Assembly (NCBI GenBank): GCA_027064425.1
Contig: JAMOPO010000052.1
Span: 1 to 64,000 of the forward strand
DNA from: Methanobacteriota archaeon
Lineage (GTDB): Archaea; JAADCQ01; Methanopyri; Methanopyrales; Methanopyraceae
Direction of reading: 5' to 3'
DNA length: 64,000 nt
A model generated the notes under the pieces. The model saw nothing but the letters and a program-made list of their open reading frames with translations, was not told the origin of the DNA and searched no databases. Of this stretch, positions 1-64,000 are shown piece by piece. Position numbers and translations under genes: made by a program. Position 1 is the stretch's first letter, and every line of letters starts with the position of its first letter.

Positions 1-849
1 GCCGATCTCGTTGTCGATGTACGTGGTCACGTGGTACTGCAGCAGGTCCCACTGGTCCTCGATGATGGGCTCCGGCGCGCCCGACTCGAGCGACTCCTTC
101 AGCCGCAGGTTGACCCGGACGATGTCTACCAGCTTGTGCGTGAGGTCGTCCTCCGCCCGCTCGCCCGTCTCCAGGATGATCGACGGGCGCATCGTCACCG
201 GTGGGACCGGGAGGACCGTGAGCACCGCCCACTCCGGTCGGGCCCGCTCCGGGTGGAAGCCGAGGATCTCGACGTCACCGTCCGGGATCTTCTCCAGCCA
301 CGACCGGATGTCCACCGGCCACAGCCGCTCGTCGTTCATCAGGATCGTCGTCGGCTTCTGGTACGTGATCTTTGGCGCCTCGGCGCCGCAGTGCGGGCAG
401 GACTCCCGCTCCTCCGCCCGCTCCACCACCTCCGCCGCGATCGACTTGACCGGCCGGATGCCCTCGCGCACCTCGCGCCGGTACTCCTCGATATCGTCCT
501 CCGGCAGCCGGACCCTACCGCACTCCGGGCACGTGGCCCGGAGCACGTCCTTGATCCGCTCGGCGAAGCGCGGGTGGAGGACCGGGCGGGCCAGCTCGAT
601 GTGGCCGAAGTGGCCCGGGCACTTGCCCGCCGGCTGTCCGCACGTCCGGCACCGCAGGCCCGGGTCGATCACGCCCATCCGCGTGTCCATCACGCCGCCC
701 TCGATGGGGTAACCGTCCTCGTCGTACGTCTCCGGCGTGGTCACCTCCACCTTGGACATCTTCCGGATCTTCTCGGGTGGGAGGATGCCGAAGAGGATCC
801 TGCGCACGTACTTCGGAGGATCTTGAACGTGCGGCTCCTCAGCGACCAT
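1..849 (-). CDS. rpoA1: DNA-directed RNA polymerase subunit A' (N-terminal part, runs off the window)
   Basis: Manual translation from ATG 849: MVAEE...RILFGILPPEKIRKMS...DTRMGVIDPGLRCRTCG...CPGHFGHIELARPV; GGAGGTG RBS; follows rpoB'. Confidence 0.96.
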   Translation of the reverse strand, partial: MVAEEPHVQDPPKYVRRILFGILPPEKIRKMSKVEVTTPETYDEDGYPIEGGVMDTRMGVIDPGLRCRTCGQPAGKCPGHFGHIELARPVLHPRFAERIKDVLRATCPECGRVRLPEDDIEEYRREVREGIRPVKSIAAEVVERAEERESCPHCGAEAPKITYQKPTTILMNDERLWPVDIRSWLEKIPDGDVEILGFHPERARPEWAVLTVLPVPPVTMRPSIILETGERAEDDLTHKLVDIVRVNLRLKESLESGAPEPIIEDQWDLLQYHVTTYIDNEIG

Positions 850-863
850 GACCACCCACCTCC

Positions 864-2873
864 CTACTCACCCTCCTCCTCTTCCTCCTCACCACCCTCT
901 TGAGCCTCCTCCTTGGACAGCGGGCCGACCTCAAGGACCGCGTCCATGCAGAAGGACTTGAGCTCGTCCAGCAGGATCTTGAACGCGTACGACATCTCGA
1001 CCTTGTCCGCCCTCACCTCGCCGCACACGGGACAGATCGTCTTGCCCGTGGCCGCGTGCACGTAGCACAGCTCGCCGCAGTTCGGACACACGTACGCCTC
1101 GTACCGGTCCGACTCGTCCAACAGTCGTTCCTTGAGGAACATCGACGCGCCCCAGGCCACCAGGTCGTCCCGCTCCATCTCGCCGAACCGTAGTCCGCCC
1201 TCCCGCGCCCGGCCCTCCGTCGGCTGCCTCGTGAGCACCTGGACCGGTCCCCGCGACCGCGCGTGGCACTTGTCCTTGACCAGGTGGTACAGCTTCCGGT
1301 ACAGGCACACGCCGACGAAGACCTCGACCTCGAGCTTCCGACCCGTCCGACCGTCGTACATGACCTCCTTGCCCGTCGGCTCGAAGCCCAGCTCCTTCAG
1401 CAGCTGCTTGATCTCCTCGTACTTGTCCTTCGGCTTGGACGTGAACGCCGAGCCGTCGATCCGCTTCGCCGCCAGCGCCGCCGCCTTACCCGCCAGCATT
1501 TCCAGGATGTGCGCGACCGTCTCACGCGAGGGCAGCGCGTGCGGGTTCAGGATCAGGTCCGGCGTGATGCCATCCTCCGTGAACGGCATGTCCTCCTCCG
1601 GCACGATCATCCCGATGACGCCCTTCTGACCGTGCCGCGACGAGAACTTGTCACCCAGCTCCGGCACGCGCTCGTCCCGGATCCGCACCTTCACCAGCTT
1701 GTGCCCGTCGCTCGTCTCCGTGATGATCACCGAGTCCACGATGCCCGAGTCCGTGTGCCGGATCGCCGTCGACGACTCCCGCCGCTCCTCCGCCGGCAGC
1801 TCCTCCGGCCGCACCTCCTCCAGGAACCGCGGTGGGCTCGTCTTACCGATGATCACCGCCTTACCCTCGACCTTCTCACCCACCTCGGCCAGACCGTCCT
1901 CGCCCAGGTGCTTGTACGCCTCCTTCGACCGGTACCCGCGCACGCCCTTCTCCGGGATGCAGAACTTGTCCTTCAGACCGCCTGGGTACGTCCGGAGCTC
2001 GTCCTCGAACGTCTTGAAGAAGAACGACCGGGCGAGACCCCGCTCGATCGCGGACTCGTTCATGATGATCGCGTCCTCCATGTTGTAGCCCTCGTACGTG
2101 AGCACCGCCACGATCATGTTCTGGCCGGCGGGTCGCTCGTCGTAGTCGAACGCCTCCGTGCCCCGCGTCTTCACCAGCGGCCGGTGCGGGTAGAACAGCA
2201 GGTGACCGCGGGACTCCATCCGGATCGGGTGGTTCGCGGCGTAGAAGCCCAGCGCCTGCCGGGTCATGTTCGTGCCCATCGTGTTACGCGGCGCCGAGTT
2301 CGACTCCGGCCACGGGATGCAGCTGCAGCACGTGCCGAAGATCGCGGCCGGGTCCAGCTCCACGTGCGTGTACTTCTTCCGCTCCTCCTTCGGCTTCGAG
2401 TAGAACTCCTCCAGCGACTCGGCGATGAGCGCGTTCTCCTCCTCCTCGGCGTCCAGGAACTCGATGACGCCCTCCTCCTCCAGGTCCTTCCACGAGATCT
2501 CGCCCTTCCGCAGCTTCTCCAGGTGCTCCTCCGTGAGCTTGACCTCACCGTCCTCCACGACCAGCAGCGGTCGGACGACCCGACCCCGGTCGCAGTTCAC
2601 GTGCACCTCGTCGAGATCCTCGTGGTACGCGATGTTGACCCGCTTGTCCAGCACGCCCTCGCGCCGGAGCTTGCGCGCCTCCTCCACGAACTTCTCCGGG
2701 TCCTCGACGTAGCCCACCAGGCGACCGTTCACGTACACCGGCGTGAGCTCCTCTTCCTCCTCCGCACCCGTCAGCACCTGCTCGACCGCGCGATCCACCC
2801 GGCTCTCGATGTCACCCGCCTCCGAACCCTCGGCCTCAGACCCGGACTCCGGGGACTCGCGCGCCTCGGCCAT
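864..2873 (-). CDS. rpoB1: RNA polymerase subunit B' (C-terminal half of split RpoB)
   Basis: GDKFSSRHGQKG, GGLRFGEMERD, C-terminal CPNC..CPVC zinc site. Confidence 0.97.
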   Translation of the reverse strand: MAEARESPESGSEAEGSEAGDIESRVDRAVEQVLTGAEEEEELTPVYVNGRLVGYVEDPEKFVEEARKLRREGVLDKRVNIAYHEDLDEVHVNCDRGRVVRPLLVVEDGEVKLTEEHLEKLRKGEISWKDLEEEGVIEFLDAEEEENALIAESLEEFYSKPKEERKKYTHVELDPAAIFGTCCSCIPWPESNSAPRNTMGTNMTRQALGFYAANHPIRMESRGHLLFYPHRPLVKTRGTEAFDYDERPAGQNMIVAVLTYEGYNMEDAIIMNESAIERGLARSFFFKTFEDELRTYPGGLKDKFCIPEKGVRGYRSKEAYKHLGEDGLAEVGEKVEGKAVIIGKTSPPRFLEEVRPEELPAEERRESSTAIRHTDSGIVDSVIITETSDGHKLVKVRIRDERVPELGDKFSSRHGQKGVIGMIVPEEDMPFTEDGITPDLILNPHALPSRETVAHILEMLAGKAAALAAKRIDGSAFTSKPKDKYEEIKQLLKELGFEPTGKEVMYDGRTGRKLEVEVFVGVCLYRKLYHLVKDKCHARSRGPVQVLTRQPTEGRAREGGLRFGEMERDDLVAWGASMFLKERLLDESDRYEAYVCPNCGELCYVHAATGKTICPVCGEVRADKVEMSYAFKILLDELKSFCMDAVLEVGPLSKEEAQEGGEEEEEEGE

Positions 2874-2899
2874 GAGCGTTAGACCCCCAACCCGGGGCC

Positions 2900-4501
2900 T
2901 CAGTCGGCCCGGATCATACCCAGCTCTTCGAGGATCTCGATCACCTCGTCCTCGTCCGCGTCCTCGTGCACGATCTCCGCGTACAGGGCCAGGTTCTTAA
3001 TCGCACCGCAGTTCGCGCCCTCGGGCGTCTCGTTCGGGCACAGCCGGCCCATGTGCGTCGGGTGCAGGTAGCGCGCCTCCTTCGGGATCGACCACTTGCC
3101 CACGCCCAGCTCCGTGGCGGCTCGGATCCGTCGCAGGTGCGACATCGTGGACATCCAGGTGTGCCGCTCCAGGATCTGCGAGACGCCCGTGCGCGGCCGG
3201 TAGTGACCCGTCCGCCAGGTGCCCGTCGCCATGCAGCTCCGGATGTGGTCCGTGACCTTGTCCGGCCGGACGATGTACCGAATCGTCGGCTCCCGACCCC
3301 GGGAGTAGGCGCGCTCGAACTGGTACCTCATCTCCCGCGCCAGCTGCTGGAACGCGTACTCGTACGCCTCGTACAGCAGGTCGCCCGCGAGCTTGATCCG
3401 CTTGTTCGCGTAGTGATCGCGGTCCCGCACGCTCTTCACCTTAACCCGCTTGTACTTCAGCTCCAGCACCTCGCGCACCATCCGCAGGACTTCCTCCGCC
3501 TTCTTCCGGAACGCCTCCTTCAGCTTCTCCTCATCGTCCACGTCGTCGAGCTCCGCGATGTGCGGCAGGAAGTACTTGGCCAGCACCTCCTTACCGCGCT
3601 GAATCCGGTCCTCCCGCGTGTCCTCCGCCCCGGACAGGCGACCGATGTACTCCAGCGCGTCCTCCTGCGTCGCGATCTCCTCCTTCACCAGGATCCGCAG
3701 CTGCTCGGCCATCACCGTCGCGAACTCCGAGCCCACGCCCTCGAGGATCTCCTCCTCGCTCAGACCCAGCGCCCGCAGCAGGATGACGACCGGGAACCGC
3801 CGGTGCACGGCCGGCATGTCGACCACGAGCCGACCCTTCCGGTCGATCACGTCCACCGGGCCGCGGTACCGCTCACCCCGCGAGTACACCCGCGACCGGA
3901 TCTCGTCCAGCACGCCGCGCTCCCGGATCTTCTCGTTCACGCGCCGGTTCGGCGCGATGTCCTCCAGCGACATCAGCACGCGCTCCGAGCCGTTGATGAT
4001 GAAGTAGCCGCCCGGGTCCTTCGGGTCCTCGCCGACCTCGATCAGCTCCTCCTCGGACATCCCGTACGTGTTGCACAGCTTCGACCGCACCATCACCGGG
4101 AGCTCGCCCACGTACACCGTCTCCCGCTCCACCTCCTCCCCGTCCTCGTACATCACGATCTCCGCGTACATCGGCGCGGAGTACATCATGTTCCGCAGCC
4201 GGGCCTCCATCGGGTAGATCCGGCGCCGGGCGCCGTCCGGCTCGATGGAGGAGGGCTCACCGAACTCGATCTTCTCGAACTCGATCCGGTAGCTGGCACC
4301 CTCCACGTCCGGCTCGATCGGCTCCAGGTTCTCGATCAGCTGCTGCAGTCCCTCGTCGATCAGCCAGTGGTAAGACAGGAAGTGGTGAATGATGAGCGGG
4401 TGCGTCTTGACGTCTCCCACCCGCTCCTCGTTCCGCCTGAGGTACCCCTCGAGCAGCGCGTAGTAATCCTCCTCCGACAGGGACCGGACCGGCTCGGCCA
4501 A
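2900..4501 (-). CDS. rpoB2: RNA polymerase subunit B'' (N-terminal half of split RpoB)
   Basis: GGYFIINGSERV, RDHYANKR, LCPNETPEGANCG. Confidence 0.97.
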   Translation of the reverse strand: MAEPVRSLSEEDYYALLEGYLRRNEERVGDVKTHPLIIHHFLSYHWLIDEGLQQLIENLEPIEPDVEGASYRIEFEKIEFGEPSSIEPDGARRRIYPMEARLRNMMYSAPMYAEIVMYEDGEEVERETVYVGELPVMVRSKLCNTYGMSEEELIEVGEDPKDPGGYFIINGSERVLMSLEDIAPNRRVNEKIRERGVLDEIRSRVYSRGERYRGPVDVIDRKGRLVVDMPAVHRRFPVVILLRALGLSEEEILEGVGSEFATVMAEQLRILVKEEIATQEDALEYIGRLSGAEDTREDRIQRGKEVLAKYFLPHIAELDDVDDEEKLKEAFRKKAEEVLRMVREVLELKYKRVKVKSVRDRDHYANKRIKLAGDLLYEAYEYAFQQLAREMRYQFERAYSRGREPTIRYIVRPDKVTDHIRSCMATGTWRTGHYRPRTGVSQILERHTWMSTMSHLRRIRAATELGVGKWSIPKEARYLHPTHMGRLCPNETPEGANCGAIKNLALYAEIVHEDADEDEVIEILEELGMIRAD

Positions 4502-4513
4502 GCTCCAGTCCCC

Positions 4514-4792
4514 CTACTCGGGCGGGCTCGTCACGACCCGGTACACGACCACCTTGCCCGCGGTCGGGCTCTCGCGCTCGATCCTCACGAGCGCACCCGG
4601 CTTGATCTTCCGACCGAGCTTCTCGCTCAGGGCGACGATCACGGGGTCGTTCGTGTGGATTCTCGGGAGGTCGTCCTTACTCACCCCGAGCTCGTCCAGG
4701 ATCTTCTTGATCTCCTCCTCGTCCTCGATCACCTCGTGCTTCGGAACGAGCTCGTGATTCAGCACCACGTCCGGATCCAGACGCTCCGCCAT
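4514..4792 (-). CDS. rpoH: RNA polymerase subunit H (Rpo5)
   Basis: NHELVPKHEV...LPRIHTNDPV...RESPTAG..VYRVV; start moved to ATG 4792 after GGAG. Confidence 0.95.
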   Translation of the reverse strand: MAERLDPDVVLNHELVPKHEVIEDEEEIKKILDELGVSKDDLPRIHTNDPVIVALSEKLGRKIKPGALVRIERESPTAGKVVVYRVVTSPPE

Positions 4793-5300
4793 ACTCCTTC
4801 CCCCACCCCATCGGGCACGCTTCGATGCACAGTCCACAGTCCACGCACGCGCCCTCCCGGAAGGACAGGAAGGCCTCACGAACGGCCGGCACTGGCGGGA
4901 GCAGGCAGTCCACCCGCGGGCAGGACTCCCAGCACTCCCCACACAGCCGGCACGGGCCCGAGACCACCGCGCGCCCGTCGCGGACCTCGATGACCCCCTC
5001 CTCGCACGCGTCCGCGCACAGCCCACACCCCGCGCACCGCTCCCCGCGCACCCACGGGTGCGGGAGCAGCTCCTCCGCCCAGCGCTGCGTCATCGCGATC
5101 GGGCACACCTCGCCCGCGACCTCCGGCGGCAGACGCTCCACGCTGACCGCGTCGCAGAGCCCGCAGGCCTCGCAGAACAGCCTCTTGACCCGCTCTCGGA
5201 CCCTCAGCGAATCAGTGGGGCACGCCTCAGCGCACCTTCCGCAGGCCACACAGGCCCTGAAGTCCGGCTCCGGCCGGAAGTCCCTGAAATCCCGATACAA
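4677..5300 (-). CDS. Polyferredoxin (multiple 4Fe-4S motifs)
   Basis: Repeated CxxCxxC(xxxC) motifs: CVACGRCAEACP, CAGCGLCADAC, CRLCGECWESCP, CVDCGLCIEACP; 3' end overlaps rpoH. Confidence 0.85.
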   Translation of the reverse strand: MYRDFRDFRPEPDFRACVACGRCAEACPTDSLRVRERVKRLFCEACGLCDAVSVERLPPEVAGEVCPIAMTQRWAEELLPHPWVRGERCAGCGLCADACEEGVIEVRDGRAVVSGPCRLCGECWESCPRVDCLLPPVPAVREAFLSFREGACVDCGLCIEACPMGWGKEYGGASGSGRGAESRARSEARGDRGRGGDQEDPGRARGE

Positions 5301-5324
5301 GGGCTTCGACCCGGAACTCCCCGG

Positions 5325-7958
5325 TTAGGACGGTGTCTCCTTACTTACCTCCGACCTCCCACCCACGTTCTCAATGCGCCATAGCGTGTCCGCGGCCTCC
5401 TCAAGCTCCTCATCGTGGGTCACGACGATCGCCTGCTTGATCCTCCCCTCCTCCCCCAGCCTGAGCTCCCTGAGCGCCTGCGCTAACCGCTCCCTGTGCT
5501 CGGAGTCCAGGTGCTCCGTCGGCTCGTCGAGCATTATAAATGGCGCGAAGCTCGACCCCACCATGGCAAGCGCGAGCCTCAACGCCAACCCAATTATAAC
5601 TTTTTCCCCACCGCTCATCCGCTCCGCGTCCAGCAGGTACCCACCCGGGGTCAGCACCCGAATCCGCTGTCCCTCCTCCTCCAGCTTCAGCGACCCGTAC
5701 CTGTCCGACAGCGCCTCCAGCAGCTCCGACGCCTCCCGCTCCACCACCGGTAACAGCGCCTCCCTCGCCACGTCCCGAGAGTGCTTGAACCCCTCCTTCG
5801 CCAGCTCCAACGCCCCCTTCAGCGACTCGAGCACGCGACACTCCCGCTCCGCCTTGCGAAGCCTCCTGACGTCCCTCCTCAACCTCTCCCGCTCCTTACG
5901 CAGCTCCTCCAGCTGTCCCTTGCACCGCTGAAGCTCACTCTGAACCCGCTCGTAATCCTCCCTAACCCGCTCCCGCCGCTCCTCGATCTCCTCCAGCGAC
6001 CCCCACTCGCTCATCAGCCTCTCCCGCTCCTCCTCCAGCTTCCTCAGCCTCTCCTCCAACTCCGACCGCCTCTCGCGCAGCCTGCGAAGCTCGCTCCGGA
6101 GCTTCTCCTCCCGCTTCACCTCCTCTCTCAGCCGCTCATACTCCCGGACGTCCTCCCGGACCCTCCTCAGCTCCTCCTCCAGCCGATCGCGCCGCTCCTT
6201 CAGCTCCTCGATCATCCGCCTCGCCTCGTCCTCATCCTCCGGGCGCTCACCCAGCGCCTCGCCCAGGCGATGGAGTAGCTCCTCCCTCTCCTCACGCGCC
6301 CTCTCCAGCTCCTCCTCGAGCCGGTCCAGCTCCCGGAGCCAACTCTCAACGGTCCCGACCACCTCGCACGCCCTCCTGATCCGGTCCAGGTCGCCGCCCA
6401 GCAGCGAATAAGCCTCCAGCCCCTTGAGCCGCTCCACCTCCTCCAGCCGCTCCTCCAGCTCGCGAACCCGCTGCCTCAACTCCCCCCGCCGGTCCCGGGC
6501 CCGCTCGAGCTCGGCCTCCACCCGGTCCCGCTCCTCCTTCAGCCCCCGCTCCCGCTCCCTCAACCGCTCCAGCTCCTCCTCGACGCGCCGAAGCTCCTCC
6601 TCGGTCTCTCCGCGCAACCGCTCCGCCTGCTCGGGCGTCAGCCTCCGCAGGCAGACCGGGCACCTACCCTCCGCCTCGCGCAGCTTCTCCAACCGCTCCT
6701 CCAGCTCTCGGCGCTCGGAGCGGAGCCTGGCCCGCTCCTCGCGGACCTCTTCGAGCCTGTCCCGCAGCTCGTTCCACCTCCCCTCCAGCCGTCGAAGCTT
6801 CTCCTCCAGCTCCTCTAACTCCCCCACCAGCTCCTCCCGCCGCTCACGGAGCTCATCCTCCCGCTCGAGCTCCTGGAGCCCACGATTGAGCTCCTCCAGC
6901 TCACCGCGCAGCTCCAGCAGTCGCCGAGGCTCAACGCCCAGCTCTTCCCGAATCTCGTCCAGCCTCTCCCGCCGCCGCTTCAGGTTCTCCCTCAGCGACT
7001 CGATGCGGGCGGTAACCCGCTGCAGCTCGTCCCGAAGCCTCTCAGCCCGAGCGAGCCGCTCCTTCAGCCGGTCCAGCCGCTCCCGCAGCTCCCGGGCCCG
7101 CTCCACGGACTCCTCAAGCTCCTCCAACCGGCGCCGCTTCTCCTCCAGCTCCCCCAGCCGCTCCTCCAGGTCGCGAATGCGCTCCCGGCAGTGCTCCAGG
7201 TCCTTCCTCACCGACTCGATCTCCCGCTCAACCTCACGCAGCCGCTCGTACGCCCGCTCCAGTCGGTCAACCTCCTCCCGGAGCTCGTCCACCCGAGGCT
7301 CGAGCTCCTCGACGCGCCGCTCCAGCTCCTCGATCTCAGACTCAGCCTCCTTGAGCCGCCGCCGGGACCCCCGCAGCTCCTTCACGCGATCCCGAGCGTG
7401 CTCTAGCCTGATCTCCACGTGTCGCAGCAGCTCGTGGGCCTGCTCCCGGGCCTTCCTGTAGTCGGTCATCCCCAGGGTCCTGTCGATGAGCTTCTTCCGC
7501 TCCTCCGGGCTCGCCTCGACCAGCCGAGTGATCTCGCCCTGCCGGATGTACACCGCCTCGCGGAAGACGTCCTTGTCCACACCACCGAGAACCTCCACGA
7601 TTTTCCGGTCGACGTCGCGGGCCCGGTCCTTCGCGATGACCCGCCACCCGTCCCCATCCTCGACCAGCAGCCGCGGCTCCCGCTGCCCCGCACCACGGAC
7701 GAACGTCCTCTCGACCCGGTACCGGCGACCGTCGACGCGGAAGGTGACTCGAACCTCGGCCCGCTTCTCCCCCTCCCGAATCAGGTCGTCGTAGCTGCGG
7801 AAGGTGCGGGCGTCCGGGAAGAGGGCCAGGCAAATGGCCTCAAGCACGGAGGTCTTGCCGGCGCCGTTCGGCCCGACCAGGACGTTGATCCCCTCGGTGA
7901 ACTCCAGAACCGTGCGCTCGTGCGAGCGCAGGTTGAAGATCTCCACGCGCTCGATCAA
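5325..7958 (-). CDS. rad50: Rad50 SMC-like ATPase
   Basis: Walker A GPNGAGKT, coiled coils, CPVC zinc hook, MSGGE signature, LDEPT. Confidence 0.96.
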   Translation of the reverse strand: MIERVEIFNLRSHERTVLEFTEGINVLVGPNGAGKTSVLEAICLALFPDARTFRSYDDLIREGEKRAEVRVTFRVDGRRYRVERTFVRGAGQREPRLLVEDGDGWRVIAKDRARDVDRKIVEVLGGVDKDVFREAVYIRQGEITRLVEASPEERKKLIDRTLGMTDYRKAREQAHELLRHVEIRLEHARDRVKELRGSRRRLKEAESEIEELERRVEELEPRVDELREEVDRLERAYERLREVEREIESVRKDLEHCRERIRDLEERLGELEEKRRRLEELEESVERARELRERLDRLKERLARAERLRDELQRVTARIESLRENLKRRRERLDEIREELGVEPRRLLELRGELEELNRGLQELEREDELRERREELVGELEELEEKLRRLEGRWNELRDRLEEVREERARLRSERRELEERLEKLREAEGRCPVCLRRLTPEQAERLRGETEEELRRVEEELERLRERERGLKEERDRVEAELERARDRRGELRQRVRELEERLEEVERLKGLEAYSLLGGDLDRIRRACEVVGTVESWLRELDRLEEELERAREEREELLHRLGEALGERPEDEDEARRMIEELKERRDRLEEELRRVREDVREYERLREEVKREEKLRSELRRLRERRSELEERLRKLEEERERLMSEWGSLEEIEERRERVREDYERVQSELQRCKGQLEELRKERERLRRDVRRLRKAERECRVLESLKGALELAKEGFKHSRDVAREALLPVVEREASELLEALSDRYGSLKLEEEGQRIRVLTPGGYLLDAERMSGGEKVIIGLALRLALAMVGSSFAPFIMLDEPTEHLDSEHRERLAQALRELRLGEEGRIKQAIVVTHDEELEEAADTLWRIENVGGRSEVSKETPS

Positions 7959-7976
7959 CCGGCCGACCCCGCCCCG

Positions 7977-9365
7977 CTACATGAACTGGTCGAGCGAGGA
8001 CTGGCCCGCGGGGCGGGCCGGCCTGGGCCCAGCCCTCCGACTCCTCCCCCGCCGATCCCCGCTCCGCCCTTCGGTCCGCTCCTTTTTCGCCTCGCCCTCC
8101 TCAACCTCCTTCTCGGACTCCTCCGCTTCCTCCTCGACGCCGACGCTCTCCTCCCCCTCTGCCTCCTCGGCTTCCTCCCCGACGATCTCCTCCTCGAACT
8201 CCCGAATCAGCTCGCCTAGATCCAGCTCCTCCCCCTCACGAACCACCCGCAGGACCCTCCTCATCAGGTCGAGCACCAGGTCGTCGTCTACCCCCGAGTC
8301 CCGGAGCGTCGCCCGGCGGGCCCGGCGCAGGGCGCGCCTGAGGATCTCGTCCTCCGTGAGGGCCTCCGACGGTTCCTCCTCAGTGGATTCCTCCCCCGCC
8401 TCCTCCCTCACGTCGACCAAGCACCGCTCGGCCCCCGCTCGCTCCGCGGTCCGCTCGATCTCCTCCGGACTCGCATCCACGCTCGTGGCGACGATCTTCA
8501 CGACGGGACCGCCGTACCGGGTCCGCCGCCTGACCCGCCGGACCTCCCGCTCCAGCTTCTCTCTCCAGTCCTCACCGGAGACTTCCACGGTGGAGAGGCC
8601 GCGGCTCCACTCGATCTCCACGAACTCGTACTCCACCGCCCCGTCCCGGCCCGCTTCCAGCAGGTAGAACCCGCGCCGGTCGCCCCGGGCCTCGGTGAAG
8701 GTGATGGGCTCGGGGCTGCCCGGGTAGCAGGCCGGGCTGCCGTGCAGGGTGAGCTCCAGCCCCGGCGTGTGCACGTGCCCGAGCGCGTAGTAATCGTACC
8801 CCTCGGGTAGGTACGCCTCCTCGACCACCTCCGACTCGGTCGGGATCGTGTTCGGCAGGGCGACGTGCATCAGGGCGATGTTCGCGTCCGCCCCGGGATC
8901 GGGTCGGAAGGTCCGCCGGATGCGCGGTGACTCGTTGATGAAGTCCCGCTTCGGCAGGTACTGGAGCCCGTGCACGCACACGACCGTCCCGTCCGCCTCG
9001 AGCCGGTGCTCGTGCGTGCGCTCCCCGGGCGAGTAGTAAAGGTGCCTGAGGAGCCCGGTCCGCTCCAGGACCCGGAGCGGTGAGACGGCGCCCTCCCGGC
9101 GCCGAACCTCGTGGTTGCCGGAAACGGCGAGGACCTCGACCCCGTCCTCCCGCAGCCGAGAGAGCTCCCGGACGGCCAGGTCGAGCGCCTCGGTCTTGGG
9201 CCGGGCGTGGTCGAAGAGGTCGCCGGCGATGAGCACCGCGTCAACGGAGCACTCCCGGACCTCGCGCATCAGCCGCCTGAACGTCTCCATCACCGCCTCC
9301 TCGCGGGGCTTGAGGTTCATCAGGGCGTGGCCGAGGTGCACGTCGGCGATGTGGGCGAGGCGCAA
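7977..9365 (-). CDS. mre11: Mre11 nuclease
   Basis: HIADVHLG, AGDLFD, GNHE, LGHVH phosphoesterase motifs; adjacent to rad50. Confidence 0.95.
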   Translation of the reverse strand: MRLAHIADVHLGHALMNLKPREEAVMETFRRLMREVRECSVDAVLIAGDLFDHARPKTEALDLAVRELSRLREDGVEVLAVSGNHEVRRREGAVSPLRVLERTGLLRHLYYSPGERTHEHRLEADGTVVCVHGLQYLPKRDFINESPRIRRTFRPDPGADANIALMHVALPNTIPTESEVVEEAYLPEGYDYYALGHVHTPGLELTLHGSPACYPGSPEPITFTEARGDRRGFYLLEAGRDGAVEYEFVEIEWSRGLSTVEVSGEDWREKLEREVRRVRRRTRYGGPVVKIVATSVDASPEEIERTAERAGAERCLVDVREEAGEESTEEEPSEALTEDEILRRALRRARRATLRDSGVDDDLVLDLMRRVLRVVREGEELDLGELIREFEEEIVGEEAEEAEGEESVGVEEEAEESEKEVEEGEAKKERTEGRSGDRRGRSRRAGPRPARPAGQSSLDQFM

Positions 9366-9368
9366 GGG

Positions 9369-10946
9369 TCAGATCCCCATGGTCGGATCCTCCTCGGCCT
9401 CGTCCTCCTTCCACCGCTCCAGCTCCTCGAGCACGTCCGGGGTCTCGCCACCGTGCTTCGTGCGGCGCGGCCGGATGTCGACGAAGGCGGGGATGTTGAT
9501 CGCGCTCCCGGTGACGAAGGCCGTGCCCGTGGGCAGACCCTTGATCCGCTCTAGAGCCTCCTTGGTGATGCCCTCCCCGCTCTTCCGGATGTTCTCGAGG
9601 TCGTCCGGGTTCGTGGTGCGCAGCACGATCATGGTGTTGCACTGCGAGAGGACGGTCGTGTCCACGCGACCCGGGCGCTGGCTGACCACGCAGAGCCCGG
9701 CCATGAACTTGCGACCCTCTCGGGCGAAGTCGCGGACGACGGAGAGCGCCGTTTTCGAGGTCGTCCGCTCCTCTCCCGCGGGCGCGAAGTTGTGGGCCTC
9801 CTCGAGGACGACGAACACGGGCGGGATCCGGTCCCGCTGGCGCAGCTCGAACAGCCGCCGGAGGAAGTGCGTGACGACGATCTGCTGCGCCCGGTCCGGC
9901 ACGCCCCGGAGGTTCAGGACCACCACCCGGCCCGGCCGGACGTGGCGCTCCAGGTCGGGCGACTCCTGGGTCTTGAAGATGCCGTAGCGGAGCAGCGGCT
10001 TCAGGTCGCGCAGGGCCGCGCGCGCCGCCTGGAACTCGGCCATGTCACCGGCCGCGCGGGCCCGGCTGGCGTGCTGCTCCAGGAGCTCGACCACGTCCTC
10101 CAGCGAGTACTTCTCACCCTCCTCGTTCTGCCGGCGCCGGAGCTCCCGAAGGATCCTGCCGAGGACGTCCGGCGCGGCCCTCCGCTTGGCCAGCTCCGGG
10201 GCCAGAGTCTCGAAGTCGTCCAGCCCGAGCTTCGTCGTATCGATCATGATGGGGTAATCCCGAACGCCCTCCGACCCCTCCGGGGCGAAGATGACGACGT
10301 CGTCCAGCCCCTTCGGCTCCAGCCCCCAGCGCTCCAGGCGCTCCCGGTCCGGGGACGGCTCGCGCAGGCTCGTGTACTCGCCGTGCGGGTCGATGACCAC
10401 GACCGGGATGTCGCGCTCCACCATCTCCTCGATCAGCACGCCCACCGTGTAGCTCTTACCGCTGCCCGTCATCCCCAGGACCGCGCAGTGCAGCGTGAGC
10501 AGCTCGTTTAGGCCCAAGAAGATGCGCGCCCGCGAGTCCTTCAGCCGGCCCAGGAACAGCTCACCCTCCGAGAACAGCTCCTCCAGCTCCGGCTCCGGGA
10601 GCTTGTACACCGGGTCCGTCGGGCGCGCCGGAACCCGAGGGTCCCGCAGGTCACCGTCCTCCAGCGCCCCCACCACCTCGACCTTGGCCACCACCGTCCA
10701 GTCCAGGTTCGGGACGGGCCGGCCGCTCACCATCGAGGCCCGCGCGATCTCACCCTTGATCCCCTCGTGCACGTCCCGGGAGACGTCCTCCACGCGGCCC
10801 AGCAGCTCCCGCCCGTCCGACCCCGGCTCCCGAACGACCACGTAGTCCCCAACGCCCACGTCGCCCGCGTCCCGGCTGACCACGAACGTGAACTCCCGCA
10901 CGGACGGGCTCTCGTAGACGTACCCCACCACCTCCCGCTCGCTCAA
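9369..10946 (-). CDS. herA: HerA bipolar helicase/translocase
   Basis: HAS barrel, GMTGSGKS, EEAHNF, REGRKF, SQRP. Confidence 0.94.
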   Translation of the reverse strand: MSEREVVGYVYESPSVREFTFVVSRDAGDVGVGDYVVVREPGSDGRELLGRVEDVSRDVHEGIKGEIARASMVSGRPVPNLDWTVVAKVEVVGALEDGDLRDPRVPARPTDPVYKLPEPELEELFSEGELFLGRLKDSRARIFLGLNELLTLHCAVLGMTGSGKSYTVGVLIEEMVERDIPVVVIDPHGEYTSLREPSPDRERLERWGLEPKGLDDVVIFAPEGSEGVRDYPIMIDTTKLGLDDFETLAPELAKRRAAPDVLGRILRELRRRQNEEGEKYSLEDVVELLEQHASRARAAGDMAEFQAARAALRDLKPLLRYGIFKTQESPDLERHVRPGRVVVLNLRGVPDRAQQIVVTHFLRRLFELRQRDRIPPVFVVLEEAHNFAPAGEERTTSKTALSVVRDFAREGRKFMAGLCVVSQRPGRVDTTVLSQCNTMIVLRTTNPDDLENIRKSGEGITKEALERIKGLPTGTAFVTGSAINIPAFVDIRPRRTKHGGETPDVLEELERWKEDEAEEDPTMGI

Positions 10947-12103
10947 CCCGCCTCACCCCCGTGCCGGTGCAGGATCTCCCGGCGCACCTCCTCGCTCGAC
11001 ACCGCCCTCGGCCGCGACTCCCGGCGCAGCCTCCGGAACACGGTGAAGATGACGTCCAGCTCGCCCCGGGAGGCCAGCTCCTCCAGGATCCCCTCCTCCA
11101 GCCAGTCGATCAGCGACCGGGTCACCTTGGCGAACTCGTCCGCCATCACCAGGGGCAGCGGGATCCCGTAGCCGCCGTACTCCACCGACGTGCCCAGCAC
11201 AACCGACGCCGCCTCGTCCGGGTCCACGAACTCGGGGATCTCCACCCGCACCGGGGGCGAGTACTCGGTCGTCCGCACGTAGAACGTGTGCATCTCGTAC
11301 CCCGTCGCGCGCTCGAACTCCCTCACCACCGGGTACTCGCTGCTCGGCAGCCGGAACGCGTGCGTCCGCTCCCCTACCCTCAGCACCGGCTCGCCTCCCA
11401 GCCGCCGCGAGAGCGCCACCGGATCGTTGAGCGCCTTCAGCGAGTCCAGCGAGCCCTCCTCCCCCAGCTCCGCCTCCACGCTCCGCAGCAGGTGCCTCGC
11501 CTTGCAGTCCTCGATCACGCCCATCACCACGACGCCCTCCTCCTCGCACACCTCCAGCAGCCGCCTCCGCGCGCGCAGCAGCTGCCCCCAGTAGTCCTTC
11601 CGGTTCGGACTATCCTCGTTCGCCCCCTTCAGATCATGATGCGGCACGATCGGGCCGTCCAGCATGACCACCTCACCACGCTCCGCCGCCCGCGTCGCCA
11701 CGTCCGACTCCAGCTTCACCCGCCTCGCGGCCACCCGCACCTGCGGCGCCCGCGTTCTCGACAGCGTCCCGAAGTCCCAGGAGGAAAGCACGTCATCCTC
11801 CGACCACGCCGCCGCCCGCGTCACGTACAGAACCACGCCCTGGTACTCCCTCATCCCCTCCCCACCATCCACGCCGAACGTCGAGCTCAGGTCCGGGGTC
11901 CTCGGCTTGACCCGGCGCTTCCGCTCCCGAACGTACTCCAACACCCTCCTCAGCCGAGAGTTCCGCTCGGGCGAGATCCGCTTGTTGACTCCGATCACCT
12001 CCTCTGCCAGCTCGCTGCGGCGGCGCGAGATATCGTCCAGCATCCGGCTGTAATCGCGCCCACGCCGCACGTCGCAGCGCTCAAGGAACCGCTCCAGATC
12101 CAA
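10943..12103 (-). CDS. nurA: NurA nuclease
   Basis: GVDGG, MLDGP, GYGIPLPLVMADEFAK; in herA-mre11-rad50 operon. Confidence 0.9.
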   Translation of the reverse strand: MDLERFLERCDVRRGRDYSRMLDDISRRRSELAEEVIGVNKRISPERNSRLRRVLEYVRERKRRVKPRTPDLSSTFGVDGGEGMREYQGVVLYVTRAAAWSEDDVLSSWDFGTLSRTRAPQVRVAARRVKLESDVATRAAERGEVVMLDGPIVPHHDLKGANEDSPNRKDYWGQLLRARRRLLEVCEEEGVVVMGVIEDCKARHLLRSVEAELGEEGSLDSLKALNDPVALSRRLGGEPVLRVGERTHAFRLPSSEYPVVREFERATGYEMHTFYVRTTEYSPPVRVEIPEFVDPDEAASVVLGTSVEYGGYGIPLPLVMADEFAKVTRSLIDWLEEGILEELASRGELDVIFTVFRRLRRESRPRAVSSEEVRREILHRHGGEAG

Positions 12104-12165
12104 GGACGGTCACGTCCCCCGCCCCGGCCGCGACCCGAACGATAACAGCCTTGCGGGAAGCGAAA

Positions 12166-12189
12166 CGTTACGAAATTCGTAACGATTCC
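12166..12189. repeat. Dyad motif CGTTACGAA-A-TTCGTAACG-ATTCC, copy 1, in the 3' trailer of tRNA-Asp
   Basis: Perfect 9-bp inverted repeat; near-identical copy at 29366-29389. Confidence 0.85.
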
Positions 12190-12194
12190 TCGTT

Positions 12195-12272
12195 TGGCGC
12201 CCCGGCCGGGATTTGAACCCGGGTCCCGGGCTCGACAGGCCCGGATGATAGACCGGGCTACACCGCCGGGGC
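12195..12272 (-). tRNA. tRNA-Asp(GTC), encoded CCA, C at position 8
   Basis: GCCCCGG/CCGGGGC acceptor stem, anticodon loop CT-GTC-GA, GGTTCAAATCC T-arm. Confidence 0.97.
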
Positions 12273-12308
12273 GCCCTCGCTCCCATGCCCCGCGCGGTTC
12301 ACCCCCGC

Positions 12309-12322
12309 TTATAAACTTTTCT
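12309..12322 (-). promoter_or_regulatory. BRE/TATA promoter of tRNA-Asp
   Basis: AGAAAAGTTTATAA on the minus strand ~40 nt upstream of the tRNA. Confidence 0.7.
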
Positions 12323-12323
12323 C

Positions 12324-12761
12324 CTACCGCTCACGGACCACCGTCACCTTCGACCCACTCACGATCACCCGATACCGCGCCCACATCCCCTCAACAGGGT
12401 TCGAGATCTCGCTCACCGACTTGGGCCTGCCGTTGACCGCCACGTAGACGTGGAACAGCACGTTGCGGTACAGCAGCTCCCGCACCGCCTCCCAGTTGGT
12501 GCCGCTAAAACCCAGCTCGAACGTCACCTCGTTATCCGTACAGACCACCCGCCTGACCCAGAGCCGCCCGGACACCGACCCGCCCTGATACGTGATCCCC
12601 ACCGCCACCTCGTCGCACGTCTTAGCCACCGCGTCGGTCGCCGCCTTCTTCACGCAGTACCACTCGTACTCCGGGCCCAGGTACCCGACGGCGAGGGCGC
12701 CGACCAGGCCGACCAGGACCATCGACAGCAGCGCGAACTCGACCGAGATCTGGCCCCGCAC
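12324..12761 (-). CDS. Class III signal peptide protein (minor pilin-like)
   Basis: RG|QISVEFALL followed by a hydrophobic helix. Confidence 0.85.
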   Translation of the reverse strand: MRGQISVEFALLSMVLVGLVGALAVGYLGPEYEWYCVKKAATDAVAKTCDEVAVGITYQGGSVSGRLWVRRVVCTDNEVTFELGFSGTNWEAVRELLYRNVLFHVYVAVNGRPKSVSEISNPVEGMWARYRVIVSGSKVTVVRER

Positions 12762-12774
12762 CGCGTGATTCCCC

Positions 12775-13362
12775 CTACCCGGCCGGGATCACGTAGAACC
12801 CGAAGCTGAACGGCTGACCGGAGGTGGAGCACCACCACTCACTGCCCGGCGGCCACTCGTTGACCTGGACGATGGAACCCCACTGCCGGTAGGCGTTCGG
12901 GTCGATCATCACCACGCCCGGCCTCCACGGGGAGAGCGACCCGAGCAGCACGGGCACGTCGACGACGACCTCCACCTTCCTCTCCCACCGCCCACCCAGC
13001 TGCAGCACCACCTCGATCTCACCTATCGTGAGCCCGCTCACGGAGGCCAGCTCCTTGGCCCGGAGCTTCAGGTAGTACTCACTGTCACCGATGCGCTCGG
13101 GCAGGTAGACCTGGTTGGCCGTGGCCTGCCAGTCCGGCAGCCAGCTGATGGTGCCCGCCACGGCGCTCGCCACGTAGCTCGCGATGCGGTGCGCCTCAAC
13201 CAACGCCGAGATGTCGCCCGTGCGCAGGAAGGTCTCCAGGACGGAGTTGGCGAAGTAAAACCCCACCAACAGCATGACCAGGAAGAGCAGAGAGAACTCC
13301 AGCGTAACCTGACCGCGGCTAAGCGTTGCGCACGACCACGACCTTCCGACCCTTAACCTCAT
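12775..13362 (-). CDS. Class III signal peptide protein (minor pilin-like); start uncertain
   Basis: RG|QVTLEFSLL followed by a hydrophobic helix. Confidence 0.8.
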   Translation of the reverse strand: MRLRVGRSWSCATLSRGQVTLEFSLLFLVMLLVGFYFANSVLETFLRTGDISALVEAHRIASYVASAVAGTISWLPDWQATANQVYLPERIGDSEYYLKLRAKELASVSGLTIGEIEVVLQLGGRWERKVEVVVDVPVLLGSLSPWRPGVVMIDPNAYRQWGSIVQVNEWPPGSEWWCSTSGQPFSFGFYVIPAG

Positions 13363-13780
13363 GGACCTCCACCACCACCAGCCCCGGGACCTTCACCCCG
13401 CTGGTGTCGAAGCTCACCCCGAAGCTCGAGAAGAACCGGGCCTTACCTTGAGCGTTCTCCCCCGAAACGACCACGGTGTACACGTCCTGGCTCCCCGGTG
13501 GCGGCGGCTCCACGGAGACGGAGTACCGGCGCTCCCCGGCGCCCGGCCTCCCCCGAATGTACACCTTGAACGTGGTGCCCTCATCGCACTCGGCCGCCTT
13601 CTCCAGCACGTCGGCCAGCTGCTCCGCCATCGACTTCGCCTCCAGGGCCGACTCCGCGCGCTCCGCGTGCCCGAGGCCCCCCTCCACGTAGGAGAGGACG
13701 ACCGCTAAGAGGCCGACGCAGGCCAGCAGGAGCAGTCCGTACTCAACGGTGACCTGACCGCGGAGAGATTTAATAAGCAC
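13319..13780 (-). CDS. Class III signal peptide protein (minor pilin-like)
   Basis: RG|QVTVEYGLL followed by a hydrophobic helix. Confidence 0.85.
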   Translation of the reverse strand: MLIKSLRGQVTVEYGLLLLACVGLLAVVLSYVEGGLGHAERAESALEAKSMAEQLADVLEKAAECDEGTTFKVYIRGRPGAGERRYSVSVEPPPPGSQDVYTVVVSGENAQGKARFFSSFGVSFDTSGVKVPGLVVVEVHEVKGRKVVVVRNA

Positions 13781-13818
13781 CGACCCTCCCCCCGGACGGG
13801 GGAGAGGGGGCTGGGCGG

Positions 13819-16407
13819 GTGCCCCGCGGGCGCGGCCAGATATTCACTTTGGACGCAGCCGTGGCACTATTATTAGCTTTGGTAGCCATCTCCGCCGCCC
13901 TGAGTTACGTCCACATCGCCCGGCCCACCACGTACTCCGGCCAGGTCCAGGTCTCCACGACCGCCGTGGTCCAACCCGTTAAGTGGGGCTGGGTCGCCAC
14001 CGGCTCGTTCAGAGGCGAGCTTCCCCACCTCGAGGTCAAGGAGGTAAGGATCACCAACTGGCATAGGAAGGGATGGTTCCACCCGAACGTCTACTACTCC
14101 GCGCACGTCGACATCCGCGTCCCACCCAAGAAGAGGATCGTAACAGCCTTCCTAGTTCTCATGATCGGAGACAACCACGTGGTTGAAGCGTTCGACGCTA
14201 AGGATCGAGACCTCGGTGTCTTCGTGACGGTCAACGGGGTCAAGTGTCGCGTTTTCCCGACCGTGCCGATCGACTGGAAGGGGGACGTGGGCTGGAAGCG
14301 TTACAACCTGTACACGACTTACAACGGCCGCATTTGGGAGAAGACCGTCATCGACCTGACCGTGGACCCGTGGGGCAACCCGCTGCTCGCCAAGCGCACC
14401 GACAAGGATCACATCAGCCTTGACATAAAGATCCGCGTTCGGGGGTCTTGGGGAGAGCGGTACCTGAACAGGACGCGCGTGATCATGGTGCTGGCACCCG
14501 ACTGCTACGACGTGGCGGTCCGGACGTGGCTGCCGCAGGGAGAGCAGACGGGCCCGTGCCCGGCCAACAAGAACGGTAACCCCGTTCGCGGACCCATCGC
14601 TCGCAACTTCGATGAGGCGAACGACGGGAGGCACCCCGTGACGAACTTCGCGGACTGGTACGGCCAGGACCTCGATGACGATCCCCAAAACATCACCATC
14701 CGGGACTTGATCAACAAGATCGGGCCGGCGCCGTGGAAGGTGAGCGACGCGCCGGACGTCATCGTGGACAGGCGCTCCTGGTACTACGCCTGGTACCTGA
14801 CCGCCGGGACCGGCGACGCGCAGAGAGCCGACGTCAACATCGACCCGAGGGACCCCAACGGGGACGGTATCGACGGGATCCTGCTCCGCGCCACGGGGGA
14901 CAGGGTTGGCCAGGACTACCGACTGTTCGCCGCCTACGTCATGATGCCCCGGACGTTCTCATCCTGTGTAACGGCGGACGCGCCCCGGCTCGCCCTGACC
15001 CGGGACACGTCCAGCTTCAGCGCCCCACCCGAGTTCGTGGTGCACGCGGGCTTCCGAGACCCCACCTACGTCGACTCCTACTTCCTGTCTGACCCGACCA
15101 AGTCGCTGGGAGGGGACTGTCGGAGCGCCACGCCGATCCGAGGCCGCCTCTACTGGCCGGTATGGAGGCCGTGGTACGAGGTAAACATCTGGAACCTCAC
15201 GCCGGACATGCTGAAAAAAGGAAAGAAGTACGAGGCCAGCGGCGAGTGTCGCGTCCTCGAGGCCTCGGACCGCTGGTACATGAACTACGCCGGGGTACCG
15301 CCAGACTACCCGTTCGGAGCGGCAGGGTACGGCCACCTGGTCATGATCGACCCGCACGCTCGGTGGTCACCCGACACCAACGAGACGGTGGAGGACGTCC
15401 TGCGGACCCACAACACGCTCCGAGCCTACCTGCTGATCCCCAACCGTGGCGGCGGACCGCACATCTACTGGTGGTTGAATTACTACAAGGACGGTCACCG
15501 GAACAACCCGTGGATGAAGTTCCCGGGCGGGTTCGCCGTCCAAGGAGGCCCGCAGCCTCGGCTGGTTACGGTCTGGATCCGCGCTCCGGGATGGCTCTTC
15601 CAGTGGAACCCGTGGACGGATGGGACCAGGACGACCAAGTTCGGCTTCGCCAACACGCGGTTCAAGAACGTGCCCGGCGGCGACCGGCCCGACGAGCTCG
15701 AACTGTCGTTCAAGATCAGCCGGCCTCCCGGGATGCCGAGCTACATCAGGTACTGGAGCGTCCAGGACGTCTACATGTTCGGCAACATGGACGAGGACCC
15801 TGACATGTTCCGGCTGTACATCGACGGCCGGCAGGTGTGGGACGACAAGTGGGCCCCGCCGGTCATCGAGGACCTGAAGGCGCTCTCCGGCGGCGAGGTT
15901 GCGACCCCGGGCCAGCACACGGTCCGGATCTGGGAGTACGAACAACCGTCACCGGAGGCGGTGGAGATCGGCCCGTACAGCGTCCTGGTCCTTTACCGAG
16001 GCATATTCTACGTGACCGTGCCGACGCTCCAGCCGACGAAGCGGGATGCTGTCGAGAAGGCCAGGCAGATGGTGACGAGCATCCTCAACTACCTCGGCAT
16101 CCGGGATCAGAAGTTCATCAACGAGAACCTCCGGATCACCGTCGCGCCCGCCCGGGGCTACGGAAAGCCCCACCAGTTCAAGCTGGTGCTTAAGGGTCCG
16201 CACCCGCCGGACGAGCTGAGGAGAATGGCCACGAGGATCCTATCCCAGATGCAGTCCTCCGGGATCCTGAGCTACATCGCGATGTGCGAAGAACACGGTC
16301 GACCGTTCGACACGAACGCGATCAAGGGCTACATCGAGAGCGTGCTCTGGGGCGACGTGCACTACGAGCTGTACATGGACGGCCGGCTGATACTCAGTGG
16401 CCCGTAA
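13819..16407 (+). CDS. Large (862 aa) pilin-like/adhesin protein with class III signal peptide
   Basis: RG|QIFTLDAAVALLL; W/Y/N/G-rich, beta-rich extracellular-type body. Confidence 0.8.
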   Translation: MPRGRGQIFTLDAAVALLLALVAISAALSYVHIARPTTYSGQVQVSTTAVVQPVKWGWVATGSFRGELPHLEVKEVRITNWHRKGWFHPNVYYSAHVDIRVPPKKRIVTAFLVLMIGDNHVVEAFDAKDRDLGVFVTVNGVKCRVFPTVPIDWKGDVGWKRYNLYTTYNGRIWEKTVIDLTVDPWGNPLLAKRTDKDHISLDIKIRVRGSWGERYLNRTRVIMVLAPDCYDVAVRTWLPQGEQTGPCPANKNGNPVRGPIARNFDEANDGRHPVTNFADWYGQDLDDDPQNITIRDLINKIGPAPWKVSDAPDVIVDRRSWYYAWYLTAGTGDAQRADVNIDPRDPNGDGIDGILLRATGDRVGQDYRLFAAYVMMPRTFSSCVTADAPRLALTRDTSSFSAPPEFVVHAGFRDPTYVDSYFLSDPTKSLGGDCRSATPIRGRLYWPVWRPWYEVNIWNLTPDMLKKGKKYEASGECRVLEASDRWYMNYAGVPPDYPFGAAGYGHLVMIDPHARWSPDTNETVEDVLRTHNTLRAYLLIPNRGGGPHIYWWLNYYKDGHRNNPWMKFPGGFAVQGGPQPRLVTVWIRAPGWLFQWNPWTDGTRTTKFGFANTRFKNVPGGDRPDELELSFKISRPPGMPSYIRYWSVQDVYMFGNMDEDPDMFRLYIDGRQVWDDKWAPPVIEDLKALSGGEVATPGQHTVRIWEYEQPSPEAVEIGPYSVLVLYRGIFYVTVPTLQPTKRDAVEKARQMVTSILNYLGIRDQKFINENLRITVAPARGYGKPHQFKLVLKGPHPPDELRRMATRILSQMQSSGILSYIAMCEEHGRPFDTNAIKGYIESVLWGDVHYELYMDGRLILSGP

Positions 16408-16576
16408 GTGAGCCGAAGCGAGTGGTGATGAGGGGAGCTGAAAGGACGAGGCTCGGGCGGGGTGCGGGAGGGAGCCGGGCCGGAGGCGAGAATCAGGAGA
16501 ACCGGGGCGGGGCGGGTGCCGTCGGCGCGCCTTGACGCCCCTCGGTGCCTCCCGACGCTCTGCTTCTCCCCGCTCT

Positions 16577-18238
16577 CTAGGCCCTGGGCCAGACCTTGAT
16601 CACGTGCCCGTTCTTCTCCACCATGCTCGTGTTCGTGCCGGGCAGTATGAACCAGTTGAGCAGCGAGACTCCGGGCAGCGCGAACCCCTTCGGTTCGGCG
16701 TCGGTCGCCACCTTGATTCCTATGGAGCGCAGTACGGAGACGATCCGCTGAACGGTCCTGTCGCCCGAGTTGAACCCGTACAGCCAGAACAGGTGTACCG
16801 GGTGGTACCACTGGTCGGTGGCCTTGTGGCTCACCCACCTGTACATGGCCCCGCGGAGCCCGGGGGAGCGCGTGCACAGGGCCTCCATCCACGCCATCCA
16901 GTCCACGGTCCCGTGCGGGCCGCCCGGCAGGACGGTCACGTACTGGCTCGGCAGCGCCGGGATGAGCGTCTCCATCCCTACCCTACACCTCCATACGGCG
17001 TCGAAGCCGGACTTGATCCCGTCCACGGACAGCGTGTTCCCGTCCGGCAGCACGTAAAGGATGCCGGCCGCCCGCTCGACGAAGTTGGGCGGTCGGCCGG
17101 TCTCGTCGTTCCACCTTACCGGGAAGTACGGTTGGATCACCCACGGCGGGTCCTCGGGGCGAACGTCAGGGGGCATGCTGACATCGTCCCACGGTAGCGA
17201 CTTGGCCGGGACCGACAGCATGTGAGCCAGCCGGAGCTTGTCGGCGTCGTAGGTGCTGTTCCGCCCCTCCCCGTTGACCCAGTTCAGGTACGCGTGGAAG
17301 AACCGGATGGCGTCCGACTGCTTGATCGGCTCCCCGGCGAGCGTGCCGGCGTTTCCTACCGCGATCTGGTAGTTGCCCGGAACCAGCTGGGGCTTGAACC
17401 TCAGCGGTGGGTTATCGCCCCACCTCGCCTTGGCCGCGTAGTACGCCCAGATCGGGAGCGGGTCCAGGATGGGTCGATGCTCCCAGGCCACGACCGGCGC
17501 GTAGCCCTGAACGGACACCGTCACGGTGGTTTGGCCCAGGTCCATGTAGATGAGCTCCCACCTCGGTGCCTGCACGATGAGCGTTAACTGCACCCGAACG
17601 TAGAGCGTGGACGGGTCGTCCGAGCTTGGAACGATCGGCATGCTGCCGACGGACGACGGGTCCGAGGGGATGTATCGCGGCAGGTAGATGCGCCAGGTCT
17701 TGAGGTCCAGCAGCAGCGCCGGTTCCCCGGTCACGTAGCACCGCGGGATGACCCAGACCTCGGCGTTGGTGTTCCGCTTGATCTTGTCGTGGATGTCAAC
17801 CGCCAGCCGCGCGAACTCGTAGTCGATGTAGTACCTGAGGGACTCGATCACGGTCTTGTACGAGTCGTAGCTGCCGTCCAGGGAGCCCACGTCCACGAGC
17901 CGGTAAGGGGCCGCCAACCCCTCCGGGGTCACCCACTCGATGTTCGATCCGCCGGCGTGGACGGCCACGTACCCGTTCCTGTACCCGTTCGTACCGCCCT
18001 TGGGTAGGTTCACGCCGTTGATGAAGTCCACGACTCCCAGGTACGCGGCGCGGCTGAGCTTCTGATGCGTCATGGCCAGGACGGCCTGATTGACCACCGG
18101 CTTGATGTACTCGGCCCGAACGATGTACCCGCTCTCACGGCCCATGAACGTTAGGTACGACGTGGACAGTAGCAGCAGAAGGATGGCGAAGGCCACGATG
18201 GGGGTGAAGATGAACCCGCGCTCGCGGCGCGCGATCAC
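16577..18238 (-). CDS. 553 aa class III signal peptide protein (pilus-associated)
   Basis: RERG|FIFTPIVAFAILLLL N-terminus; inside the pilus operon. Confidence 0.75.
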   Translation of the reverse strand: MIARRERGFIFTPIVAFAILLLLLSTSYLTFMGRESGYIVRAEYIKPVVNQAVLAMTHQKLSRAAYLGVVDFINGVNLPKGGTNGYRNGYVAVHAGGSNIEWVTPEGLAAPYRLVDVGSLDGSYDSYKTVIESLRYYIDYEFARLAVDIHDKIKRNTNAEVWVIPRCYVTGEPALLLDLKTWRIYLPRYIPSDPSSVGSMPIVPSSDDPSTLYVRVQLTLIVQAPRWELIYMDLGQTTVTVSVQGYAPVVAWEHRPILDPLPIWAYYAAKARWGDNPPLRFKPQLVPGNYQIAVGNAGTLAGEPIKQSDAIRFFHAYLNWVNGEGRNSTYDADKLRLAHMLSVPAKSLPWDDVSMPPDVRPEDPPWVIQPYFPVRWNDETGRPPNFVERAAGILYVLPDGNTLSVDGIKSGFDAVWRCRVGMETLIPALPSQYVTVLPGGPHGTVDWMAWMEALCTRSPGLRGAMYRWVSHKATDQWYHPVHLFWLYGFNSGDRTVQRIVSVLRSIGIKVATDAEPKGFALPGVSLLNWFILPGTNTSMVEKNGHVIKVWPRA

Positions 18239-19215
18239 TCGGGCTTAACCCCCACCTTCAGCCTCACTGGGAACAGCCCGCACGCCCAGGTCAGCGTGCC
18301 CGGAAGCTGCTGGAACTCTCCCAGGCCGACGCCGGCGGGCCGCGAGAGCCGCAGCTGGACGAGGAACCGATCCCCACCGATGGCCAGCACGGTGATCGAC
18401 AGGCCCGAGCAGGTCCCCTCCGAGATCACCTTTCGGATGAAGTCCACGGGGTCCTCCGAGACCCATCCCGTCGAGGAGTAGAACATGATTTTATTGCCAC
18501 CGGAGTCGATCAGGAGCGCCTCCCGGGCCAGCTTCCGGTACGCCTCGTCCTCGGACAGGCCCGACTCCACCAGCTGGTTGAACCGACGGTGCAGGTACAT
18601 CACCCACCAGCGCAGGCCCGCGCCGGACAGCGTCACCCACGCCACCTTCACGCCCGGCACCGTCGCCGGGTAATACAGGACGATCCGCCCCTGGTCCCCA
18701 CTGGTCGACGCCCAAACCTGCGGTAGGTTATCGTCCCACACCCACGTGTCGGCGCGCTTAACCAGCGCCACCCGGTACGATTTTACGATCATCTCTCCGG
18801 GCGCGCCGGCCTGCCCCGCACCGACGTCATCCCGAGGGAAGACCAGGTCCGCCGTGGCGTTACCCACCTTGATCGGGCGATCCAGCCCGCCCGCGCACCG
18901 AACCCACTTGTACGCGTCCACGGCCAGGTACATCCGGTACCCGGAGCGGAGCGGCGCCAGAGCCCAGCTCGGTCCCCACCGGATCGTGGGCTCTCCCGGG
19001 TTCACGAACGACTGCCACGTCAAGTTGGTCCCGACCCAGGACGGAGAGAGCAGGGTCGTCACGAACCGGTCGACCGAGGAGTAGGACTTGTGCACGCTGG
19101 TCAGGTAGAACAGCCCGTGCGACTTGATGATGCCGGCTACGCTCGTCAGGATGAGCAGTATTAGGGCCGAGATCAGCGAGGCCGTGAGCGCGTCCAGCGT
19201 GAGCTGACCCCGCAA
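18235..19215 (-). CDS. 326 aa class III signal peptide protein (pilus-associated)
   Basis: RG|QLTLDALTASLISALILL. Confidence 0.78.
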   Translation of the reverse strand: MRGQLTLDALTASLISALILLILTSVAGIIKSHGLFYLTSVHKSYSSVDRFVTTLLSPSWVGTNLTWQSFVNPGEPTIRWGPSWALAPLRSGYRMYLAVDAYKWVRCAGGLDRPIKVGNATADLVFPRDDVGAGQAGAPGEMIVKSYRVALVKRADTWVWDDNLPQVWASTSGDQGRIVLYYPATVPGVKVAWVTLSGAGLRWWVMYLHRRFNQLVESGLSEDEAYRKLAREALLIDSGGNKIMFYSSTGWVSEDPVDFIRKVISEGTCSGLSITVLAIGGDRFLVQLRLSRPAGVGLGEFQQLPGTLTWACGLFPVRLKVGVKPE

Positions 19216-19218
19216 GGC

Positions 19219-19416
19219 TCACGATCCCGCCGAGCTCTCCATGGCCCGTCGGACGACCTCGTCCGCCACCACGCTCATGGCCTGACTCCATCCGGACCCA
19301 ACCGTGTGCACGAACGTCCTCAATCCCATGGCGAACACGGCCACGGTCACGATGACCGCCATCAACAGTAGGGCCATCTCCAGAGATACCTGCCCCTTAC
19401 ACCCACCGGGACGCAC
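19219..19416 (-). CDS. Small pilin-like protein; start uncertain (GTG 19416)
   Basis: KG|QVSLEMALLLMAV matches the QxSxE pilin motif. Confidence 0.8.
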   Translation of the reverse strand: MRPGGCKGQVSLEMALLLMAVIVTVAVFAMGLRTFVHTVGSGWSQAMSVVADEVVRRAMESSAGS

Positions 19417-19642
19417 ACTCGGCGATCGCCCGGGCGGCAGAGCTCTCAGCGCTGCCAACGTCCACCAGCCCCTGACTCGTCGATCCTACGGACGAGGTGA
19501 AGTACCACGCAATGACGGCGGTCAGCCCGATGACGACGATCAGCATCAACAGCGCCTCCACACCCGTCTGACCGCGCTCACAGCTTCTTACTGTTAACGC
19601 TCTCAGCGAACCCCACGAGGCCCTGAGAGACCGTGGAACCAA
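19397..19642 (-). CDS. Small pilin-like protein; start uncertain
   Basis: RG|QTGVEALLMLIVVIGL. Confidence 0.75.
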   Translation of the reverse strand: MVPRSLRASWGSLRALTVRSCERGQTGVEALLMLIVVIGLTAVIAWYFTSSVGSTSQGLVDVGSAESSAARAIAECASRWV

Positions 19643-19772
19643 GGCTTCCGGCCCCCTGTCCCAGCTGCGAGGCCGCCGCGTACACGAAGTACCCTATGAC
19701 GGCGGCCAGCCCCACGAAGGCGGCGAGAATGAGCAGGTTCTCAACACCGCCCTGTCCCCTCACCCCCAGCAT
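19578..19772 (-). CDS. Small pilin
   Basis: RG|QGGVENLLILAAFVGL; similar to the 21825 and 22129 pilins. Confidence 0.82.
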   Translation of the reverse strand: MLGVRGQGGVENLLILAAFVGLAAVIGYFVYAAASQLGQGAGSLGSTVSQGLVGFAESVNSKKL

Positions 19773-20746
19773 TTCAGGACGCTCCCCCCGAGAAAGTACG
19801 TCACCGCGTAGCCCAGCGCGATCGCGGGGGCGAACGGTGTGGCGTGACCGACCCGGATCCTCCTCACCCCCAGCTCCTTTAACTTCTCGATGTCCCGCGC
19901 GGTGAGGCCCTCACCGGAAGGGACCACCTCCGGAACCGCCCGCCCAGTCACCAGCAGCAGCGCCGCCCTTAACCGCCCCACCTTCCTCACGCGATCGCCC
20001 ACCCGAACGACCACCTCTACCGGGATTTCACCCTCCCTCAGCTCATCCACATCCTTCTCTACGGAGGCCATCCGCGCGGTCGCCATCGTGAGACTCACCA
20101 ACAGCGCCACCGCCGCCCACCACAGCGGCGTCCAAGGGCCCAGGAGCAGCGCGTAGGCCCCCGCGAGCACCGGGCCGAGCAGGACGGCCCGGCCCAGCCC
20201 CCGGCGCCGCACCACCACCCACAGCCCCACCACGACCGGGAGCTCGATCACCGCCGCCTCCAGGGGCGGCAGCACCACCGACAGCGGTCCCACCGCGGCG
20301 TACAGGAGGAGCAGCTCGCAGGCTCCCCTGCCCACGGCCCGCAGGAACCTCACACCGCGCAGCTTCAGCGCTCGCGCGCTGAGGTAGCACAGCCCGAACG
20401 GCGCGTACAGGAGGATCGAGTTGACTAGAACGTCCAGCCCCCACCAGGGCGACCGGCCCCGATGTAGGAACATCGCCAGCGCGGGAAGCAGCTTCACGTC
20501 GCCACCGCCCATCACACCCGCCAGATGAAGGGCCAGCGCCGCGAGGAACGCGACGAGGCCGTCGAGCAGGGCCCAGCCCGTGAACCACCACCCGTTGAGC
20601 GCGCCCAGCGCCAGCGCGTAGGCCACGGCCGCCGCGTTGGCGGGCAGCGTCAGACGGTTCGGGACGAGCCCCGTCTTCAGGTCGGTGTACGCGGCCGCTC
20701 CGGCCACCACCAGTCCCGCCGAGAACCCAACCAGCTCCGCGTCCAA
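19760..20746 (-). CDS. eppA: Prepilin peptidase, family A24 (EppA-like)
   Basis: TDLKTGLVPN, MGGGDVKL (GxGD), PFAPAI; many TM helices; neighbouring substrates have +1 Gln. Confidence 0.85.
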   Translation of the reverse strand: MDAELVGFSAGLVVAGAAAYTDLKTGLVPNRLTLPANAAAVAYALALGALNGWWFTGWALLDGLVAFLAALALHLAGVMGGGDVKLLPALAMFLHRGRSPWWGLDVLVNSILLYAPFGLCYLSARALKLRGVRFLRAVGRGACELLLLYAAVGPLSVVLPPLEAAVIELPVVVGLWVVVRRRGLGRAVLLGPVLAGAYALLLGPWTPLWWAAVALLVSLTMATARMASVEKDVDELREGEIPVEVVVRVGDRVRKVGRLRAALLLVTGRAVPEVVPSGEGLTARDIEKLKELGVRRIRVGHATPFAPAIALGYAVTYFLGGSVLKCWG

Positions 20747-20750
20747 GCGA

Positions 20751-21800
20751 TCACACCCGAAGCACCTCGATCAACAGCGAGAGGCCCTTGAGCACGTCCC
20801 CCTCACTTAGCCGCTCCAACGCCTTCTTGGACAGCTCTCGCTGAGAGCTGACCCCCGCCGCGACGTCACCCTCCCCCAGCGTCTCCTCCTCCCGCATCTT
20901 CAGCCTGCGATGCAGCTTGCGCACGGCCCCGATGACCGTGGCGGACCTCAGCACGCGCTCTAGCTCCTGCGTGTATTCTTTCCCCAACTCCTCGTGGAGC
21001 CTGGAGCAGACCCGCAGCACTCGGTCCAGGTGACGCACGCTCTCGCTGCTGAGGTGCCCCAGCAGCAGCTCCCGATCCCCGATCTCCCGCACGAGCCGAG
21101 CGTGCAGCGACCACACCTTCGACATGACTCTCAACACGAGCCGCTCAACGTCCGTCAGCACCCCATCCTCACCGAACCTGCACCGGCGAAAGAGGCCCTC
21201 GGACCGCGCCTCCTCACCAACCTCCTTCAGCGCCTCGGAGAGCGGAAGCACCTCGAAGGAGCCGGCGATCGTCTCGAACACCCTCACCGCCCGGGACAGC
21301 GGCAGCTCGTTCCCGGCCCGAAGGACCACCAGGTCGTACCTGTCCGCCCGCTCCACGACCCGCTTGACGCACTCGCCGTCGTGCACGTCGCACGTGATGG
21401 GAACCTCCGTCACGCCGTCGATCTTCAACACGCCACCCTTCGAGTAGAACCCCGTTGAGTCCACGTCGATCACGTCCGACAGGGCGCGGAGGTGCTTGCG
21501 TCCCATAGCCAAGTAAGGGGCCCTGAACGCGTCCCCCAGGCAGCCGCTCGTAGCGCGCGCGTGGTCCAACAAGTCCTCCTTCGGGACGAACGAGGCGGGC
21601 ACGTCGGATACCACGGGGCAGTGGACCTCGCCGGAGAACTTCTCCAGCTCGTCCCTAACTTTCCTCAAAGTAATGTAGTCCGAAAATAACGTGACGCCGT
21701 TGATATCTGCCAGCTCACCGAGCACCTGGCGCGGTAATTCGCCGAACCCATCCACGGTCAAAACAAAAACTGTCAAGGTGCGGGGGGCCCAGGGCGTCAC
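20751..21800 (-). CDS. Hypothetical protein; N-terminal half resembles a degenerate NodB/CE4 deacetylase
   Basis: LTVDG, FRAPY, DST, EVPIT in CE4-like spacing; metal-binding His residues not evident. Confidence 0.5.
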   Translation of the reverse strand: MTPWAPRTLTVFVLTVDGFGELPRQVLGELADINGVTLFSDYITLRKVRDELEKFSGEVHCPVVSDVPASFVPKEDLLDHARATSGCLGDAFRAPYLAMGRKHLRALSDVIDVDSTGFYSKGGVLKIDGVTEVPITCDVHDGECVKRVVERADRYDLVVLRAGNELPLSRAVRVFETIAGSFEVLPLSEALKEVGEEARSEGLFRRCRFGEDGVLTDVERLVLRVMSKVWSLHARLVREIGDRELLLGHLSSESVRHLDRVLRVCSRLHEELGKEYTQELERVLRSATVIGAVRKLHRRLKMREEETLGEGDVAAGVSSQRELSKKALERLSEGDVLKGLSLLIEVLRV

Positions 21801-21824
21801 TGGGCCTGCGGTCGCCGCTCTCGC

Positions 21825-22061
21825 TTACCCTCCGCCTCCTCCTGGCTGGTACTGGTTCCACGCCTGGGTGCCTGCCTGCGACGCCTTAGTCGCGGCCTGG
21901 GATGCAGCACCTGACGCGCTCTGACCGGCACCGCTGTACGACGTCAGGAAGTAGTAAGCCACTACTGCCGCGAGACCGATCAGCGCCGCTAGCAGGAGCA
22001 GGTACTCGATACCACCCTGACCGCGCTCCTCCTTGAGCAGCTCCTTGATCCGGGCCAGCAT
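21825..22061 (-). CDS. Candidate major pilin
   Basis: KEERG|QGGIEYLLLLAALIGLAAVVAYY; short A/S/Q/G-rich body; ATG with G-rich RBS and AT-rich upstream gap. Confidence 0.85.
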   Translation of the reverse strand: MLARIKELLKEERGQGGIEYLLLLAALIGLAAVVAYYFLTSYSGAGQSASGAASQAATKASQAGTQAWNQYQPGGGGG

Positions 22062-22128
22062 CTTCCCGCTCCCCCCGTGACTAGCCGTGTCGGGATCCCT
22101 TACAAAATCTTTTCTCTACCGCGTTTCC

Positions 22129-22323
22129 TCACGGCTTATAATACTGCCACATTTGGACGCCCTGAGAGGCCTTCGTCGCGGCTTGTTCAGCCTCTCCCGG
22201 TATCGGGTTGCCGGCCTGGAAGTACGACGTGATCACGTAGTAGGCCGCGATGGCCGCTATCCCGATAATCGCTGAGAGCAGGAGCAGGTACTCAACTCCG
22301 CCTTGGCCGCGCGATCCCAGCAT
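22129..22323 (-). CDS. Pilin paralogue
   Basis: RG|QGGVEYLLLLSAIIG...QAATKASQ; clearly similar to 21825-22061. Confidence 0.85.
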   Translation of the reverse strand: MLGSRGQGGVEYLLLLSAIIGIAAIAAYYVITSYFQAGNPIPGEAEQAATKASQGVQMWQYYKP

Positions 22324-23337
22324 TTAGGGCCCCCCACCAACCTGGGCGAGCAACGATGGGAAAACCGTTACGAGTCCCAGGTAGGCCATCGCGGACGCCG
22401 TGGAGATTCCGAAGGCGAACTTCAAACCCTCCCTCGGGTCGCCGTACCTGATGATCCCGATCGCGATCCCGGAGAGGAACCCGACCGTGGCGGGGTAAAT
22501 GACCATGTAGCGGGACAGGAGCTGGTACATGGGTAGGAGCGCGCCCATGGTCGTGGCACCTCCCGACTTGGCTCCGAGTCCCATCACGGCCCCGAGGGCG
22601 ACCCCGACCGGGATGGCGCAGATAACCCCTCCCATGCCCATCGTGAGGCAGGGCATGGTGGTCACGGCCTGGCGCTCGAGCTCGATGCGGCGGACCTCTC
22701 GGATGTCGTTCTCCACGGCCTCGAGCACGTCGGCCAGGGTGCCCCCGCTGATTGAGATCCGCACGGTGAGCCGGATGGCGCGGCGGAGGATCTCGGAGTC
22801 GACGCGCTCGGCCATGTCGAGCATGGCCTCCTCGAACGTCTTGCCCATGTCCATCTCTCGCACGACGATGGAGAACTCCTCGGACAGGGCGCCGTAGTTG
22901 CTCTCAGCCACGCTCTTCACGACCTCGAACACGGAGGAGCCGGCGCGCAGCTCCTCCACCATCTGCCGGAGCGCGTCGGGCAGGTTCTCTTCGATCTCCT
23001 TGATCCTGGCGCGCTGGACGACCTGCGGGTAGAGGATCATCGAGGCGGGTAGCGCGATCGGGGCCAGCGCCAGCGGGTGGTGCAGGAGCTTGAGGAGCAC
23101 GAGTCCCAGGACCGCGGTCACGATGCCGTAGAGCACGACGGCGGCCATGTAAATCTCGTACGGGACGTCGACGTTCGTCACACGCAGGAGGTAGTCGCGG
23201 CGCTTCAGCTCGTCCAGGTCCATCCGCTGAACGATGATCCGGGCTATGGGGAAGGAGACGGGGGCCGCCAGCAGGGCCGCGATGCGGAAGAGTGGGCCGA
23301 AGGCCTTGAGCGCGTCCGGGCCGAGGCTCGGGAGCAT
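22324..23337 (-). CDS. Type II/IV secretion membrane platform (TadC/T2SS-F family)
   Basis: IEENLPDALRQM..ELRAG, YGALSEEF, several TM helices. Confidence 0.9.
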   Translation of the reverse strand: MLPSLGPDALKAFGPLFRIAALLAAPVSFPIARIIVQRMDLDELKRRDYLLRVTNVDVPYEIYMAAVVLYGIVTAVLGLVLLKLLHHPLALAPIALPASMILYPQVVQRARIKEIEENLPDALRQMVEELRAGSSVFEVVKSVAESNYGALSEEFSIVVREMDMGKTFEEAMLDMAERVDSEILRRAIRLTVRISISGGTLADVLEAVENDIREVRRIELERQAVTTMPCLTMGMGGVICAIPVGVALGAVMGLGAKSGGATTMGALLPMYQLLSRYMVIYPATVGFLSGIAIGIIRYGDPREGLKFAFGISTASAMAYLGLVTVFPSLLAQVGGGP

Positions 23338-23352
23338 CGTCGCCCCCGCCCG

Positions 23353-24687
23353 CTAGATCTTCGGCTCCATCGCCTTGAACATGTAGAGGAACGCCCCCGC
23401 CAGCATGCCCACCAGCATCGTGACCGCCAGCGCGAACTGGGCTGGCGGGAGCATGAGCGATCCGGACATGTTCGCGGCGATGATCCCGGCGACGAGGAAC
23501 ATCGTGGGCAGGACGATGGTGCACATGATGTACGGGAAGGCCATGGACTGGAGCCGGTGACCGTACTCTCGGTACTTCTGCCGGAGCTCGTGCGCGATCT
23601 CGTCCGCGAGCACCATTAGAGTTTTCGCGATGTTGGCACCCGACTCCATGGCCTGGAGGATGAAGCGGACCGCGGACCTTAGGCCCGGGATGTCCCACCG
23701 GTTGGCCAGCCGTCGGAGCGCCGCCTCGACCGGGGCGCCTCCGTGGATCTCGGCCACCACGCGCTCGAACTCCTCGGATAGGGCGCCGTAGTCTGACTCG
23801 GCGACGCTCTTCATGGACTCGATCAGGGACAGGCCGGCGGAGACCTCGGTGGCCATCTGTCGGATCGCGTACGGGAGCTGCCGGGCGATCTCGTCCTGGC
23901 GCTGCTTGATGCGGATCTGCAGGAAGAGGTTCGGAGCGGCGGCTCCCGAGATGAACCCCACGATCGGCGCCACCGCCTTGAGCAGCGTTGGGAAGGTCAG
24001 GAGGGCCGCGGCCGCCGTCAGTAGTGCGGCCGTGATCGTCGCTGAGAGCCCGATGAGCGATGCGAAGGCGGTCGGGGTGATACCCAGTCCGGCCTTGCGG
24101 AGCTGCTCACGGTTCGGGGCGAACGCTCGGAAGGCCGCGCCGATCCGGGCGGCCATGTCGGACTCCGTGATCGTCTGGATGACCTCCTCGATGGCACCCT
24201 TGCGCTGGGCCTGCAGCCGCCTCAGCCGCTCCTCGAGCTCTCGGGCCTCGCGGTCCCGAGCGGTCTCCGCCTCCTCTTCCTCCTCGGTCTTGAGCACCAG
24301 CTGCTTGATCCGCTCAACGTCCTCGGCGGTTCCGGGTCCTCCGGCGTGGCGCATGGCGCGTGCGCGCTCCGCGACGCTCTCGAACGGTAGGGCCCGGCCA
24401 CCTCCACCTGAGATGCTGCTCAGCGCCTCGGTCACGCGGGCCAGTGGGTTCCCCCCTCCGCCCTCACCTCCCCCGAGCCTGAGCGCGTCGGTCAGTCGCT
24501 CCACCAGGGAGGACAGCGATAGGGAGGCGCCGCCTCCCTCCCGGGTCGAGGTGATCCTGCTGACCTGATGCAGGGCGTACTCCACGTACAGGCCGATCTG
24601 TTCCACGACCCGGAGGCGCGCGGCCAGGAGCAGGACGATCAGGAACGCCGCGGCTGCGGCGAGGAGGAACTGCAGCAGGACGGGCAT
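23353..24687 (-). CDS. Type II/IV secretion membrane platform (TadB/C family)
   Basis: QLPYAIRQMATEVSAG, YGALSEEF, several TM helices. Confidence 0.9.
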   Translation of the reverse strand: MPVLLQFLLAAAAAFLIVLLLAARLRVVEQIGLYVEYALHQVSRITSTREGGGASLSLSSLVERLTDALRLGGGEGGGGNPLARVTEALSSISGGGGRALPFESVAERARAMRHAGGPGTAEDVERIKQLVLKTEEEEEAETARDREARELEERLRRLQAQRKGAIEEVIQTITESDMAARIGAAFRAFAPNREQLRKAGLGITPTAFASLIGLSATITAALLTAAAALLTFPTLLKAVAPIVGFISGAAAPNLFLQIRIKQRQDEIARQLPYAIRQMATEVSAGLSLIESMKSVAESDYGALSEEFERVVAEIHGGAPVEAALRRLANRWDIPGLRSAVRFILQAMESGANIAKTLMVLADEIAHELRQKYREYGHRLQSMAFPYIMCTIVLPTMFLVAGIIAANMSGSLMLPPAQFALAVTMLVGMLAGAFLYMFKAMEPKI

Positions 24688-24688
24688 T

Positions 24689-26485
24689 CTACGTGTACCC
24701 CGAGATGCCCACCTTCTGCAGCACCTCCTCCCGGTTCTTGTAGAACTCGTGGATGAACTCGCCGACCTCCTTGACGTGCCGGATGTTGTTGTCGACCATG
24801 TACTTGAGGATCTGCTTCCTGATCTCCACCTCCTGCATGATCTCGTCCATGCTCATGCCGGTCTTCTCCTGAATCTTCTTGAAAACCATGCTAGGCACGT
24901 CCGTGCTCTCGACCTTGTCCGTCTCCGGCTTCCACTCGAACACGGTGTTCAGCTGGACCGTGTCGCCCTCCATGCCCGCGATCTCTGCGATCTCGGTCAC
25001 GCGGCGGATCGAGCCCGAGCCGCGCTGGATGAAGCGCTGCTGCATGACGATGATGTCGAGGGCCGGGATCATGATCTTCGGCACGTTCATAGGCTCGTTC
25101 GTGAGCCGGGTGATCGTCTCGCGGGCCGTGTTCGCGTGCAGCGTGCCCATGCACCCGTCGTGACCCGTGTTCATGGCGGTGAACAGGGTCCGAGCCTCGG
25201 GACCGCGGACCTCACCCACGATGATCCGGTCGGGCCGCTGGCGCAGGGTGTTCTTGACGAGGTCGTCCATCGTGACCTCGCCCTTCCCTTCCACGTTCGG
25301 CGGCTTGGTGGTGAGCCGCACCCAGTGCTCGTGGGGCAGCTGGAGCTCGAGCGTGTCCTCGATCGTGATGATCCGCTCCTCGGGCGGGATGAAGATGCAC
25401 AGGCAGTTCAGCGTGGTCGTCTTGCCGCTGCTCGTACCGCCCGCGATCAGGATGTTCGCGCCGTGCTCGACGGCGAGCCACAGGTAGGCGGCCGCCTCGT
25501 AGCTGAGCGTCCCGAACTTGATGATGTCCGTGATCGTGAGCGGATCCTCCCGGAACTTTCGGATCGTGATCGTGGGCCCGTCCGGGCTCACGGGCGGGAT
25601 CGTCGCGTTCACGCGGCTGCCGTCCGGCAGGTGCGCGTCCAGCAGCGGGTTCTCCCGGTCGATCCGCCGGCCCGACTCCCTCGAGATCCGCTCGATCACG
25701 GTCCGGGCCGCGCGCGAGGGGATCTTGAAGTTGCACAGGCACATGCCGTGGTCGCGGTCGTACACGTACACGAAGCACTCGCGCGCCTGCCCGCTCAGAA
25801 CGACCTGAGGCACGACCATGATCTCCTCCAGGTTATCGTCCTTGAGCAGCGGGTGGATCTGCTTGTAGCCCACCATCTCGTACACCAGGAGCTGCTTCAG
25901 GTCCTCCTCGATGACCTCCAGCTCCGGGTACTCGTCCAGGACGTTGTCGAAGACCTCCTCAACCTCCTCCTTGAACGCCTTCTCGCGCTCCTCCAGGTTC
26001 GGGTACTCGGTCGGGTCGAAGTCAATGTTCATGGACAGGATGTCCTTCACGTCGTCAAGCACGCGCTCGAACTCCTTGTCGTCGCGCGCGTAGCGGGGCG
26101 CGTTCGCCCCCAGCTTCTTGACGATCTTGTTGCGTAGGTTCTCGAGCTTGTAGTACCGGTTATAGTCCTTCGAGATGTAAATGGGAACGGGCTGATCCGG
26201 GTACTCGATGATCCGGCGCAGCTCGTCGTCGCACAGGACCTTGCCCTCTCCCTCCTCCGCCTTCTCGTGCTTCTCCAGAACCTTCTCCGCCTCCTCCGCC
26301 GGCAGGGGCTTGACCTTACTCTCCTCGGACTCACCCGCCTTCTGAGCCTCCGAGGGCTGGGCCTGAGCTGAGCCAGCCTCTCCCTTTCTCTCCTTCGGCT
26401 TCTCCTCCTCGCCCAGGATGTCCTTCAGGAAATCGTCGTCCTCGAGATCGCCCAGCAGGCCCTTAACGTCCCGCCGCTTGGCCAC
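24689..26485 (-). CDS. Pilus assembly ATPase (VirB11/TadA/CpaF family)
   Basis: [43 protein letters not shown]. Confidence 0.95.
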
Positions 26486-26497
26486 GGGCCGACACCC

Positions 26498-28303
26498 CTA
26501 CTCCAGGTCCTTGAGCAGGTCCTCGACCTCCTCCAGCTCGGAGTCCAGATCCGCCGTCTTTGCCTCCTCGTCGACTCCGGCCCCTTCCTCGACTTTAGCC
26601 GTTTCTTCAGCGGTGGCAGCCTCGCCGGCCTCGGACTCGCCTCCGGACTCGGCCACTTCCTCCACCTCTCCCTCCTCGCCGCCCTCCATGAGCTCCTCCA
26701 TCGCCGTGGCCTCGGCCAGGATCGAGGACTGGAACGTGCCCAGGAACTTCACGTCGGAGAACTCGATGCCCTCGCGTCGTAGGTTCTGGATGAACTGCGT
26801 CGGGGAGAGACCCTCCAGGTCCACGTACACGTCGTCCCCGACGCGGACCGCGCTCCGGACGCCGGGGATGTTCTCGATCCTGTCGGCCTCGTCGCCGGCT
26901 CCCTTGACGAGCACGGTCGTGACCTGGACCTCCGTCTCCTCCGATCCGAACTTGTCCAGGTCCGCCCCGTGCCGCTGCAGCGTTAGCACGATGTGCCGGC
27001 GGAGCGCCTTCTCCACGATCTCCGCGTCGATGACGTCCTTGCCCTCCTGGATGCGGATCGCCTGGGCGATTTGCGCCACGTCGCGCGCGTAAGCGAACGT
27101 TGGCTTGAGACCCCATCCACCCTTCTCCTTCGGCAGGAACGCCTTCCGGTACGTCTCGATGGCGTCCTCCGTGTACTTCTCCCCCATCTCCTCCAGCCGC
27201 TTCCGGAAGAGGTCGACGGCGTCCTCGAGCGGCGGGTGCGTGAGGTGGACGAACAGCGGGGCTCGTCGCAGGTGCGCCTCGTCGAACACGGTGATCGGCA
27301 GGTTGGTCGAGAACGCCGCGATGAAGTCGCAGTAGACCTCCACCGCCGTGCCCGCGACGTGGATGATGTCCTTCTTGTTCTCCATCGGCACGATCAGCCG
27401 GTTCAGGATCGCGATGTGCGAGTCCCGCTGCCGGCCCACGTCGTCCACCAGGAACACGCCACCGTGCGCCTTCACGTGCGGCGGGACCTCGTACACGCCC
27501 TTCTCCGCGTCGTACCGACCCTGCAGGTCGTCCAGCGTCAGCTCGGCGCCCGTGAACACGAACGGGGCGTGGATCTTCACCCAGCGCTCGTCCTCCGGCT
27601 GCTCCCGGCGCGGGCGCGGGTCGTGGAAGTCCGGGTCGTACAGCTGCAGGACGCTGCCCGCCACGTACACGGCCTTCGGGATGACGATCGGCGGCAGGAG
27701 CTTCGCCATCCTGCTCAGCGTGAACGTCTTACCCGTGCCGGGCGGTCCGTACACGATCAGACCGCGACCCGAGGTCGCCGCGATCCGGTAGACCCGCTTC
27801 GCCTCCTCCGCGCCGATCACGTCGTGGAACGCGTACTCGACCACCTCCTCCGGGATCTCGATCGGGTAGCGACCCTCCACCTGCTCGCCGACGATCTCCT
27901 TGTAATCCTCGTACGGAACCGGGCAGACGCCGATGTACGGGTCCTCCTTCATGATGTTCTCGGCCAGATCGCGCCCCTTCGGAGTCACGTCAAAGGTGGT
28001 GTTCTGGAACATCGGGCCGCCACCGGTGTGACCGACCAGTTTCCGGTCCTCCAGCTCGCCCACGATCTCCTCCAGGATGGGGACCGGAATGCGCGTGACC
28101 TCGTAGATCTCCCGGCCCGTGAGCGGGCCCCGGTCCGCGATGACCTTGAGCACGAGGTTCTCCACGTACTCCTCCGGCAGCCCGAGGTCATCGATGGACT
28201 CGGGCTTACGGAGCGACTCCACCAGCTCCACGATCTCAGGCTGGTTGTAATACTCCTCTACCGCCTCGAGCACCTCGCGGGGCAGCCCCTCCTCCTCGGA
28301 CAA
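26498..28303 (-). CDS. AAA+ ATPase with N-terminal winged-helix-like segment and acidic tail
   Basis: GPPGTGKT, FLVDDVGRQ, FSTN, DEAHLRR. Confidence 0.85.
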   Translation of the reverse strand: MSEEEGLPREVLEAVEEYYNQPEIVELVESLRKPESIDDLGLPEEYVENLVLKVIADRGPLTGREIYEVTRIPVPILEEIVGELEDRKLVGHTGGGPMFQNTTFDVTPKGRDLAENIMKEDPYIGVCPVPYEDYKEIVGEQVEGRYPIEIPEEVVEYAFHDVIGAEEAKRVYRIAATSGRGLIVYGPPGTGKTFTLSRMAKLLPPIVIPKAVYVAGSVLQLYDPDFHDPRPRREQPEDERWVKIHAPFVFTGAELTLDDLQGRYDAEKGVYEVPPHVKAHGGVFLVDDVGRQRDSHIAILNRLIVPMENKKDIIHVAGTAVEVYCDFIAAFSTNLPITVFDEAHLRRAPLFVHLTHPPLEDAVDLFRKRLEEMGEKYTEDAIETYRKAFLPKEKGGWGLKPTFAYARDVAQIAQAIRIQEGKDVIDAEIVEKALRRHIVLTLQRHGADLDKFGSEETEVQVTTVLVKGAGDEADRIENIPGVRSAVRVGDDVYVDLEGLSPTQFIQNLRREGIEFSDVKFLGTFQSSILAEATAMEELMEGGEEGEVEEVAESGGESEAGEAATAEETAKVEEGAGVDEEAKTADLDSELEEVEDLLKDLE

Positions 28304-28309
28304 CGGCGC

Positions 28310-28915
28310 TCACCCCGGCGCCCTCAGAACCCAGTAACCAGCCCCTCTGGCCGCCACCTCCGCCGAGCCAAAGGTCTCCTCCATGAGCTTAAGCACGCGC
28401 TCGGCACCCATCTTGCGACGGACCACCAGCCAGAGCTCGCCATCATCCTCCAGATGCCCGGGCGCCTCCTCGATTATTTTGCTAACGATCTCCAGACCCT
28501 CCCGCACCGGCGGGTTGGATACGATCAGGTCGAACGACTCGCCCTCCACCGGCTCGTACAGGTCTCCCCTGCGCACCTCCACCACGTCTTCGACCCCGTT
28601 CAGCTCCACGTTCTTCCTCGCCAACCACACCGCCCTCGGGTTAATGTCCGTCATCACGACGCGGCCCTCGCCCATCTCCCGCGCCGCGACGATGCCCAGA
28701 ACCCCGTACCCGCAGCCGAGGTCCATCACGCTCTCGACCCGGTCGAACGGGGCGGTCTCCGCCAGCAGGTGCGTGCCCTTATCCACCCGCCGCCACGAGA
28801 ACACGCCCGGGGCGGTGAGGAACCGGTACTCCTTCCCCCTTATCCTCGCGATGATCATCCCCATCTCGTCCCGGGAGGGTCGACCGCGCCCGGAGTAAGG
28901 TGCCCGCACGCTCAC
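28310..28915 (-). CDS. Class I SAM-dependent methyltransferase (RsmC/MTS-like)
   Basis: PGVFS..VDKGT, DLGCGYG, SNPP. Confidence 0.9.
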   Translation of the reverse strand: MSVRAPYSGRGRPSRDEMGMIIARIRGKEYRFLTAPGVFSWRRVDKGTHLLAETAPFDRVESVMDLGCGYGVLGIVAAREMGEGRVVMTDINPRAVWLARKNVELNGVEDVVEVRRGDLYEPVEGESFDLIVSNPPVREGLEIVSKIIEEAPGHLEDDGELWLVVRRKMGAERVLKLMEETFGSAEVAARGAGYWVLRAPG

Positions 28916-29040
28916 TCACCCTCGGGCCGCGCGATTGTTTCCGTGCCATCCCACCTCGGCGGCGCAATAACGCTTCCCGCCGCTCGGGGCCGGGTCCCCC
29001 GGGTGAGCCGCGGGGCCGGGCCGGGACCTCCTCGACCCGG

Positions 29041-29055
29041 GTTATATTTTTCTCC
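29041..29055 (-). promoter_or_regulatory. Putative BRE/TATA promoter upstream of the methyltransferase/pilus genes
   Basis: GGAGAAAAATATAAC on the minus strand in otherwise GC-rich intergenic DNA. Confidence 0.55.
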
Positions 29056-29363
29056 AAGTAAACGAGCCGCCGGGGGCTTACGCCTCCCGGCGGCCCCGCG
29101 GTGGAGTACTCTCCGCTCGGTGTGCGCACATCGGATTCACTCTACTGGGTCCGCCGGCAGCGGGCGCTCCGTCAGGGCGCGCGCCGCCCTGACCGTTCGT
29201 CGCTCCCCCTCGGTCGACCCTCCACGGATGGGGGCTACCTCCGAAAGTGTGGATCACGCTGTGACGGTGTGGGAGCCTCGCGCGGGCTGGCCGCTCCGAG
29301 AGCGGCTACAGTGGAACGATTGAGAGGGTGATCGGAACGGGGTGCCCCGGCACCGCGGGCCGC

Positions 29364-29389
29364 ATCGTTACGAGACTCGTAACGATTCC
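29364..29389. repeat. Dyad motif ATCGTTACGAG-A-CTCGTAACGAT-TCC, copy 2, in the 3' trailer of tRNA-Leu
   Basis: Perfect 11-bp inverted repeat; matches 12166-12189 with one compensatory pair change. Confidence 0.85.
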
Positions 29390-29392
29390 GGC

Positions 29393-29482
29393 TGGTGCGG
29401 GGGCCGGGATTTGAACCCGGGACGGCCCTACGGCCACGGGATCCTAAGTCCCGCCCCTTTGACCAGGCTCGGGCGCCCCCGC
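29393..29482 (-). tRNA. tRNA-Leu(TAG), long variable arm, encoded CCA, C at position 8
   Basis: GCGGGGG/CCCCCGC acceptor stem, CGGGA-CTTAGGA-TCCCG anticodon arm, TTCAAAT T-loop. Confidence 0.97.
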
Positions 29483-29510
29483 GCCTCCAGGCGGACCCTC
29501 GGCGCGTCGG

Positions 29511-29526
29511 TATTTAACGTTTTCCC
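29511..29526 (-). promoter_or_regulatory. BRE/TATA promoter of tRNA-Leu
   Basis: GGGAAAACGTTAAATA on the minus strand ~30 nt upstream of the tRNA. Confidence 0.7.
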
Positions 29527-30761
29527 TACAGCGGCACGTGCGACCGTCTCAGGGGCGGCTCCCACCCCCGCCAGTCCATGTCGTACGGGGTCACCTTGGG
29601 CGGTACGCGGTCCACCTCGTAGTATAACCATGCCTCGAACGGCGGACTCAGGCCCCTCCCCCAGGGCTCACGGTATCGCTTGAGCCGGTTGACGATCACC
29701 GGCTTCATGCTGTTCCAGCCCGGGTACTTCTGCCAGAACTCCTTCCAGTGGAGTGCCTGCGTCATCGTGACGGCGTACAGCGAGGACATCACGCAGCAGG
29801 GGAGCTCCCACCACGCGGGCCCCAGCAGCAGCGCCGAGGCCGTCCCGAACCTGTAGATTACCAGCCCGGAGGACATGCACACTAGGGCCGCCAGGCGCAC
29901 CTTGGTCCACTCTGGCCTTCTCGCCATCAGGGCCCCGGCGATCGGTAAGGCGACGAGGTAGAACCACGTCGGCACCGCGCTCTCGAAGGTCTCCGGCGGG
30001 CTCCACTCCCTTATGTTCCCGATCAGCTTCGGAACCAGGCCGGGGGAGTGGTAGGTCAGCAGCCCGTGGGATGCGGTTCCGGGGATCGCCACGGTGACGC
30101 CCGCGCCCAGCGAGAATCCGGCTAGCACCGCCAGGAGCTTGACCCGGGCGCGCCTCGGGACGTCCGGGACCAGGGCCGTCAGTCCGAAGATCACCGGGAC
30201 CTCGGGCCATCCATCGTAGCATGCCCCGGTGATCGATCCCAGCGCTCCCGCCGTCAGCGCCCGGACTCGAACGCTCCGGCGCGGGGGGTCGTGCAGCAGG
30301 GTGGAGAGTGCCAGGGTGCCGAGGATGGGGTACGTGAGCAGGCAGATCGTGCGCTTGCCGCCCAGGAACCCGGCGTAGTGAAGGTTGTAAACGGCGGTGA
30401 CGAACCACGGTACGACCGTACCCATTCTCGGCTCGATCAGCCAGGAGATCACCGACGCGGTGACGCCGAAGATCAGGGCGAGGATGAATCGGTAGTCGTG
30501 GTGCGGGCCGGCTCGGGGGTCGACGAGCAGGGAGGAGAGCGCGATGATCGGGCTCTTGTAGATGAACGGCGGCTGGTCCTCCCTCCACCAGCTGACCTTC
30601 GGGTAGTCGCCGTGCTTCGCGTAGTACTTCGCGATGAACCCGTAGTAAAACCAGTCCGGAGCGTTCGACGGCCAGAGGTGGGAGAGGTAGGTGGAGAGGG
30701 CGAGCGTGGCCAGGCCGGCGAGGAAGATCGCGAGGCGGAGCCGGGCCTTCCGGTCTCTCAC
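29526..30761 (-). CDS. Polytopic membrane protein, GT-C/STT3(AglB)-like glycosyltransferase
   Basis: PDWFYY in the first external loop, NIREW (TIxE-like), about 10 TM helices; no WWDYG. Confidence 0.55.
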   Translation of the reverse strand: MRDRKARLRLAIFLAGLATLALSTYLSHLWPSNAPDWFYYGFIAKYYAKHGDYPKVSWWREDQPPFIYKSPIIALSSLLVDPRAGPHHDYRFILALIFGVTASVISWLIEPRMGTVVPWFVTAVYNLHYAGFLGGKRTICLLTYPILGTLALSTLLHDPPRRSVRVRALTAGALGSITGACYDGWPEVPVIFGLTALVPDVPRRARVKLLAVLAGFSLGAGVTVAIPGTASHGLLTYHSPGLVPKLIGNIREWSPPETFESAVPTWFYLVALPIAGALMARRPEWTKVRLAALVCMSSGLVIYRFGTASALLLGPAWWELPCCVMSSLYAVTMTQALHWKEFWQKYPGWNSMKPVIVNRLKRYREPWGRGLSPPFEAWLYYEVDRVPPKVTPYDMDWRGWEPPLRRSHVPL

Positions 30762-30770
30762 GGTACCACC

Positions 30771-32066
30771 TCACGGGTGGAGGCGCTTTCGGTCGCGCGG
30801 GAACAGGGTCACCTCCCTGATGTTCTCCATCCCCGTGATGGTCATCAGCGTGCGCTCGAGGCCGAGGCCCCAGCCTCCGTGAGGCGGCATCCCGTACTTG
30901 AACGCCTCGAGGTAGTGCTTGAAGTCGTCCGGGTTCAGCCCCTGCTCCTTGATCTGATTCACCAGGATCTCGTACCGGTGCTCGCGCTGGGCGCCCGAGG
31001 CCAGCTCCAGGCCCTGGTACATCAGGTCGAAGGCTCGGGTCACCTCGTCGTCCTTGGCCATGGTGTAGAAGGGTCGGGTCTCTCGCGGCCACTCGGTGAT
31101 GAAGATCGGCTCGTCGAAGATCTCTCCCAGCTTGCGCTCGGCCTCCGTGGGCAGGTCCTCGCCCCACTCGACCTCCACGCCGTGCTCCGAGAGCAGGTCC
31201 AACGTCTCCTCGTACGTGAGCCGCTCGAAGGGGGTCTCGAGCTCGGGGAGCTCCACGTCGAGCGTCTTCAGCTCCTCCTCACACTCCTCGGTGACGCGCC
31301 GGAACACGTGCGCGAGCAGCTCCTCGAGGACGCGCATGACGTCCTCCTCGCTCTCGATGAAGGACATCTCGATGTCCACGGAGATGGCCTCGTTCAGGTG
31401 CCGCCGCGTGTTGTGCTCCTCCGCGCGGAAGATGGGGCCGATCTCGTACACGCGCTCGAAGCCGGCCGCCATGAGCATCTGCTTGTACAGCTGCGGGCTC
31501 TGGGCCAGGTACGCGTCCTGCTCGAAGTACACGACCGGGAAGAGCTCGGTGCCGCCCTCCGTGGCGGACGCGATGATCTTCGGCGTGTGCACCTCGATGA
31601 ACCCGCGGTCCTCGAGGAACTCCCGGATCGCCGTCGTCACCACGTCCCGGATCCGGAAGACCGCCCGCGGTTCCTCCCGCCGCAGGTCGAGCACGCGCGC
31701 GTCCAGCCGCGTGTCCAGGTCCGCGTCCACCTTGCCCGTCGGGTCCAGGGGCAGGTGCGTCTCGGACTCGGAGAGCACCTCGAGCTCCTCCGGGATGACC
31801 TCCACCCCACCCGGGGCCTGCTCGTTCGCCTGAACGGTGCCCCTGACCCGAATCACCGACTCCTTCTTCAGCTTCGGGACCTTCTCGAACACCTCCTCCG
31901 GCACCTTCTGCCGCGGGCAGGTGATCTGCACGATGCCGGAGCGGTCGCGGAGCAGCAGGAACTTGATCCCACCCAGGTCCCGGATCTCGTGCACCCAGCC
32001 CGCGAGCGTGACCTCCTCACCGTCCCGATCCGGGGTGACCTCTGCGGCCTGCGTGTCCTTCAGCAC
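30771..32066 (-). CDS. aspS: Aspartate--tRNA ligase, probably non-discriminating (Asp/Asn)
   Basis: GWVHEIRDLGG and APGG (His and Pro typical of the ND type), LAQSPQLYKQ, FRAEE, LFPRD. Confidence 0.96.
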   Translation of the reverse strand: MLKDTQAAEVTPDRDGEEVTLAGWVHEIRDLGGIKFLLLRDRSGIVQITCPRQKVPEEVFEKVPKLKKESVIRVRGTVQANEQAPGGVEVIPEELEVLSESETHLPLDPTGKVDADLDTRLDARVLDLRREEPRAVFRIRDVVTTAIREFLEDRGFIEVHTPKIIASATEGGTELFPVVYFEQDAYLAQSPQLYKQMLMAAGFERVYEIGPIFRAEEHNTRRHLNEAISVDIEMSFIESEEDVMRVLEELLAHVFRRVTEECEEELKTLDVELPELETPFERLTYEETLDLLSEHGVEVEWGEDLPTEAERKLGEIFDEPIFITEWPRETRPFYTMAKDDEVTRAFDLMYQGLELASGAQREHRYEILVNQIKEQGLNPDDFKHYLEAFKYGMPPHGGWGLGLERTLMTITGMENIREVTLFPRDRKRLHP

Positions 32067-33379
32067 GCCCGGTCCCCCCGAGATCGCTCCGATCTGACCC
32101 TCGCGGCCTCGGCGTGGTTCGGCAGGCCCTCCCGCGCGGCCAGCTCCTCCACCACGGGGAGCAGGGCCTCGACGTCCGCCTCGTCGAGCCGCTGGTACAG
32201 GATGAACTTAAGGAAGTCCCAGGGCCCGAGCGCCCCACGCGCCCGGGCGAACCCGCCCGTCGGCAGCACGTGGTTGGGCCCGGCGGCGTAGTCACCGAAC
32301 GGGACGGCGGAGAGGTGACCGACGAAGACCGCGCCCGCGTTCTCGACCCGTGGCAGCAGCTCCTCCGGGCGCTCAACCGAGAGCTGGAGGTGCTCCGGGG
32401 CGTACTCGTTCGCCACCCTCACGCACTCCTCCAGCGAGTCCAGAACCACGATCCAACCGTGCTCGTCCAGCGCGCTCGTGACCACGTCCTTCCGGTCGAT
32501 TCCACCCTTTAGGATCTCTTCCACGCGGTCCTTCACCTCGCGGGCCAGCTCCTCGGAGTCCGTCAGGAGCACGGCGGAGGACTCCGGGTCGTGCTCGGCC
32601 TGCGCGATCAGGTCCCAGGCCAGCCACTCCGGGTCGGCCGACTCGTCCGCGATTATCAGGATCTCCGTGGGCCCGGCCGGCATGTCCACGTCCACGCCGG
32701 CCCGCGTGTAGGCCAGAAGCTTCGCGGCGGTGACGTACACGTTCCCCGGGCCCACGATCTTGTCCACGCGCGGGATCGCGTCGGTCCCCACCGCCAGCGC
32801 GGCCACCGCCTGCGCGCCACCCACCCGGAAGATCGCGTCCGCGCCCGCAATGTCCGCCGCCACGAGCACCTCGGGCGAGGCTCGCACCGCGTTGTCCGCG
32901 GGCGGGGTGCACACGTAGACCCGATCGCATCCCGCCACCTTGGCCGGGATCACCGTCATCAGGGCCGTGGACGGGTACGCGGCCCGCCCCCCTGGGACGT
33001 AGCACCCCACGGTCGGAACCGGCCGGACGAGCACGCCGCACTCGGTTCCCTCCACCGACACCGAGAGGGAGTCCCAGTCCGGGGCGACCTTACGGTGGAA
33101 CTCCTCGATGCGATCCGCCGCGCGCTCGATCGCGTCCAGCGTCGCATCGTCCACGAGCTCCATCGCCCGCTCCACGTCGTCCTCCGACACGCGCAGCTCG
33201 TCCGCCTCGAGCTCGACCCCGTCGAACCGCTCCGTGTACTCCAGCAGCGCCTCGTCACCACGCTCCCGCACGTCCTCGAAGATCTCCTCCACGTCCGGAA
33301 GGACCTCCTCGACGCGCACCTCCGACCGCCTCAGCACCTCCCGGAGCTCCCGCTCGCTAGGATTCACCAGCATCCTCAT
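32060..33379 (-). CDS. hisD: Histidinol dehydrogenase
   Basis: YVPGGRAAYPST, GPGNVYV, AQAEHD, APEHL, GPNHVLPT. Confidence 0.97.
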   Translation of the reverse strand: MRMLVNPSERELREVLRRSEVRVEEVLPDVEEIFEDVRERGDEALLEYTERFDGVELEADELRVSEDDVERAMELVDDATLDAIERAADRIEEFHRKVAPDWDSLSVSVEGTECGVLVRPVPTVGCYVPGGRAAYPSTALMTVIPAKVAGCDRVYVCTPPADNAVRASPEVLVAADIAGADAIFRVGGAQAVAALAVGTDAIPRVDKIVGPGNVYVTAAKLLAYTRAGVDVDMPAGPTEILIIADESADPEWLAWDLIAQAEHDPESSAVLLTDSEELAREVKDRVEEILKGGIDRKDVVTSALDEHGWIVVLDSLEECVRVANEYAPEHLQLSVERPEELLPRVENAGAVFVGHLSAVPFGDYAAGPNHVLPTGGFARARGALGPWDFLKFILYQRLDEADVEALLPVVEELAAREGLPNHAEAARVRSERSRGDRAC

Positions 33380-34130
33380 CGGCCAGCACCCTCAGCCGCC
33401 GGGAGATGTGCTCCAACACCTCCGCCAGGACCGCGTCGTTATCGTACGCGTCCAGCACCTCCCGGGCCCTCTCCTTATCCATGTTTTCGTACTCGCGAGC
33501 GATCTTCCTCACGCACCTGACCACGTTGTCCACGATCGTGATGTCCGCGTCCCGGGCCGTCCGGGAGAGCGGGTTCAGGTCGATGGCGGCGACCCGCTTC
33601 CCCAGCTCCTTCAACGCCCGCGTCCGGTCCCCATCCTCCAGCGGCACGAGGACGAAGTCCGCCCGGTAGATCCCGCGCTCGTCCACGATCCCTCGGCGGG
33701 AGGAGAGGTTCGGAAGCCGGGTGAGGTGCTCCCGATCCACCCCGAGCACGTCCCGGGCGCCGGCCTCCTCCAGCACCTCGCGGATCCTGCGCGCCCGCTC
33801 CTCCGTGCGGTGGAACAGGTTCACCTCGAGGGGGGCGCCGGTGACCTCGGACAGCTCCACCAGCTCGTCCGGGCACAGCGCGGCCACGTTCCCGTTCACG
33901 GAGATCACCGGGCGCTCCGCGAGGTGGAACGCGGCCGCGGTGGCACGGATCGCGCGGCGCGCCGGCGGGATCGTCCGCTCCCCGATCAGGTAGTCAAACG
34001 CCTCCCCACGCCCGTGCGCGATCAGCCCCTGCGGGACCACGTAACCCTCCTCGAACCCGCTGACCAGACGCTCCCGGATCCGAAGAACCTCCGCCCGGGG
34101 ATGATCAGGAGGAATCTCCTCCACCACCAT
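33357..34130 (-). CDS. Phosphopantothenate synthetase (archaeal PPS)
   Basis: AHGRGEAFDYLIGE, SVNGN, PLEDGDR, IDLNPLSRT. Confidence 0.93.
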   Translation of the reverse strand: MVVEEIPPDHPRAEVLRIRERLVSGFEEGYVVPQGLIAHGRGEAFDYLIGERTIPPARRAIRATAAAFHLAERPVISVNGNVAALCPDELVELSEVTGAPLEVNLFHRTEERARRIREVLEEAGARDVLGVDREHLTRLPNLSSRRGIVDERGIYRADFVLVPLEDGDRTRALKELGKRVAAIDLNPLSRTARDADITIVDNVVRCVRKIAREYENMDKERAREVLDAYDNDAVLAEVLEHISRRLRVLADEDAGES

Positions 34131-35247
34131 CTCCCCCGAGCCGCTCGATGAGCAGGTCCCGGAGGACCCGGGCCAGCTCGGTCTTGGGACCGCGCACGCG
34201 CTCCACGACCTCCCCGTCGCGGTCCAGGATCCACCACTCCGATTCCTCCGCGCCCAGGGTCTCCGGCGGGTTCGCCACCACCAGGTCGCAGGGGACTCTC
34301 TCCAGGAGCCTCCGCGCGCCCTTCACCGGCTCCGGGTCCACCTTGAACGCCACCTTCACACCGTCGAACTCCGGGAAGACCTCCTCGATGATCTTCGGGG
34401 TCGGAACGAGCTCCACCGTGTGGCGCGACCGGGAGTCTAGCTTCCCCCTCGCCCGCTCCCGGGGTCGGAAGTCCGACGGGGCGGCCGCCATCACGATCGC
34501 GTCGACGTCTCCGACCCGCTTCCGAACCTCCTCCAGCATCTCCTCGGTGGTGCGCACCTCCACCCGCTCGTCCGCTCGGGCCTCCTCTCGCATGGGTCCG
34601 TGGACGAGGATGACCTCGGCGCCCGCGGCGCGGAGCTGCTCGCAGATGCGGGCGGCGGTCTCCCCGGAGCTCGGGTTGGTGATCACGCGAACGTCGTCCA
34701 GGGGCTCGAGGGTGGGGCCGCCGGTGACGAGGATCCTCACCCCGGACAGCTCGCCCTCGACGGCGCGAACGAGCTCCTCCAGCTCGGCCAGCTTGGCCTT
34801 GCCCTCCTCGAGCCGGGGCGGGACGACGACCGCGCCCATTTCTTCCAGCCGCCTGAGGGCGCGGCGGGCCGGGGGCGACCGGTACATGTGCTCGGACATG
34901 GCGGGGGCGACGACCAATCGTTTCCCGGCGCCTAACGATGCGAGCGCGGTGAGGGTGACGGGAGTGTCGGCGATCCCGTACGCGAGCTTGGCCAGGGTGT
35001 TCAGGGTGGCCGGGGCGACCAGCACCGCGTCCGCCCACTCGGCGAGCTCCACGTGCTCGGCCCGCTCCGTAAGCTCGGTGATCACCTCCTCGGCGGCGAA
35101 GCCCAGCGCGTCCCTCCCCACGAACCGTAGGGCCTCCTCCGACGCGACGACCCGGACCTCATGACCCCGCCGGGAGAGCTCCAGGCAGAGGTCGGGGACG
35201 CGATAGGCGGCGACGCTGCCCGTGACGCCGACGACGACGTTAGCCAA
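34105..35247 (-). CDS. coaBC: Phosphopantothenoylcysteine decarboxylase/synthetase
   Basis: GVTGSVAAY, APATLNTLAK, TGGPTLEPLDDVRVITNPSSG. Confidence 0.95.
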   Translation of the reverse strand: MANVVVGVTGSVAAYRVPDLCLELSRRGHEVRVVASEEALRFVGRDALGFAAEEVITELTERAEHVELAEWADAVLVAPATLNTLAKLAYGIADTPVTLTALASLGAGKRLVVAPAMSEHMYRSPPARRALRRLEEMGAVVVPPRLEEGKAKLAELEELVRAVEGELSGVRILVTGGPTLEPLDDVRVITNPSSGETAARICEQLRAAGAEVILVHGPMREEARADERVEVRTTEEMLEEVRKRVGDVDAIVMAAAPSDFRPRERARGKLDSRSRHTVELVPTPKIIEEVFPEFDGVKVAFKVDPEPVKGARRLLERVPCDLVVANPPETLGAEESEWWILDRDGEVVERVRGPKTELARVLRDLLIERLGGDGGGGDSS

Positions 35248-35761
35248 ACGTGACCTCCACCTCCATCCCCGTCAGCTCCTTGATCGCCTCCTGGATCTCG
35301 TCTACCGGCGCCGGCACCCGATTCCGGTCCCGGTGGTGGATGACCGCCTTGTACCGCTTCTCGTCGGGCTCGAACACGATGTTCACGCTGAGCAGCCGGG
35401 CGGGTAGGATCAGGTCCTGTATCACCTTACGCAGCTGCTTGATGTCCTCCGGGTTCTCCACCTCCTCCACGACCCGCACCTTCTTCTCGAGGTGCTCGGA
35501 CAGCGCCCTGGACACCCGGCCCCCCTTGCCGATCAGCTTGCCCGCCATCCCCGGCTTCGTGACCAGGACCACGAGGCTCCCCGTGTCGATGGTCCTCAGC
35601 AGGACCACGTCCTCCAGCGACGGGTACTCCTCCTTCAGCTCCACCAGCTTCTTCGAGACCTCCACGTCCGTCTCCGTGATCTCCCCTTTCTCCAGCTTCT
35701 CCTCGCATCCCGGACAGAGAAGTCCCGTCTTCGCGCACACCTCGCAGATGGGCAGCTCCAA
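35240..35761 (-). CDS. NusA-like KH-domain protein with N-terminal zinc finger
   Basis: PICEVCAKTGLLCPGC; LIGKGG KH motif. Confidence 0.8.
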   Translation of the reverse strand: MELPICEVCAKTGLLCPGCEEKLEKGEITETDVEVSKKLVELKEEYPSLEDVVLLRTIDTGSLVVLVTKPGMAGKLIGKGGRVSRALSEHLEKKVRVVEEVENPEDIKQLRKVIQDLILPARLLSVNIVFEPDEKRYKAVIHHRDRNRVPAPVDEIQEAIKELTGMEVEVTFG

Positions 35762-35857
35762 GCCGATACCCCCGCGGAGAAGAATCAGGTCGTGGGAGGC
35801 CCGGACTGAGTCGTTAAAAAGTTGACCCGCGGCGCCCAGGGCCCGCGTACCCCATTC

Positions 35858-35873
35858 CCGAAAGCATTATACC
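35858..35873 (+). promoter_or_regulatory. BRE/TATA promoter of alba
   Basis: CCGAAAGCATTATACC; near-identical to the cdh promoter. Confidence 0.7.
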
Positions 35874-35917
35874 GGCTTCCCCCAGGCCCCGGACGGGCGC
35901 GAACGGGGGGTGCGAGG

Positions 35918-36199
35918 ATGGCAGAGGAAGAGAACGTCGTCTACGTCGGCAGCAAGCCGGTAATGAACTACGTTTTGGCCTGTATTACGCAGTTCAACGA
36001 GGGTGCTAACGAGGTCCGAATCAAGGCCAGGGGCCGGGCCATCAGCCGGGCCGTCGACGTCGCCGAGATCGTCAGGAACCGGTTCATGCCGGAGGTAGAG
36101 GTGAAGGACATCAAGATTGGAACCGAGGAGCTGGAGACGGAGGAGGGCGACACGGTTAACGTGTCCACCATCGAGATCGTGCTGGAGAAGTCCGTCTAG
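35918..36199 (+). CDS. albA: Chromatin protein Alba
   Basis: [38 protein letters not shown]. Confidence 0.97.
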
Positions 36200-36216
36200 C
36201 TCCTCACCGCTCCGCA

Positions 36217-36231
36217 GCTCTTTCTTTCTTC
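36217..36231 (+). terminator. Pyrimidine-rich archaeal terminator after alba
   Basis: CTCTTTCTTTCTT tract ~20 nt after the stop codon. Confidence 0.55.
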
Positions 36232-36276
36232 AAGCAACGCCCGGCCCCGACCCCGCCCGGCCGCGCTAATTCTCGA

Positions 36277-36292
36277 CCGAAAAACTTATACC
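36277..36292 (+). promoter_or_regulatory. BRE/TATA promoter of the cdh operon
   Basis: CCGAAAAACTTATACC ~85 nt upstream of cdhA. Confidence 0.7.
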
Positions 36293-36374
36293 ACCCCTCG
36301 CGGCGGTCCGCCGGGATCTCCCGAAACACCTTTCGCCTTGCCCCGAAGCCCGGCCGCGGCCCGGGTGGTCGTGA

Positions 36375-38657
36375 ATGGCACGATTCAAGCTCGACTTCGA
36401 GGGCATCAAGATCGAGATCGGGAGCGTCGAGAGCTTCGAACCGGAGGGTGAGGGACCGCACCCCTGCCCCTCCCTGTCGGATCTAAAGGACTGGGACCGG
36501 CGGCTGTTCTCCCGGTACAGGATCGCCGCGTTTCCAGTTTGCGACATGTGTTGTCTCTGCACGTTCGGCCGGTGTAACCTCGCGGAGGGAAGGCGCGGGG
36601 CGTGCGGGATCGATCTCCGCGCCAACGTGGCCCGGATGACCACCATCAAGACGTGCATCGGGGCCGCGTGCCACACCAGCCACGCCCGGCACCTGATCGA
36701 GTACATCCTCGAGAACGTCGGCGACGTGGAGATCGACCTCGGGCCCGAGATCGACGTTAAGATGCCCATCTTCGAGACCCTCCTCGGGTTCGAGCCCGAG
36801 ACGATCTCCGACCTGGAGAAGGGGCTCGAGTACATCGAGCGCGAGCTGACCAAGATCCTCGCCTCCGCCCACATGGGCCAGGAGTCCGACCCGCACGACT
36901 ACGAGTCCAAGGCCCTTCACGCCGGTATGCTCGACAACCTCGCGCTCGAGCTGGCCGACGTGGCCCAGATCGTCGCCTTCGACATGCCCAAGGGCGAGTC
37001 CCCGCTGGTCGAGTTCGGCCCCTTCGCGGCGGACGACTCCAAGCCCTGCATCCTACTCATCGGCCACAACGTCGCGCCCGGTACCGAGGTGCTGGACTAC
37101 CTCGAGGAGCGCGGTCTGGACGAGGAGGTCGAGGTCCTGGGCATCTGCTGCACGGCGTGGGACGCGTCCCGGGTCGAGAAGCGCGCCAAGGTCATCGGGC
37201 CGCTCTCCCGGCAGCTACACTACGTGAGGATGGGCATCGCGGACGTGATCATCCTGGACGAGCAGTGCGTGCGGGCGGACATCGTGGAGGAGGCCAAGGA
37301 GGTGGGCAGCCGCGTTATCACGACGCGGGACGTCCTCATGGGCGGCCTAAGGGACGTCACGGACGAGCCCGCGGACAAGATCGTGGAGAAGATGGCGTCC
37401 GGCGAGTGGATGGCCGTGTACATCGAGGACCTCGAGAAGGCGGCGAAGGTGGCGGTCGAGGTCGCGCTCAGGGTCCACGAGGAGCGTAAAAAGGAGGTCC
37501 CGCGGCCCGACCCGGACGAGATCAAGGGTCACGCGGAGCGCTGCCTGGAGTGCGGTGACTGCGAGCGCGTGTGCCCGAACGACCTCCCGATCGTGGAGGC
37601 GATGCGGAAGGCTCGCGAGGGCGACCTCGAGGACCTGGCCGAGCTCTTCTACCGGTGCGTGGGATGCGCTCGGTGCGAGTCGGAGTGTCCCGCGAGGATC
37701 CCGGTGATGAGGATCATCGAGGACGCCTGGCGCCTGAACGTTCGGAGGGAGCGGTACAAGGTCCGGACGGGTCGCGGTCCGATCAAGGACGTGGAGATCC
37801 GGCAGGTCGGCGGCCCGATCGTCATGGGTGACATCCCGGGAGTCGTCGCGTTCGTCGCCTGCCCGAACTACCCGGATGATATCCGCGAGATCGGTAGGAT
37901 GGTCGAGGAGCTCCTCGAGCGGAACTACATCGTGCTCACCTCCGGCTGCACGGCCATGGCCCTGGGGTACTACACGGACGAGGAGGGTAGGACGCTCTAC
38001 GAGAAGTACGAGGACCGGTTCGACGCCGGCTGCCTCGTGAACACGGGCTCCTGCATCTCGAACGCGCACATCCTCGGCGCCTGCATCAAGATCGCCGCGA
38101 TCTTCGCGAAGAAGCCGCTCAAGGGCAACTTCAAGGAGATCGCGGACTACATCATCAACCGGATCGGCGCGTGCGGCGTGCTCTGGGGCGCCATGAGCCA
38201 GAAGGCCCTCGCGATCTCGACCGGGTTCACGCGCTGGGGCATCCCGATCGTCTACGGGCCGGCCGGGCTCAACTACCAGACCCTGTACATCGGCGACCTG
38301 GACGGCGACTGGACCGTGTACGACGCCCGCACGGGCGAGAAGCGCGAGGAGCACTGCCCGATCCACCTCAAGTACGCGGCCGAGGACTGGCGTGAGGCCC
38401 TCGTCCAGGCCGTGAAGCTGTGCATCCGACCCAACGATACGCCGCAGGGCCGGCAGACCAAGCTGCAGAACTACGTGGAGCTGTACAAGAAGTTCTACAA
38501 CGAGCTCCCGCCCGACCTGCCCCTGTACGTGCGCGACGAGAACGACATCCCGCTCACGCTCAAGGACGAGATCATGGAGTACCTGGAGGAGGTCGGCTGG
38601 GAGCCCCGGGAGCCGATCTCCGAGCCCACGCTCCTGGAGGAGAACGCCCGGGGTTGA
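36375..38657 (+). CDS. cdhA: ACDS alpha subunit (CO dehydrogenase)
   Basis: CDMCCLCTFGRC, HTSH, IGHN, GICCT, two ferredoxin motifs, SQKA, RPNDTPQGR. Confidence 0.97.
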   Translation: MARFKLDFEGIKIEIGSVESFEPEGEGPHPCPSLSDLKDWDRRLFSRYRIAAFPVCDMCCLCTFGRCNLAEGRRGACGIDLRANVARMTTIKTCIGAACHTSHARHLIEYILENVGDVEIDLGPEIDVKMPIFETLLGFEPETISDLEKGLEYIERELTKILASAHMGQESDPHDYESKALHAGMLDNLALELADVAQIVAFDMPKGESPLVEFGPFAADDSKPCILLIGHNVAPGTEVLDYLEERGLDEEVEVLGICCTAWDASRVEKRAKVIGPLSRQLHYVRMGIADVIILDEQCVRADIVEEAKEVGSRVITTRDVLMGGLRDVTDEPADKIVEKMASGEWMAVYIEDLEKAAKVAVEVALRVHEERKKEVPRPDPDEIKGHAERCLECGDCERVCPNDLPIVEAMRKAREGDLEDLAELFYRCVGCARCESECPARIPVMRIIEDAWRLNVRRERYKVRTGRGPIKDVEIRQVGGPIVMGDIPGVVAFVACPNYPDDIREIGRMVEELLERNYIVLTSGCTAMALGYYTDEEGRTLYEKYEDRFDAGCLVNTGSCISNAHILGACIKIAAIFAKKPLKGNFKEIADYIINRIGACGVLWGAMSQKALAISTGFTRWGIPIVYGPAGLNYQTLYIGDLDGDWTVYDARTGEKREEHCPIHLKYAAEDWREALVQAVKLCIRPNDTPQGRQTKLQNYVELYKKFYNELPPDLPLYVRDENDIPLTLKDEIMEYLEEVGWEPREPISEPTLLEENARG

Positions 38658-39142
38658 GGCCCGTGCCGCTGCCCAAGGACCCGACGCTCATCTACACGAG
38701 CAAGGCCGAGGTCGCCCGGGCCCCGGTCATCCGGAGCCTCCTCTCCCGGGCGGACGAGCCCCTGTTCGTCGTGGGGCCCCGGGCCGTCGAGGACGACGAG
38801 TGGAGGGACCGGGTCGCCCAGCTCATCCGCCGGTTCCGGGCCGGCGCCGTCTGCACGGCCCCGTACGGTGGCGACGACCTGGGCCGCAAGATGGGGATGG
38901 TGGAGCTCGCCACCCTGCTCCAGCGAGACGCCCCCGTCCTCGGCTCGAACCCGGACGTGGTCGTGCTCACGGGCTCCCGAACGGACGTCACGGACCGAGT
39001 ACTCCAGAGCCTTCGGCACGCGCGCCCCGACCTCGTGAAAATCTCGCTGAACCCAGAGTACTGCCCGAGCGCCGACTACTCGCTCCCCACGATGGACATG
39101 GACGACTTCCTCAGGGAGCTGGAGGAGCTCCTGAAGGCGTGA
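38654..39142 (+). CDS. cdhB: ACDS epsilon subunit
   Basis: Directly after cdhA; PLFVVG, DVVVLTG, ISLNPEYCPSADYS. Confidence 0.85.
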   Translation: MRPVPLPKDPTLIYTSKAEVARAPVIRSLLSRADEPLFVVGPRAVEDDEWRDRVAQLIRRFRAGAVCTAPYGGDDLGRKMGMVELATLLQRDAPVLGSNPDVVVLTGSRTDVTDRVLQSLRHARPDLVKISLNPEYCPSADYSLPTMDMDDFLRELEELLKA

Positions 39143-39146
39143 TCCA

Positions 39147-41072
39147 GTGGTACATGGGGGCCGCGATTCAGTGGAATTGGACGACGTCGAGGTCGAGATC
39201 GGCGAACTCATCGTGGAGGAGAAGCCGGAGGGAGAGGCCGAGGGTCCGACCCACCGCGAGCTTATCCACTGGGATCGAACGCTCACCTCGGTCTACGACC
39301 TGGTCGTCGTCCCGGGCGATTCCGAGGAGGAGCGGCGAGGGACGATCCGCACGATCGCCGAACTCTGCTGCAAGGGAGCGGCGACGCTGATCTCCACCGC
39401 CAAGCTAACGGTGGACCTGCTCCGCCAGACGGGCGGGAGGCTGGAACCCGGATTCGAGGCCGAGACTCCCCTCCCCATCTTCGAGACGCTCCTGGACGAC
39501 GCTCCCGAGCGCGCCGCCGATCTCGAGGCGGGACTCTCCTACGCCGAGCGGGAGCTTACGGCCTCGGTCTCAGAGCTCGCACGCTCCCACTCCGTTGAGG
39601 GTTACGAGGCCGTGGCACTGCACGCCGGCACGATCGGTCTCCTCGCGATGGAGATCGCGGACGCTGCCCTCTCCACGGTGATGGATACCCCGGACGCCGA
39701 GGACGTGTTCGAGATCGGGACCGAAAACCTGCCGAACCGCCCCACGGTCCTGCTGATCGGGCACCTACCCCTCATCGGGAGCGTCATCGTGGAGGAGCTG
39801 GGAACGCTCGCAAGACAGGTGGAATTCGTTGGGCTGACCCACACCGCGTGGCCCGACCGTAGCGACCACGTCAGGGTTGTGGGACCACTCTCGATGTACC
39901 GGGAGTACGTCTCCTCCGGCTTTGCGGACGTTGTGGTCGTGGACGGTGCGTGCCCGGGCGAGGACGTGGTTGAGGCGGCCCGCGGCGCCGGGTCCAAGCT
40001 GGTCGCCACCTTCGGGGCCCGCACAGCGGACCTCCCAGACGTCACCGACCAGCCCGTCGAGGAGGCCGTTGAGACGTTGGTCGCAGAGGAGGACGCGGTC
40101 TACGTCGAGGACCCCATCAAGGCCGTTGAGATCGCCGCGTGGGCGGCACTCCGCGTCGAAGGCTCCCGGGACCGCGGGGAACCGCCCTCGAAGAGCTTCC
40201 GAATCGGCCCACCCACCCGGCTCTCGGACGTGATCATCCGGGACGTGGGCGTACCGGTCGTATCCGGTAACATTCCCGGCATAATCGTGCTGCTATCCTG
40301 CCCCGAGAGGTCGGAGGACGTGGAGGAGCCGGTCAAAATCGCCGAGGCTCTTCTGAAGCGCGGCTACCTCGTGCTGGTCCCCGGCTGCCTGGCCATCGCG
40401 CTGGGCTCTTACCGGGACGAGGACGGGAGGTCCCTGTACGAGCGTTACCCGGACTCGCTCCTCCACGTCGGCCCCTGCACGTCCGCCGCGCACCTGGTCG
40501 GCGCCTGCGTCCGTATCGGAGTGATCTTCGGGAAGCTCTCGATCCGAGGGAAGTTCGCCCGGGTCGCCGACTACGTGCTCAACCGAGTCGGAGCCTGCGT
40601 AGTAGCGTGGGGTAGGGAGTTCTCGGAGCACCTGATCGCGGCCGCCTACGGGGTGACCCGGTGTGGGATTCCGGTGGTGATTGGACCGGACCCGGACGCG
40701 GGGTCCCTGCTAGTCGAAAGGGAGCCGAGGGTTATCGACGCTCGATCGGGTGAGGAGGCGGAAGATCCGACCCCGGAGCATCTCCGGTGCGCGGTCTCTG
40801 ACTGGAAGGAGGCGGCGGTCACGGCCGCGCGGCTCTGCATGCGTCCCAACGACACTCCGGAGTGCCGGCAGAGGAAGGTTGAGGCGTACGTCGAGCTGCA
40901 TCGGGAGCTCTACGGGGAGCTGCCGCCCGACCTTGACCGGCTCATCCGAGACGAGAACGACGTTCCCCCGGCGCTCAAGTCCGAGATCCGGGAGCGGTTG
41001 GAAGAGGCTGGATGGACGCCCGGATCACGCGCGTCCGATCCCACGCTGTTACCAGAGGAAAAGCAGGGGTGA
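39147..41072 (+). CDS. Degenerate second ACDS alpha paralogue (641 aa)
   Basis: Colinear with cdhA (ALHAG, IGH, NRVGAC, CMRPNDT) but lacks the N-terminal Cys cluster and ferredoxin domain. Confidence 0.9.
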   Translation: MVHGGRDSVELDDVEVEIGELIVEEKPEGEAEGPTHRELIHWDRTLTSVYDLVVVPGDSEEERRGTIRTIAELCCKGAATLISTAKLTVDLLRQTGGRLEPGFEAETPLPIFETLLDDAPERAADLEAGLSYAERELTASVSELARSHSVEGYEAVALHAGTIGLLAMEIADAALSTVMDTPDAEDVFEIGTENLPNRPTVLLIGHLPLIGSVIVEELGTLARQVEFVGLTHTAWPDRSDHVRVVGPLSMYREYVSSGFADVVVVDGACPGEDVVEAARGAGSKLVATFGARTADLPDVTDQPVEEAVETLVAEEDAVYVEDPIKAVEIAAWAALRVEGSRDRGEPPSKSFRIGPPTRLSDVIIRDVGVPVVSGNIPGIIVLLSCPERSEDVEEPVKIAEALLKRGYLVLVPGCLAIALGSYRDEDGRSLYERYPDSLLHVGPCTSAAHLVGACVRIGVIFGKLSIRGKFARVADYVLNRVGACVVAWGREFSEHLIAAAYGVTRCGIPVVIGPDPDAGSLLVEREPRVIDARSGEEAEDPTPEHLRCAVSDWKEAAVTAARLCMRPNDTPECRQRKVEAYVELHRELYGELPPDLDRLIRDENDVPPALKSEIRERLEEAGWTPGSRASDPTLLPEEKQG

Positions 41073-41078
41073 GCGCGC

Positions 41079-42485
41079 TTGACGAGCCTCGCGGACCTGC
41101 CCGTGGACGTGAGCCCCCGGCACGAGGGCGAGCGGATCCGCAGCGGGGACATGTACGTGGAGCTCGCCGGCCCGAAGAGCTTCGGCGCCGAGCTCTTCCG
41201 CGTGGTGGACGAGGACGAGATCGAGCCGGACAAGGTCGAGGTGATCGGGCCGGACATTGACGAGATGGAAGAGGGTGAGCGGTACCCGTTCGGCATCCTC
41301 GTCAAGGCGGCCGGGGAGGAGCTGGAGGAGGACGTGGAAGGCGTCCTGGAGCGACGCATCCACGAGTTCTGCAACTACGTGGAGGGGTTCATGCACCTCA
41401 ACCAGCGGGACCAGATCTGGTGCCGCGTGTCCAAGGAGGCGGCCGAGAAGGGCTTCCGGCTCGAGCACCTGGGCATCGCCCTTCGCGAGCTGTTCAAGGA
41501 GGAGTTCGGCAACGTGATCGACGCGATCGAGGTCACTCTGATGACGGACGAGGAGCGCGTGAAGGAGTTCGTGGAGCAGGCTCGAGAGGTGTACAGGGAG
41601 CGGGACGAGCGGGCGCGCGAGCTCTCCGAGGAGGACGTGGACGAGTTCTACGTGTGCCTCATGTGCCAGTCCTTCGCGCCCACGCACGTGTGCGTGATCA
41701 CGCCCGACCGGCCGAGCCTCTGCGGCTCGATCACCTGGCACGACGCCAAGGCGGCGCACAAGATCGACCCGGAGGGCCCGATCTTCCCGATCGAGAAGGG
41801 TGAGTGCCTGGACCCCGAGGCGGGCGAGTACGAGGGCGTGAACGAGGCGGTCAAGGAGCACTCGCAGGGGACGGTGGAGCGGGTTTACCTCCACTCCTGC
41901 CTTGAGTACCCGCACACGAGCTGCGGCTGCTTCCAGGCGATCGTGTTCTACATCCCGGAGGTGGACGGGTTCGGCATCGTCGACCGCGAGTACTCGGGCG
42001 AGACCCCGCTCGGCATGCCCTTCTCCACGATGGCGGGCGAGGCGAGCGGCGGTGAGCAGAAGCCGGGCTTCGTGGGCATCTCGTACGGCTACATGGAGTC
42101 GGACAAGTTCCTCCAGCACGACGGCGGGTGGGAGCGCGTCGTCTGGATGCCCAAGGAGCTGAAAGAGCGGGTGAAGCACGCCATCCCGGACGACCTGTAC
42201 GACAAGATCGCCACGGAGGAGGACGCGACCACGGTCGAGGAGCTCAAGGAGTTCCTGGAGGAGGTCGAGCACCCGGTCGTCGAGCGGTGGGAGGAGGAAG
42301 AGGAGGTTGAGGAGGAGAAGGCCGAGGAGGCGGTCGCCGAGGAGGAAGAGAGGCCGGTGGTGGAGGCGGAGGAGCTGCCCGTCGCGCCCGGTGGTGGTCT
42401 CAACGTGAAGATCGTGCTCAAGAACGCCAAGATCTACGCCGAGAAGGTCATCATCAAGCGCGAGGACAGGGAAGGAAAGAGTTGA
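41079..42485 (+). CDS. cdhC: ACDS beta subunit (acetyl-CoA synthase)
   Basis: CLMCQSFAPTHVC, HTSCGCF. Confidence 0.97.
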   Translation: MTSLADLPVDVSPRHEGERIRSGDMYVELAGPKSFGAELFRVVDEDEIEPDKVEVIGPDIDEMEEGERYPFGILVKAAGEELEEDVEGVLERRIHEFCNYVEGFMHLNQRDQIWCRVSKEAAEKGFRLEHLGIALRELFKEEFGNVIDAIEVTLMTDEERVKEFVEQAREVYRERDERARELSEEDVDEFYVCLMCQSFAPTHVCVITPDRPSLCGSITWHDAKAAHKIDPEGPIFPIEKGECLDPEAGEYEGVNEAVKEHSQGTVERVYLHSCLEYPHTSCGCFQAIVFYIPEVDGFGIVDREYSGETPLGMPFSTMAGEASGGEQKPGFVGISYGYMESDKFLQHDGGWERVVWMPKELKERVKHAIPDDLYDKIATEEDATTVEELKEFLEEVEHPVVERWEEEEEVEEEKAEEAVAEEEERPVVEAEELPVAPGGGLNVKIVLKNAKIYAEKVIIKREDREGKS

Positions 42486-43240
42486 TCCTCGCCTTCACCG
42501 GGAAGGGCGGGACGGGGAAGACCGTCCTCGCCGCCCTCTCCGTCCTCGAGCTCACCGAGCGCGGGCCCGGCGACCTTCTAGTCATCGATGCGGACCCGGA
42601 CGCGAACATGCCGGACGCCCTGGGCGTCGAGCCCGAGACCACGCTGGGCGAGGTTCGGGAGCGGTTCAAGCGCGAGATCGAGGAGGAGCAGCTCCCGCCC
42701 GGCTTTGACAAGCAGGCGTACATGGAGTACCTCGTCATGACCGCCCTCCACGAGACCGAGGACTTCGACCTCCTCGTCATGGGCCGCTCCGAGGGTCGCG
42801 GGTGCTACTGCGCCGTCAATCACTGGCTCCGCCGGGTCATGTCCGACCTGCTCCCCGAGTACGATCTCGTGGTGATGGACTGCGAGGCCGGGCTGGAGCA
42901 CGTCAGCCGCGGCATCATCGACGGCGTCGACCTGGTCCTGATCGTGGTCGATCACTCCCGGAAGGCTCTGCGGACCGCCGCCCGGATCGTGGAGCTCATC
43001 GACGAGCTCGAGTCCGAGGTGGGCGAGGTTCGGGTCGTTGCGAACCGCGTCACGGAGAGGGAGTACCGCGTGATCCGGCGCGAGGGGGAGCGGATGGGGC
43101 TCTCCTTCCTCGGCCGGGTTCGACCGGACGAGGAGCTGGTCGAGCTGGAGCTGCGCGGTCGGCCGCTCACCGAGCTCTCCCCCGACTCCAAGGCCCGGCG
43201 CGACGTCCGGGAGATCCTCTCCCGGGCGGGGGTGGTGTAG
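42482..43240 (+). CDS. cooC: CooC/AcsF nickel-insertion ATPase
   Basis: GKGGTGKT, DADP, GCYC, EAGLEH. Confidence 0.93.
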   Translation: MILAFTGKGGTGKTVLAALSVLELTERGPGDLLVIDADPDANMPDALGVEPETTLGEVRERFKREIEEEQLPPGFDKQAYMEYLVMTALHETEDFDLLVMGRSEGRGCYCAVNHWLRRVMSDLLPEYDLVVMDCEAGLEHVSRGIIDGVDLVLIVVDHSRKALRTAARIVELIDELESEVGEVRVVANRVTEREYRVIRREGERMGLSFLGRVRPDEELVELELRGRPLTELSPDSKARRDVREILSRAGVV

Positions 43241-44446
43241 TTGTCCGAGCGGGAGAGGGTCGACGAGCTCCTGGAGAAGCTGCTGAACCGCGTTCTCGGC
43301 GAGGGCGGGGTCGAGGAGGTCGAGCTCCGGAACGTTTCGATCGAGGTGGAGGAGCTGGAGCTGGACCTGCGCACGGTCGCTCAGGCGCTGCCCCGCGAGG
43401 TCTGGGAGCGGCTGGTCAAGCCCCGGGCGGAGGAGGCTCGGCGGGAGGTGGAGGTACCCGAGTACGAGCCTCCGGTCGAGGAGTACGAGGGGGAGGTGGC
43501 CGAGGTCCAGCTCGGGGCGACGCGCTCCGAGGGTGGCACCCGCGACCGGGTGGTCAAGCTCGGTGGCGAGCGCGCTTACTTCGTCTTCGAGGGCCCGCGA
43601 CCGAACCCGCCCGTCGTCACGTTCGACGTGTTCGACACCCCGGACGTCGGCATTCCCGGCCCCATCCGGGAGGAGCTGGGGGACGTGGTCGAGGACCCCG
43701 TGGACTGGGCTAGGACGGTCGTGAAGCGGTACGACGTGGACGTGATCACGCTCCACCTGGTGAGCACGTCCCCGAAGCTGCACGACGCGCCCGTGGAGGA
43801 GGCGATGAAGACCCTGGAGGACGTGCTCGACGCGGTGAAGGTCCCGGTCATCGTGGGCGGCTCGGGCGACCCGGAGAAGGACGTCGAGCTGTTCGTGAAG
43901 GCGGCCGAGGTGTGCGAGGGCGAGCGGGTGATGCTCTCCTCGATCAACGAGGACATGGACTTCGAGCGGGTGGTCGACGCGGCCAAGGAGTACGGGCACG
44001 TGGTCCTGACCTTCGCACCGGTCGATGTTAACATGATGAAAACCCTGAACAAGAAGGTGCTCAACCGGGGCCTCTCGAAGGAGGACGTGGTGATGGACCC
44101 GACCACGTGCGCGCTCGGCTACGGCATCGAGTACACGGTTGACGTGATGACCCGGATCCGGCTCGCCGCGCTCCGCGGTGACGAGTACCTCCAGATGCCC
44201 ATCTCGAGCGGCTCGACCAACGCGTGGGCGGCCCGAGAGGCCTGGATGAAGGAGGAGTCCTGGGGCCCGCGCGAGTACCGGGGCCCGCTCTGGGAGGCCG
44301 TGACCGCGACCACGGTCGCCCTGTGCGGCGCCGACCTCCTGATGATGTTCCACCCCTGGGCCGTCCGGGTCGTCCAAGAGGCGCTCGAGCACATGGGTCG
44401 CGAGCGGAAGGGTGGGGACGCCTACGTCACGGACTTCATCGCGTAG
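43241..44446 (+). CDS. cdhD: ACDS delta subunit (corrinoid Fe-S protein, small)
   Basis: GGSGDPEKD, MDPTTCALGYGIEY, NAWAAREAW. Confidence 0.96.
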   Translation: MSERERVDELLEKLLNRVLGEGGVEEVELRNVSIEVEELELDLRTVAQALPREVWERLVKPRAEEARREVEVPEYEPPVEEYEGEVAEVQLGATRSEGGTRDRVVKLGGERAYFVFEGPRPNPPVVTFDVFDTPDVGIPGPIREELGDVVEDPVDWARTVVKRYDVDVITLHLVSTSPKLHDAPVEEAMKTLEDVLDAVKVPVIVGGSGDPEKDVELFVKAAEVCEGERVMLSSINEDMDFERVVDAAKEYGHVVLTFAPVDVNMMKTLNKKVLNRGLSKEDVVMDPTTCALGYGIEYTVDVMTRIRLAALRGDEYLQMPISSGSTNAWAAREAWMKEESWGPREYRGPLWEAVTATTVALCGADLLMMFHPWAVRVVQEALEHMGRERKGGDAYVTDFIA

Positions 44447-44457
44447 GGGGGCCCGGG

Positions 44458-45852
44458 ATGCCCGAGGTCAGCGCCATGGACGTGTACAAGCTCCTCCCCA
44501 AGTCCAACTGCGGGGCCTGCGGCTGCAAGACCTGCATGGAGTTCGCGACCAAGCTGGTCAACCGGGAGGCCGACCCGGAGGACTGCCCCAACCTGGACGA
44601 GGAGGCCCTGGAGAAGCTCCGCGAGCTGCTCGCCCCGCCCATCCGCGAGGTCTCCATCTGCGAGGGCGATCGGAGGGTGGTCGTCGGAGGCGACGAGGTG
44701 CTCTTCCGGCACGAGCTCTCGTACTTCAACCCGCCCCCCGTCTTCATCGCCGTCTACGACGACATGGAGGAGGACGAGCTGCGCGAGAAGGTGGAGCGCG
44801 CCCAGGAGTTCCAGGTCGAGCGAGTGGGTGAGACCCTCCGGGTGGACGGGCTCGCCGTCGTCTCCCGGACCGGGGACCCCGAGCGCTTCGCAGCGGCCGT
44901 GGAGACGGCCGTCGAGCACTCCGAGGACCTCGCGATCGCCCTCGTGTCCCAGAGCCCCGACGTGCTGGAGTCGGGGCTGGACGTGTTCGACGAGCGCCCG
45001 CTGCTCTACCCGTGCACGGAGGAGAACCGAGACGACATGATCGAGCTCGCGGCGGAGCACGAGTGCCCCCTAGGGCTTCACGCGACCGAGGTCGAGGACC
45101 TGGTGGAGCTCGCGGCTCACGCCCGCGAGCGGGTGGAGGATCTCCTGCTGGACCCGGGGACGGAGCTCGGCCCGCACGACGTGGTCGCCACGACGGACAA
45201 GCTGGCCGAGCTCCGGAAGGCCGCCATCGAGGAGGAGTTCGAGCTCCTCGGGTACCCGACGCTGGTCACGACCTTCCCGTACCGGTTCCTGGAGGATGAT
45301 CCGGTGGAGGCCGCGCGGCGCGAGTCGTACCTGGCGTCCGCGTGCGTGCTCCGCTACGCGGACGCGCTGATCATGGACACCCTCGAGCCCTGGGCGCTGC
45401 TCCCCGTCCTGACCCAGCGCCAGTGCATATACACGGACCCGCGCGAGCCGCAGGAGGTGGACCCGGGCCTCTACAAGATCGGGGACCCGGACGAGCACTC
45501 GCCCGTGCTCGTGACCACGAACTTCACCCTCACGTACCACTGCGTGGCGGACGACCTGGAGAGCGCGGACGTCGACTGCTGGCTCCTCGTGATCGACACG
45601 GGCGGGCTGGCCGTCGACGTCAGCGTGGCGGGTGGGCAGTTCAACGGGCAGGCGGTGAAGGAGGCCCTGGAGGAGTTCAACGTCGAGGAGAAGGTGAATC
45701 ACCGGGTGCTCGTGATCCCGGGCAAGGCCGCGGCGGTAAAGGGGGACGTGGAGGACGCGACCGGTTGGAAGGTCGTGATCGGCACCCAGGACTCCTCCGA
45801 GCTCCCGGAGTTCCTTGAGAAGGAGGGCCTGCTCAGGATAGAGGAGGGATAG
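44458..45852 (+). CDS. cdhE: ACDS gamma subunit (corrinoid Fe-S protein, large)
   Basis: LPKSNCGACGCKTC, YTDPREP, VTTNFTLTY. Confidence 0.96.
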   Translation: MPEVSAMDVYKLLPKSNCGACGCKTCMEFATKLVNREADPEDCPNLDEEALEKLRELLAPPIREVSICEGDRRVVVGGDEVLFRHELSYFNPPPVFIAVYDDMEEDELREKVERAQEFQVERVGETLRVDGLAVVSRTGDPERFAAAVETAVEHSEDLAIALVSQSPDVLESGLDVFDERPLLYPCTEENRDDMIELAAEHECPLGLHATEVEDLVELAAHARERVEDLLLDPGTELGPHDVVATTDKLAELRKAAIEEEFELLGYPTLVTTFPYRFLEDDPVEAARRESYLASACVLRYADALIMDTLEPWALLPVLTQRQCIYTDPREPQEVDPGLYKIGDPDEHSPVLVTTNFTLTYHCVADDLESADVDCWLLVIDTGGLAVDVSVAGGQFNGQAVKEALEEFNVEEKVNHRVLVIPGKAAAVKGDVEDATGWKVVIGTQDSSELPEFLEKEGLLRIEEG

Positions 45853-45855
45853 GCC

Positions 45856-46791
45856 GTGACCACCGTGCTGGTGACGGGCGGGGCCGGGTTCATCGGCTCG
45901 CACGTGGTGGAGGAGCTCGTCGAGCGGGACTACAACGTCGGCGTCATCGACTCGCTCGTCTCCGGGGACCTGTCCAACCTGGAGCGCGTGATCGACGAAA
46001 TTGAGTTCTGGCGGGTGGACGTCCAGGACCCGCGCGGCGTCGAGACCGTCTTCTCGGAGTTCGAGCCCGACGTCGTCGTGCACCTGGCCGCGCAGACGAA
46101 CGTCCGGTACTCCATGAGGAACCCCGTCGCCGACGCGAGCGTGAACGTGATGGGCACCCTGAACCTCGCCTCCCTCGCCTCCCGCTACGAGGTGGAGCGC
46201 TTCGTGTACGCCTCCTCGGGCGGGGCCGTGTACGGAGAGCCCCAGTACCTGCCCGTGGACGAGGAGCACCCGACCAGACCCATCTCCAGCTACGGCGCGT
46301 CCAAGCTGGCCGGCGAGCACTACGTCCGCGTGTACGCCGAGGCGGACGGCTTCGACCACGTCATCCTCCGGTACGCGAACGTCTACGGGCCGCGCCAGGA
46401 CCCGCGCGGCGAGGCGGGCGTGATCTCGATCTTCCTCCACCGGGCCGCCCGGGGCGAGCCGCTCCGGGTCTTCGGGGACGGCGAGCAGACGCGCGACTTC
46501 GTCTTCGTCCGGGACGTCGCCCGCGTGACCGCCGACGCGGTGGAGAAGGGCCGCGGCGTCTACAACATCGGCTCCGGCCGCGAGACGTCCGTGAACGAGA
46601 TCGTCGAGCTCGTCCGTAAGGTCACGGGCCGGGACGTGAAGGTCGTGTACGAGGATGCACGGGCGGGCGAGGTGCGTCGCATCTACCTGGACATCACCCG
46701 GGCCCGCAAGGAGCTCGACTTCGAGCCCGAGACGGACCTCGAGGAGGGCGTGAAGATCACCTGGGAGTGGATCAAGTCCAACGTTCCCTGA
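45856..46791 (+). CDS. galE: NAD-dependent sugar epimerase (UDP-glucose 4-epimerase family)
   Basis: [21 protein letters not shown]. Confidence 0.88.
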
Positions 46792-46802
46792 GGGGATGCC
46801 TC

Positions 46803-47279
46803 GTGCCGGACACACTCGTCCTCGTGGTCGATCCGGACCGGTGCCAGGGCTGCAGCAAGTGCGTGAAGGCCTGCGAGGAGGCCCACGGGCACGCGCGCAT
46901 CTACAAGGTCTCCGAGGACGCGCCCCCGGTGACCTGCCTCCAGTGCGACGATCCACCGTGCGCCACCGCCTGTCCGATCGACGCGATCCGGGAGGAGGGC
47001 GGGGCGCTGGTTATCACCGAGGACTGCATCGGCTGCGGGCTCTGCGCCGTCGCCTGTCCCTTCGGGGCCATCGAGATCGTGAACGGACGGGCCGAGAAGT
47101 GCACCCTGTGCGTGGACGCGCCCAAGAAGGCGCCCGCGTGCGTGGAGGCCTGCGACCGGGGCGCCCTCCGCCTGCTGTCCAAGTCGGAGATCCCGCGCGA
47201 GAAGCGGGAGTGGCTCGCCTCCGAGCTGCAGCGCATCCACCGACTCCTCCCGGAGCGCGAGGGGGAGTCCACCGAGTAG
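46803..47279 (+). CDS. CooF/DmsB-type 4Fe-4S electron-transfer protein
   Basis: [49 protein letters not shown]. Confidence 0.88.
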
Positions 47280-47312
47280 CGCCCGGCAGGCGGCGCAGAG
47301 GGCGGGCGCGCC

Positions 47313-48071
47313 ATGGTCAAACTCGGGATCGTCGGCAAGGGGGGCGTGGGCAAGACCACCGTCGCCGCCACCCTCTCCAAGCTCCTGGCCGAGCGCGGGT
47401 ACGAGGTCCTCGCCGTGGACGCCGACCCCGACCCGGACCTCGCGTACTCCCTGGGACTTGACGAGTGCCCCACCCCGGTCGTTGAGCGCGACGATCTCAT
47501 CGAGGAGCGGACGGGAGCGCCGCCCGGCACGACGCTGGGCGCCGTCTTCAGGGTCAACCCGCGCGTCTCGGACCTCCCGGACCGACTGGCCGTGGAGGTT
47601 GAGCCCGGACTGCGGCTCCTGGTGGTCGGACGGGTGGAGGACGCTGGTGAGGGCTGCTTCTGCCCCGCGGCAGCGCTCGCGCGCCGCCTGATCCGCCACG
47701 TCGTCGCCGACCGGGACGAGGCGATCGTCGTGGACACGGACGCGGGGCTGGAGCACTTCGGCCGGCGGGTGCTCGAGGCGGTCGACTGGGTCGTGATCGT
47801 CTGCGAACCGTCCGTCAAGTCCTTCAAGAACGCGCGTGAGTCCGCCCGACTCGCCCGGCGGCTGGGCATCGACCGGGTAGCCCTCGTGCGGAACAAGTGG
47901 GTCGAGGGCGTGGACGGCCCGGACGTCGACGTGGACGCCTCCGTCACCATCCCCGAGTCCTCCAAGCTGAAGCGGCTCGAGCTCCAGGGTCGACCCGTGT
48001 GGGAGGACGAGACCGTCCGGGAGGCGTGCGAGGAGCTCCTTGATCGGATGCTCGAGCTCCAGCGGGGGTGA
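47313..48071 (+). CDS. cooC: Second CooC-type ATPase
   Basis: GKGGVGKT, DADP, GCFCP, DAGLEHFGR. Confidence 0.9.
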   Translation: MVKLGIVGKGGVGKTTVAATLSKLLAERGYEVLAVDADPDPDLAYSLGLDECPTPVVERDDLIEERTGAPPGTTLGAVFRVNPRVSDLPDRLAVEVEPGLRLLVVGRVEDAGEGCFCPAAALARRLIRHVVADRDEAIVVDTDAGLEHFGRRVLEAVDWVVIVCEPSVKSFKNARESARLARRLGIDRVALVRNKWVEGVDGPDVDVDASVTIPESSKLKRLELQGRPVWEDETVREACEELLDRMLELQRG

Positions 48072-48075
48072 ACGC

Positions 48076-48294
48076 GTGGCCGAGGAGTACACGGTAAGGA
48101 TCGACGAGAGCCTGTGCAAGGGCTGCTTCCTCTGCGTCTGGGTGTGCCCCGCGGACGCCCTCCAGGAGTCCGACCGGAGGAACGAGCGCGGCTACCGGCT
48201 GCCCGAGTACGTGGGCGGCTGCCGAGGGTGCAGGCAGTGCGAGCTGATCTGCCCCGACCTGGCCATCGAGGTGAAGGAGGGTGGAGAGGAATGA
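48076..48294 (+). CDS. korD: 2-oxoglutarate:ferredoxin oxidoreductase delta (ferredoxin)
   Basis: CKGCFLCVWVCP, CRGCRQCELICPDLAI. Confidence 0.9.
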   Translation: MAEEYTVRIDESLCKGCFLCVWVCPADALQESDRRNERGYRLPEYVGGCRGCRQCELICPDLAIEVKEGGEE

Positions 48295-49412
48295 GCGAGA
48301 AGGTCGAGTTCCTGCAGGGGAACGAGGCCTGCGCGGAGGGAGCGATCGCGGCCGGATGCCGCTTCTTCGCGGGTTACCCGATCACGCCGTCCACCGAGAT
48401 CGCCGAGCGCATGAGCGAGCGGCTGCCGGAGGTCGGCGGCGTCTACGTTCAGATGGAGGACGAGATCGCCTCGCTGGCCGCCGTCATCGGCGCCTCCTGG
48501 GCCGGCGTGAAGGCCATGACGGCCACCGCCGGTCCCGGCTTCTCCCTCATGCAAGAGCACATGGGCTTCGCGGCCATGACCGAGACCCCGTGCGTGATCG
48601 TGAACGTCCAGCGCGGCGGACCGAGCACCGGCCAGCCCACCAAGGCCTCACAGTCCGACGTGATGCAGGCCCGCTGGGGCTCTCACGGTGACTACGAGAT
48701 CGTCGCGCTGTCCCCCTCCACGGTCCAAGAGATGTACGACCTCACCATCGAGTGCTTCAACTGGTCCGAGCGCCTCCGAGTCCCGGCGGTGCTCCTCGCC
48801 GACGAGGTCGTGGGGCACATGCGCGAGCGCGTCGTCCTGCGGGAGGACGTCGAGGTCGTGGACCGCGAGCTGCCGGAGGAGGGGGAGGAGATCGAGGAGC
48901 CGTTCCCACTGGAGCCGGACGACCACGTCCCGCCCATGCCCGTGTTCGGGCGCGGGCACCGCGTGCACGTCACGGGCCTGACCCACGACGAGCGCGGCTA
49001 CCCGGCCACGGACGACCCGGAGGTGCACCGCAAGCTGGTCCGCCGACTCTGCAACAAGGTCCGCAAGCGCGCCCGCGAGATCCACGAGAGTGTCGGGTAC
49101 GACTTCATCGAGCGCGAGTCCGATCTGGCCCTCGTGGCCTACGGCGGCTGCGCTCGGACCGTCCTCGAGGCGGCCGAGGAGCTCGGCGCCACGGTCTTCC
49201 GGCCCAAGGTCATCCACCCGTTCGACGCCGACCTCGTTCGAAAGCTCCTCGACGGGTACGAGGTGCTCGTCGTCGAGATGAACCTCGGCCAGTACGTCGA
49301 GATGGTCGAGCGCGCCCTGGACGCGGAGTGCGTGCACCTGCTGGGTCACCCGGGCGGCTACCCGCCCACCCCAGAGCGCGTGATCAAGGAGGCGGAGCGG
49401 ATCCAGGGGTGA
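48291..49412 (+). CDS. korA: 2-oxoglutarate:ferredoxin oxidoreductase alpha
   Basis: GNEA, AGYPITPSTE, QRGGPSTG; next to sucCD. Confidence 0.92.
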   Translation: MSEKVEFLQGNEACAEGAIAAGCRFFAGYPITPSTEIAERMSERLPEVGGVYVQMEDEIASLAAVIGASWAGVKAMTATAGPGFSLMQEHMGFAAMTETPCVIVNVQRGGPSTGQPTKASQSDVMQARWGSHGDYEIVALSPSTVQEMYDLTIECFNWSERLRVPAVLLADEVVGHMRERVVLREDVEVVDRELPEEGEEIEEPFPLEPDDHVPPMPVFGRGHRVHVTGLTHDERGYPATDDPEVHRKLVRRLCNKVRKRAREIHESVGYDFIERESDLALVAYGGCARTVLEAAEELGATVFRPKVIHPFDADLVRKLLDGYEVLVVEMNLGQYVEMVERALDAECVHLLGHPGGYPPTPERVIKEAERIQG

Positions 49413-50224
49413 GCGCCGTGGACTGGAGGGAGCTCATCCGGTGGGAGCGAATGCCGCACATCCTCTGCCCCGGCTGCGGGAACGGGACCATCCTGAACGT
49501 CCTCGTCCGCGCCCTCGCCGAGAAGTTCGAGGAGGGCGAGCTCGACCCCGACAAGACCGTGCTCGTCTCCGGCATCGGCTGCTCCTCCCGGCTCCCCGGC
49601 TACGTGAAGCTCGACTCGCTCCACACGACCCACGGGCGACCCATCGCCTTCGCCACCGGGCTCAAGCTGGCCAACCCGGAGCTGGAGGTCATCGTCGTCA
49701 CCGGCAACGGGGACGCGGCCGCGATCGGCGGGAACCACCTGATCCACGCCGCGCGCAGGAACCTGGACATCACCGTGATCTGCTCGAACAACTACGTCTA
49801 CGGCATGACCGGCGGCCAGGCGAGCCCCACCACGCCGCAGGGCGCCAAGTCCACGACGACCCCGTACGGGAACCCGGAGCCACCCTTCGACCTCTGCGAG
49901 CTCGTCATGGGCGCCGGCGCCCCGCACGTCGAGCGGTGGACCACGGCGCACCCGCACCAGCTCAAGCAGGCCATCCACAGAGCCCTCGAGCGGGAGGGGT
50001 TCTCGTTCATCGACGTCCTCTCCCAGTGCCCCACCAACTACGGGCGCCGCAACGACATGAGGAGCCCGAGGGAGATGCTCGAGTGGCTGCGCGAGAACAC
50101 GAGCACCGAGGACGAGCCCGGGAAGATCCGGATCGGAGTCCTCCGGGACGAGGAGCGCAAGCCCTTCCACGAGCGCGTGTACGAGCTCGTGGAGGAGGTG
50201 AGCGGGGATGAAGAGGGAGGTTAG
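49409..50224 (+). CDS. korB: 2-oxoglutarate:ferredoxin oxidoreductase beta
   Basis: CPGCGN, SGIGCS, HGR, NNYVYGMTGGQASPT. Confidence 0.92.
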   Translation: MSAVDWRELIRWERMPHILCPGCGNGTILNVLVRALAEKFEEGELDPDKTVLVSGIGCSSRLPGYVKLDSLHTTHGRPIAFATGLKLANPELEVIVVTGNGDAAAIGGNHLIHAARRNLDITVICSNNYVYGMTGGQASPTTPQGAKSTTTPYGNPEPPFDLCELVMGAGAPHVERWTTAHPHQLKQAIHRALEREGFSFIDVLSQCPTNYGRRNDMRSPREMLEWLRENTSTEDEPGKIRIGVLRDEERKPFHERVYELVEEVSGDEEGG

Positions 50225-50741
50225 GATCAGCGGCTTCGGTGGCCAGGGCATCGTCCTGGCCGGGGTCGTGCTGGGCCGGGCCGCGGCCGTGTACGAGGAG
50301 TACAACGCCGTGCAGACGCAGTCCTACGGGCCGGAGGCGCGGGGAGGCGCGTCCCGATCGGACGTGATCATCTCGGACGAGGAGATCATGTACCCGTACG
50401 TCCGGGAGCCCGACTACCTCGTCGCGATGTCCCAGGAGGCTTACGACAAGTACGCGCCCGAGGTGAAGGAGGACGGTCTCATCGTCTACGACTCGACCCT
50501 GGTCGAACCGCACCGCGACGACGACGTAGAGCACGTGGGCGTCCCCGCCACCAAGCTCGCCGAGGAGGAACTGGGCCGCCGGATCGTGGCCAACATGGTG
50601 ATCCTCGGCGCCCTGCGAGAGCTCACCGACCTCGTGTCCGAGGAAGCCCTGAAGCGCGCCGTCGAGGACGCCGTTCCGCCCGGCACGGAGGAGATCAACG
50701 TGAAGGCCGTCGAGCTGGGTGCCCGGGGTGTCCGGGAATGA
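50208..50741 (+). CDS. korC: 2-oxoglutarate:ferredoxin oxidoreductase gamma
   Basis: [15 protein letters not shown]. Confidence 0.92.
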
Positions 50742-51814
50742 TCCGGCTGCTCGAGCACGAGGCCAAGAAGCTCCTGGCCGAAAAGGGGATCGAGGTCCCG
50801 GACGGCGACCTCGCCCGGACCCCGGAGGAGGCGGCCCGGATCGCCGAGCGCATCGACGGACCCGTGGCCGTGAAGGCGCAGGTACCCGTCGGCGCCCGGG
50901 GCAAGGCGGGCGGTATCCTGTTCGCCGACGACCCGGAGGAGGCCCGGGAGGCGGCCGAGCGGCTCCTCGGCTCCAAGGTCCGGGGCGAGGTGGTGGAGTG
51001 CGTCCTCGTGGAGGAGAAGGTGGACATTGAGGAGGAGTGGTACGTGTCGATCACCGTGGACCGGGGCGAGCGCGCCCCGGTCCTCCTGATCTCCAGGGAG
51101 GGCGGCGTGGACATCGAGGAGGTCCCGGACGAGAAGATCGCTCGGACCCACTTGGATCCGATCCTGGGCCTGCGCGGGTTCGAGGCGCGGCGGACCGCGC
51201 TCGAGGCCGGGATCCCGCGGCGGTATGCCCGGGAGGTGGAGGAGGTCGCCCTGGCCCTGTACGACGTGTTCGACGAGTACGATGCCCACCTGGTCGAGAT
51301 CAACCCGCTGGTCCTGACCAAGGACGACGAACTCGTCGCCGTCGACGCGGTCGTGAACCTGGACGAAGACGCGGCGCGCATCCGCCACCCGGAGTTCGTC
51401 GACGAGGGCGAGGACTTCCCCTTCGTGAAGCTGGGCGGCAACGTCGGCATCATCGCGAACGGGGCCGGGCTCACCATGGCCACCATCGACCTGGTCCGGG
51501 ACCTCGGCGGTGAGCCCGCCAACTTCCTCGACGTGGGCGGCGGTGCGGACCCCGCCCTGATCAAGCGGGCCATACTCAAGGTCGCCAGCCTGGACGTGGA
51601 CGTCATCCTCCTGAACATCTTCGGCGGGATCACCCGCTGCGACGAGGTCGCGAAGGGCATCGTCTCCGTCCTGGACGAGATCGACGTGCCGCTGGTCGTC
51701 CGCCTGGTGGGCACGAACGAGGAGGAGGGCCAGCGCATCCTCCGCGAGCACGGGATCGAGGCCTTCACCGACCTTGAGGAGGCCGTGAAGAAGGCCGTCG
51801 AGCTCTCGGGGTGA
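50738..51814 (+). CDS. sucC: Succinyl-CoA synthetase beta
   Basis: KAQV..G.RGKAGG, NGAGL.MAT.D, NIFGGI. Confidence 0.95.
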
Positions 51815-51821
51815 GTCTCCC

Positions 51822-52684
<863 letters not shown>

Positions 52685-52685
<1 letters not shown>

Positions 52686-53467
52686 TGAAGGTCTCCGTCC
52701 CCGGCTCCATCACCTGCTTCTTTTACCCGCTCCGCCACCGCGACCCGAGGCGCGCCGGCTCCATCGGGCTCGGCATCGCCGTCGAGGACGTCGTAAAGAT
52801 CCGCGCCCGCGTCCTCCGCTCGGACCGCGTCCGCGTGCGCTCGAACTACCCCATCGGCGACGAGATCGCGAGGGCCTGCGCGGAGACGCTCGGCGTGGGG
52901 CTCAGCGTGCGGTACGAGTTCCGCGTCCCGCCCGGCTGCGGGCTCGGAACCAGCGCCGCCTCCGCCCTGGGCACGCTGCTGGCCGCCAAGCTGGAGCTCG
53001 GCGAGCGACCCGACCCCACGTGGATCGCCCGCCGCGCCCACGAGATCGAGGTTCAGCTCGGCACCGGCCTGGGTGACGTCGCCACCATCTGGCACGGCGG
53101 CTCCGTCCTCCGGCTCCGGACCGGCTACCCGGACCGGGTGAAGACCGTGCGCGTGCCGCTCCGGGAGCGCGTCGTCACCCTGGAGGAGCCCGCCCCGATC
53201 GACACCCGGAAGGAGCTACCGCGGCTGAGCGAGCGCCTCCTCGAGCCCGCGCTGGCCTACGCGCAGCGCCTCGCCAGGAACCCGGACCCGAGCCTCGCGC
53301 TCCACCTCTCCCGCCGCTTCGCTCGGAGGCTCGGCCTGAACCCGCCCCGAGATGGCTCCATCGCCATGCTAAGCCGCACCAGATTTAGGCTGGGAGAGCG
53401 GGACGGGGCCCGCCGCCTGCGGGTCTCATCTCGGCCATTCCCGAAAATGATATCGTCCGTAACCTAG
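52685..53467 (+). CDS. Pantoate kinase (GHMP family)
   Basis: PGSITCFF, PPGCGLGTSAA, AHEIEV..GTGLGDV. Confidence 0.85.
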
Positions 53468-53490
53468 GCTGGTATTACGGGGCGGTCGGT

Positions 53491-53667
53491 ATGTGTGAAT
53501 TCCGGGTGCGCCTGAACGGCGAGACCGTGGCCGAGGACGTGCTGTACCTGGAGGTCAAAGAGGGCGGAGTGCTCCTGCGCGACGTGATGGGAGAGGAGAA
53601 GTTCATCGAGGGCGTTCGGGTCAAGAAAATCGACATGGACGAGCACGTGGTGGAGCTGGAGCGGTAG
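53491..53667 (+). CDS. cooT: CooT-family small nickel-binding protein (58 aa, not in the ORF track)
   Basis: Manual translation MCEFRVRLNGETVAEDVLYLEVKEGGVLLRDVMGEEKFIEGVRVKKIDMDEHVVELER; Met-Cys N-terminus. Confidence 0.82.
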   Translation: MCEFRVRLNGETVAEDVLYLEVKEGGVLLRDVMGEEKFIEGVRVKKIDMDEHVVELER

Positions 53668-53691
53668 TGGGCTCAGGGCTCATAGGGCTCT

Positions 53692-54354
53692 TCATTCGTC
53701 CCCGTCCGTCGGCCTGGAACTCGTCATCGCCCGGATCAGTTCCTCCGCGGTCCGCTCGGGATCCGAGGCCCGAGTGACCGCACGCCCCACGATTTCGAAG
53801 TCGGCCCCGGCCTCGATAGCCGACCCCGGCTCCGCGCCCTGGGCGCCCACGCCCGGGCTGATTATGACCTTGTCGGTCAGCTCCCGGACCTCTCGCACCC
53901 GGGCCGGGTGCGTGGCCGGGGCGACGAACCCCACCACCTCGTCGATGTGGTTGCAAAATCGGACGATCTCCCGGCACACGTCGTCGTAGAACTGCCTCGC
54001 ACCCGGGTGGCTCATCGTCGCCACGACCACCACCGGAGCCTCTCGAGCGCACTCCCGGACGACGTCCCGACCCACGAACCCGTGCACTATCACGGCGTCC
54101 GCGCCGTGGTCGGCTACGGTGGAGACGATGCGCCGTGAGATCTCCGGAATGTCCGCCACCTTCAGGTCCACCAGGAGGAAGGACTCGTCCACCGCCTCCG
54201 CGACCTCTCGGATCCCCTCCGCACCCGCCTCCAGGACGACGTCGTACCCCAGCTTGAACCCGTCCACCCGGCCGTCCAGCCGCTCAGCCAGCTCCACCGC
54301 CCGCCTCAGCCCCACGTCCAGCGCCACGATCAGGTGCGTGCGCGGCTCGAGCAA
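53692..54354 (-). CDS. pyrF: Orotidine 5'-phosphate decarboxylase
   Basis: IVALD, DLKVADIP, SPGVGAQG, IVGR. Confidence 0.95.
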   Translation of the reverse strand: MLEPRTHLIVALDVGLRRAVELAERLDGRVDGFKLGYDVVLEAGAEGIREVAEAVDESFLLVDLKVADIPEISRRIVSTVADHGADAVIVHGFVGRDVVRECAREAPVVVVATMSHPGARQFYDDVCREIVRFCNHIDEVVGFVAPATHPARVREVRELTDKVIISPGVGAQGAEPGSAIEAGADFEIVGRAVTRASDPERTAEELIRAMTSSRPTDGDE

Positions 54355-54832
54355 GCAGCCGCACCCCCACGAGCTCCCCGAGATGGTACCCTAAGTCGAA
54401 GGCCAGGGCGGCCACCGTCACGGCCGCGGTTAGGGCCCCGACCGCCCAGCCGAGCACGACGCCCACCTTTAGGACCGGACGGAGCCCCAGCGGGTCCCGT
54501 GGATGGACCAACTCGTCGACGGCCGCGAGCAGCGCAACGACCAGGAGCGCGGTCACGTCGAGGTCCGGCGCCAGGAGCAGCGTCCCGGCGGCGACCGTGA
54601 CCGCGGCCAGCCCGTGACAGGGCTCGTCGATCTTGCCGACCACCCCGTTCCCCAGGATCAGGCCCAGGTAAAACTCGGGCCTGACTCCCGCTGGGACGGA
54701 GGCGATAGCGGTCGAGGCCGCGAGCGCCCCCGGGACCATCGAGGCGCGGCGCCTCCCGACCCGATCCACCAGGTCGTCAGCCAGCTTGAGCGCCAGCCCG
54801 GAGACCGCGGACAGGAGCGCCCCAATCAGCAT
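54284..54832 (-). CDS. Hypothetical membrane protein
   Basis: Hydrophobic helices with KLADD, KIDE and DE motifs; co-oriented in the operon. Confidence 0.7.
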   Translation of the reverse strand: MLIGALLSAVSGLALKLADDLVDRVGRRRASMVPGALAASTAIASVPAGVRPEFYLGLILGNGVVGKIDEPCHGLAAVTVAAGTLLLAPDLDVTALLVVALLAAVDELVHPRDPLGLRPVLKVGVVLGWAVGALTAAVTVAALAFDLGYHLGELVGVRLLARAAHAPDRGAGRGAEAGGGAG

Positions 54833-55725
54833 TCGCCGATCCCCAGCCGCTGCAGGACTCCGGTCACGAGGAGCGGGAACAGGACGGTGTAGTCCCCGAT
54901 GACGGTGGCGACCTCCGCCTCCTCGCGCACCTTGTCCCAGGACTTACCCTCCTCGAGCGGGGCCCCGCTGAGGCTTCCGGTCTCTGGCCGGTCCATGGTG
55001 ATCTGGACCGCGTAGTCGAGCCCGCCCCGGAGCATGGCCGCGCCCATCGCGAAGTGCTTGGGGACGCTCCCCCCAAGCATGATCGCGCCCAGCTCCTCCG
55101 CCTCGAACACCAGGTCGGACAGGTGGTGCATGTCGTCCACCAGGTCCAGGTGCAGGTCGTGGTCCTGGGAGTACAGCCACACGTGCAGCCCGACCATCGA
55201 GTCCAGGATGCCCGGGGAGTAGACCGGGACGCCCTCGTCGGCGGCGGCCCTCAAGAACCCGTCATCGAGCCGCCTCCCCATCTCCCAGAGCAGCTCCCGC
55301 CCCGAGACGCGCTCGGGCAGGTCCTCCAGCACCTCGTGCATGAACCGCTCGAAGCGCTCGAACGCCTCCATCGGCACGTGAACGTCGTAGATGCGACCGT
55401 ACCCGTCGACGTTCCTTCTCCCCTTGACAACGTGAACGCCGCCGAGGGACTCCAGCACGTCGTGCACAACGTTCGCTCCGGAGGTGATGATCGCGTCCAC
55501 CAGCCCCTCCCGGATGAGCAGGGCGAACAGGTCCCGGAGCCCGCCCGCGACGGCCGGGCCGGCGACCGTCAGGAGGACGGTCGCATCCGAGCTCCACATC
55601 TCCTCCAGCACCTCGGCGGCGCGCGCCAGCCGGCCCGCCCCGAACGCCCCCACCCTCTCCATCTGCCGCAGGAACTCGTTCACGTCCATGTCCGGATCGT
55701 ACCGGAAGGGCCGGCGCTCGCTCAT
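54826..55725 (-). CDS. dys: Deoxyhypusine synthase
   Basis: TSGANVVHD, LGGSVPKH, GSLSGAPLEEGKSWDK. Confidence 0.94.
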   Translation of the reverse strand: MSERRPFRYDPDMDVNEFLRQMERVGAFGAGRLARAAEVLEEMWSSDATVLLTVAGPAVAGGLRDLFALLIREGLVDAIITSGANVVHDVLESLGGVHVVKGRRNVDGYGRIYDVHVPMEAFERFERFMHEVLEDLPERVSGRELLWEMGRRLDDGFLRAAADEGVPVYSPGILDSMVGLHVWLYSQDHDLHLDLVDDMHHLSDLVFEAEELGAIMLGGSVPKHFAMGAAMLRGGLDYAVQITMDRPETGSLSGAPLEEGKSWDKVREEAEVATVIGDYTVLFPLLVTGVLQRLGIGEC

Positions 55726-56495
55726 CCCTCGAGGATCCCCTTGAGGTACTCCCCGATCAGCCGGCAGGCCACGACCGGGGTCACGTGGTCCTCCACCGTC
55801 GGGCACAGCTCCACCACGTCCAGGTGCGCGCCGGCGCGGCCCGCCGCCCGCACGATCCGGGCCACCTCCTCGAACCCCAGCCCACCGGGCTCCGGGGTGG
55901 TCACGCCGGGCGCCAGGGAGGGGTCCAGCACGTCCAGATCCAGCGACACGTAGTCGACGCGGTCCACCACCTCCAGGGCCTCCTCCGGCCGGAGAAGGTG
56001 CAGCCGGTCTGAGCGCTCGAACTCCTCGCGCTCCCGTCGCGACCAGGTCCGGACGCCCACCAGGTACGCCTCCCTGGCGTGATCCAGGCAGGAGCGCAGG
56101 GCTCCGTCATGCCGGTCCGAGGGGAGCAGGTCCGGGTGGGCGTCCAGCCACAGGATGCGACGCGGGCGCAGCCTGGAAGCGACCTCCGGGGCGACGGTGT
56201 GGTCGCCACCCAGGATGAGGAAGGCGTCGGGCCGGGTCTTGGGCTCGAAGGTCTCGGCGTTCCCCTCGTCCACCAGCTCGAGCTCCTCCAGGGGATCCCC
56301 CAGCCCGGGCTCGAAAAAGTCCAGCCCGCGCGCCGTCCTTCGGACCGTGTCGGGGGACCTGGCCTGGCCGCGCGGGTACTCCGGGAGCACGCGCTCCAGC
56401 GGTAGGCCAAGAATGGTTACGTCGGGGGAGCGCACCTCTTCGGGGGGGAACGAGAGGGGGAACCGGGGCCTACTCCTCCTCCTTGATGTCGACAA
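55722..56495 (-). CDS. speB: Agmatinase/arginase-family ureohydrolase; start uncertain
   Basis: [29 protein letters not shown]. Confidence 0.88.
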
Positions 56496-56874
56496 TCTTG
56501 CGCTTACCCGCTGCCTCCATGTACTCCACCGTCACACCCTCCTCCAGCTGCGAGGCCAGCTCCTCGTCGTCCGGCTTCGGCACCTCGAACGTCTCGTAGG
56601 TCTCCGTGTCCATCAGCTGCACCGTGTCGTCCATGACCGAGATCACCTGCGCGGTCTTGCGCTCGACCACCGGCACCTCTACCTTGGCGTCCACCGGCTT
56701 GGTCAGCGTCCGCTTCTTGCCGTCGAAGAGTCCCACCGCGACGATCCTGGCCTTCGCCGACCCGTGCTTGCCCGGCGAGGACGTCGTGTACTCCACGATC
56801 TTGCAGGGCTCGTCGTCGATCATGATGTACTTGCCCTTCTTCAGCTGGCGGACTTCTACCTTCTTGACCGACAT
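56470..56874 (-). CDS. eif5a: Translation factor aIF5A
   Basis: [10 protein letters not shown] hypusine motif. Confidence 0.97.
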
Positions 56875-56943
56875 TCGATAACCCCCCTAGGGGGGCGGTC
56901 CCCCTGGTCGTCGCCTAATAAGCTTAGCCTTGGGGGGACCGGG

Positions 56944-57429
56944 ATGGGATCGACCGCCCGGTACGCCCTGGTGACCGGGTCCGGCAGGGCGGGCACCTCC
57001 CTGGCCGCGTTCGACGCCGCGCTGCTTGACGCGGGCATCGGGGACTGGAACCTGGTGGAGCTCTCCAGCATCCTCCCCCCGGGCGCCGAGGAGTCCGAGC
57101 TGCCGCCTCTACCCCCGGGAACGATCGTCCCCGCGGTCGTGGCCCGGGCGGTGGGCCGGGGCCCGGTGGCCAGCTGCGTGTGCGTGGCCAAGCTCGAGTC
57201 GGGCTTCGGGGTCATCGCCGAGCGGGCCGGCGAGTCGGACCCGGAGACGGTGGAGGAGAAGGCCCGCAGGGACGTGGAGGAGATGGCGAGGGCGCGCGAC
57301 GAGGAGATCGTCGAGGTCAAGACCGCGACCGCCTTCAACGAGCCGGAGGGGGACGAGTGGGCGGCGGCCGTGTCGGCGGTCGTCCTGTGGGGGAGGCTCC
57401 CGCTTGGAGTCCGTGAAGGAGGAGATTAA
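56944..57429 (+). CDS. pdaD: Pyruvoyl-dependent arginine decarboxylase
   Basis: AFDAALLDAGIGDWNLVELS|SILPP autocleavage site. Confidence 0.92.
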   Translation: MGSTARYALVTGSGRAGTSLAAFDAALLDAGIGDWNLVELSSILPPGAEESELPPLPPGTIVPAVVARAVGRGPVASCVCVAKLESGFGVIAERAGESDPETVEEKARRDVEEMARARDEEIVEVKTATAFNEPEGDEWAAAVSAVVLWGRLPLGVREGGD

Positions 57430-58429
57430 ACGGATCGTGACCGATCGCGTCCTGCCCCGCGTGTCCCGGGTCGAGAGAGGGTGGGAGGAGGTCGGCCGCG
57501 GCGCCGACGGCACGCCGACGATGCGGGTCGACGAGGTCGCGGAGCGGGAGTTCCTGAAGGGACTCGAGGAGCGCGGCCTGGAGGCCAGGGTGATCAGCGA
57601 GGAGGCGGGCGAGGTGATCGTCGGGGAGTCGCCGGAGGTTACCCTGGTCCTGGACCCGCTGGACGGGTCCCACAACGCATCGAAGGGACTGCCGTTTTAC
57701 TGCGTCTCCGTCGGCTTGGCGGACCCGGAGGCCGACTCGCTCTCGGACGTGGAGGACGGGCTCGTGGTCTCGGAGCTGATGACGTTCGAGTCGACGGAGC
57801 CGGTGGAGGAGCGACCGGTCGTTGAGCGACCGGTCGTCGCGGCGTATTACTACGGGACCGACCGCCTGCCCACCGGGCTCCAACGCGAGTTCAAGCTGCG
57901 GTGCCTGGGCTCGGTGGCGCTGGAGCTGGCGATGACCTGCCAGGGGATCCTGGACGGGTTCGTGGACGTCCGCGGGAGCCTCAGGCCGACGGACGTGGCG
58001 GGAGCCTTCGGGCTCGGTCGTGACAGCGCCGCCTTCCTGTTCTTCAGGGAAGGGAGGGAGCTCGGCCCGGAGGACATCCCACTGCGGCCGGACTTCCGCT
58101 TCGAGCTGGCGGCCGCCCGGGACGAGGGCACGGCGAAGAGGCTCTACGACGGGCTGCGGGAGGACGTCGGGATTCGGCACGTCCAGGAGCTGTTCGGGAA
58201 GCACCCGGAGGGACTCACGCGCCACGAGCTCTGCGGCAAGCTGGGAGAGGAGTGCTGCGAACTGGCGCACGCGGTGGGCAAGGGAGAGGGGTACGAGGAG
58301 GAGCTGGCCGACGTGCTCGCCCTGGTGATGAACCTCGCGAACGAGCTCGAGGTGGACGTCCTAGACGCGCTCAAGCGCAAGTTCCGGCGGGTGTTCGAAT
58401 GCCGCGGGCGCCGAGGACGGTCGGGATAA
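57404..58429 (+). CDS. Inositol monophosphatase/NADP phosphatase-like domain fused to a C-terminal MazG-like domain
   Basis: GADGTPT..VD, SEE, DPLDGS, GSVALE; then KLGEECCELA...EEELADVL..NLAN. Confidence 0.85.
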   Translation: MESVKEEIKRIVTDRVLPRVSRVERGWEEVGRGADGTPTMRVDEVAEREFLKGLEERGLEARVISEEAGEVIVGESPEVTLVLDPLDGSHNASKGLPFYCVSVGLADPEADSLSDVEDGLVVSELMTFESTEPVEERPVVERPVVAAYYYGTDRLPTGLQREFKLRCLGSVALELAMTCQGILDGFVDVRGSLRPTDVAGAFGLGRDSAAFLFFREGRELGPEDIPLRPDFRFELAAARDEGTAKRLYDGLREDVGIRHVQELFGKHPEGLTRHELCGKLGEECCELAHAVGKGEGYEEELADVLALVMNLANELEVDVLDALKRKFRRVFECRGRRGRSG

Positions 58430-59226
58430 CCGGGCGCACGGACGTGGACGAGGCCACCGAGGTCGCGCGCGAGGTCTGCCGGCTGTGCCGCGATTACGGG
58501 CTCGAGGTCGTCGTGGACGAGTCGCTGGGGATCGAGGGCGTGGAAACGGCGGACGTCCGCTCGCTGGGCGAGACCTCGGACGTGATCATCACCATCGGCG
58601 GCGACGGCACCATCCTCCGCGTCTCTCGCCTCACGTCCGAGCACGAGGTGCCCATCTTGGGGGTCAACCTGGGAAAGTTCGGGTTCCTCACCGAGGTCGG
58701 CAAGGATGAGATCCGGGACGCGGTCCGGAGGCTGGCGGAGGGGGAGTTCGAGGTCGAGGAGCGCAGCAAGCTGCTCGTTGAGGTCGGCGGGGAGGAGCGC
58801 GGAGACGTGCTCAACGAGGTGACCGTGATCACCAGCCGCCCCGCGAAGATGATCCAGTACGGCCTGCTGATCGACGGGTTCGAGGTCGAGCGGGCCTGGG
58901 CCGACGGGGTCCTGATCTCCACCCCCACGGGCTCGACGGCCTACTCCCTGTCCGCCGGTGGCCCGATCGTCGAGCCGGAGGTGGAGTGCACGATCATCAC
59001 GCCGCTCAACCCGTTCAAGCTCGAGGCACGACCGATGGTCGTCTCGATGGATCGCCGGATCGAGGTCGAGGTGCACGACCCGGACCGCGCCGAGGTCGTG
59101 CTCGACGGGCAGAAGTACCTCAAGTTCGACGAGCCCGTGATCGTCAGGCGCTCCCCGAGGAAGGCCCTGTTCGTGCGGTTCGACTCCTCGTACTTCGAGC
59201 GGCTGAGGGAGAAGTTCTTAGGGTAG
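58399..59226 (+). CDS. nadK: NAD kinase
   Basis: GGDGT, GKFGFL, LNE, STPTGSTAYSLSAGGP. Confidence 0.96.
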   Translation: MPRAPRTVGITGRTDVDEATEVAREVCRLCRDYGLEVVVDESLGIEGVETADVRSLGETSDVIITIGGDGTILRVSRLTSEHEVPILGVNLGKFGFLTEVGKDEIRDAVRRLAEGEFEVEERSKLLVEVGGEERGDVLNEVTVITSRPAKMIQYGLLIDGFEVERAWADGVLISTPTGSTAYSLSAGGPIVEPEVECTIITPLNPFKLEARPMVVSMDRRIEVEVHDPDRAEVVLDGQKYLKFDEPVIVRRSPRKALFVRFDSSYFERLREKFLG

Positions 59227-59328
59227 GCGGGTGGCCCCGCGTGCGCCGGCTGGCCCGACGGGCCGCCCGAGCGGCCCTCCGAGCCCTGGTGTGCGGACGG
59301 ATCACGCCGGCGCTCTCGCGGGTGTCCT

Positions 59329-59604
59329 TCATCCTCTGGAGGACCCTCTACCGCGAGGGTCGCAGAGCGAAGACACCACCCTGAGCGCCCGGACGGCCAA
59401 CCGCACGTCCTCCTCGCGCACCGTTTTACGGCCCGCGTGCCGCGCGGCGATCACCGACAGCTCCGCCAGGACCCGCCCGAGCTCGTCGATCAGTCGGTAG
59501 TACTCCTCCTTCGCCTCCATCCGGACGCCCACCACGTCCCCCGCCGAGCGGGCGGACTCCCGCAGAATCCGCTCCAGCACGTTGGTCGGTAAGTCCACGT
59601 CCAT
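59329..59604 (-). CDS. Archaeal histone-fold protein (variant)
   Basis: LP...ERI...ARHAGRKTVREEDVRLA matches the HMf-type RKT..ED motif; GGAGGTG RBS. Confidence 0.85.
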   Translation of the reverse strand: MDVDLPTNVLERILRESARSAGDVVGVRMEAKEEYYRLIDELGRVLAELSVIAARHAGRKTVREEDVRLAVRALRVVSSLCDPRGRGSSRG

Positions 59605-59629
59605 GCCCACCACCTCCGGGGTGCCCGGG

Positions 59630-60019
59630 TTGCGGGCCTACGTCCTAGACACCTCCGCCTTCATCAAGGGTGCCGTCCCGCACCGAGGGCGGCTCTACAC
59701 CGTGCCCGAAGTCGTCGACGAGCTGCGCGACCCGCTCTCCCGAGCCCGGTACGAGTCCTCCGACGTCCGGGTCCGCGAGCCCGCCGAGTGGGCCGTCAAC
59801 CGAGCCCGGAGACGCGCCCAAGTCACCGGCGACGCGGACCGCCTGTCCACCACGGACCTAAAGGTCGTTGCGCTGGCCGTCGAGCTGCACTCCGAGGGGA
59901 AGAAAGTAACCGTGGTCAGCTCCGACTACGCGGTACAGAACGTCGCGAAGTCCCTGGGAATCGACGTCTTCGGCCCCGTGCACGGCGAGATAAGGGAGGT
60001 GAGGGGTCCAAGCCGATGA
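59630..60019 (+). CDS. nob1: Nob1-like PIN endonuclease (no zinc ribbon)
   Basis: VLDTSAFI, TGDADRLSTTD, SDYAVQNVAK.LGI. Confidence 0.85.
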   Translation: MRAYVLDTSAFIKGAVPHRGRLYTVPEVVDELRDPLSRARYESSDVRVREPAEWAVNRARRRAQVTGDADRLSTTDLKVVALAVELHSEGKKVTVVSSDYAVQNVAKSLGIDVFGPVHGEIREVRGPSR

Positions 60020-60873
60020 GCACCGTCGGCATCACCACCACCGTCACCGTGGCCGGCCTCACCGGGGTCAAGCGGGTCACCGCCCGCGTGGACACCGGCG
60101 CCCGCTACGACTCGCTGGACTACGCCCTCGCCTCCAAGATCGGCGCCGGCCCCATCGTCGACGTCAAGAAGGTCCGCTCCGCCACCGCCTCCCGACTCAA
60201 GGCCGAGCGCCGCCCCGTCGTCCCCATAACCGTCCGACTGGGCGACAAGGTCGTGCACACCCACGCCACCCTCGCAGACCGCCGCAAGATGAGGTACCCC
60301 CTGATCATCGGGCGGGAGACCCTCCGCCGAGCCGGCGTCCTCATCGATCCGAGCCTCGAGTCGGACGGGAAGGACGAGGAGAAGGAGACCGGGCGGCAGG
60401 CGGCCAGCATGCTCAAGCTGCACGCCAAGCTGCGCCGCGTGGTGCCGGAGGAGCGCGCCATCACCCCCGCCATCCTGGCCCTTCAGCACGGTGGGGCCTG
60501 GTCTTACCGGGACGAGGACGTCTCCTCCGTGGCCGTTCCCGTCCGAGAGGAGGAAGACGGGGCCATTCTCGAGCGGCTGTACCTGCTGGTTAACCCTCGG
60601 GTCGAGCGCTCCGAGGACCGCATCATCCGGCTGGAGAAGTGCGGAGAGAAGGAGCTCCGCAGGGTGGCCGAGCGCCCGCGGGTCCTCGAAGTCAGCCACG
60701 AGGGAGGGGCCACGATCCTCGTCGACCCCCGCCGCCGCGTCGTCGAGGTCTCCCGGCTCGAGCCCGGCAAAATCACCTTCCGGGGGACCGCCGCGGCCAA
60801 CGTCCACCACGAGCTCTCCCACCTAACCGAGGAGGAGTCCGGCCCCACCATCCTGGACTTCGAGGTGGAGTAG
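60016..60873 (+). CDS. Fusion of a RimK-associated DTGA protease-like domain and a peptide-deformylase-like domain
   Basis: ARVDTGA...ADRRKMRYPLIIGR; then LLVNP, LEKCG, HHELSHL. Confidence 0.75.
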   Translation: MSTVGITTTVTVAGLTGVKRVTARVDTGARYDSLDYALASKIGAGPIVDVKKVRSATASRLKAERRPVVPITVRLGDKVVHTHATLADRRKMRYPLIIGRETLRRAGVLIDPSLESDGKDEEKETGRQAASMLKLHAKLRRVVPEERAITPAILALQHGGAWSYRDEDVSSVAVPVREEEDGAILERLYLLVNPRVERSEDRIIRLEKCGEKELRRVAERPRVLEVSHEGGATILVDPRRRVVEVSRLEPGKITFRGTAAANVHHELSHLTEEESGPTILDFEVE

Positions 60874-60884
60874 GGTGACCGGCG

Positions 60885-61781
60885 ATGCCCGAGGTGCTCC
60901 GAGTCGCCACCCGGTCCAGCCGGCTGGCGCTCATTCAAACCCGAGAGTTCCTGGAGCACCTCCGCCACGAGCTGCCCCGTGACGTCGAGTTCAAGCTGGT
61001 AAAGGCCCGGTCGAAGGGCGACAGGGTCCGGGATCGCCCACTGCACCGGCTGGGAGAGAAGGGCGTCTTCGTCAAGGCGATCGACCGGCTGGTGCTCAAG
61101 GGCAAGGCGGACTTCGCCGTGCACAGCGCCAAGGACATGCCCTCCGATCCCGGCTACCCCGTCGAGTTCGCGGCCGTGCCGCCCCGTCGGGACCCCCGAG
61201 AGTGCCTCGTCTCGCGCACCGGGGCTCGCCTCAAGGAGCTCCCGAGCGGGTCCACCGTCGGTACCAGCAGCCCGCGCCGCCGCGCCCAAATCCTCCTCGA
61301 GCGTCCGGACCTGGAGGTTAAGCCCCTCCGCGGGAACGTGGACACCAGGGTCAGGAAGGTGAAGAACGGCGAGGTCGACGCGACGGTCCTGGCCAAGGCG
61401 GGGCTCGAGCGCCTCGGGATGGAGTCGCACATCTCGGAGGTGTTTGAGCCGGAGGAGTTCGTCCCACCCGCCGGCCAAGGGGCGCTGCTGGTCACCTGCC
61501 GCCGGGGCGACGACCGCGTCAAGCGGCTGCTGGAGCACGGGGACGACCCGCGGAGCCGAGTTGAGGTGGAGGTGGAGAAGGAGGTGGTGCGACGACTCGG
61601 CGCGGGGTGCGCCGAACCCGTCGGGGTGCACGCCCGCGCGCGGGGCTCCCGGGTTCACGTGATCCTGAAGCTGCTGGACGAGGACGGGGCTCAGGCCAAG
61701 CTGGTCCAAGGCAGGGGAGATCCGGAGGAGGTCGTGGAGGAGGTCGTCTCTCGGGCTCGGGGCGTAGGGTCAGTTGAGTGA
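60885..61781 (+). CDS. hemC: Porphobilinogen deaminase
   Basis: ATRSSRLALIQ, VHSAKD, GTSSPRR, RGNVDTR, GAGC. Confidence 0.96.
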   Translation: MPEVLRVATRSSRLALIQTREFLEHLRHELPRDVEFKLVKARSKGDRVRDRPLHRLGEKGVFVKAIDRLVLKGKADFAVHSAKDMPSDPGYPVEFAAVPPRRDPRECLVSRTGARLKELPSGSTVGTSSPRRRAQILLERPDLEVKPLRGNVDTRVRKVKNGEVDATVLAKAGLERLGMESHISEVFEPEEFVPPAGQGALLVTCRRGDDRVKRLLEHGDDPRSRVEVEVEKEVVRRLGAGCAEPVGVHARARGSRVHVILKLLDEDGAQAKLVQGRGDPEEVVEEVVSRARGVGSVE

Positions 61782-62583
61782 GCGCACCCTCTACCTCGTC
61801 GGAGCCGGGCTGGCGAACGTGCGCGACCTCACCGTCCGCGCCCTGGAGGTGCTGGCCCGGGTCGACCTGATACTGGTGGACACGTACACCAGCGTGTACG
61901 AGTTCCGAGAGGGGGAGCTCAAGCGCCTGCTGCGCGCGCTCGGCGGTGGGGGCCCGCCCAGGATCAGGCCGTGCTCGCGCGAGGACCTCGAGGACCGGTT
62001 CTTCGAGGTCTGCGGTGACGCGGAGGAGGTGGCCGTCCTGTGCCCGGGCGACCCGATGGTCGCCACCACGCACTCCGCGCTGGCCGTCGAGGCCGCCAAG
62101 CGCGGCTGGAGGGTCGAGATCGTCCACGGGGTCTCGATCCTCACCGCGGGCCCCGCGAGGTCCGGGCTGGAGCTGTACCGGTTCGGCCGCACCGCCACCA
62201 TCCCGCTGCGCGTCCGGTCCGTGTACCCGTACGACGTGCTGGAGGAAAACCTGTCCTCCGACCTCCACACCCTGTTCCTGCTGGAGGCGGTCTCCGAGCG
62301 CGAGTACGTCTCCGTGGCGGACGCGGCGAGGTACCTGCTGAGGCTGGAAGAGGAGGAGGGTCGCGGGGTAGTCTCACCCAATCACGAGGTGGTCGGGGTG
62401 ATCCGCCTGGGCTTCGAGAACGAGCGGCTGGTCCGTGGAACGGTCCAGGAGCTGGCCGACTGGGACCCGCCCGGTCCACCACAAGCTCTTATATACCCCA
62501 GTCCCAGGCTGAGGGAGCCGGAGCGAGAGTTCCTGAACCTGCTAGTACCTCACATCCGAGACGTGGCGAAGCGTGGGGAGTGA
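61774..62583 (+). CDS. dph5: Diphthine synthase
   Basis: [38 protein letters not shown]. Confidence 0.93.
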
Positions 62584-62942
62584 CCTTGGCCGAAGAGGAG
62601 GGTGGCGACTACCACGTCGTGCTGGAGGCCGCGTGGATAGTGTACAACGTTGATAGCGAGGATGACGCCATCAACATCGCGATCGCGGAGGCCGGTAAGC
62701 GCCTGAACCGTCACGGGCTGGATTACGTGGACATCGATGTCGGGTTCTACGAGTGCCCCGAGTGCGGTGAGGAGGTGGAGGGAGTGTGGATCGTCGCCAA
62801 CACCGCGCTGGTTAGGCTCCTCCTGTCCATGCGCGTGTTCAACGCCGAGAGCGAGGAGCACGCGATCCGGATCGCGAAGTACGAGATCGGTCAGGCCCTC
62901 GAGGACGTACCGCTGGAGGTCGTGGAGGTTACCCCGCTCTGA
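62580..62942 (+). CDS. DUF555/UPF0212-like conserved archaeal protein
   Basis: [38 protein letters not shown]. Confidence 0.85.
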
Positions 62943-62964
62943 GCCTGGTTTCTCCGAGGATCCT

Positions 62965-64000
62965 CTAAAGCCTGGTCCGGATGACCGTGTGGCCCCAGAT
63001 CGCGGCGGACAGGATCGTGAACGTGGCCAGCGCGAACGAGTTCATCGCCCGTGAGAACAGGAAGGCACCGATCAGCGACTGGACGGCGAAGGCGATCAGG
63101 CACCCGAACAGCATAGCCTCCCGGGCCACGATCCGGGAGGAGAACTCACACTGATGCATCTTGATGTATCGGGCCAGGCACCGGGAGCCCACGTACAGCG
63201 TGAGCCCCACCCACAGCGACAGCAGGAGCGAGCCGATGTACCCGAAGTCGAAGGCCCAGACGAAGACGCCGGGGAGCATGTAGTCGAGCAGGTCCTTTCG
63301 CGTGACCAGCGCGCCGTGCAGGGTGGGCACGTCCAGGTTGAACATGACCAGGTATCCCACGGGCAGCGTCACGAACCCGTCACCGAACCCGCGCCAGTGG
63401 TAACCTGCCGGGAGCGGCTTCGTCGAGTGCCCGATCAGGTGCGCGTTCTTCAGGATGAGGTCGAGGCCCGGGACCGTGTACTCGGCGAAGCGCTGGACTC
63501 GGACGACCGGGCTGAGCACGGGCTTGTTCAGCGCGCGGGCCAGTGCCTCCATCATCGCCACGAACCCGACCGCGATCACGGACACCGCGGCGATGGTCCG
63601 ACGGCTCATCCTAGCCGCGCGCATGGCGAGCGCTCCAACCCGCGTCTCCCCCTCCAGGTACCTGGCGATCAGGTACTCCGTGCCGACCCAGCAGAGGAAC
63701 CAGGAGAGCAGGTAGTCACGATGCATTAGCCCGCCAACCATGCCGACGTAAAGCCAGAGCAGGTTCAGCACCGGCCGGGTCCGGCGCGCGGCCGAGATGC
63801 CCCGACTCTCTAGGATTCCCACGAGGTACCGCGCCGAGGCCCAGGCGGCCAGCGTCAGCGGTCCGAAAGGATGGGTGAACTCGTGCCGAGGCATGGGCAG
63901 GAACAGGGACAGCACGTCCACGGAGAACAGCAGGGCCATGACCACCAGGGTGAAGATTGACAGCGAGAGCACGCGCTGGATGGTCACCGTGGAGTAGGCC
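62965..64000 (-). CDS. Polytopic membrane protein (frame open to the window edge, 5' end probably outside)
   Basis: Long ORF with multiple hydrophobic helices. Confidence 0.75.
   Translation of the reverse strand, partial: AYSTVTIQRVLSLSIFTLVVMALLFSVDVLSLFLPMPRHEFTHPFGPLTLAAWASARYLVGILESRGISAARRTRPVLNLLWLYVGMVGGLMHRDYLLSWFLCWVGTEYLIARYLEGETRVGALAMRAARMSRRTIAAVSVIAVGFVAMMEALARALNKPVLSPVVRVQRFAEYTVPGLDLILKNAHLIGHSTKPLPAGYHWRGFGDGFVTLPVGYLVMFNLDVPTLHGALVTRKDLLDYMLPGVFVWAFDFGYIGSLLLSLWVGLTLYVGSRCLARYIKMHQCEFSSRIVAREAMLFGCLIAFAVQSLIGAFLFSRAMNSFALATFTILSAAIWGHTVIRTRL

Follow-up and report, generated by a model that had tools for sequence, protein, structure and literature searches.

The two dyads behind tRNA genes in the 64-kb window (the whole stretch of DNA that was analysed, 64,000 nt) are ordinary members of a Methanopyrus gene-end palindrome with the consensus AATCGTTAYGA-N3-TCRTAACGATT, and the explanation that we favour, at roughly even odds (about 50%), is that the dyad together with a dimeric protein constitutes a leaky roadblock which terminates transcription arriving from either side. 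The distribution of the dyad, its conservation, its fixed spacing, the lack of an RNA-pairing signal and a minimum gap of 8 nt were all observed directly. The motif itself is already known, and its function is made testable by its behaviour as DNA, the boundary at 8 nt and the proteins that may bind it. An earlier note on this DNA knew of no description of the element; however, the motif CGTTA(N)9TAACG was published in 2017 from Methanopyrus kandleri AV19, where some half of the tRNA genes have it ~10 bp downstream and a role in 3′ maturation was speculated on (BMC Genomics; PMC5217627). The dyad fits this motif, the two being alike in sequence, spacing, position and lineage restriction, and, measured against the available part of that article, the present analysis extends it to almost every tRNA gene, to further stable RNAs and to protein genes, and adds the DNA behaviour and the 8-nt boundary.

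In the window, the 24-mer copies at 12166-12189 and 29366-29389 differ at 2 of 24 positions, and ARAGORN detected just two genes, tRNA-Asp(GTC) and tRNA-Leu(TAG), both on the minus strand, so that the dyads lie 3′ of them, with 5 nt and 3 nt, respectively, between CCA and 24-mer. The coordinates, the 22/24 match and the distances given previously were thus reproduced, although a 3-nt centre inside 11-nt arms proved a better reading than the 1-nt centre proposed at the time. The features concerned are as follows.

12162-12188, no strand: dyad copy 1, 27-bp extent with a 19-bp core at 12166-12184; top weight-matrix score of the genome, 47.2 bits
12185-12194, minus strand: 10-nt gap from the tRNA-Asp CCA to the core, consisting of two extra A and the 8-nt spacer (sequence)
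12195-12272, minus strand: tRNA-Asp(GTC), C at position 8, CCA encoded (ARAGORN)
12309-12315, minus strand: TATA-like box 5′ of tRNA-Asp (sequence, by eye)
10943-12103, minus strand: nurA-like gene, first of the nurA-herA-mre11-rad50-like genes; start 62 nt past copy 1
29362-29388, no strand: dyad copy 2, 27-bp extent with its core at 29366-29384; 43.1 bits
29385-29392, minus strand: 8-nt spacer from the tRNA-Leu CCA to the core (sequence)
29393-29482, minus strand: tRNA-Leu(TAG), C at position 8, CCA encoded (ARAGORN)
29511-29517, minus strand: TATA-like box 5′ of tRNA-Leu (sequence, by eye)

The 19-nt pattern gave two exact matches and one with three mismatches in the window as compared to 0.19 expected, and none of 100 shuffles of the window gave three matches. 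As the best weight-matrix score after the two copies is 11.7 bits, at 34919 within an ORF, and the three-mismatch match at 43036 scores -2.4 bits, a third full copy is absent from the window, as had been claimed.

Genome-wide, the weight matrix located ~98 sites of at least 20 bits, which is one per 15.7 kb, and the 17.2 kb between the two neighbours is therefore typical. The dyad is found behind all 37 CCA-ending tRNA genes of genome G000, behind 182 of the 183 scorable tRNA-type T-loop matches of six genomes, behind the 5S (at 14 nt), SRP (17 nt), RNase P (26 nt) and tRNA-Sec (10 nt) genes, twice behind each of the 16S and 23S genes, and at the 3′ end of dozens of protein genes; gene ends are mostly without a site. 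The remaining sites favour convergent over divergent gaps, both in G000 (12/75 versus 2/166; P 2e-5) and in G002 (19/108 versus 7/202; P 5e-5). In G002, whose orthologues have a median protein identity of 75%, a site follows the orthologues of 23 of 39 site-followed genes as compared to 24 of 1325 others. The enrichment at tRNA and rRNA 3′ ends, and the retention of the motif behind orthologous tRNAs when genome and relatives were scanned, bear out the earlier suggestion of a selected element. The strict pattern was absent from 35 other archaeal genomes, and a loose pattern gave 0-7 matches in 61 genomes around G007 versus 0-32 when the pattern was reversed. Across GTDB, a longer pattern had five matches, four in archaeal bins and one in a bacterial contig, the last without tRNA-like context by eye.

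Two functions raised initially, excision of the 17.2-kb pilus locus and a signal for C8-to-U editing, are next to impossible in the light of this distribution. The pilus genes are indeed flanked by two copies, but these are two of ~98 at typical spacing, and in G002 the locus and the core genes that flank it are collinear. Likewise, C8 is present in both tRNA-Asp and tRNA-Leu, yet position 8 is T in four of the 37 tRNA genes, each of which carries the dyad, and the dyad moreover stands behind rRNA, SRP, RNase P and protein genes. A pair of repeats enclosing variable cargo, as would mark a mobile-element site, was not found, and viral contigs contained no matches, so viral spread of the dyad was rejected.

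The element behaves as double-stranded DNA. GT..AC is invariant at 182 of 182 sites, and CGTT-N11-AACG occurs 95 times as compared to 3-31 times for each of 30 other spacings, giving a spacing spectrum with a single peak at N11. Among 143 sites, the inner pairs do not covary, and the 44 Watson-Crick pairs observed versus 43.2 expected place the A-T/G-C swap between the two copies, originally taken as compensatory, at chance level; at ±4 of the transcribed strand, C.A (47) outnumbers U.G (17), meaning that mispairs exceed wobble pairs, while a slight excess of pairing was seen at ±5 (P 0.045) and ±13 (P 0.013). Folding of the RNA at 37°C yields a mean of -4.4 to -7.6 kcal/mol, and copy 1 was flagged as terminator-like in a simple scan, both of which could be taken to indicate an RNA hairpin acting as an intrinsic terminator or 3′ stabiliser. 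However, folding at 85°C is confined to 13 of 143 sites and is absent at 98°C, and the stable stem with covarying pairs typical of an intrinsic terminator was not found among them. Most trailers also have no T-tract, TTTT occurring within 60 nt in 1/37 trailers of G000, 5/29 of G002, and 3/24, 1/27 and 2/26 of further genomes, and the putative RNA end precedes the dyad. The hairpin reading is thus very improbable and largely refuted, in agreement with the preference expressed in the earlier note for a DNA dyad recognized by a dimeric protein.

It appears that the dyad fixes a 3′ limit, which lies 8 nt upstream of CGTT. In six genomes, all 170 CCA-encoding tRNAs end 8-16 nt from CGTT, while the would-be CCA end of all 12 CCA-less tRNAs, which include orthologues, lies 6-7 nt from it; this split could partly stem from deletions within CCA. 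At 96 protein-gene ends, the G fraction rises from 0.16 at -14..-9 to 0.36 at -8..-4, and that of pyrimidines falls from 0.75 to 0.53. Applied to the window, the spacer rule predicts a 3′ end near 12193 for the tRNA-Asp RNA and at 29393, the final A of CCA, for the tRNA-Leu RNA.

RNA contigs, which cannot show transcript ends, were examined in two of four available runs, X1 and X3. Behind mcrB, one X1 contig is A-tailed and ends 8 nt before CGTT, a weak hint in support of the boundary; this end was not repeated in X3, where the contig stops 43 nt earlier and is untailed, and three of the four tailed positions listed are other than 8 nt before a site. With just 21 letters upstream of the mcrB site, the X1 contig that covers it was not counted as bridging. 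Since genes cannot be ranked by contigs, how deeply these covered mcrB and the genes after it was given no weight. Behind mcrA, contigs of X1 and of X3 stop at a stretch of TTTTAAA, 26 nt short of a weak site; this site is crossed by an X3 contig and located just downstream of the next TATA-like box, a repressor-like position, which speaks against a roadblock. Within the mcr cluster, a conserved site precedes two small genes, and new TATA-like boxes then stand ahead of the final two genes; both genomes compared have this arrangement, which favours a roadblock.

The T-tract end of mcrA would suit an architectural or insulator site, at which a nucleoid-type protein would mark chromatin or supercoil boundaries beside strong units and the RNA ends would arise from other signals. 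The dyad character, the even spread of one site per 16 kb and the existence of divergent and promoter-near sites are also consistent with this function, but neither the sharp 8-nt minimum tied to CCA nor the composition step at -9 is predicted by it, and we regard it as quite unlikely.

The boundary itself could also be produced by cleavage. If the dyad were a processing ruler, transcription would pass through it and a nuclease guided by the element, as an RNA signal or through a DNA-bound protein tether, would cut 8 nt upstream to give the mature 3′ ends, which amounts to the suggestion of PMC5217627 widened from tRNAs to all substrates. This explanation accounts for the fixed boundary and for the 12 closely coupled downstream genes. 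In its favour, too, the 8-nt spacer shows a directional consensus separate from that of the dyad, 132 of 143 sites having C at -7, and tRNase Z-like genes, albeit below the family cut-off, were found in 6/6 genomes. An RNA signal, however, needs neither a perfect, rigidly spaced dyad nor the absence of pairing, the substrates are unrelated and convergent genes share sites, so that we consider a ruler unlikely. The idea that precise ends had led to the loss of tRNase Z was also considered and rejected, as that below-cut-off homologue occurs in all six genomes.

Another form of cleavage would involve FttA (aCPSF1), a factor which, together with U-tracts, drives archaeal termination according to the available part of PMC11616081 (see also PMC8716108 and PMC7515710). 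In common with such termination, the sequence before the putative end is pyrimidine-rich and G-poor and an FttA gene is present; unlike it, the tract is rich in C instead of U, runs of four T are rare in the tRNA trailers, as the counts above show, and a conserved dyad follows. The AT-rich dyad could in principle pause the polymerase in its right arm without any further factor, FttA then cutting 22 nt behind the RNA end (PMC11616081) and leaving an end 8 nt before CGTT. FttA is intact and above cut-off in 6/6 genomes, by the 22-nt rule the 3′ end of the paused RNA falls on core position 14, within the dyad, and the pyrimidine-rich tract lies upstream. The invariant bases of both arms are nevertheless unexplained at tRNA genes, which are transcribed in one direction, and FttA products optimally end in U (PMC11616081) whereas the ends here would be A or C, making this factor-free pause improbable.

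In the favoured roadblock model, a homodimeric sequence-specific protein would bind the double-stranded dyad immediately beyond units with strong transcription, polymerase coming from either side would halt with the RNA ending ~8 nt before the first CGTT, and this 3′ end would result from termination rather than cleavage. Release would be aided from upstream, by the pyrimidine-rich, G-poor tract in mRNAs or by the folding acceptor stem in tRNAs; FttA is not the releasing factor in this model, since a cut 22 nt back would fall inside the tRNA. The front edge of the polymerase extends ~12 bp, by comparison with which 8-9 nt is short. At twelve G000 sites a start codon lies on the same strand no more than 28 nt away, and the block therefore cannot be tight; weaker genes directly downstream would be made through read-through, the nurA-like gene past copy 1 being a candidate target. 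Divergent sites, of which there are seven in G002, with two such gaps in G000, run against a roadblock, as does the lack of a site at most gene ends.

Known operators offer leads to the putative dyad-binding protein, namely the ModE- and LysR-type genes. In G000, three HTH_1 proteins are candidates, encoded at C15:5699-6016, C15:44657-45574 and C29:14813-15571. A stand-alone 105-aa ModE DNA-binding domain is encoded in 6/6 genomes, the small protein having five homologues of 61-98% identity. The ModE box of Methanosarcina acetivorans is of the type GTTATGT-N8-RCATAAY (PMC12327845), a further form is ATCGNTATATA-N6-TATATANCGAT (PMC545781), and, going by the accessible parts of both sources, these boxes share with the dyad the half-site ATCGTTAT / GTTATG; the ModE half-site GTTATG / ATCGNTAT is accordingly found in the dyad. 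GTTATG and CATAAC are, however, 10 bp apart in ModE boxes and 5 bp apart in the dyad, and ModE boxes lie at molybdenum-gene promoters whereas the dyad lies at gene ends. LysR-type operators are T-N11-A sites, such as ATAC-N7-GTAT for BenM (PMC11495319, as partly available); T-N11-A is present in 178 of 182 dyads, the likeness residing in TTAY-N7-RTAA, and the genus has two LysR-type genes. Such operators are located at promoters, unlike the dyad, which is situated at 3′ ends, is depleted from divergent gaps and has longer invariant flanks. The inner 13 bp of copy 1 are identical to the Lrp/FFRP site TvFL3, TACGA-WWW-TCGTA (given in the accessible part of PMC2715240), but the dyad centre is not A/T-restricted (G at -1 in 19/37) and its inner bases are the variable ones. 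An Lrp/AsnC binder was rejected, as the Lrp ligand domain PF01037 was found in 0/6 genomes and the 12 HTH_AsnC-type matches in G000 are other proteins.

The rescue factor TFS was above cut-off in 0/6 Methanopyrus genomes and is present in four control archaea, which speaks for a roadblock; on the other side, the link concerns one lineage, and Thermococcus is little affected by losing TFS (PMC10899632). It is conceivable, though as a whole unlikely, that Methanopyrus, lacking this rescue factor, recruited a bacterial-type ModE/LysR domain as a genome-wide roadblock terminator which stops the polymerase precisely enough that many tRNAs are born CCA-ended and which lowers expression part-way through operons, mcr among them.

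Eukaryotes possess protein-bound roadblock terminators in TTF-I, Reb1/Nsi1 and mTERF1. Their DNA sites follow the genes of highest transcription and are found close beyond the RNA end at a fixed spacing, as the dyad may be; unlike them, the dyad is palindromic, acts in two directions under the roadblock model, occurs at ~100 loci including mRNAs and is archaeal. Termination by protein-bound roadblocks is described for the Pol I terminator factors in the available part of PMC13675443. On the reading with a recruited ModE/LysR domain, the dyad would represent the archaeal counterpart, by convergence, of TTF-I/Reb1/mTERF termination. Archaeal termination is described as driven by U-tracts and FttA, and a dyad that fixes RNA ends in a very GC-rich hyperthermophile would add a third route. 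It provides a sharp test of how transcripts are ended close to 100°C, under conditions that melt hairpins and with few U-tracts at hand, and it may explain the unequal amounts of subunits made from one operon.

The two 24-mers were found where the earlier note had placed them, 3′ of the genes for tRNA-Asp and tRNA-Leu, both on the minus strand, and 5 and 3 nt, respectively, from the encoded CCA, and a scan of all 64 kb bore out its statement that the window holds no third full copy. Three matches to the dyad pattern occur in the window, a number reached by 0 of 100 shuffles, so that these matches are not a chance product; a weak dyad-like match at 34919-34937 (11.7 bits, within a called ORF) probably is. 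The host is a Methanopyrus, judged by a C at position 8 of most tRNA genes and by a 73% identical homologue of one of its proteins that NCBI lists under Methanopyrus sp. In the genome holding the window (G000; 1.54 Mb, 67.8% GC) permissive ARAGORN made 350 calls, of which 45 passed a T-loop filter, and the 37 retained calls ending in CCA all carry the dyad 8-13 nt downstream, the eight doubtful calls that were dropped being without it. Three of the 37 lie on small contigs and have their anticodon duplicated elsewhere; extra tRNA-His and tRNA-Ser copies with differing flanks on small contigs C16, C18 and C32 suggest strain mixing in this assembly. A matrix built from the 37 tRNA sites, whose consensus is AATCGTTAYGA-N3-TCRTAACGATT, returned 98 sites of at least 20 bits, as compared to none in the reversed genome.

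The dyad is genus-wide and was not found outside the genus among the genomes searched: it is present in all six genomes of the genus, while its strict pattern matched 0 of 35 other archaeal genomes and a loose pattern reached only chance level in 61 genomes around G007, outside the genus. T-loop matches examined in the six genomes numbered 188 (covering 30 of 34 loci in G001 and 30 of 33 in G005), of which 182 have the site, five are cut by the locus end and one, not tRNA-looking, is scorable and without it. G002, a second genome of the genus, holds 103 sites at 15 bits or more, its reversed control giving three at 14 bits and one at 16, and orthologues of site-followed genes again have a site in 23 of 39 cases versus 24 of 1325 for other genes. 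The dyad is a real, selected DNA element. It is known as a motif: it has been described as following roughly half of the tRNA genes in M. kandleri, with a speculated role in 3′ maturation (PMC5217627). PMC3695527 makes no mention of it in the abstract and passages searched, and a literature search covering few subscription journals found no paper ascribing a function to it.

Sites are not confined to tRNA genes. In G000 the site lies 17 nt past SRP RNA, 26 nt past RNase P RNA, 14 nt past 5S rRNA and 10 nt past tRNA-Sec, with two sites behind each of the 16S and 23S ends. Of 61 sites away from CCA-ending tRNAs, 44 fall between two genes called with our own gene caller, mostly 14-36 nt past a stop codon, and convergent gaps (12/75) are favoured over divergent ones (2/166). 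NCBIfam matched 25 of the upstream genes (45 of 49 scanned), including those for ribosomal proteins S10, S15, L7Ae and L32e, EF-1 beta, thermosome, McrB, AtpA and HdrA, and likewise the ordinary genes purM, truD and thrC. Two overlapping dyads stand behind the thermosome gene (G000 C3:131780 and 131797), and one in G002. At atpA (G000 C3:145634; G002 C1:981466) the dyad centre is GGGGG, trmY starts immediately, and the dyad overlaps the trmY ribosome-binding site in both genomes. The convergent gap between cooT-like and pyrF-like genes (window 53668-53691) is without a site and its G002 equivalent has one (C1:700297), so that sites are gained or lost.

The two window copies flank this locus:

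Window 12324-26485: type IV pilus-like locus (prepilin peptidase, ATPase, two T2SSF proteins, a class III signal peptide ORF and several unknown ORFs)

The suggestion that they bracket it as a 17-kb circle did not hold, as the pilus genes are collinear in G002 (45-80% identity), where each of the two tRNAs is also followed by a site, and the distance between sites averages 15.7 kb. Nor did a C8-editing signal, since the four of 37 tRNA genes with T8 all carry the site; C occupies position 8 in most G000 tRNA genes. Elsewhere in the window, a 411-aa ORF between an aspartyl-type tRNA synthetase gene and tRNA-Leu (29526-30761, minus) has no Pfam match and no BLAST match in G002, where its neighbours adjoin each other; an Alba gene (35918-36199, plus) has a G002 counterpart of 99% identity, and 59329-59604 (minus) is occupied by a small histone-fold gene.

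The dyad behaves as DNA. Five genomes supplied 143 tRNA-oriented sites, among which the compensatory change proposed at ±1 proved to be no covariation (Watson-Crick 44 versus 43.2 expected); pairs numbered 79 versus 85 at ±2, 107 versus 107 at ±3 and 66 versus 62 at ±4, and a slight excess is seen only at ±5 (P 0.045) and ±13 (P 0.013); because the sites are related, these tests are not independent. On the transcribed strand C.A (47) exceeds U.G (17) at ±4, and 0 of the 143 fold at 98 C under standard parameters. Cell solutes could raise RNA fold stability. The outer GT and AC are unchanged in 182/182 sites, N11 spacing occurs in 95 versus 3-31 at other spacings, and half-sites are seldom solitary (57/60 and 25/25 within dyads); such invariance and rigid spacing would be the pattern of a site for a symmetric protein dimer.

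Judged from gene ends, the dyad appears to fix a 3′ boundary lying 8 nt ahead of CGTT. CGTT lies 8-16 nt from CCA-encoding tRNA genes in 170/170 cases, none having a spacer below 8 nt, and 6-7 nt from the would-be CCA end in 12/12 CCA-less genes. A spacer of 8 nt, which has a consensus of its own, is retained in every case, longer gaps mostly arising from extra A residues directly after CCA; deletions within CCA would account for part of the CCA/spacer split. The 12 CCA-less genes belong to G001, G002, G003 and G005, CCA being encoded in all 37 kept G000 and 27 G004 genes. A C-rich, G-poor tract ends at the same point in 96 protein-gene ends, gene ends overall (n=1166) being about 52% pyrimidine. 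When assembled contigs from two RNA runs were aligned to the G002 mcr region, one, behind mcrB, ended in an A-tail at exactly 8 nt from CGTT on its upstream side, an end absent from the other run and only a hint, since contigs cannot establish ends; three other A-tailed positions fall elsewhere. Behind mcrA both runs stop in a stretch of TTTTAAA; a weak site follows 26 nt further on, and one contig spans it.

We favour, at a probability of about one half, a leaky two-way roadblock terminator, in which a bound protein dimer would halt polymerase arriving from either side. The termination nuclease FttA, intact in 6/6 genomes, would make the RNA end if polymerase paused inside the dyad, which we regard as improbable; an architectural site is about as improbable, and a processing ruler is unlikely. 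The FttA cut falls 22 nt back from the RNA end (PMC11616081); were polymerase to stall 8 nt short of CGTT, this would be inside the tRNA, so that release would have to come another way or polymerase would pause within the dyad. The polymerase rescue factor TFS scored above cut-off in 0/6 genus genomes versus 4/4 control archaea; its absence fits the roadblock, though in one lineage. TFS rescues backtracked polymerase, M. kandleri being named in a review as the sole archaeon without it (PMC7289017), and its loss is of little consequence in Thermococcus (PMC10899632). The only TFS-like match per genome is a weak N-terminal zinc-ribbon match within a reading frame some 60 aa long (G000 C15:25482-25592 and orthologues).

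Three HTH_1 genes recurring in the genus are candidate binders, and leads only:

Selenium-type LysR regulator: recurs in the genus, HTH_1 match
LysR/ModE hybrid, 252 aa: 5/6 genomes, HTH_1 match
Stand-alone ModE domain, 105 aa: in the genus, HTH_1 match

In sequence the half-site is identical to GTTATG, the proven half-site of archaeal ModE (PMC12327845), but the two halves of the dyad stand 5 bp nearer to each other; their spacing is instead the LysR-type T-N11-A (PMC11495319), present in 178/182 sites. In the putative recognition helix of the small ModE-type protein, the four genomes of stricter consensus have E, whereas the two of looser consensus have G, a difference that probably arose once. 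Parts of the dyad likewise resemble the Lrp, NikR and Zur motifs, so that resemblance is weak evidence; no Lrp ligand domain was found in the genomes searched.

A site inside the mcr cluster at first seemed contrary to termination:

G000 C26:18595-24012; G002 C1:610987-616411: mcr cluster

Only mcrB is named from a profile match, the genes we take to be mcrD, C, G, A and mtrE being labelled by order and size. TATA-like boxes precede mcrB and, in both genomes, after the intra-cluster site and two small genes, each of the last two genes; a weak dyad lies directly downstream of the next TATA-like box. At twelve G000 sites a start codon on the same strand lies no more than 28 nt away. Together with the fresh TATA-like boxes after the mcr site, these suggest that the element would reduce, rather than abolish, read-through, and the cluster, one transcript in other methanogens, may not be a single transcript here.
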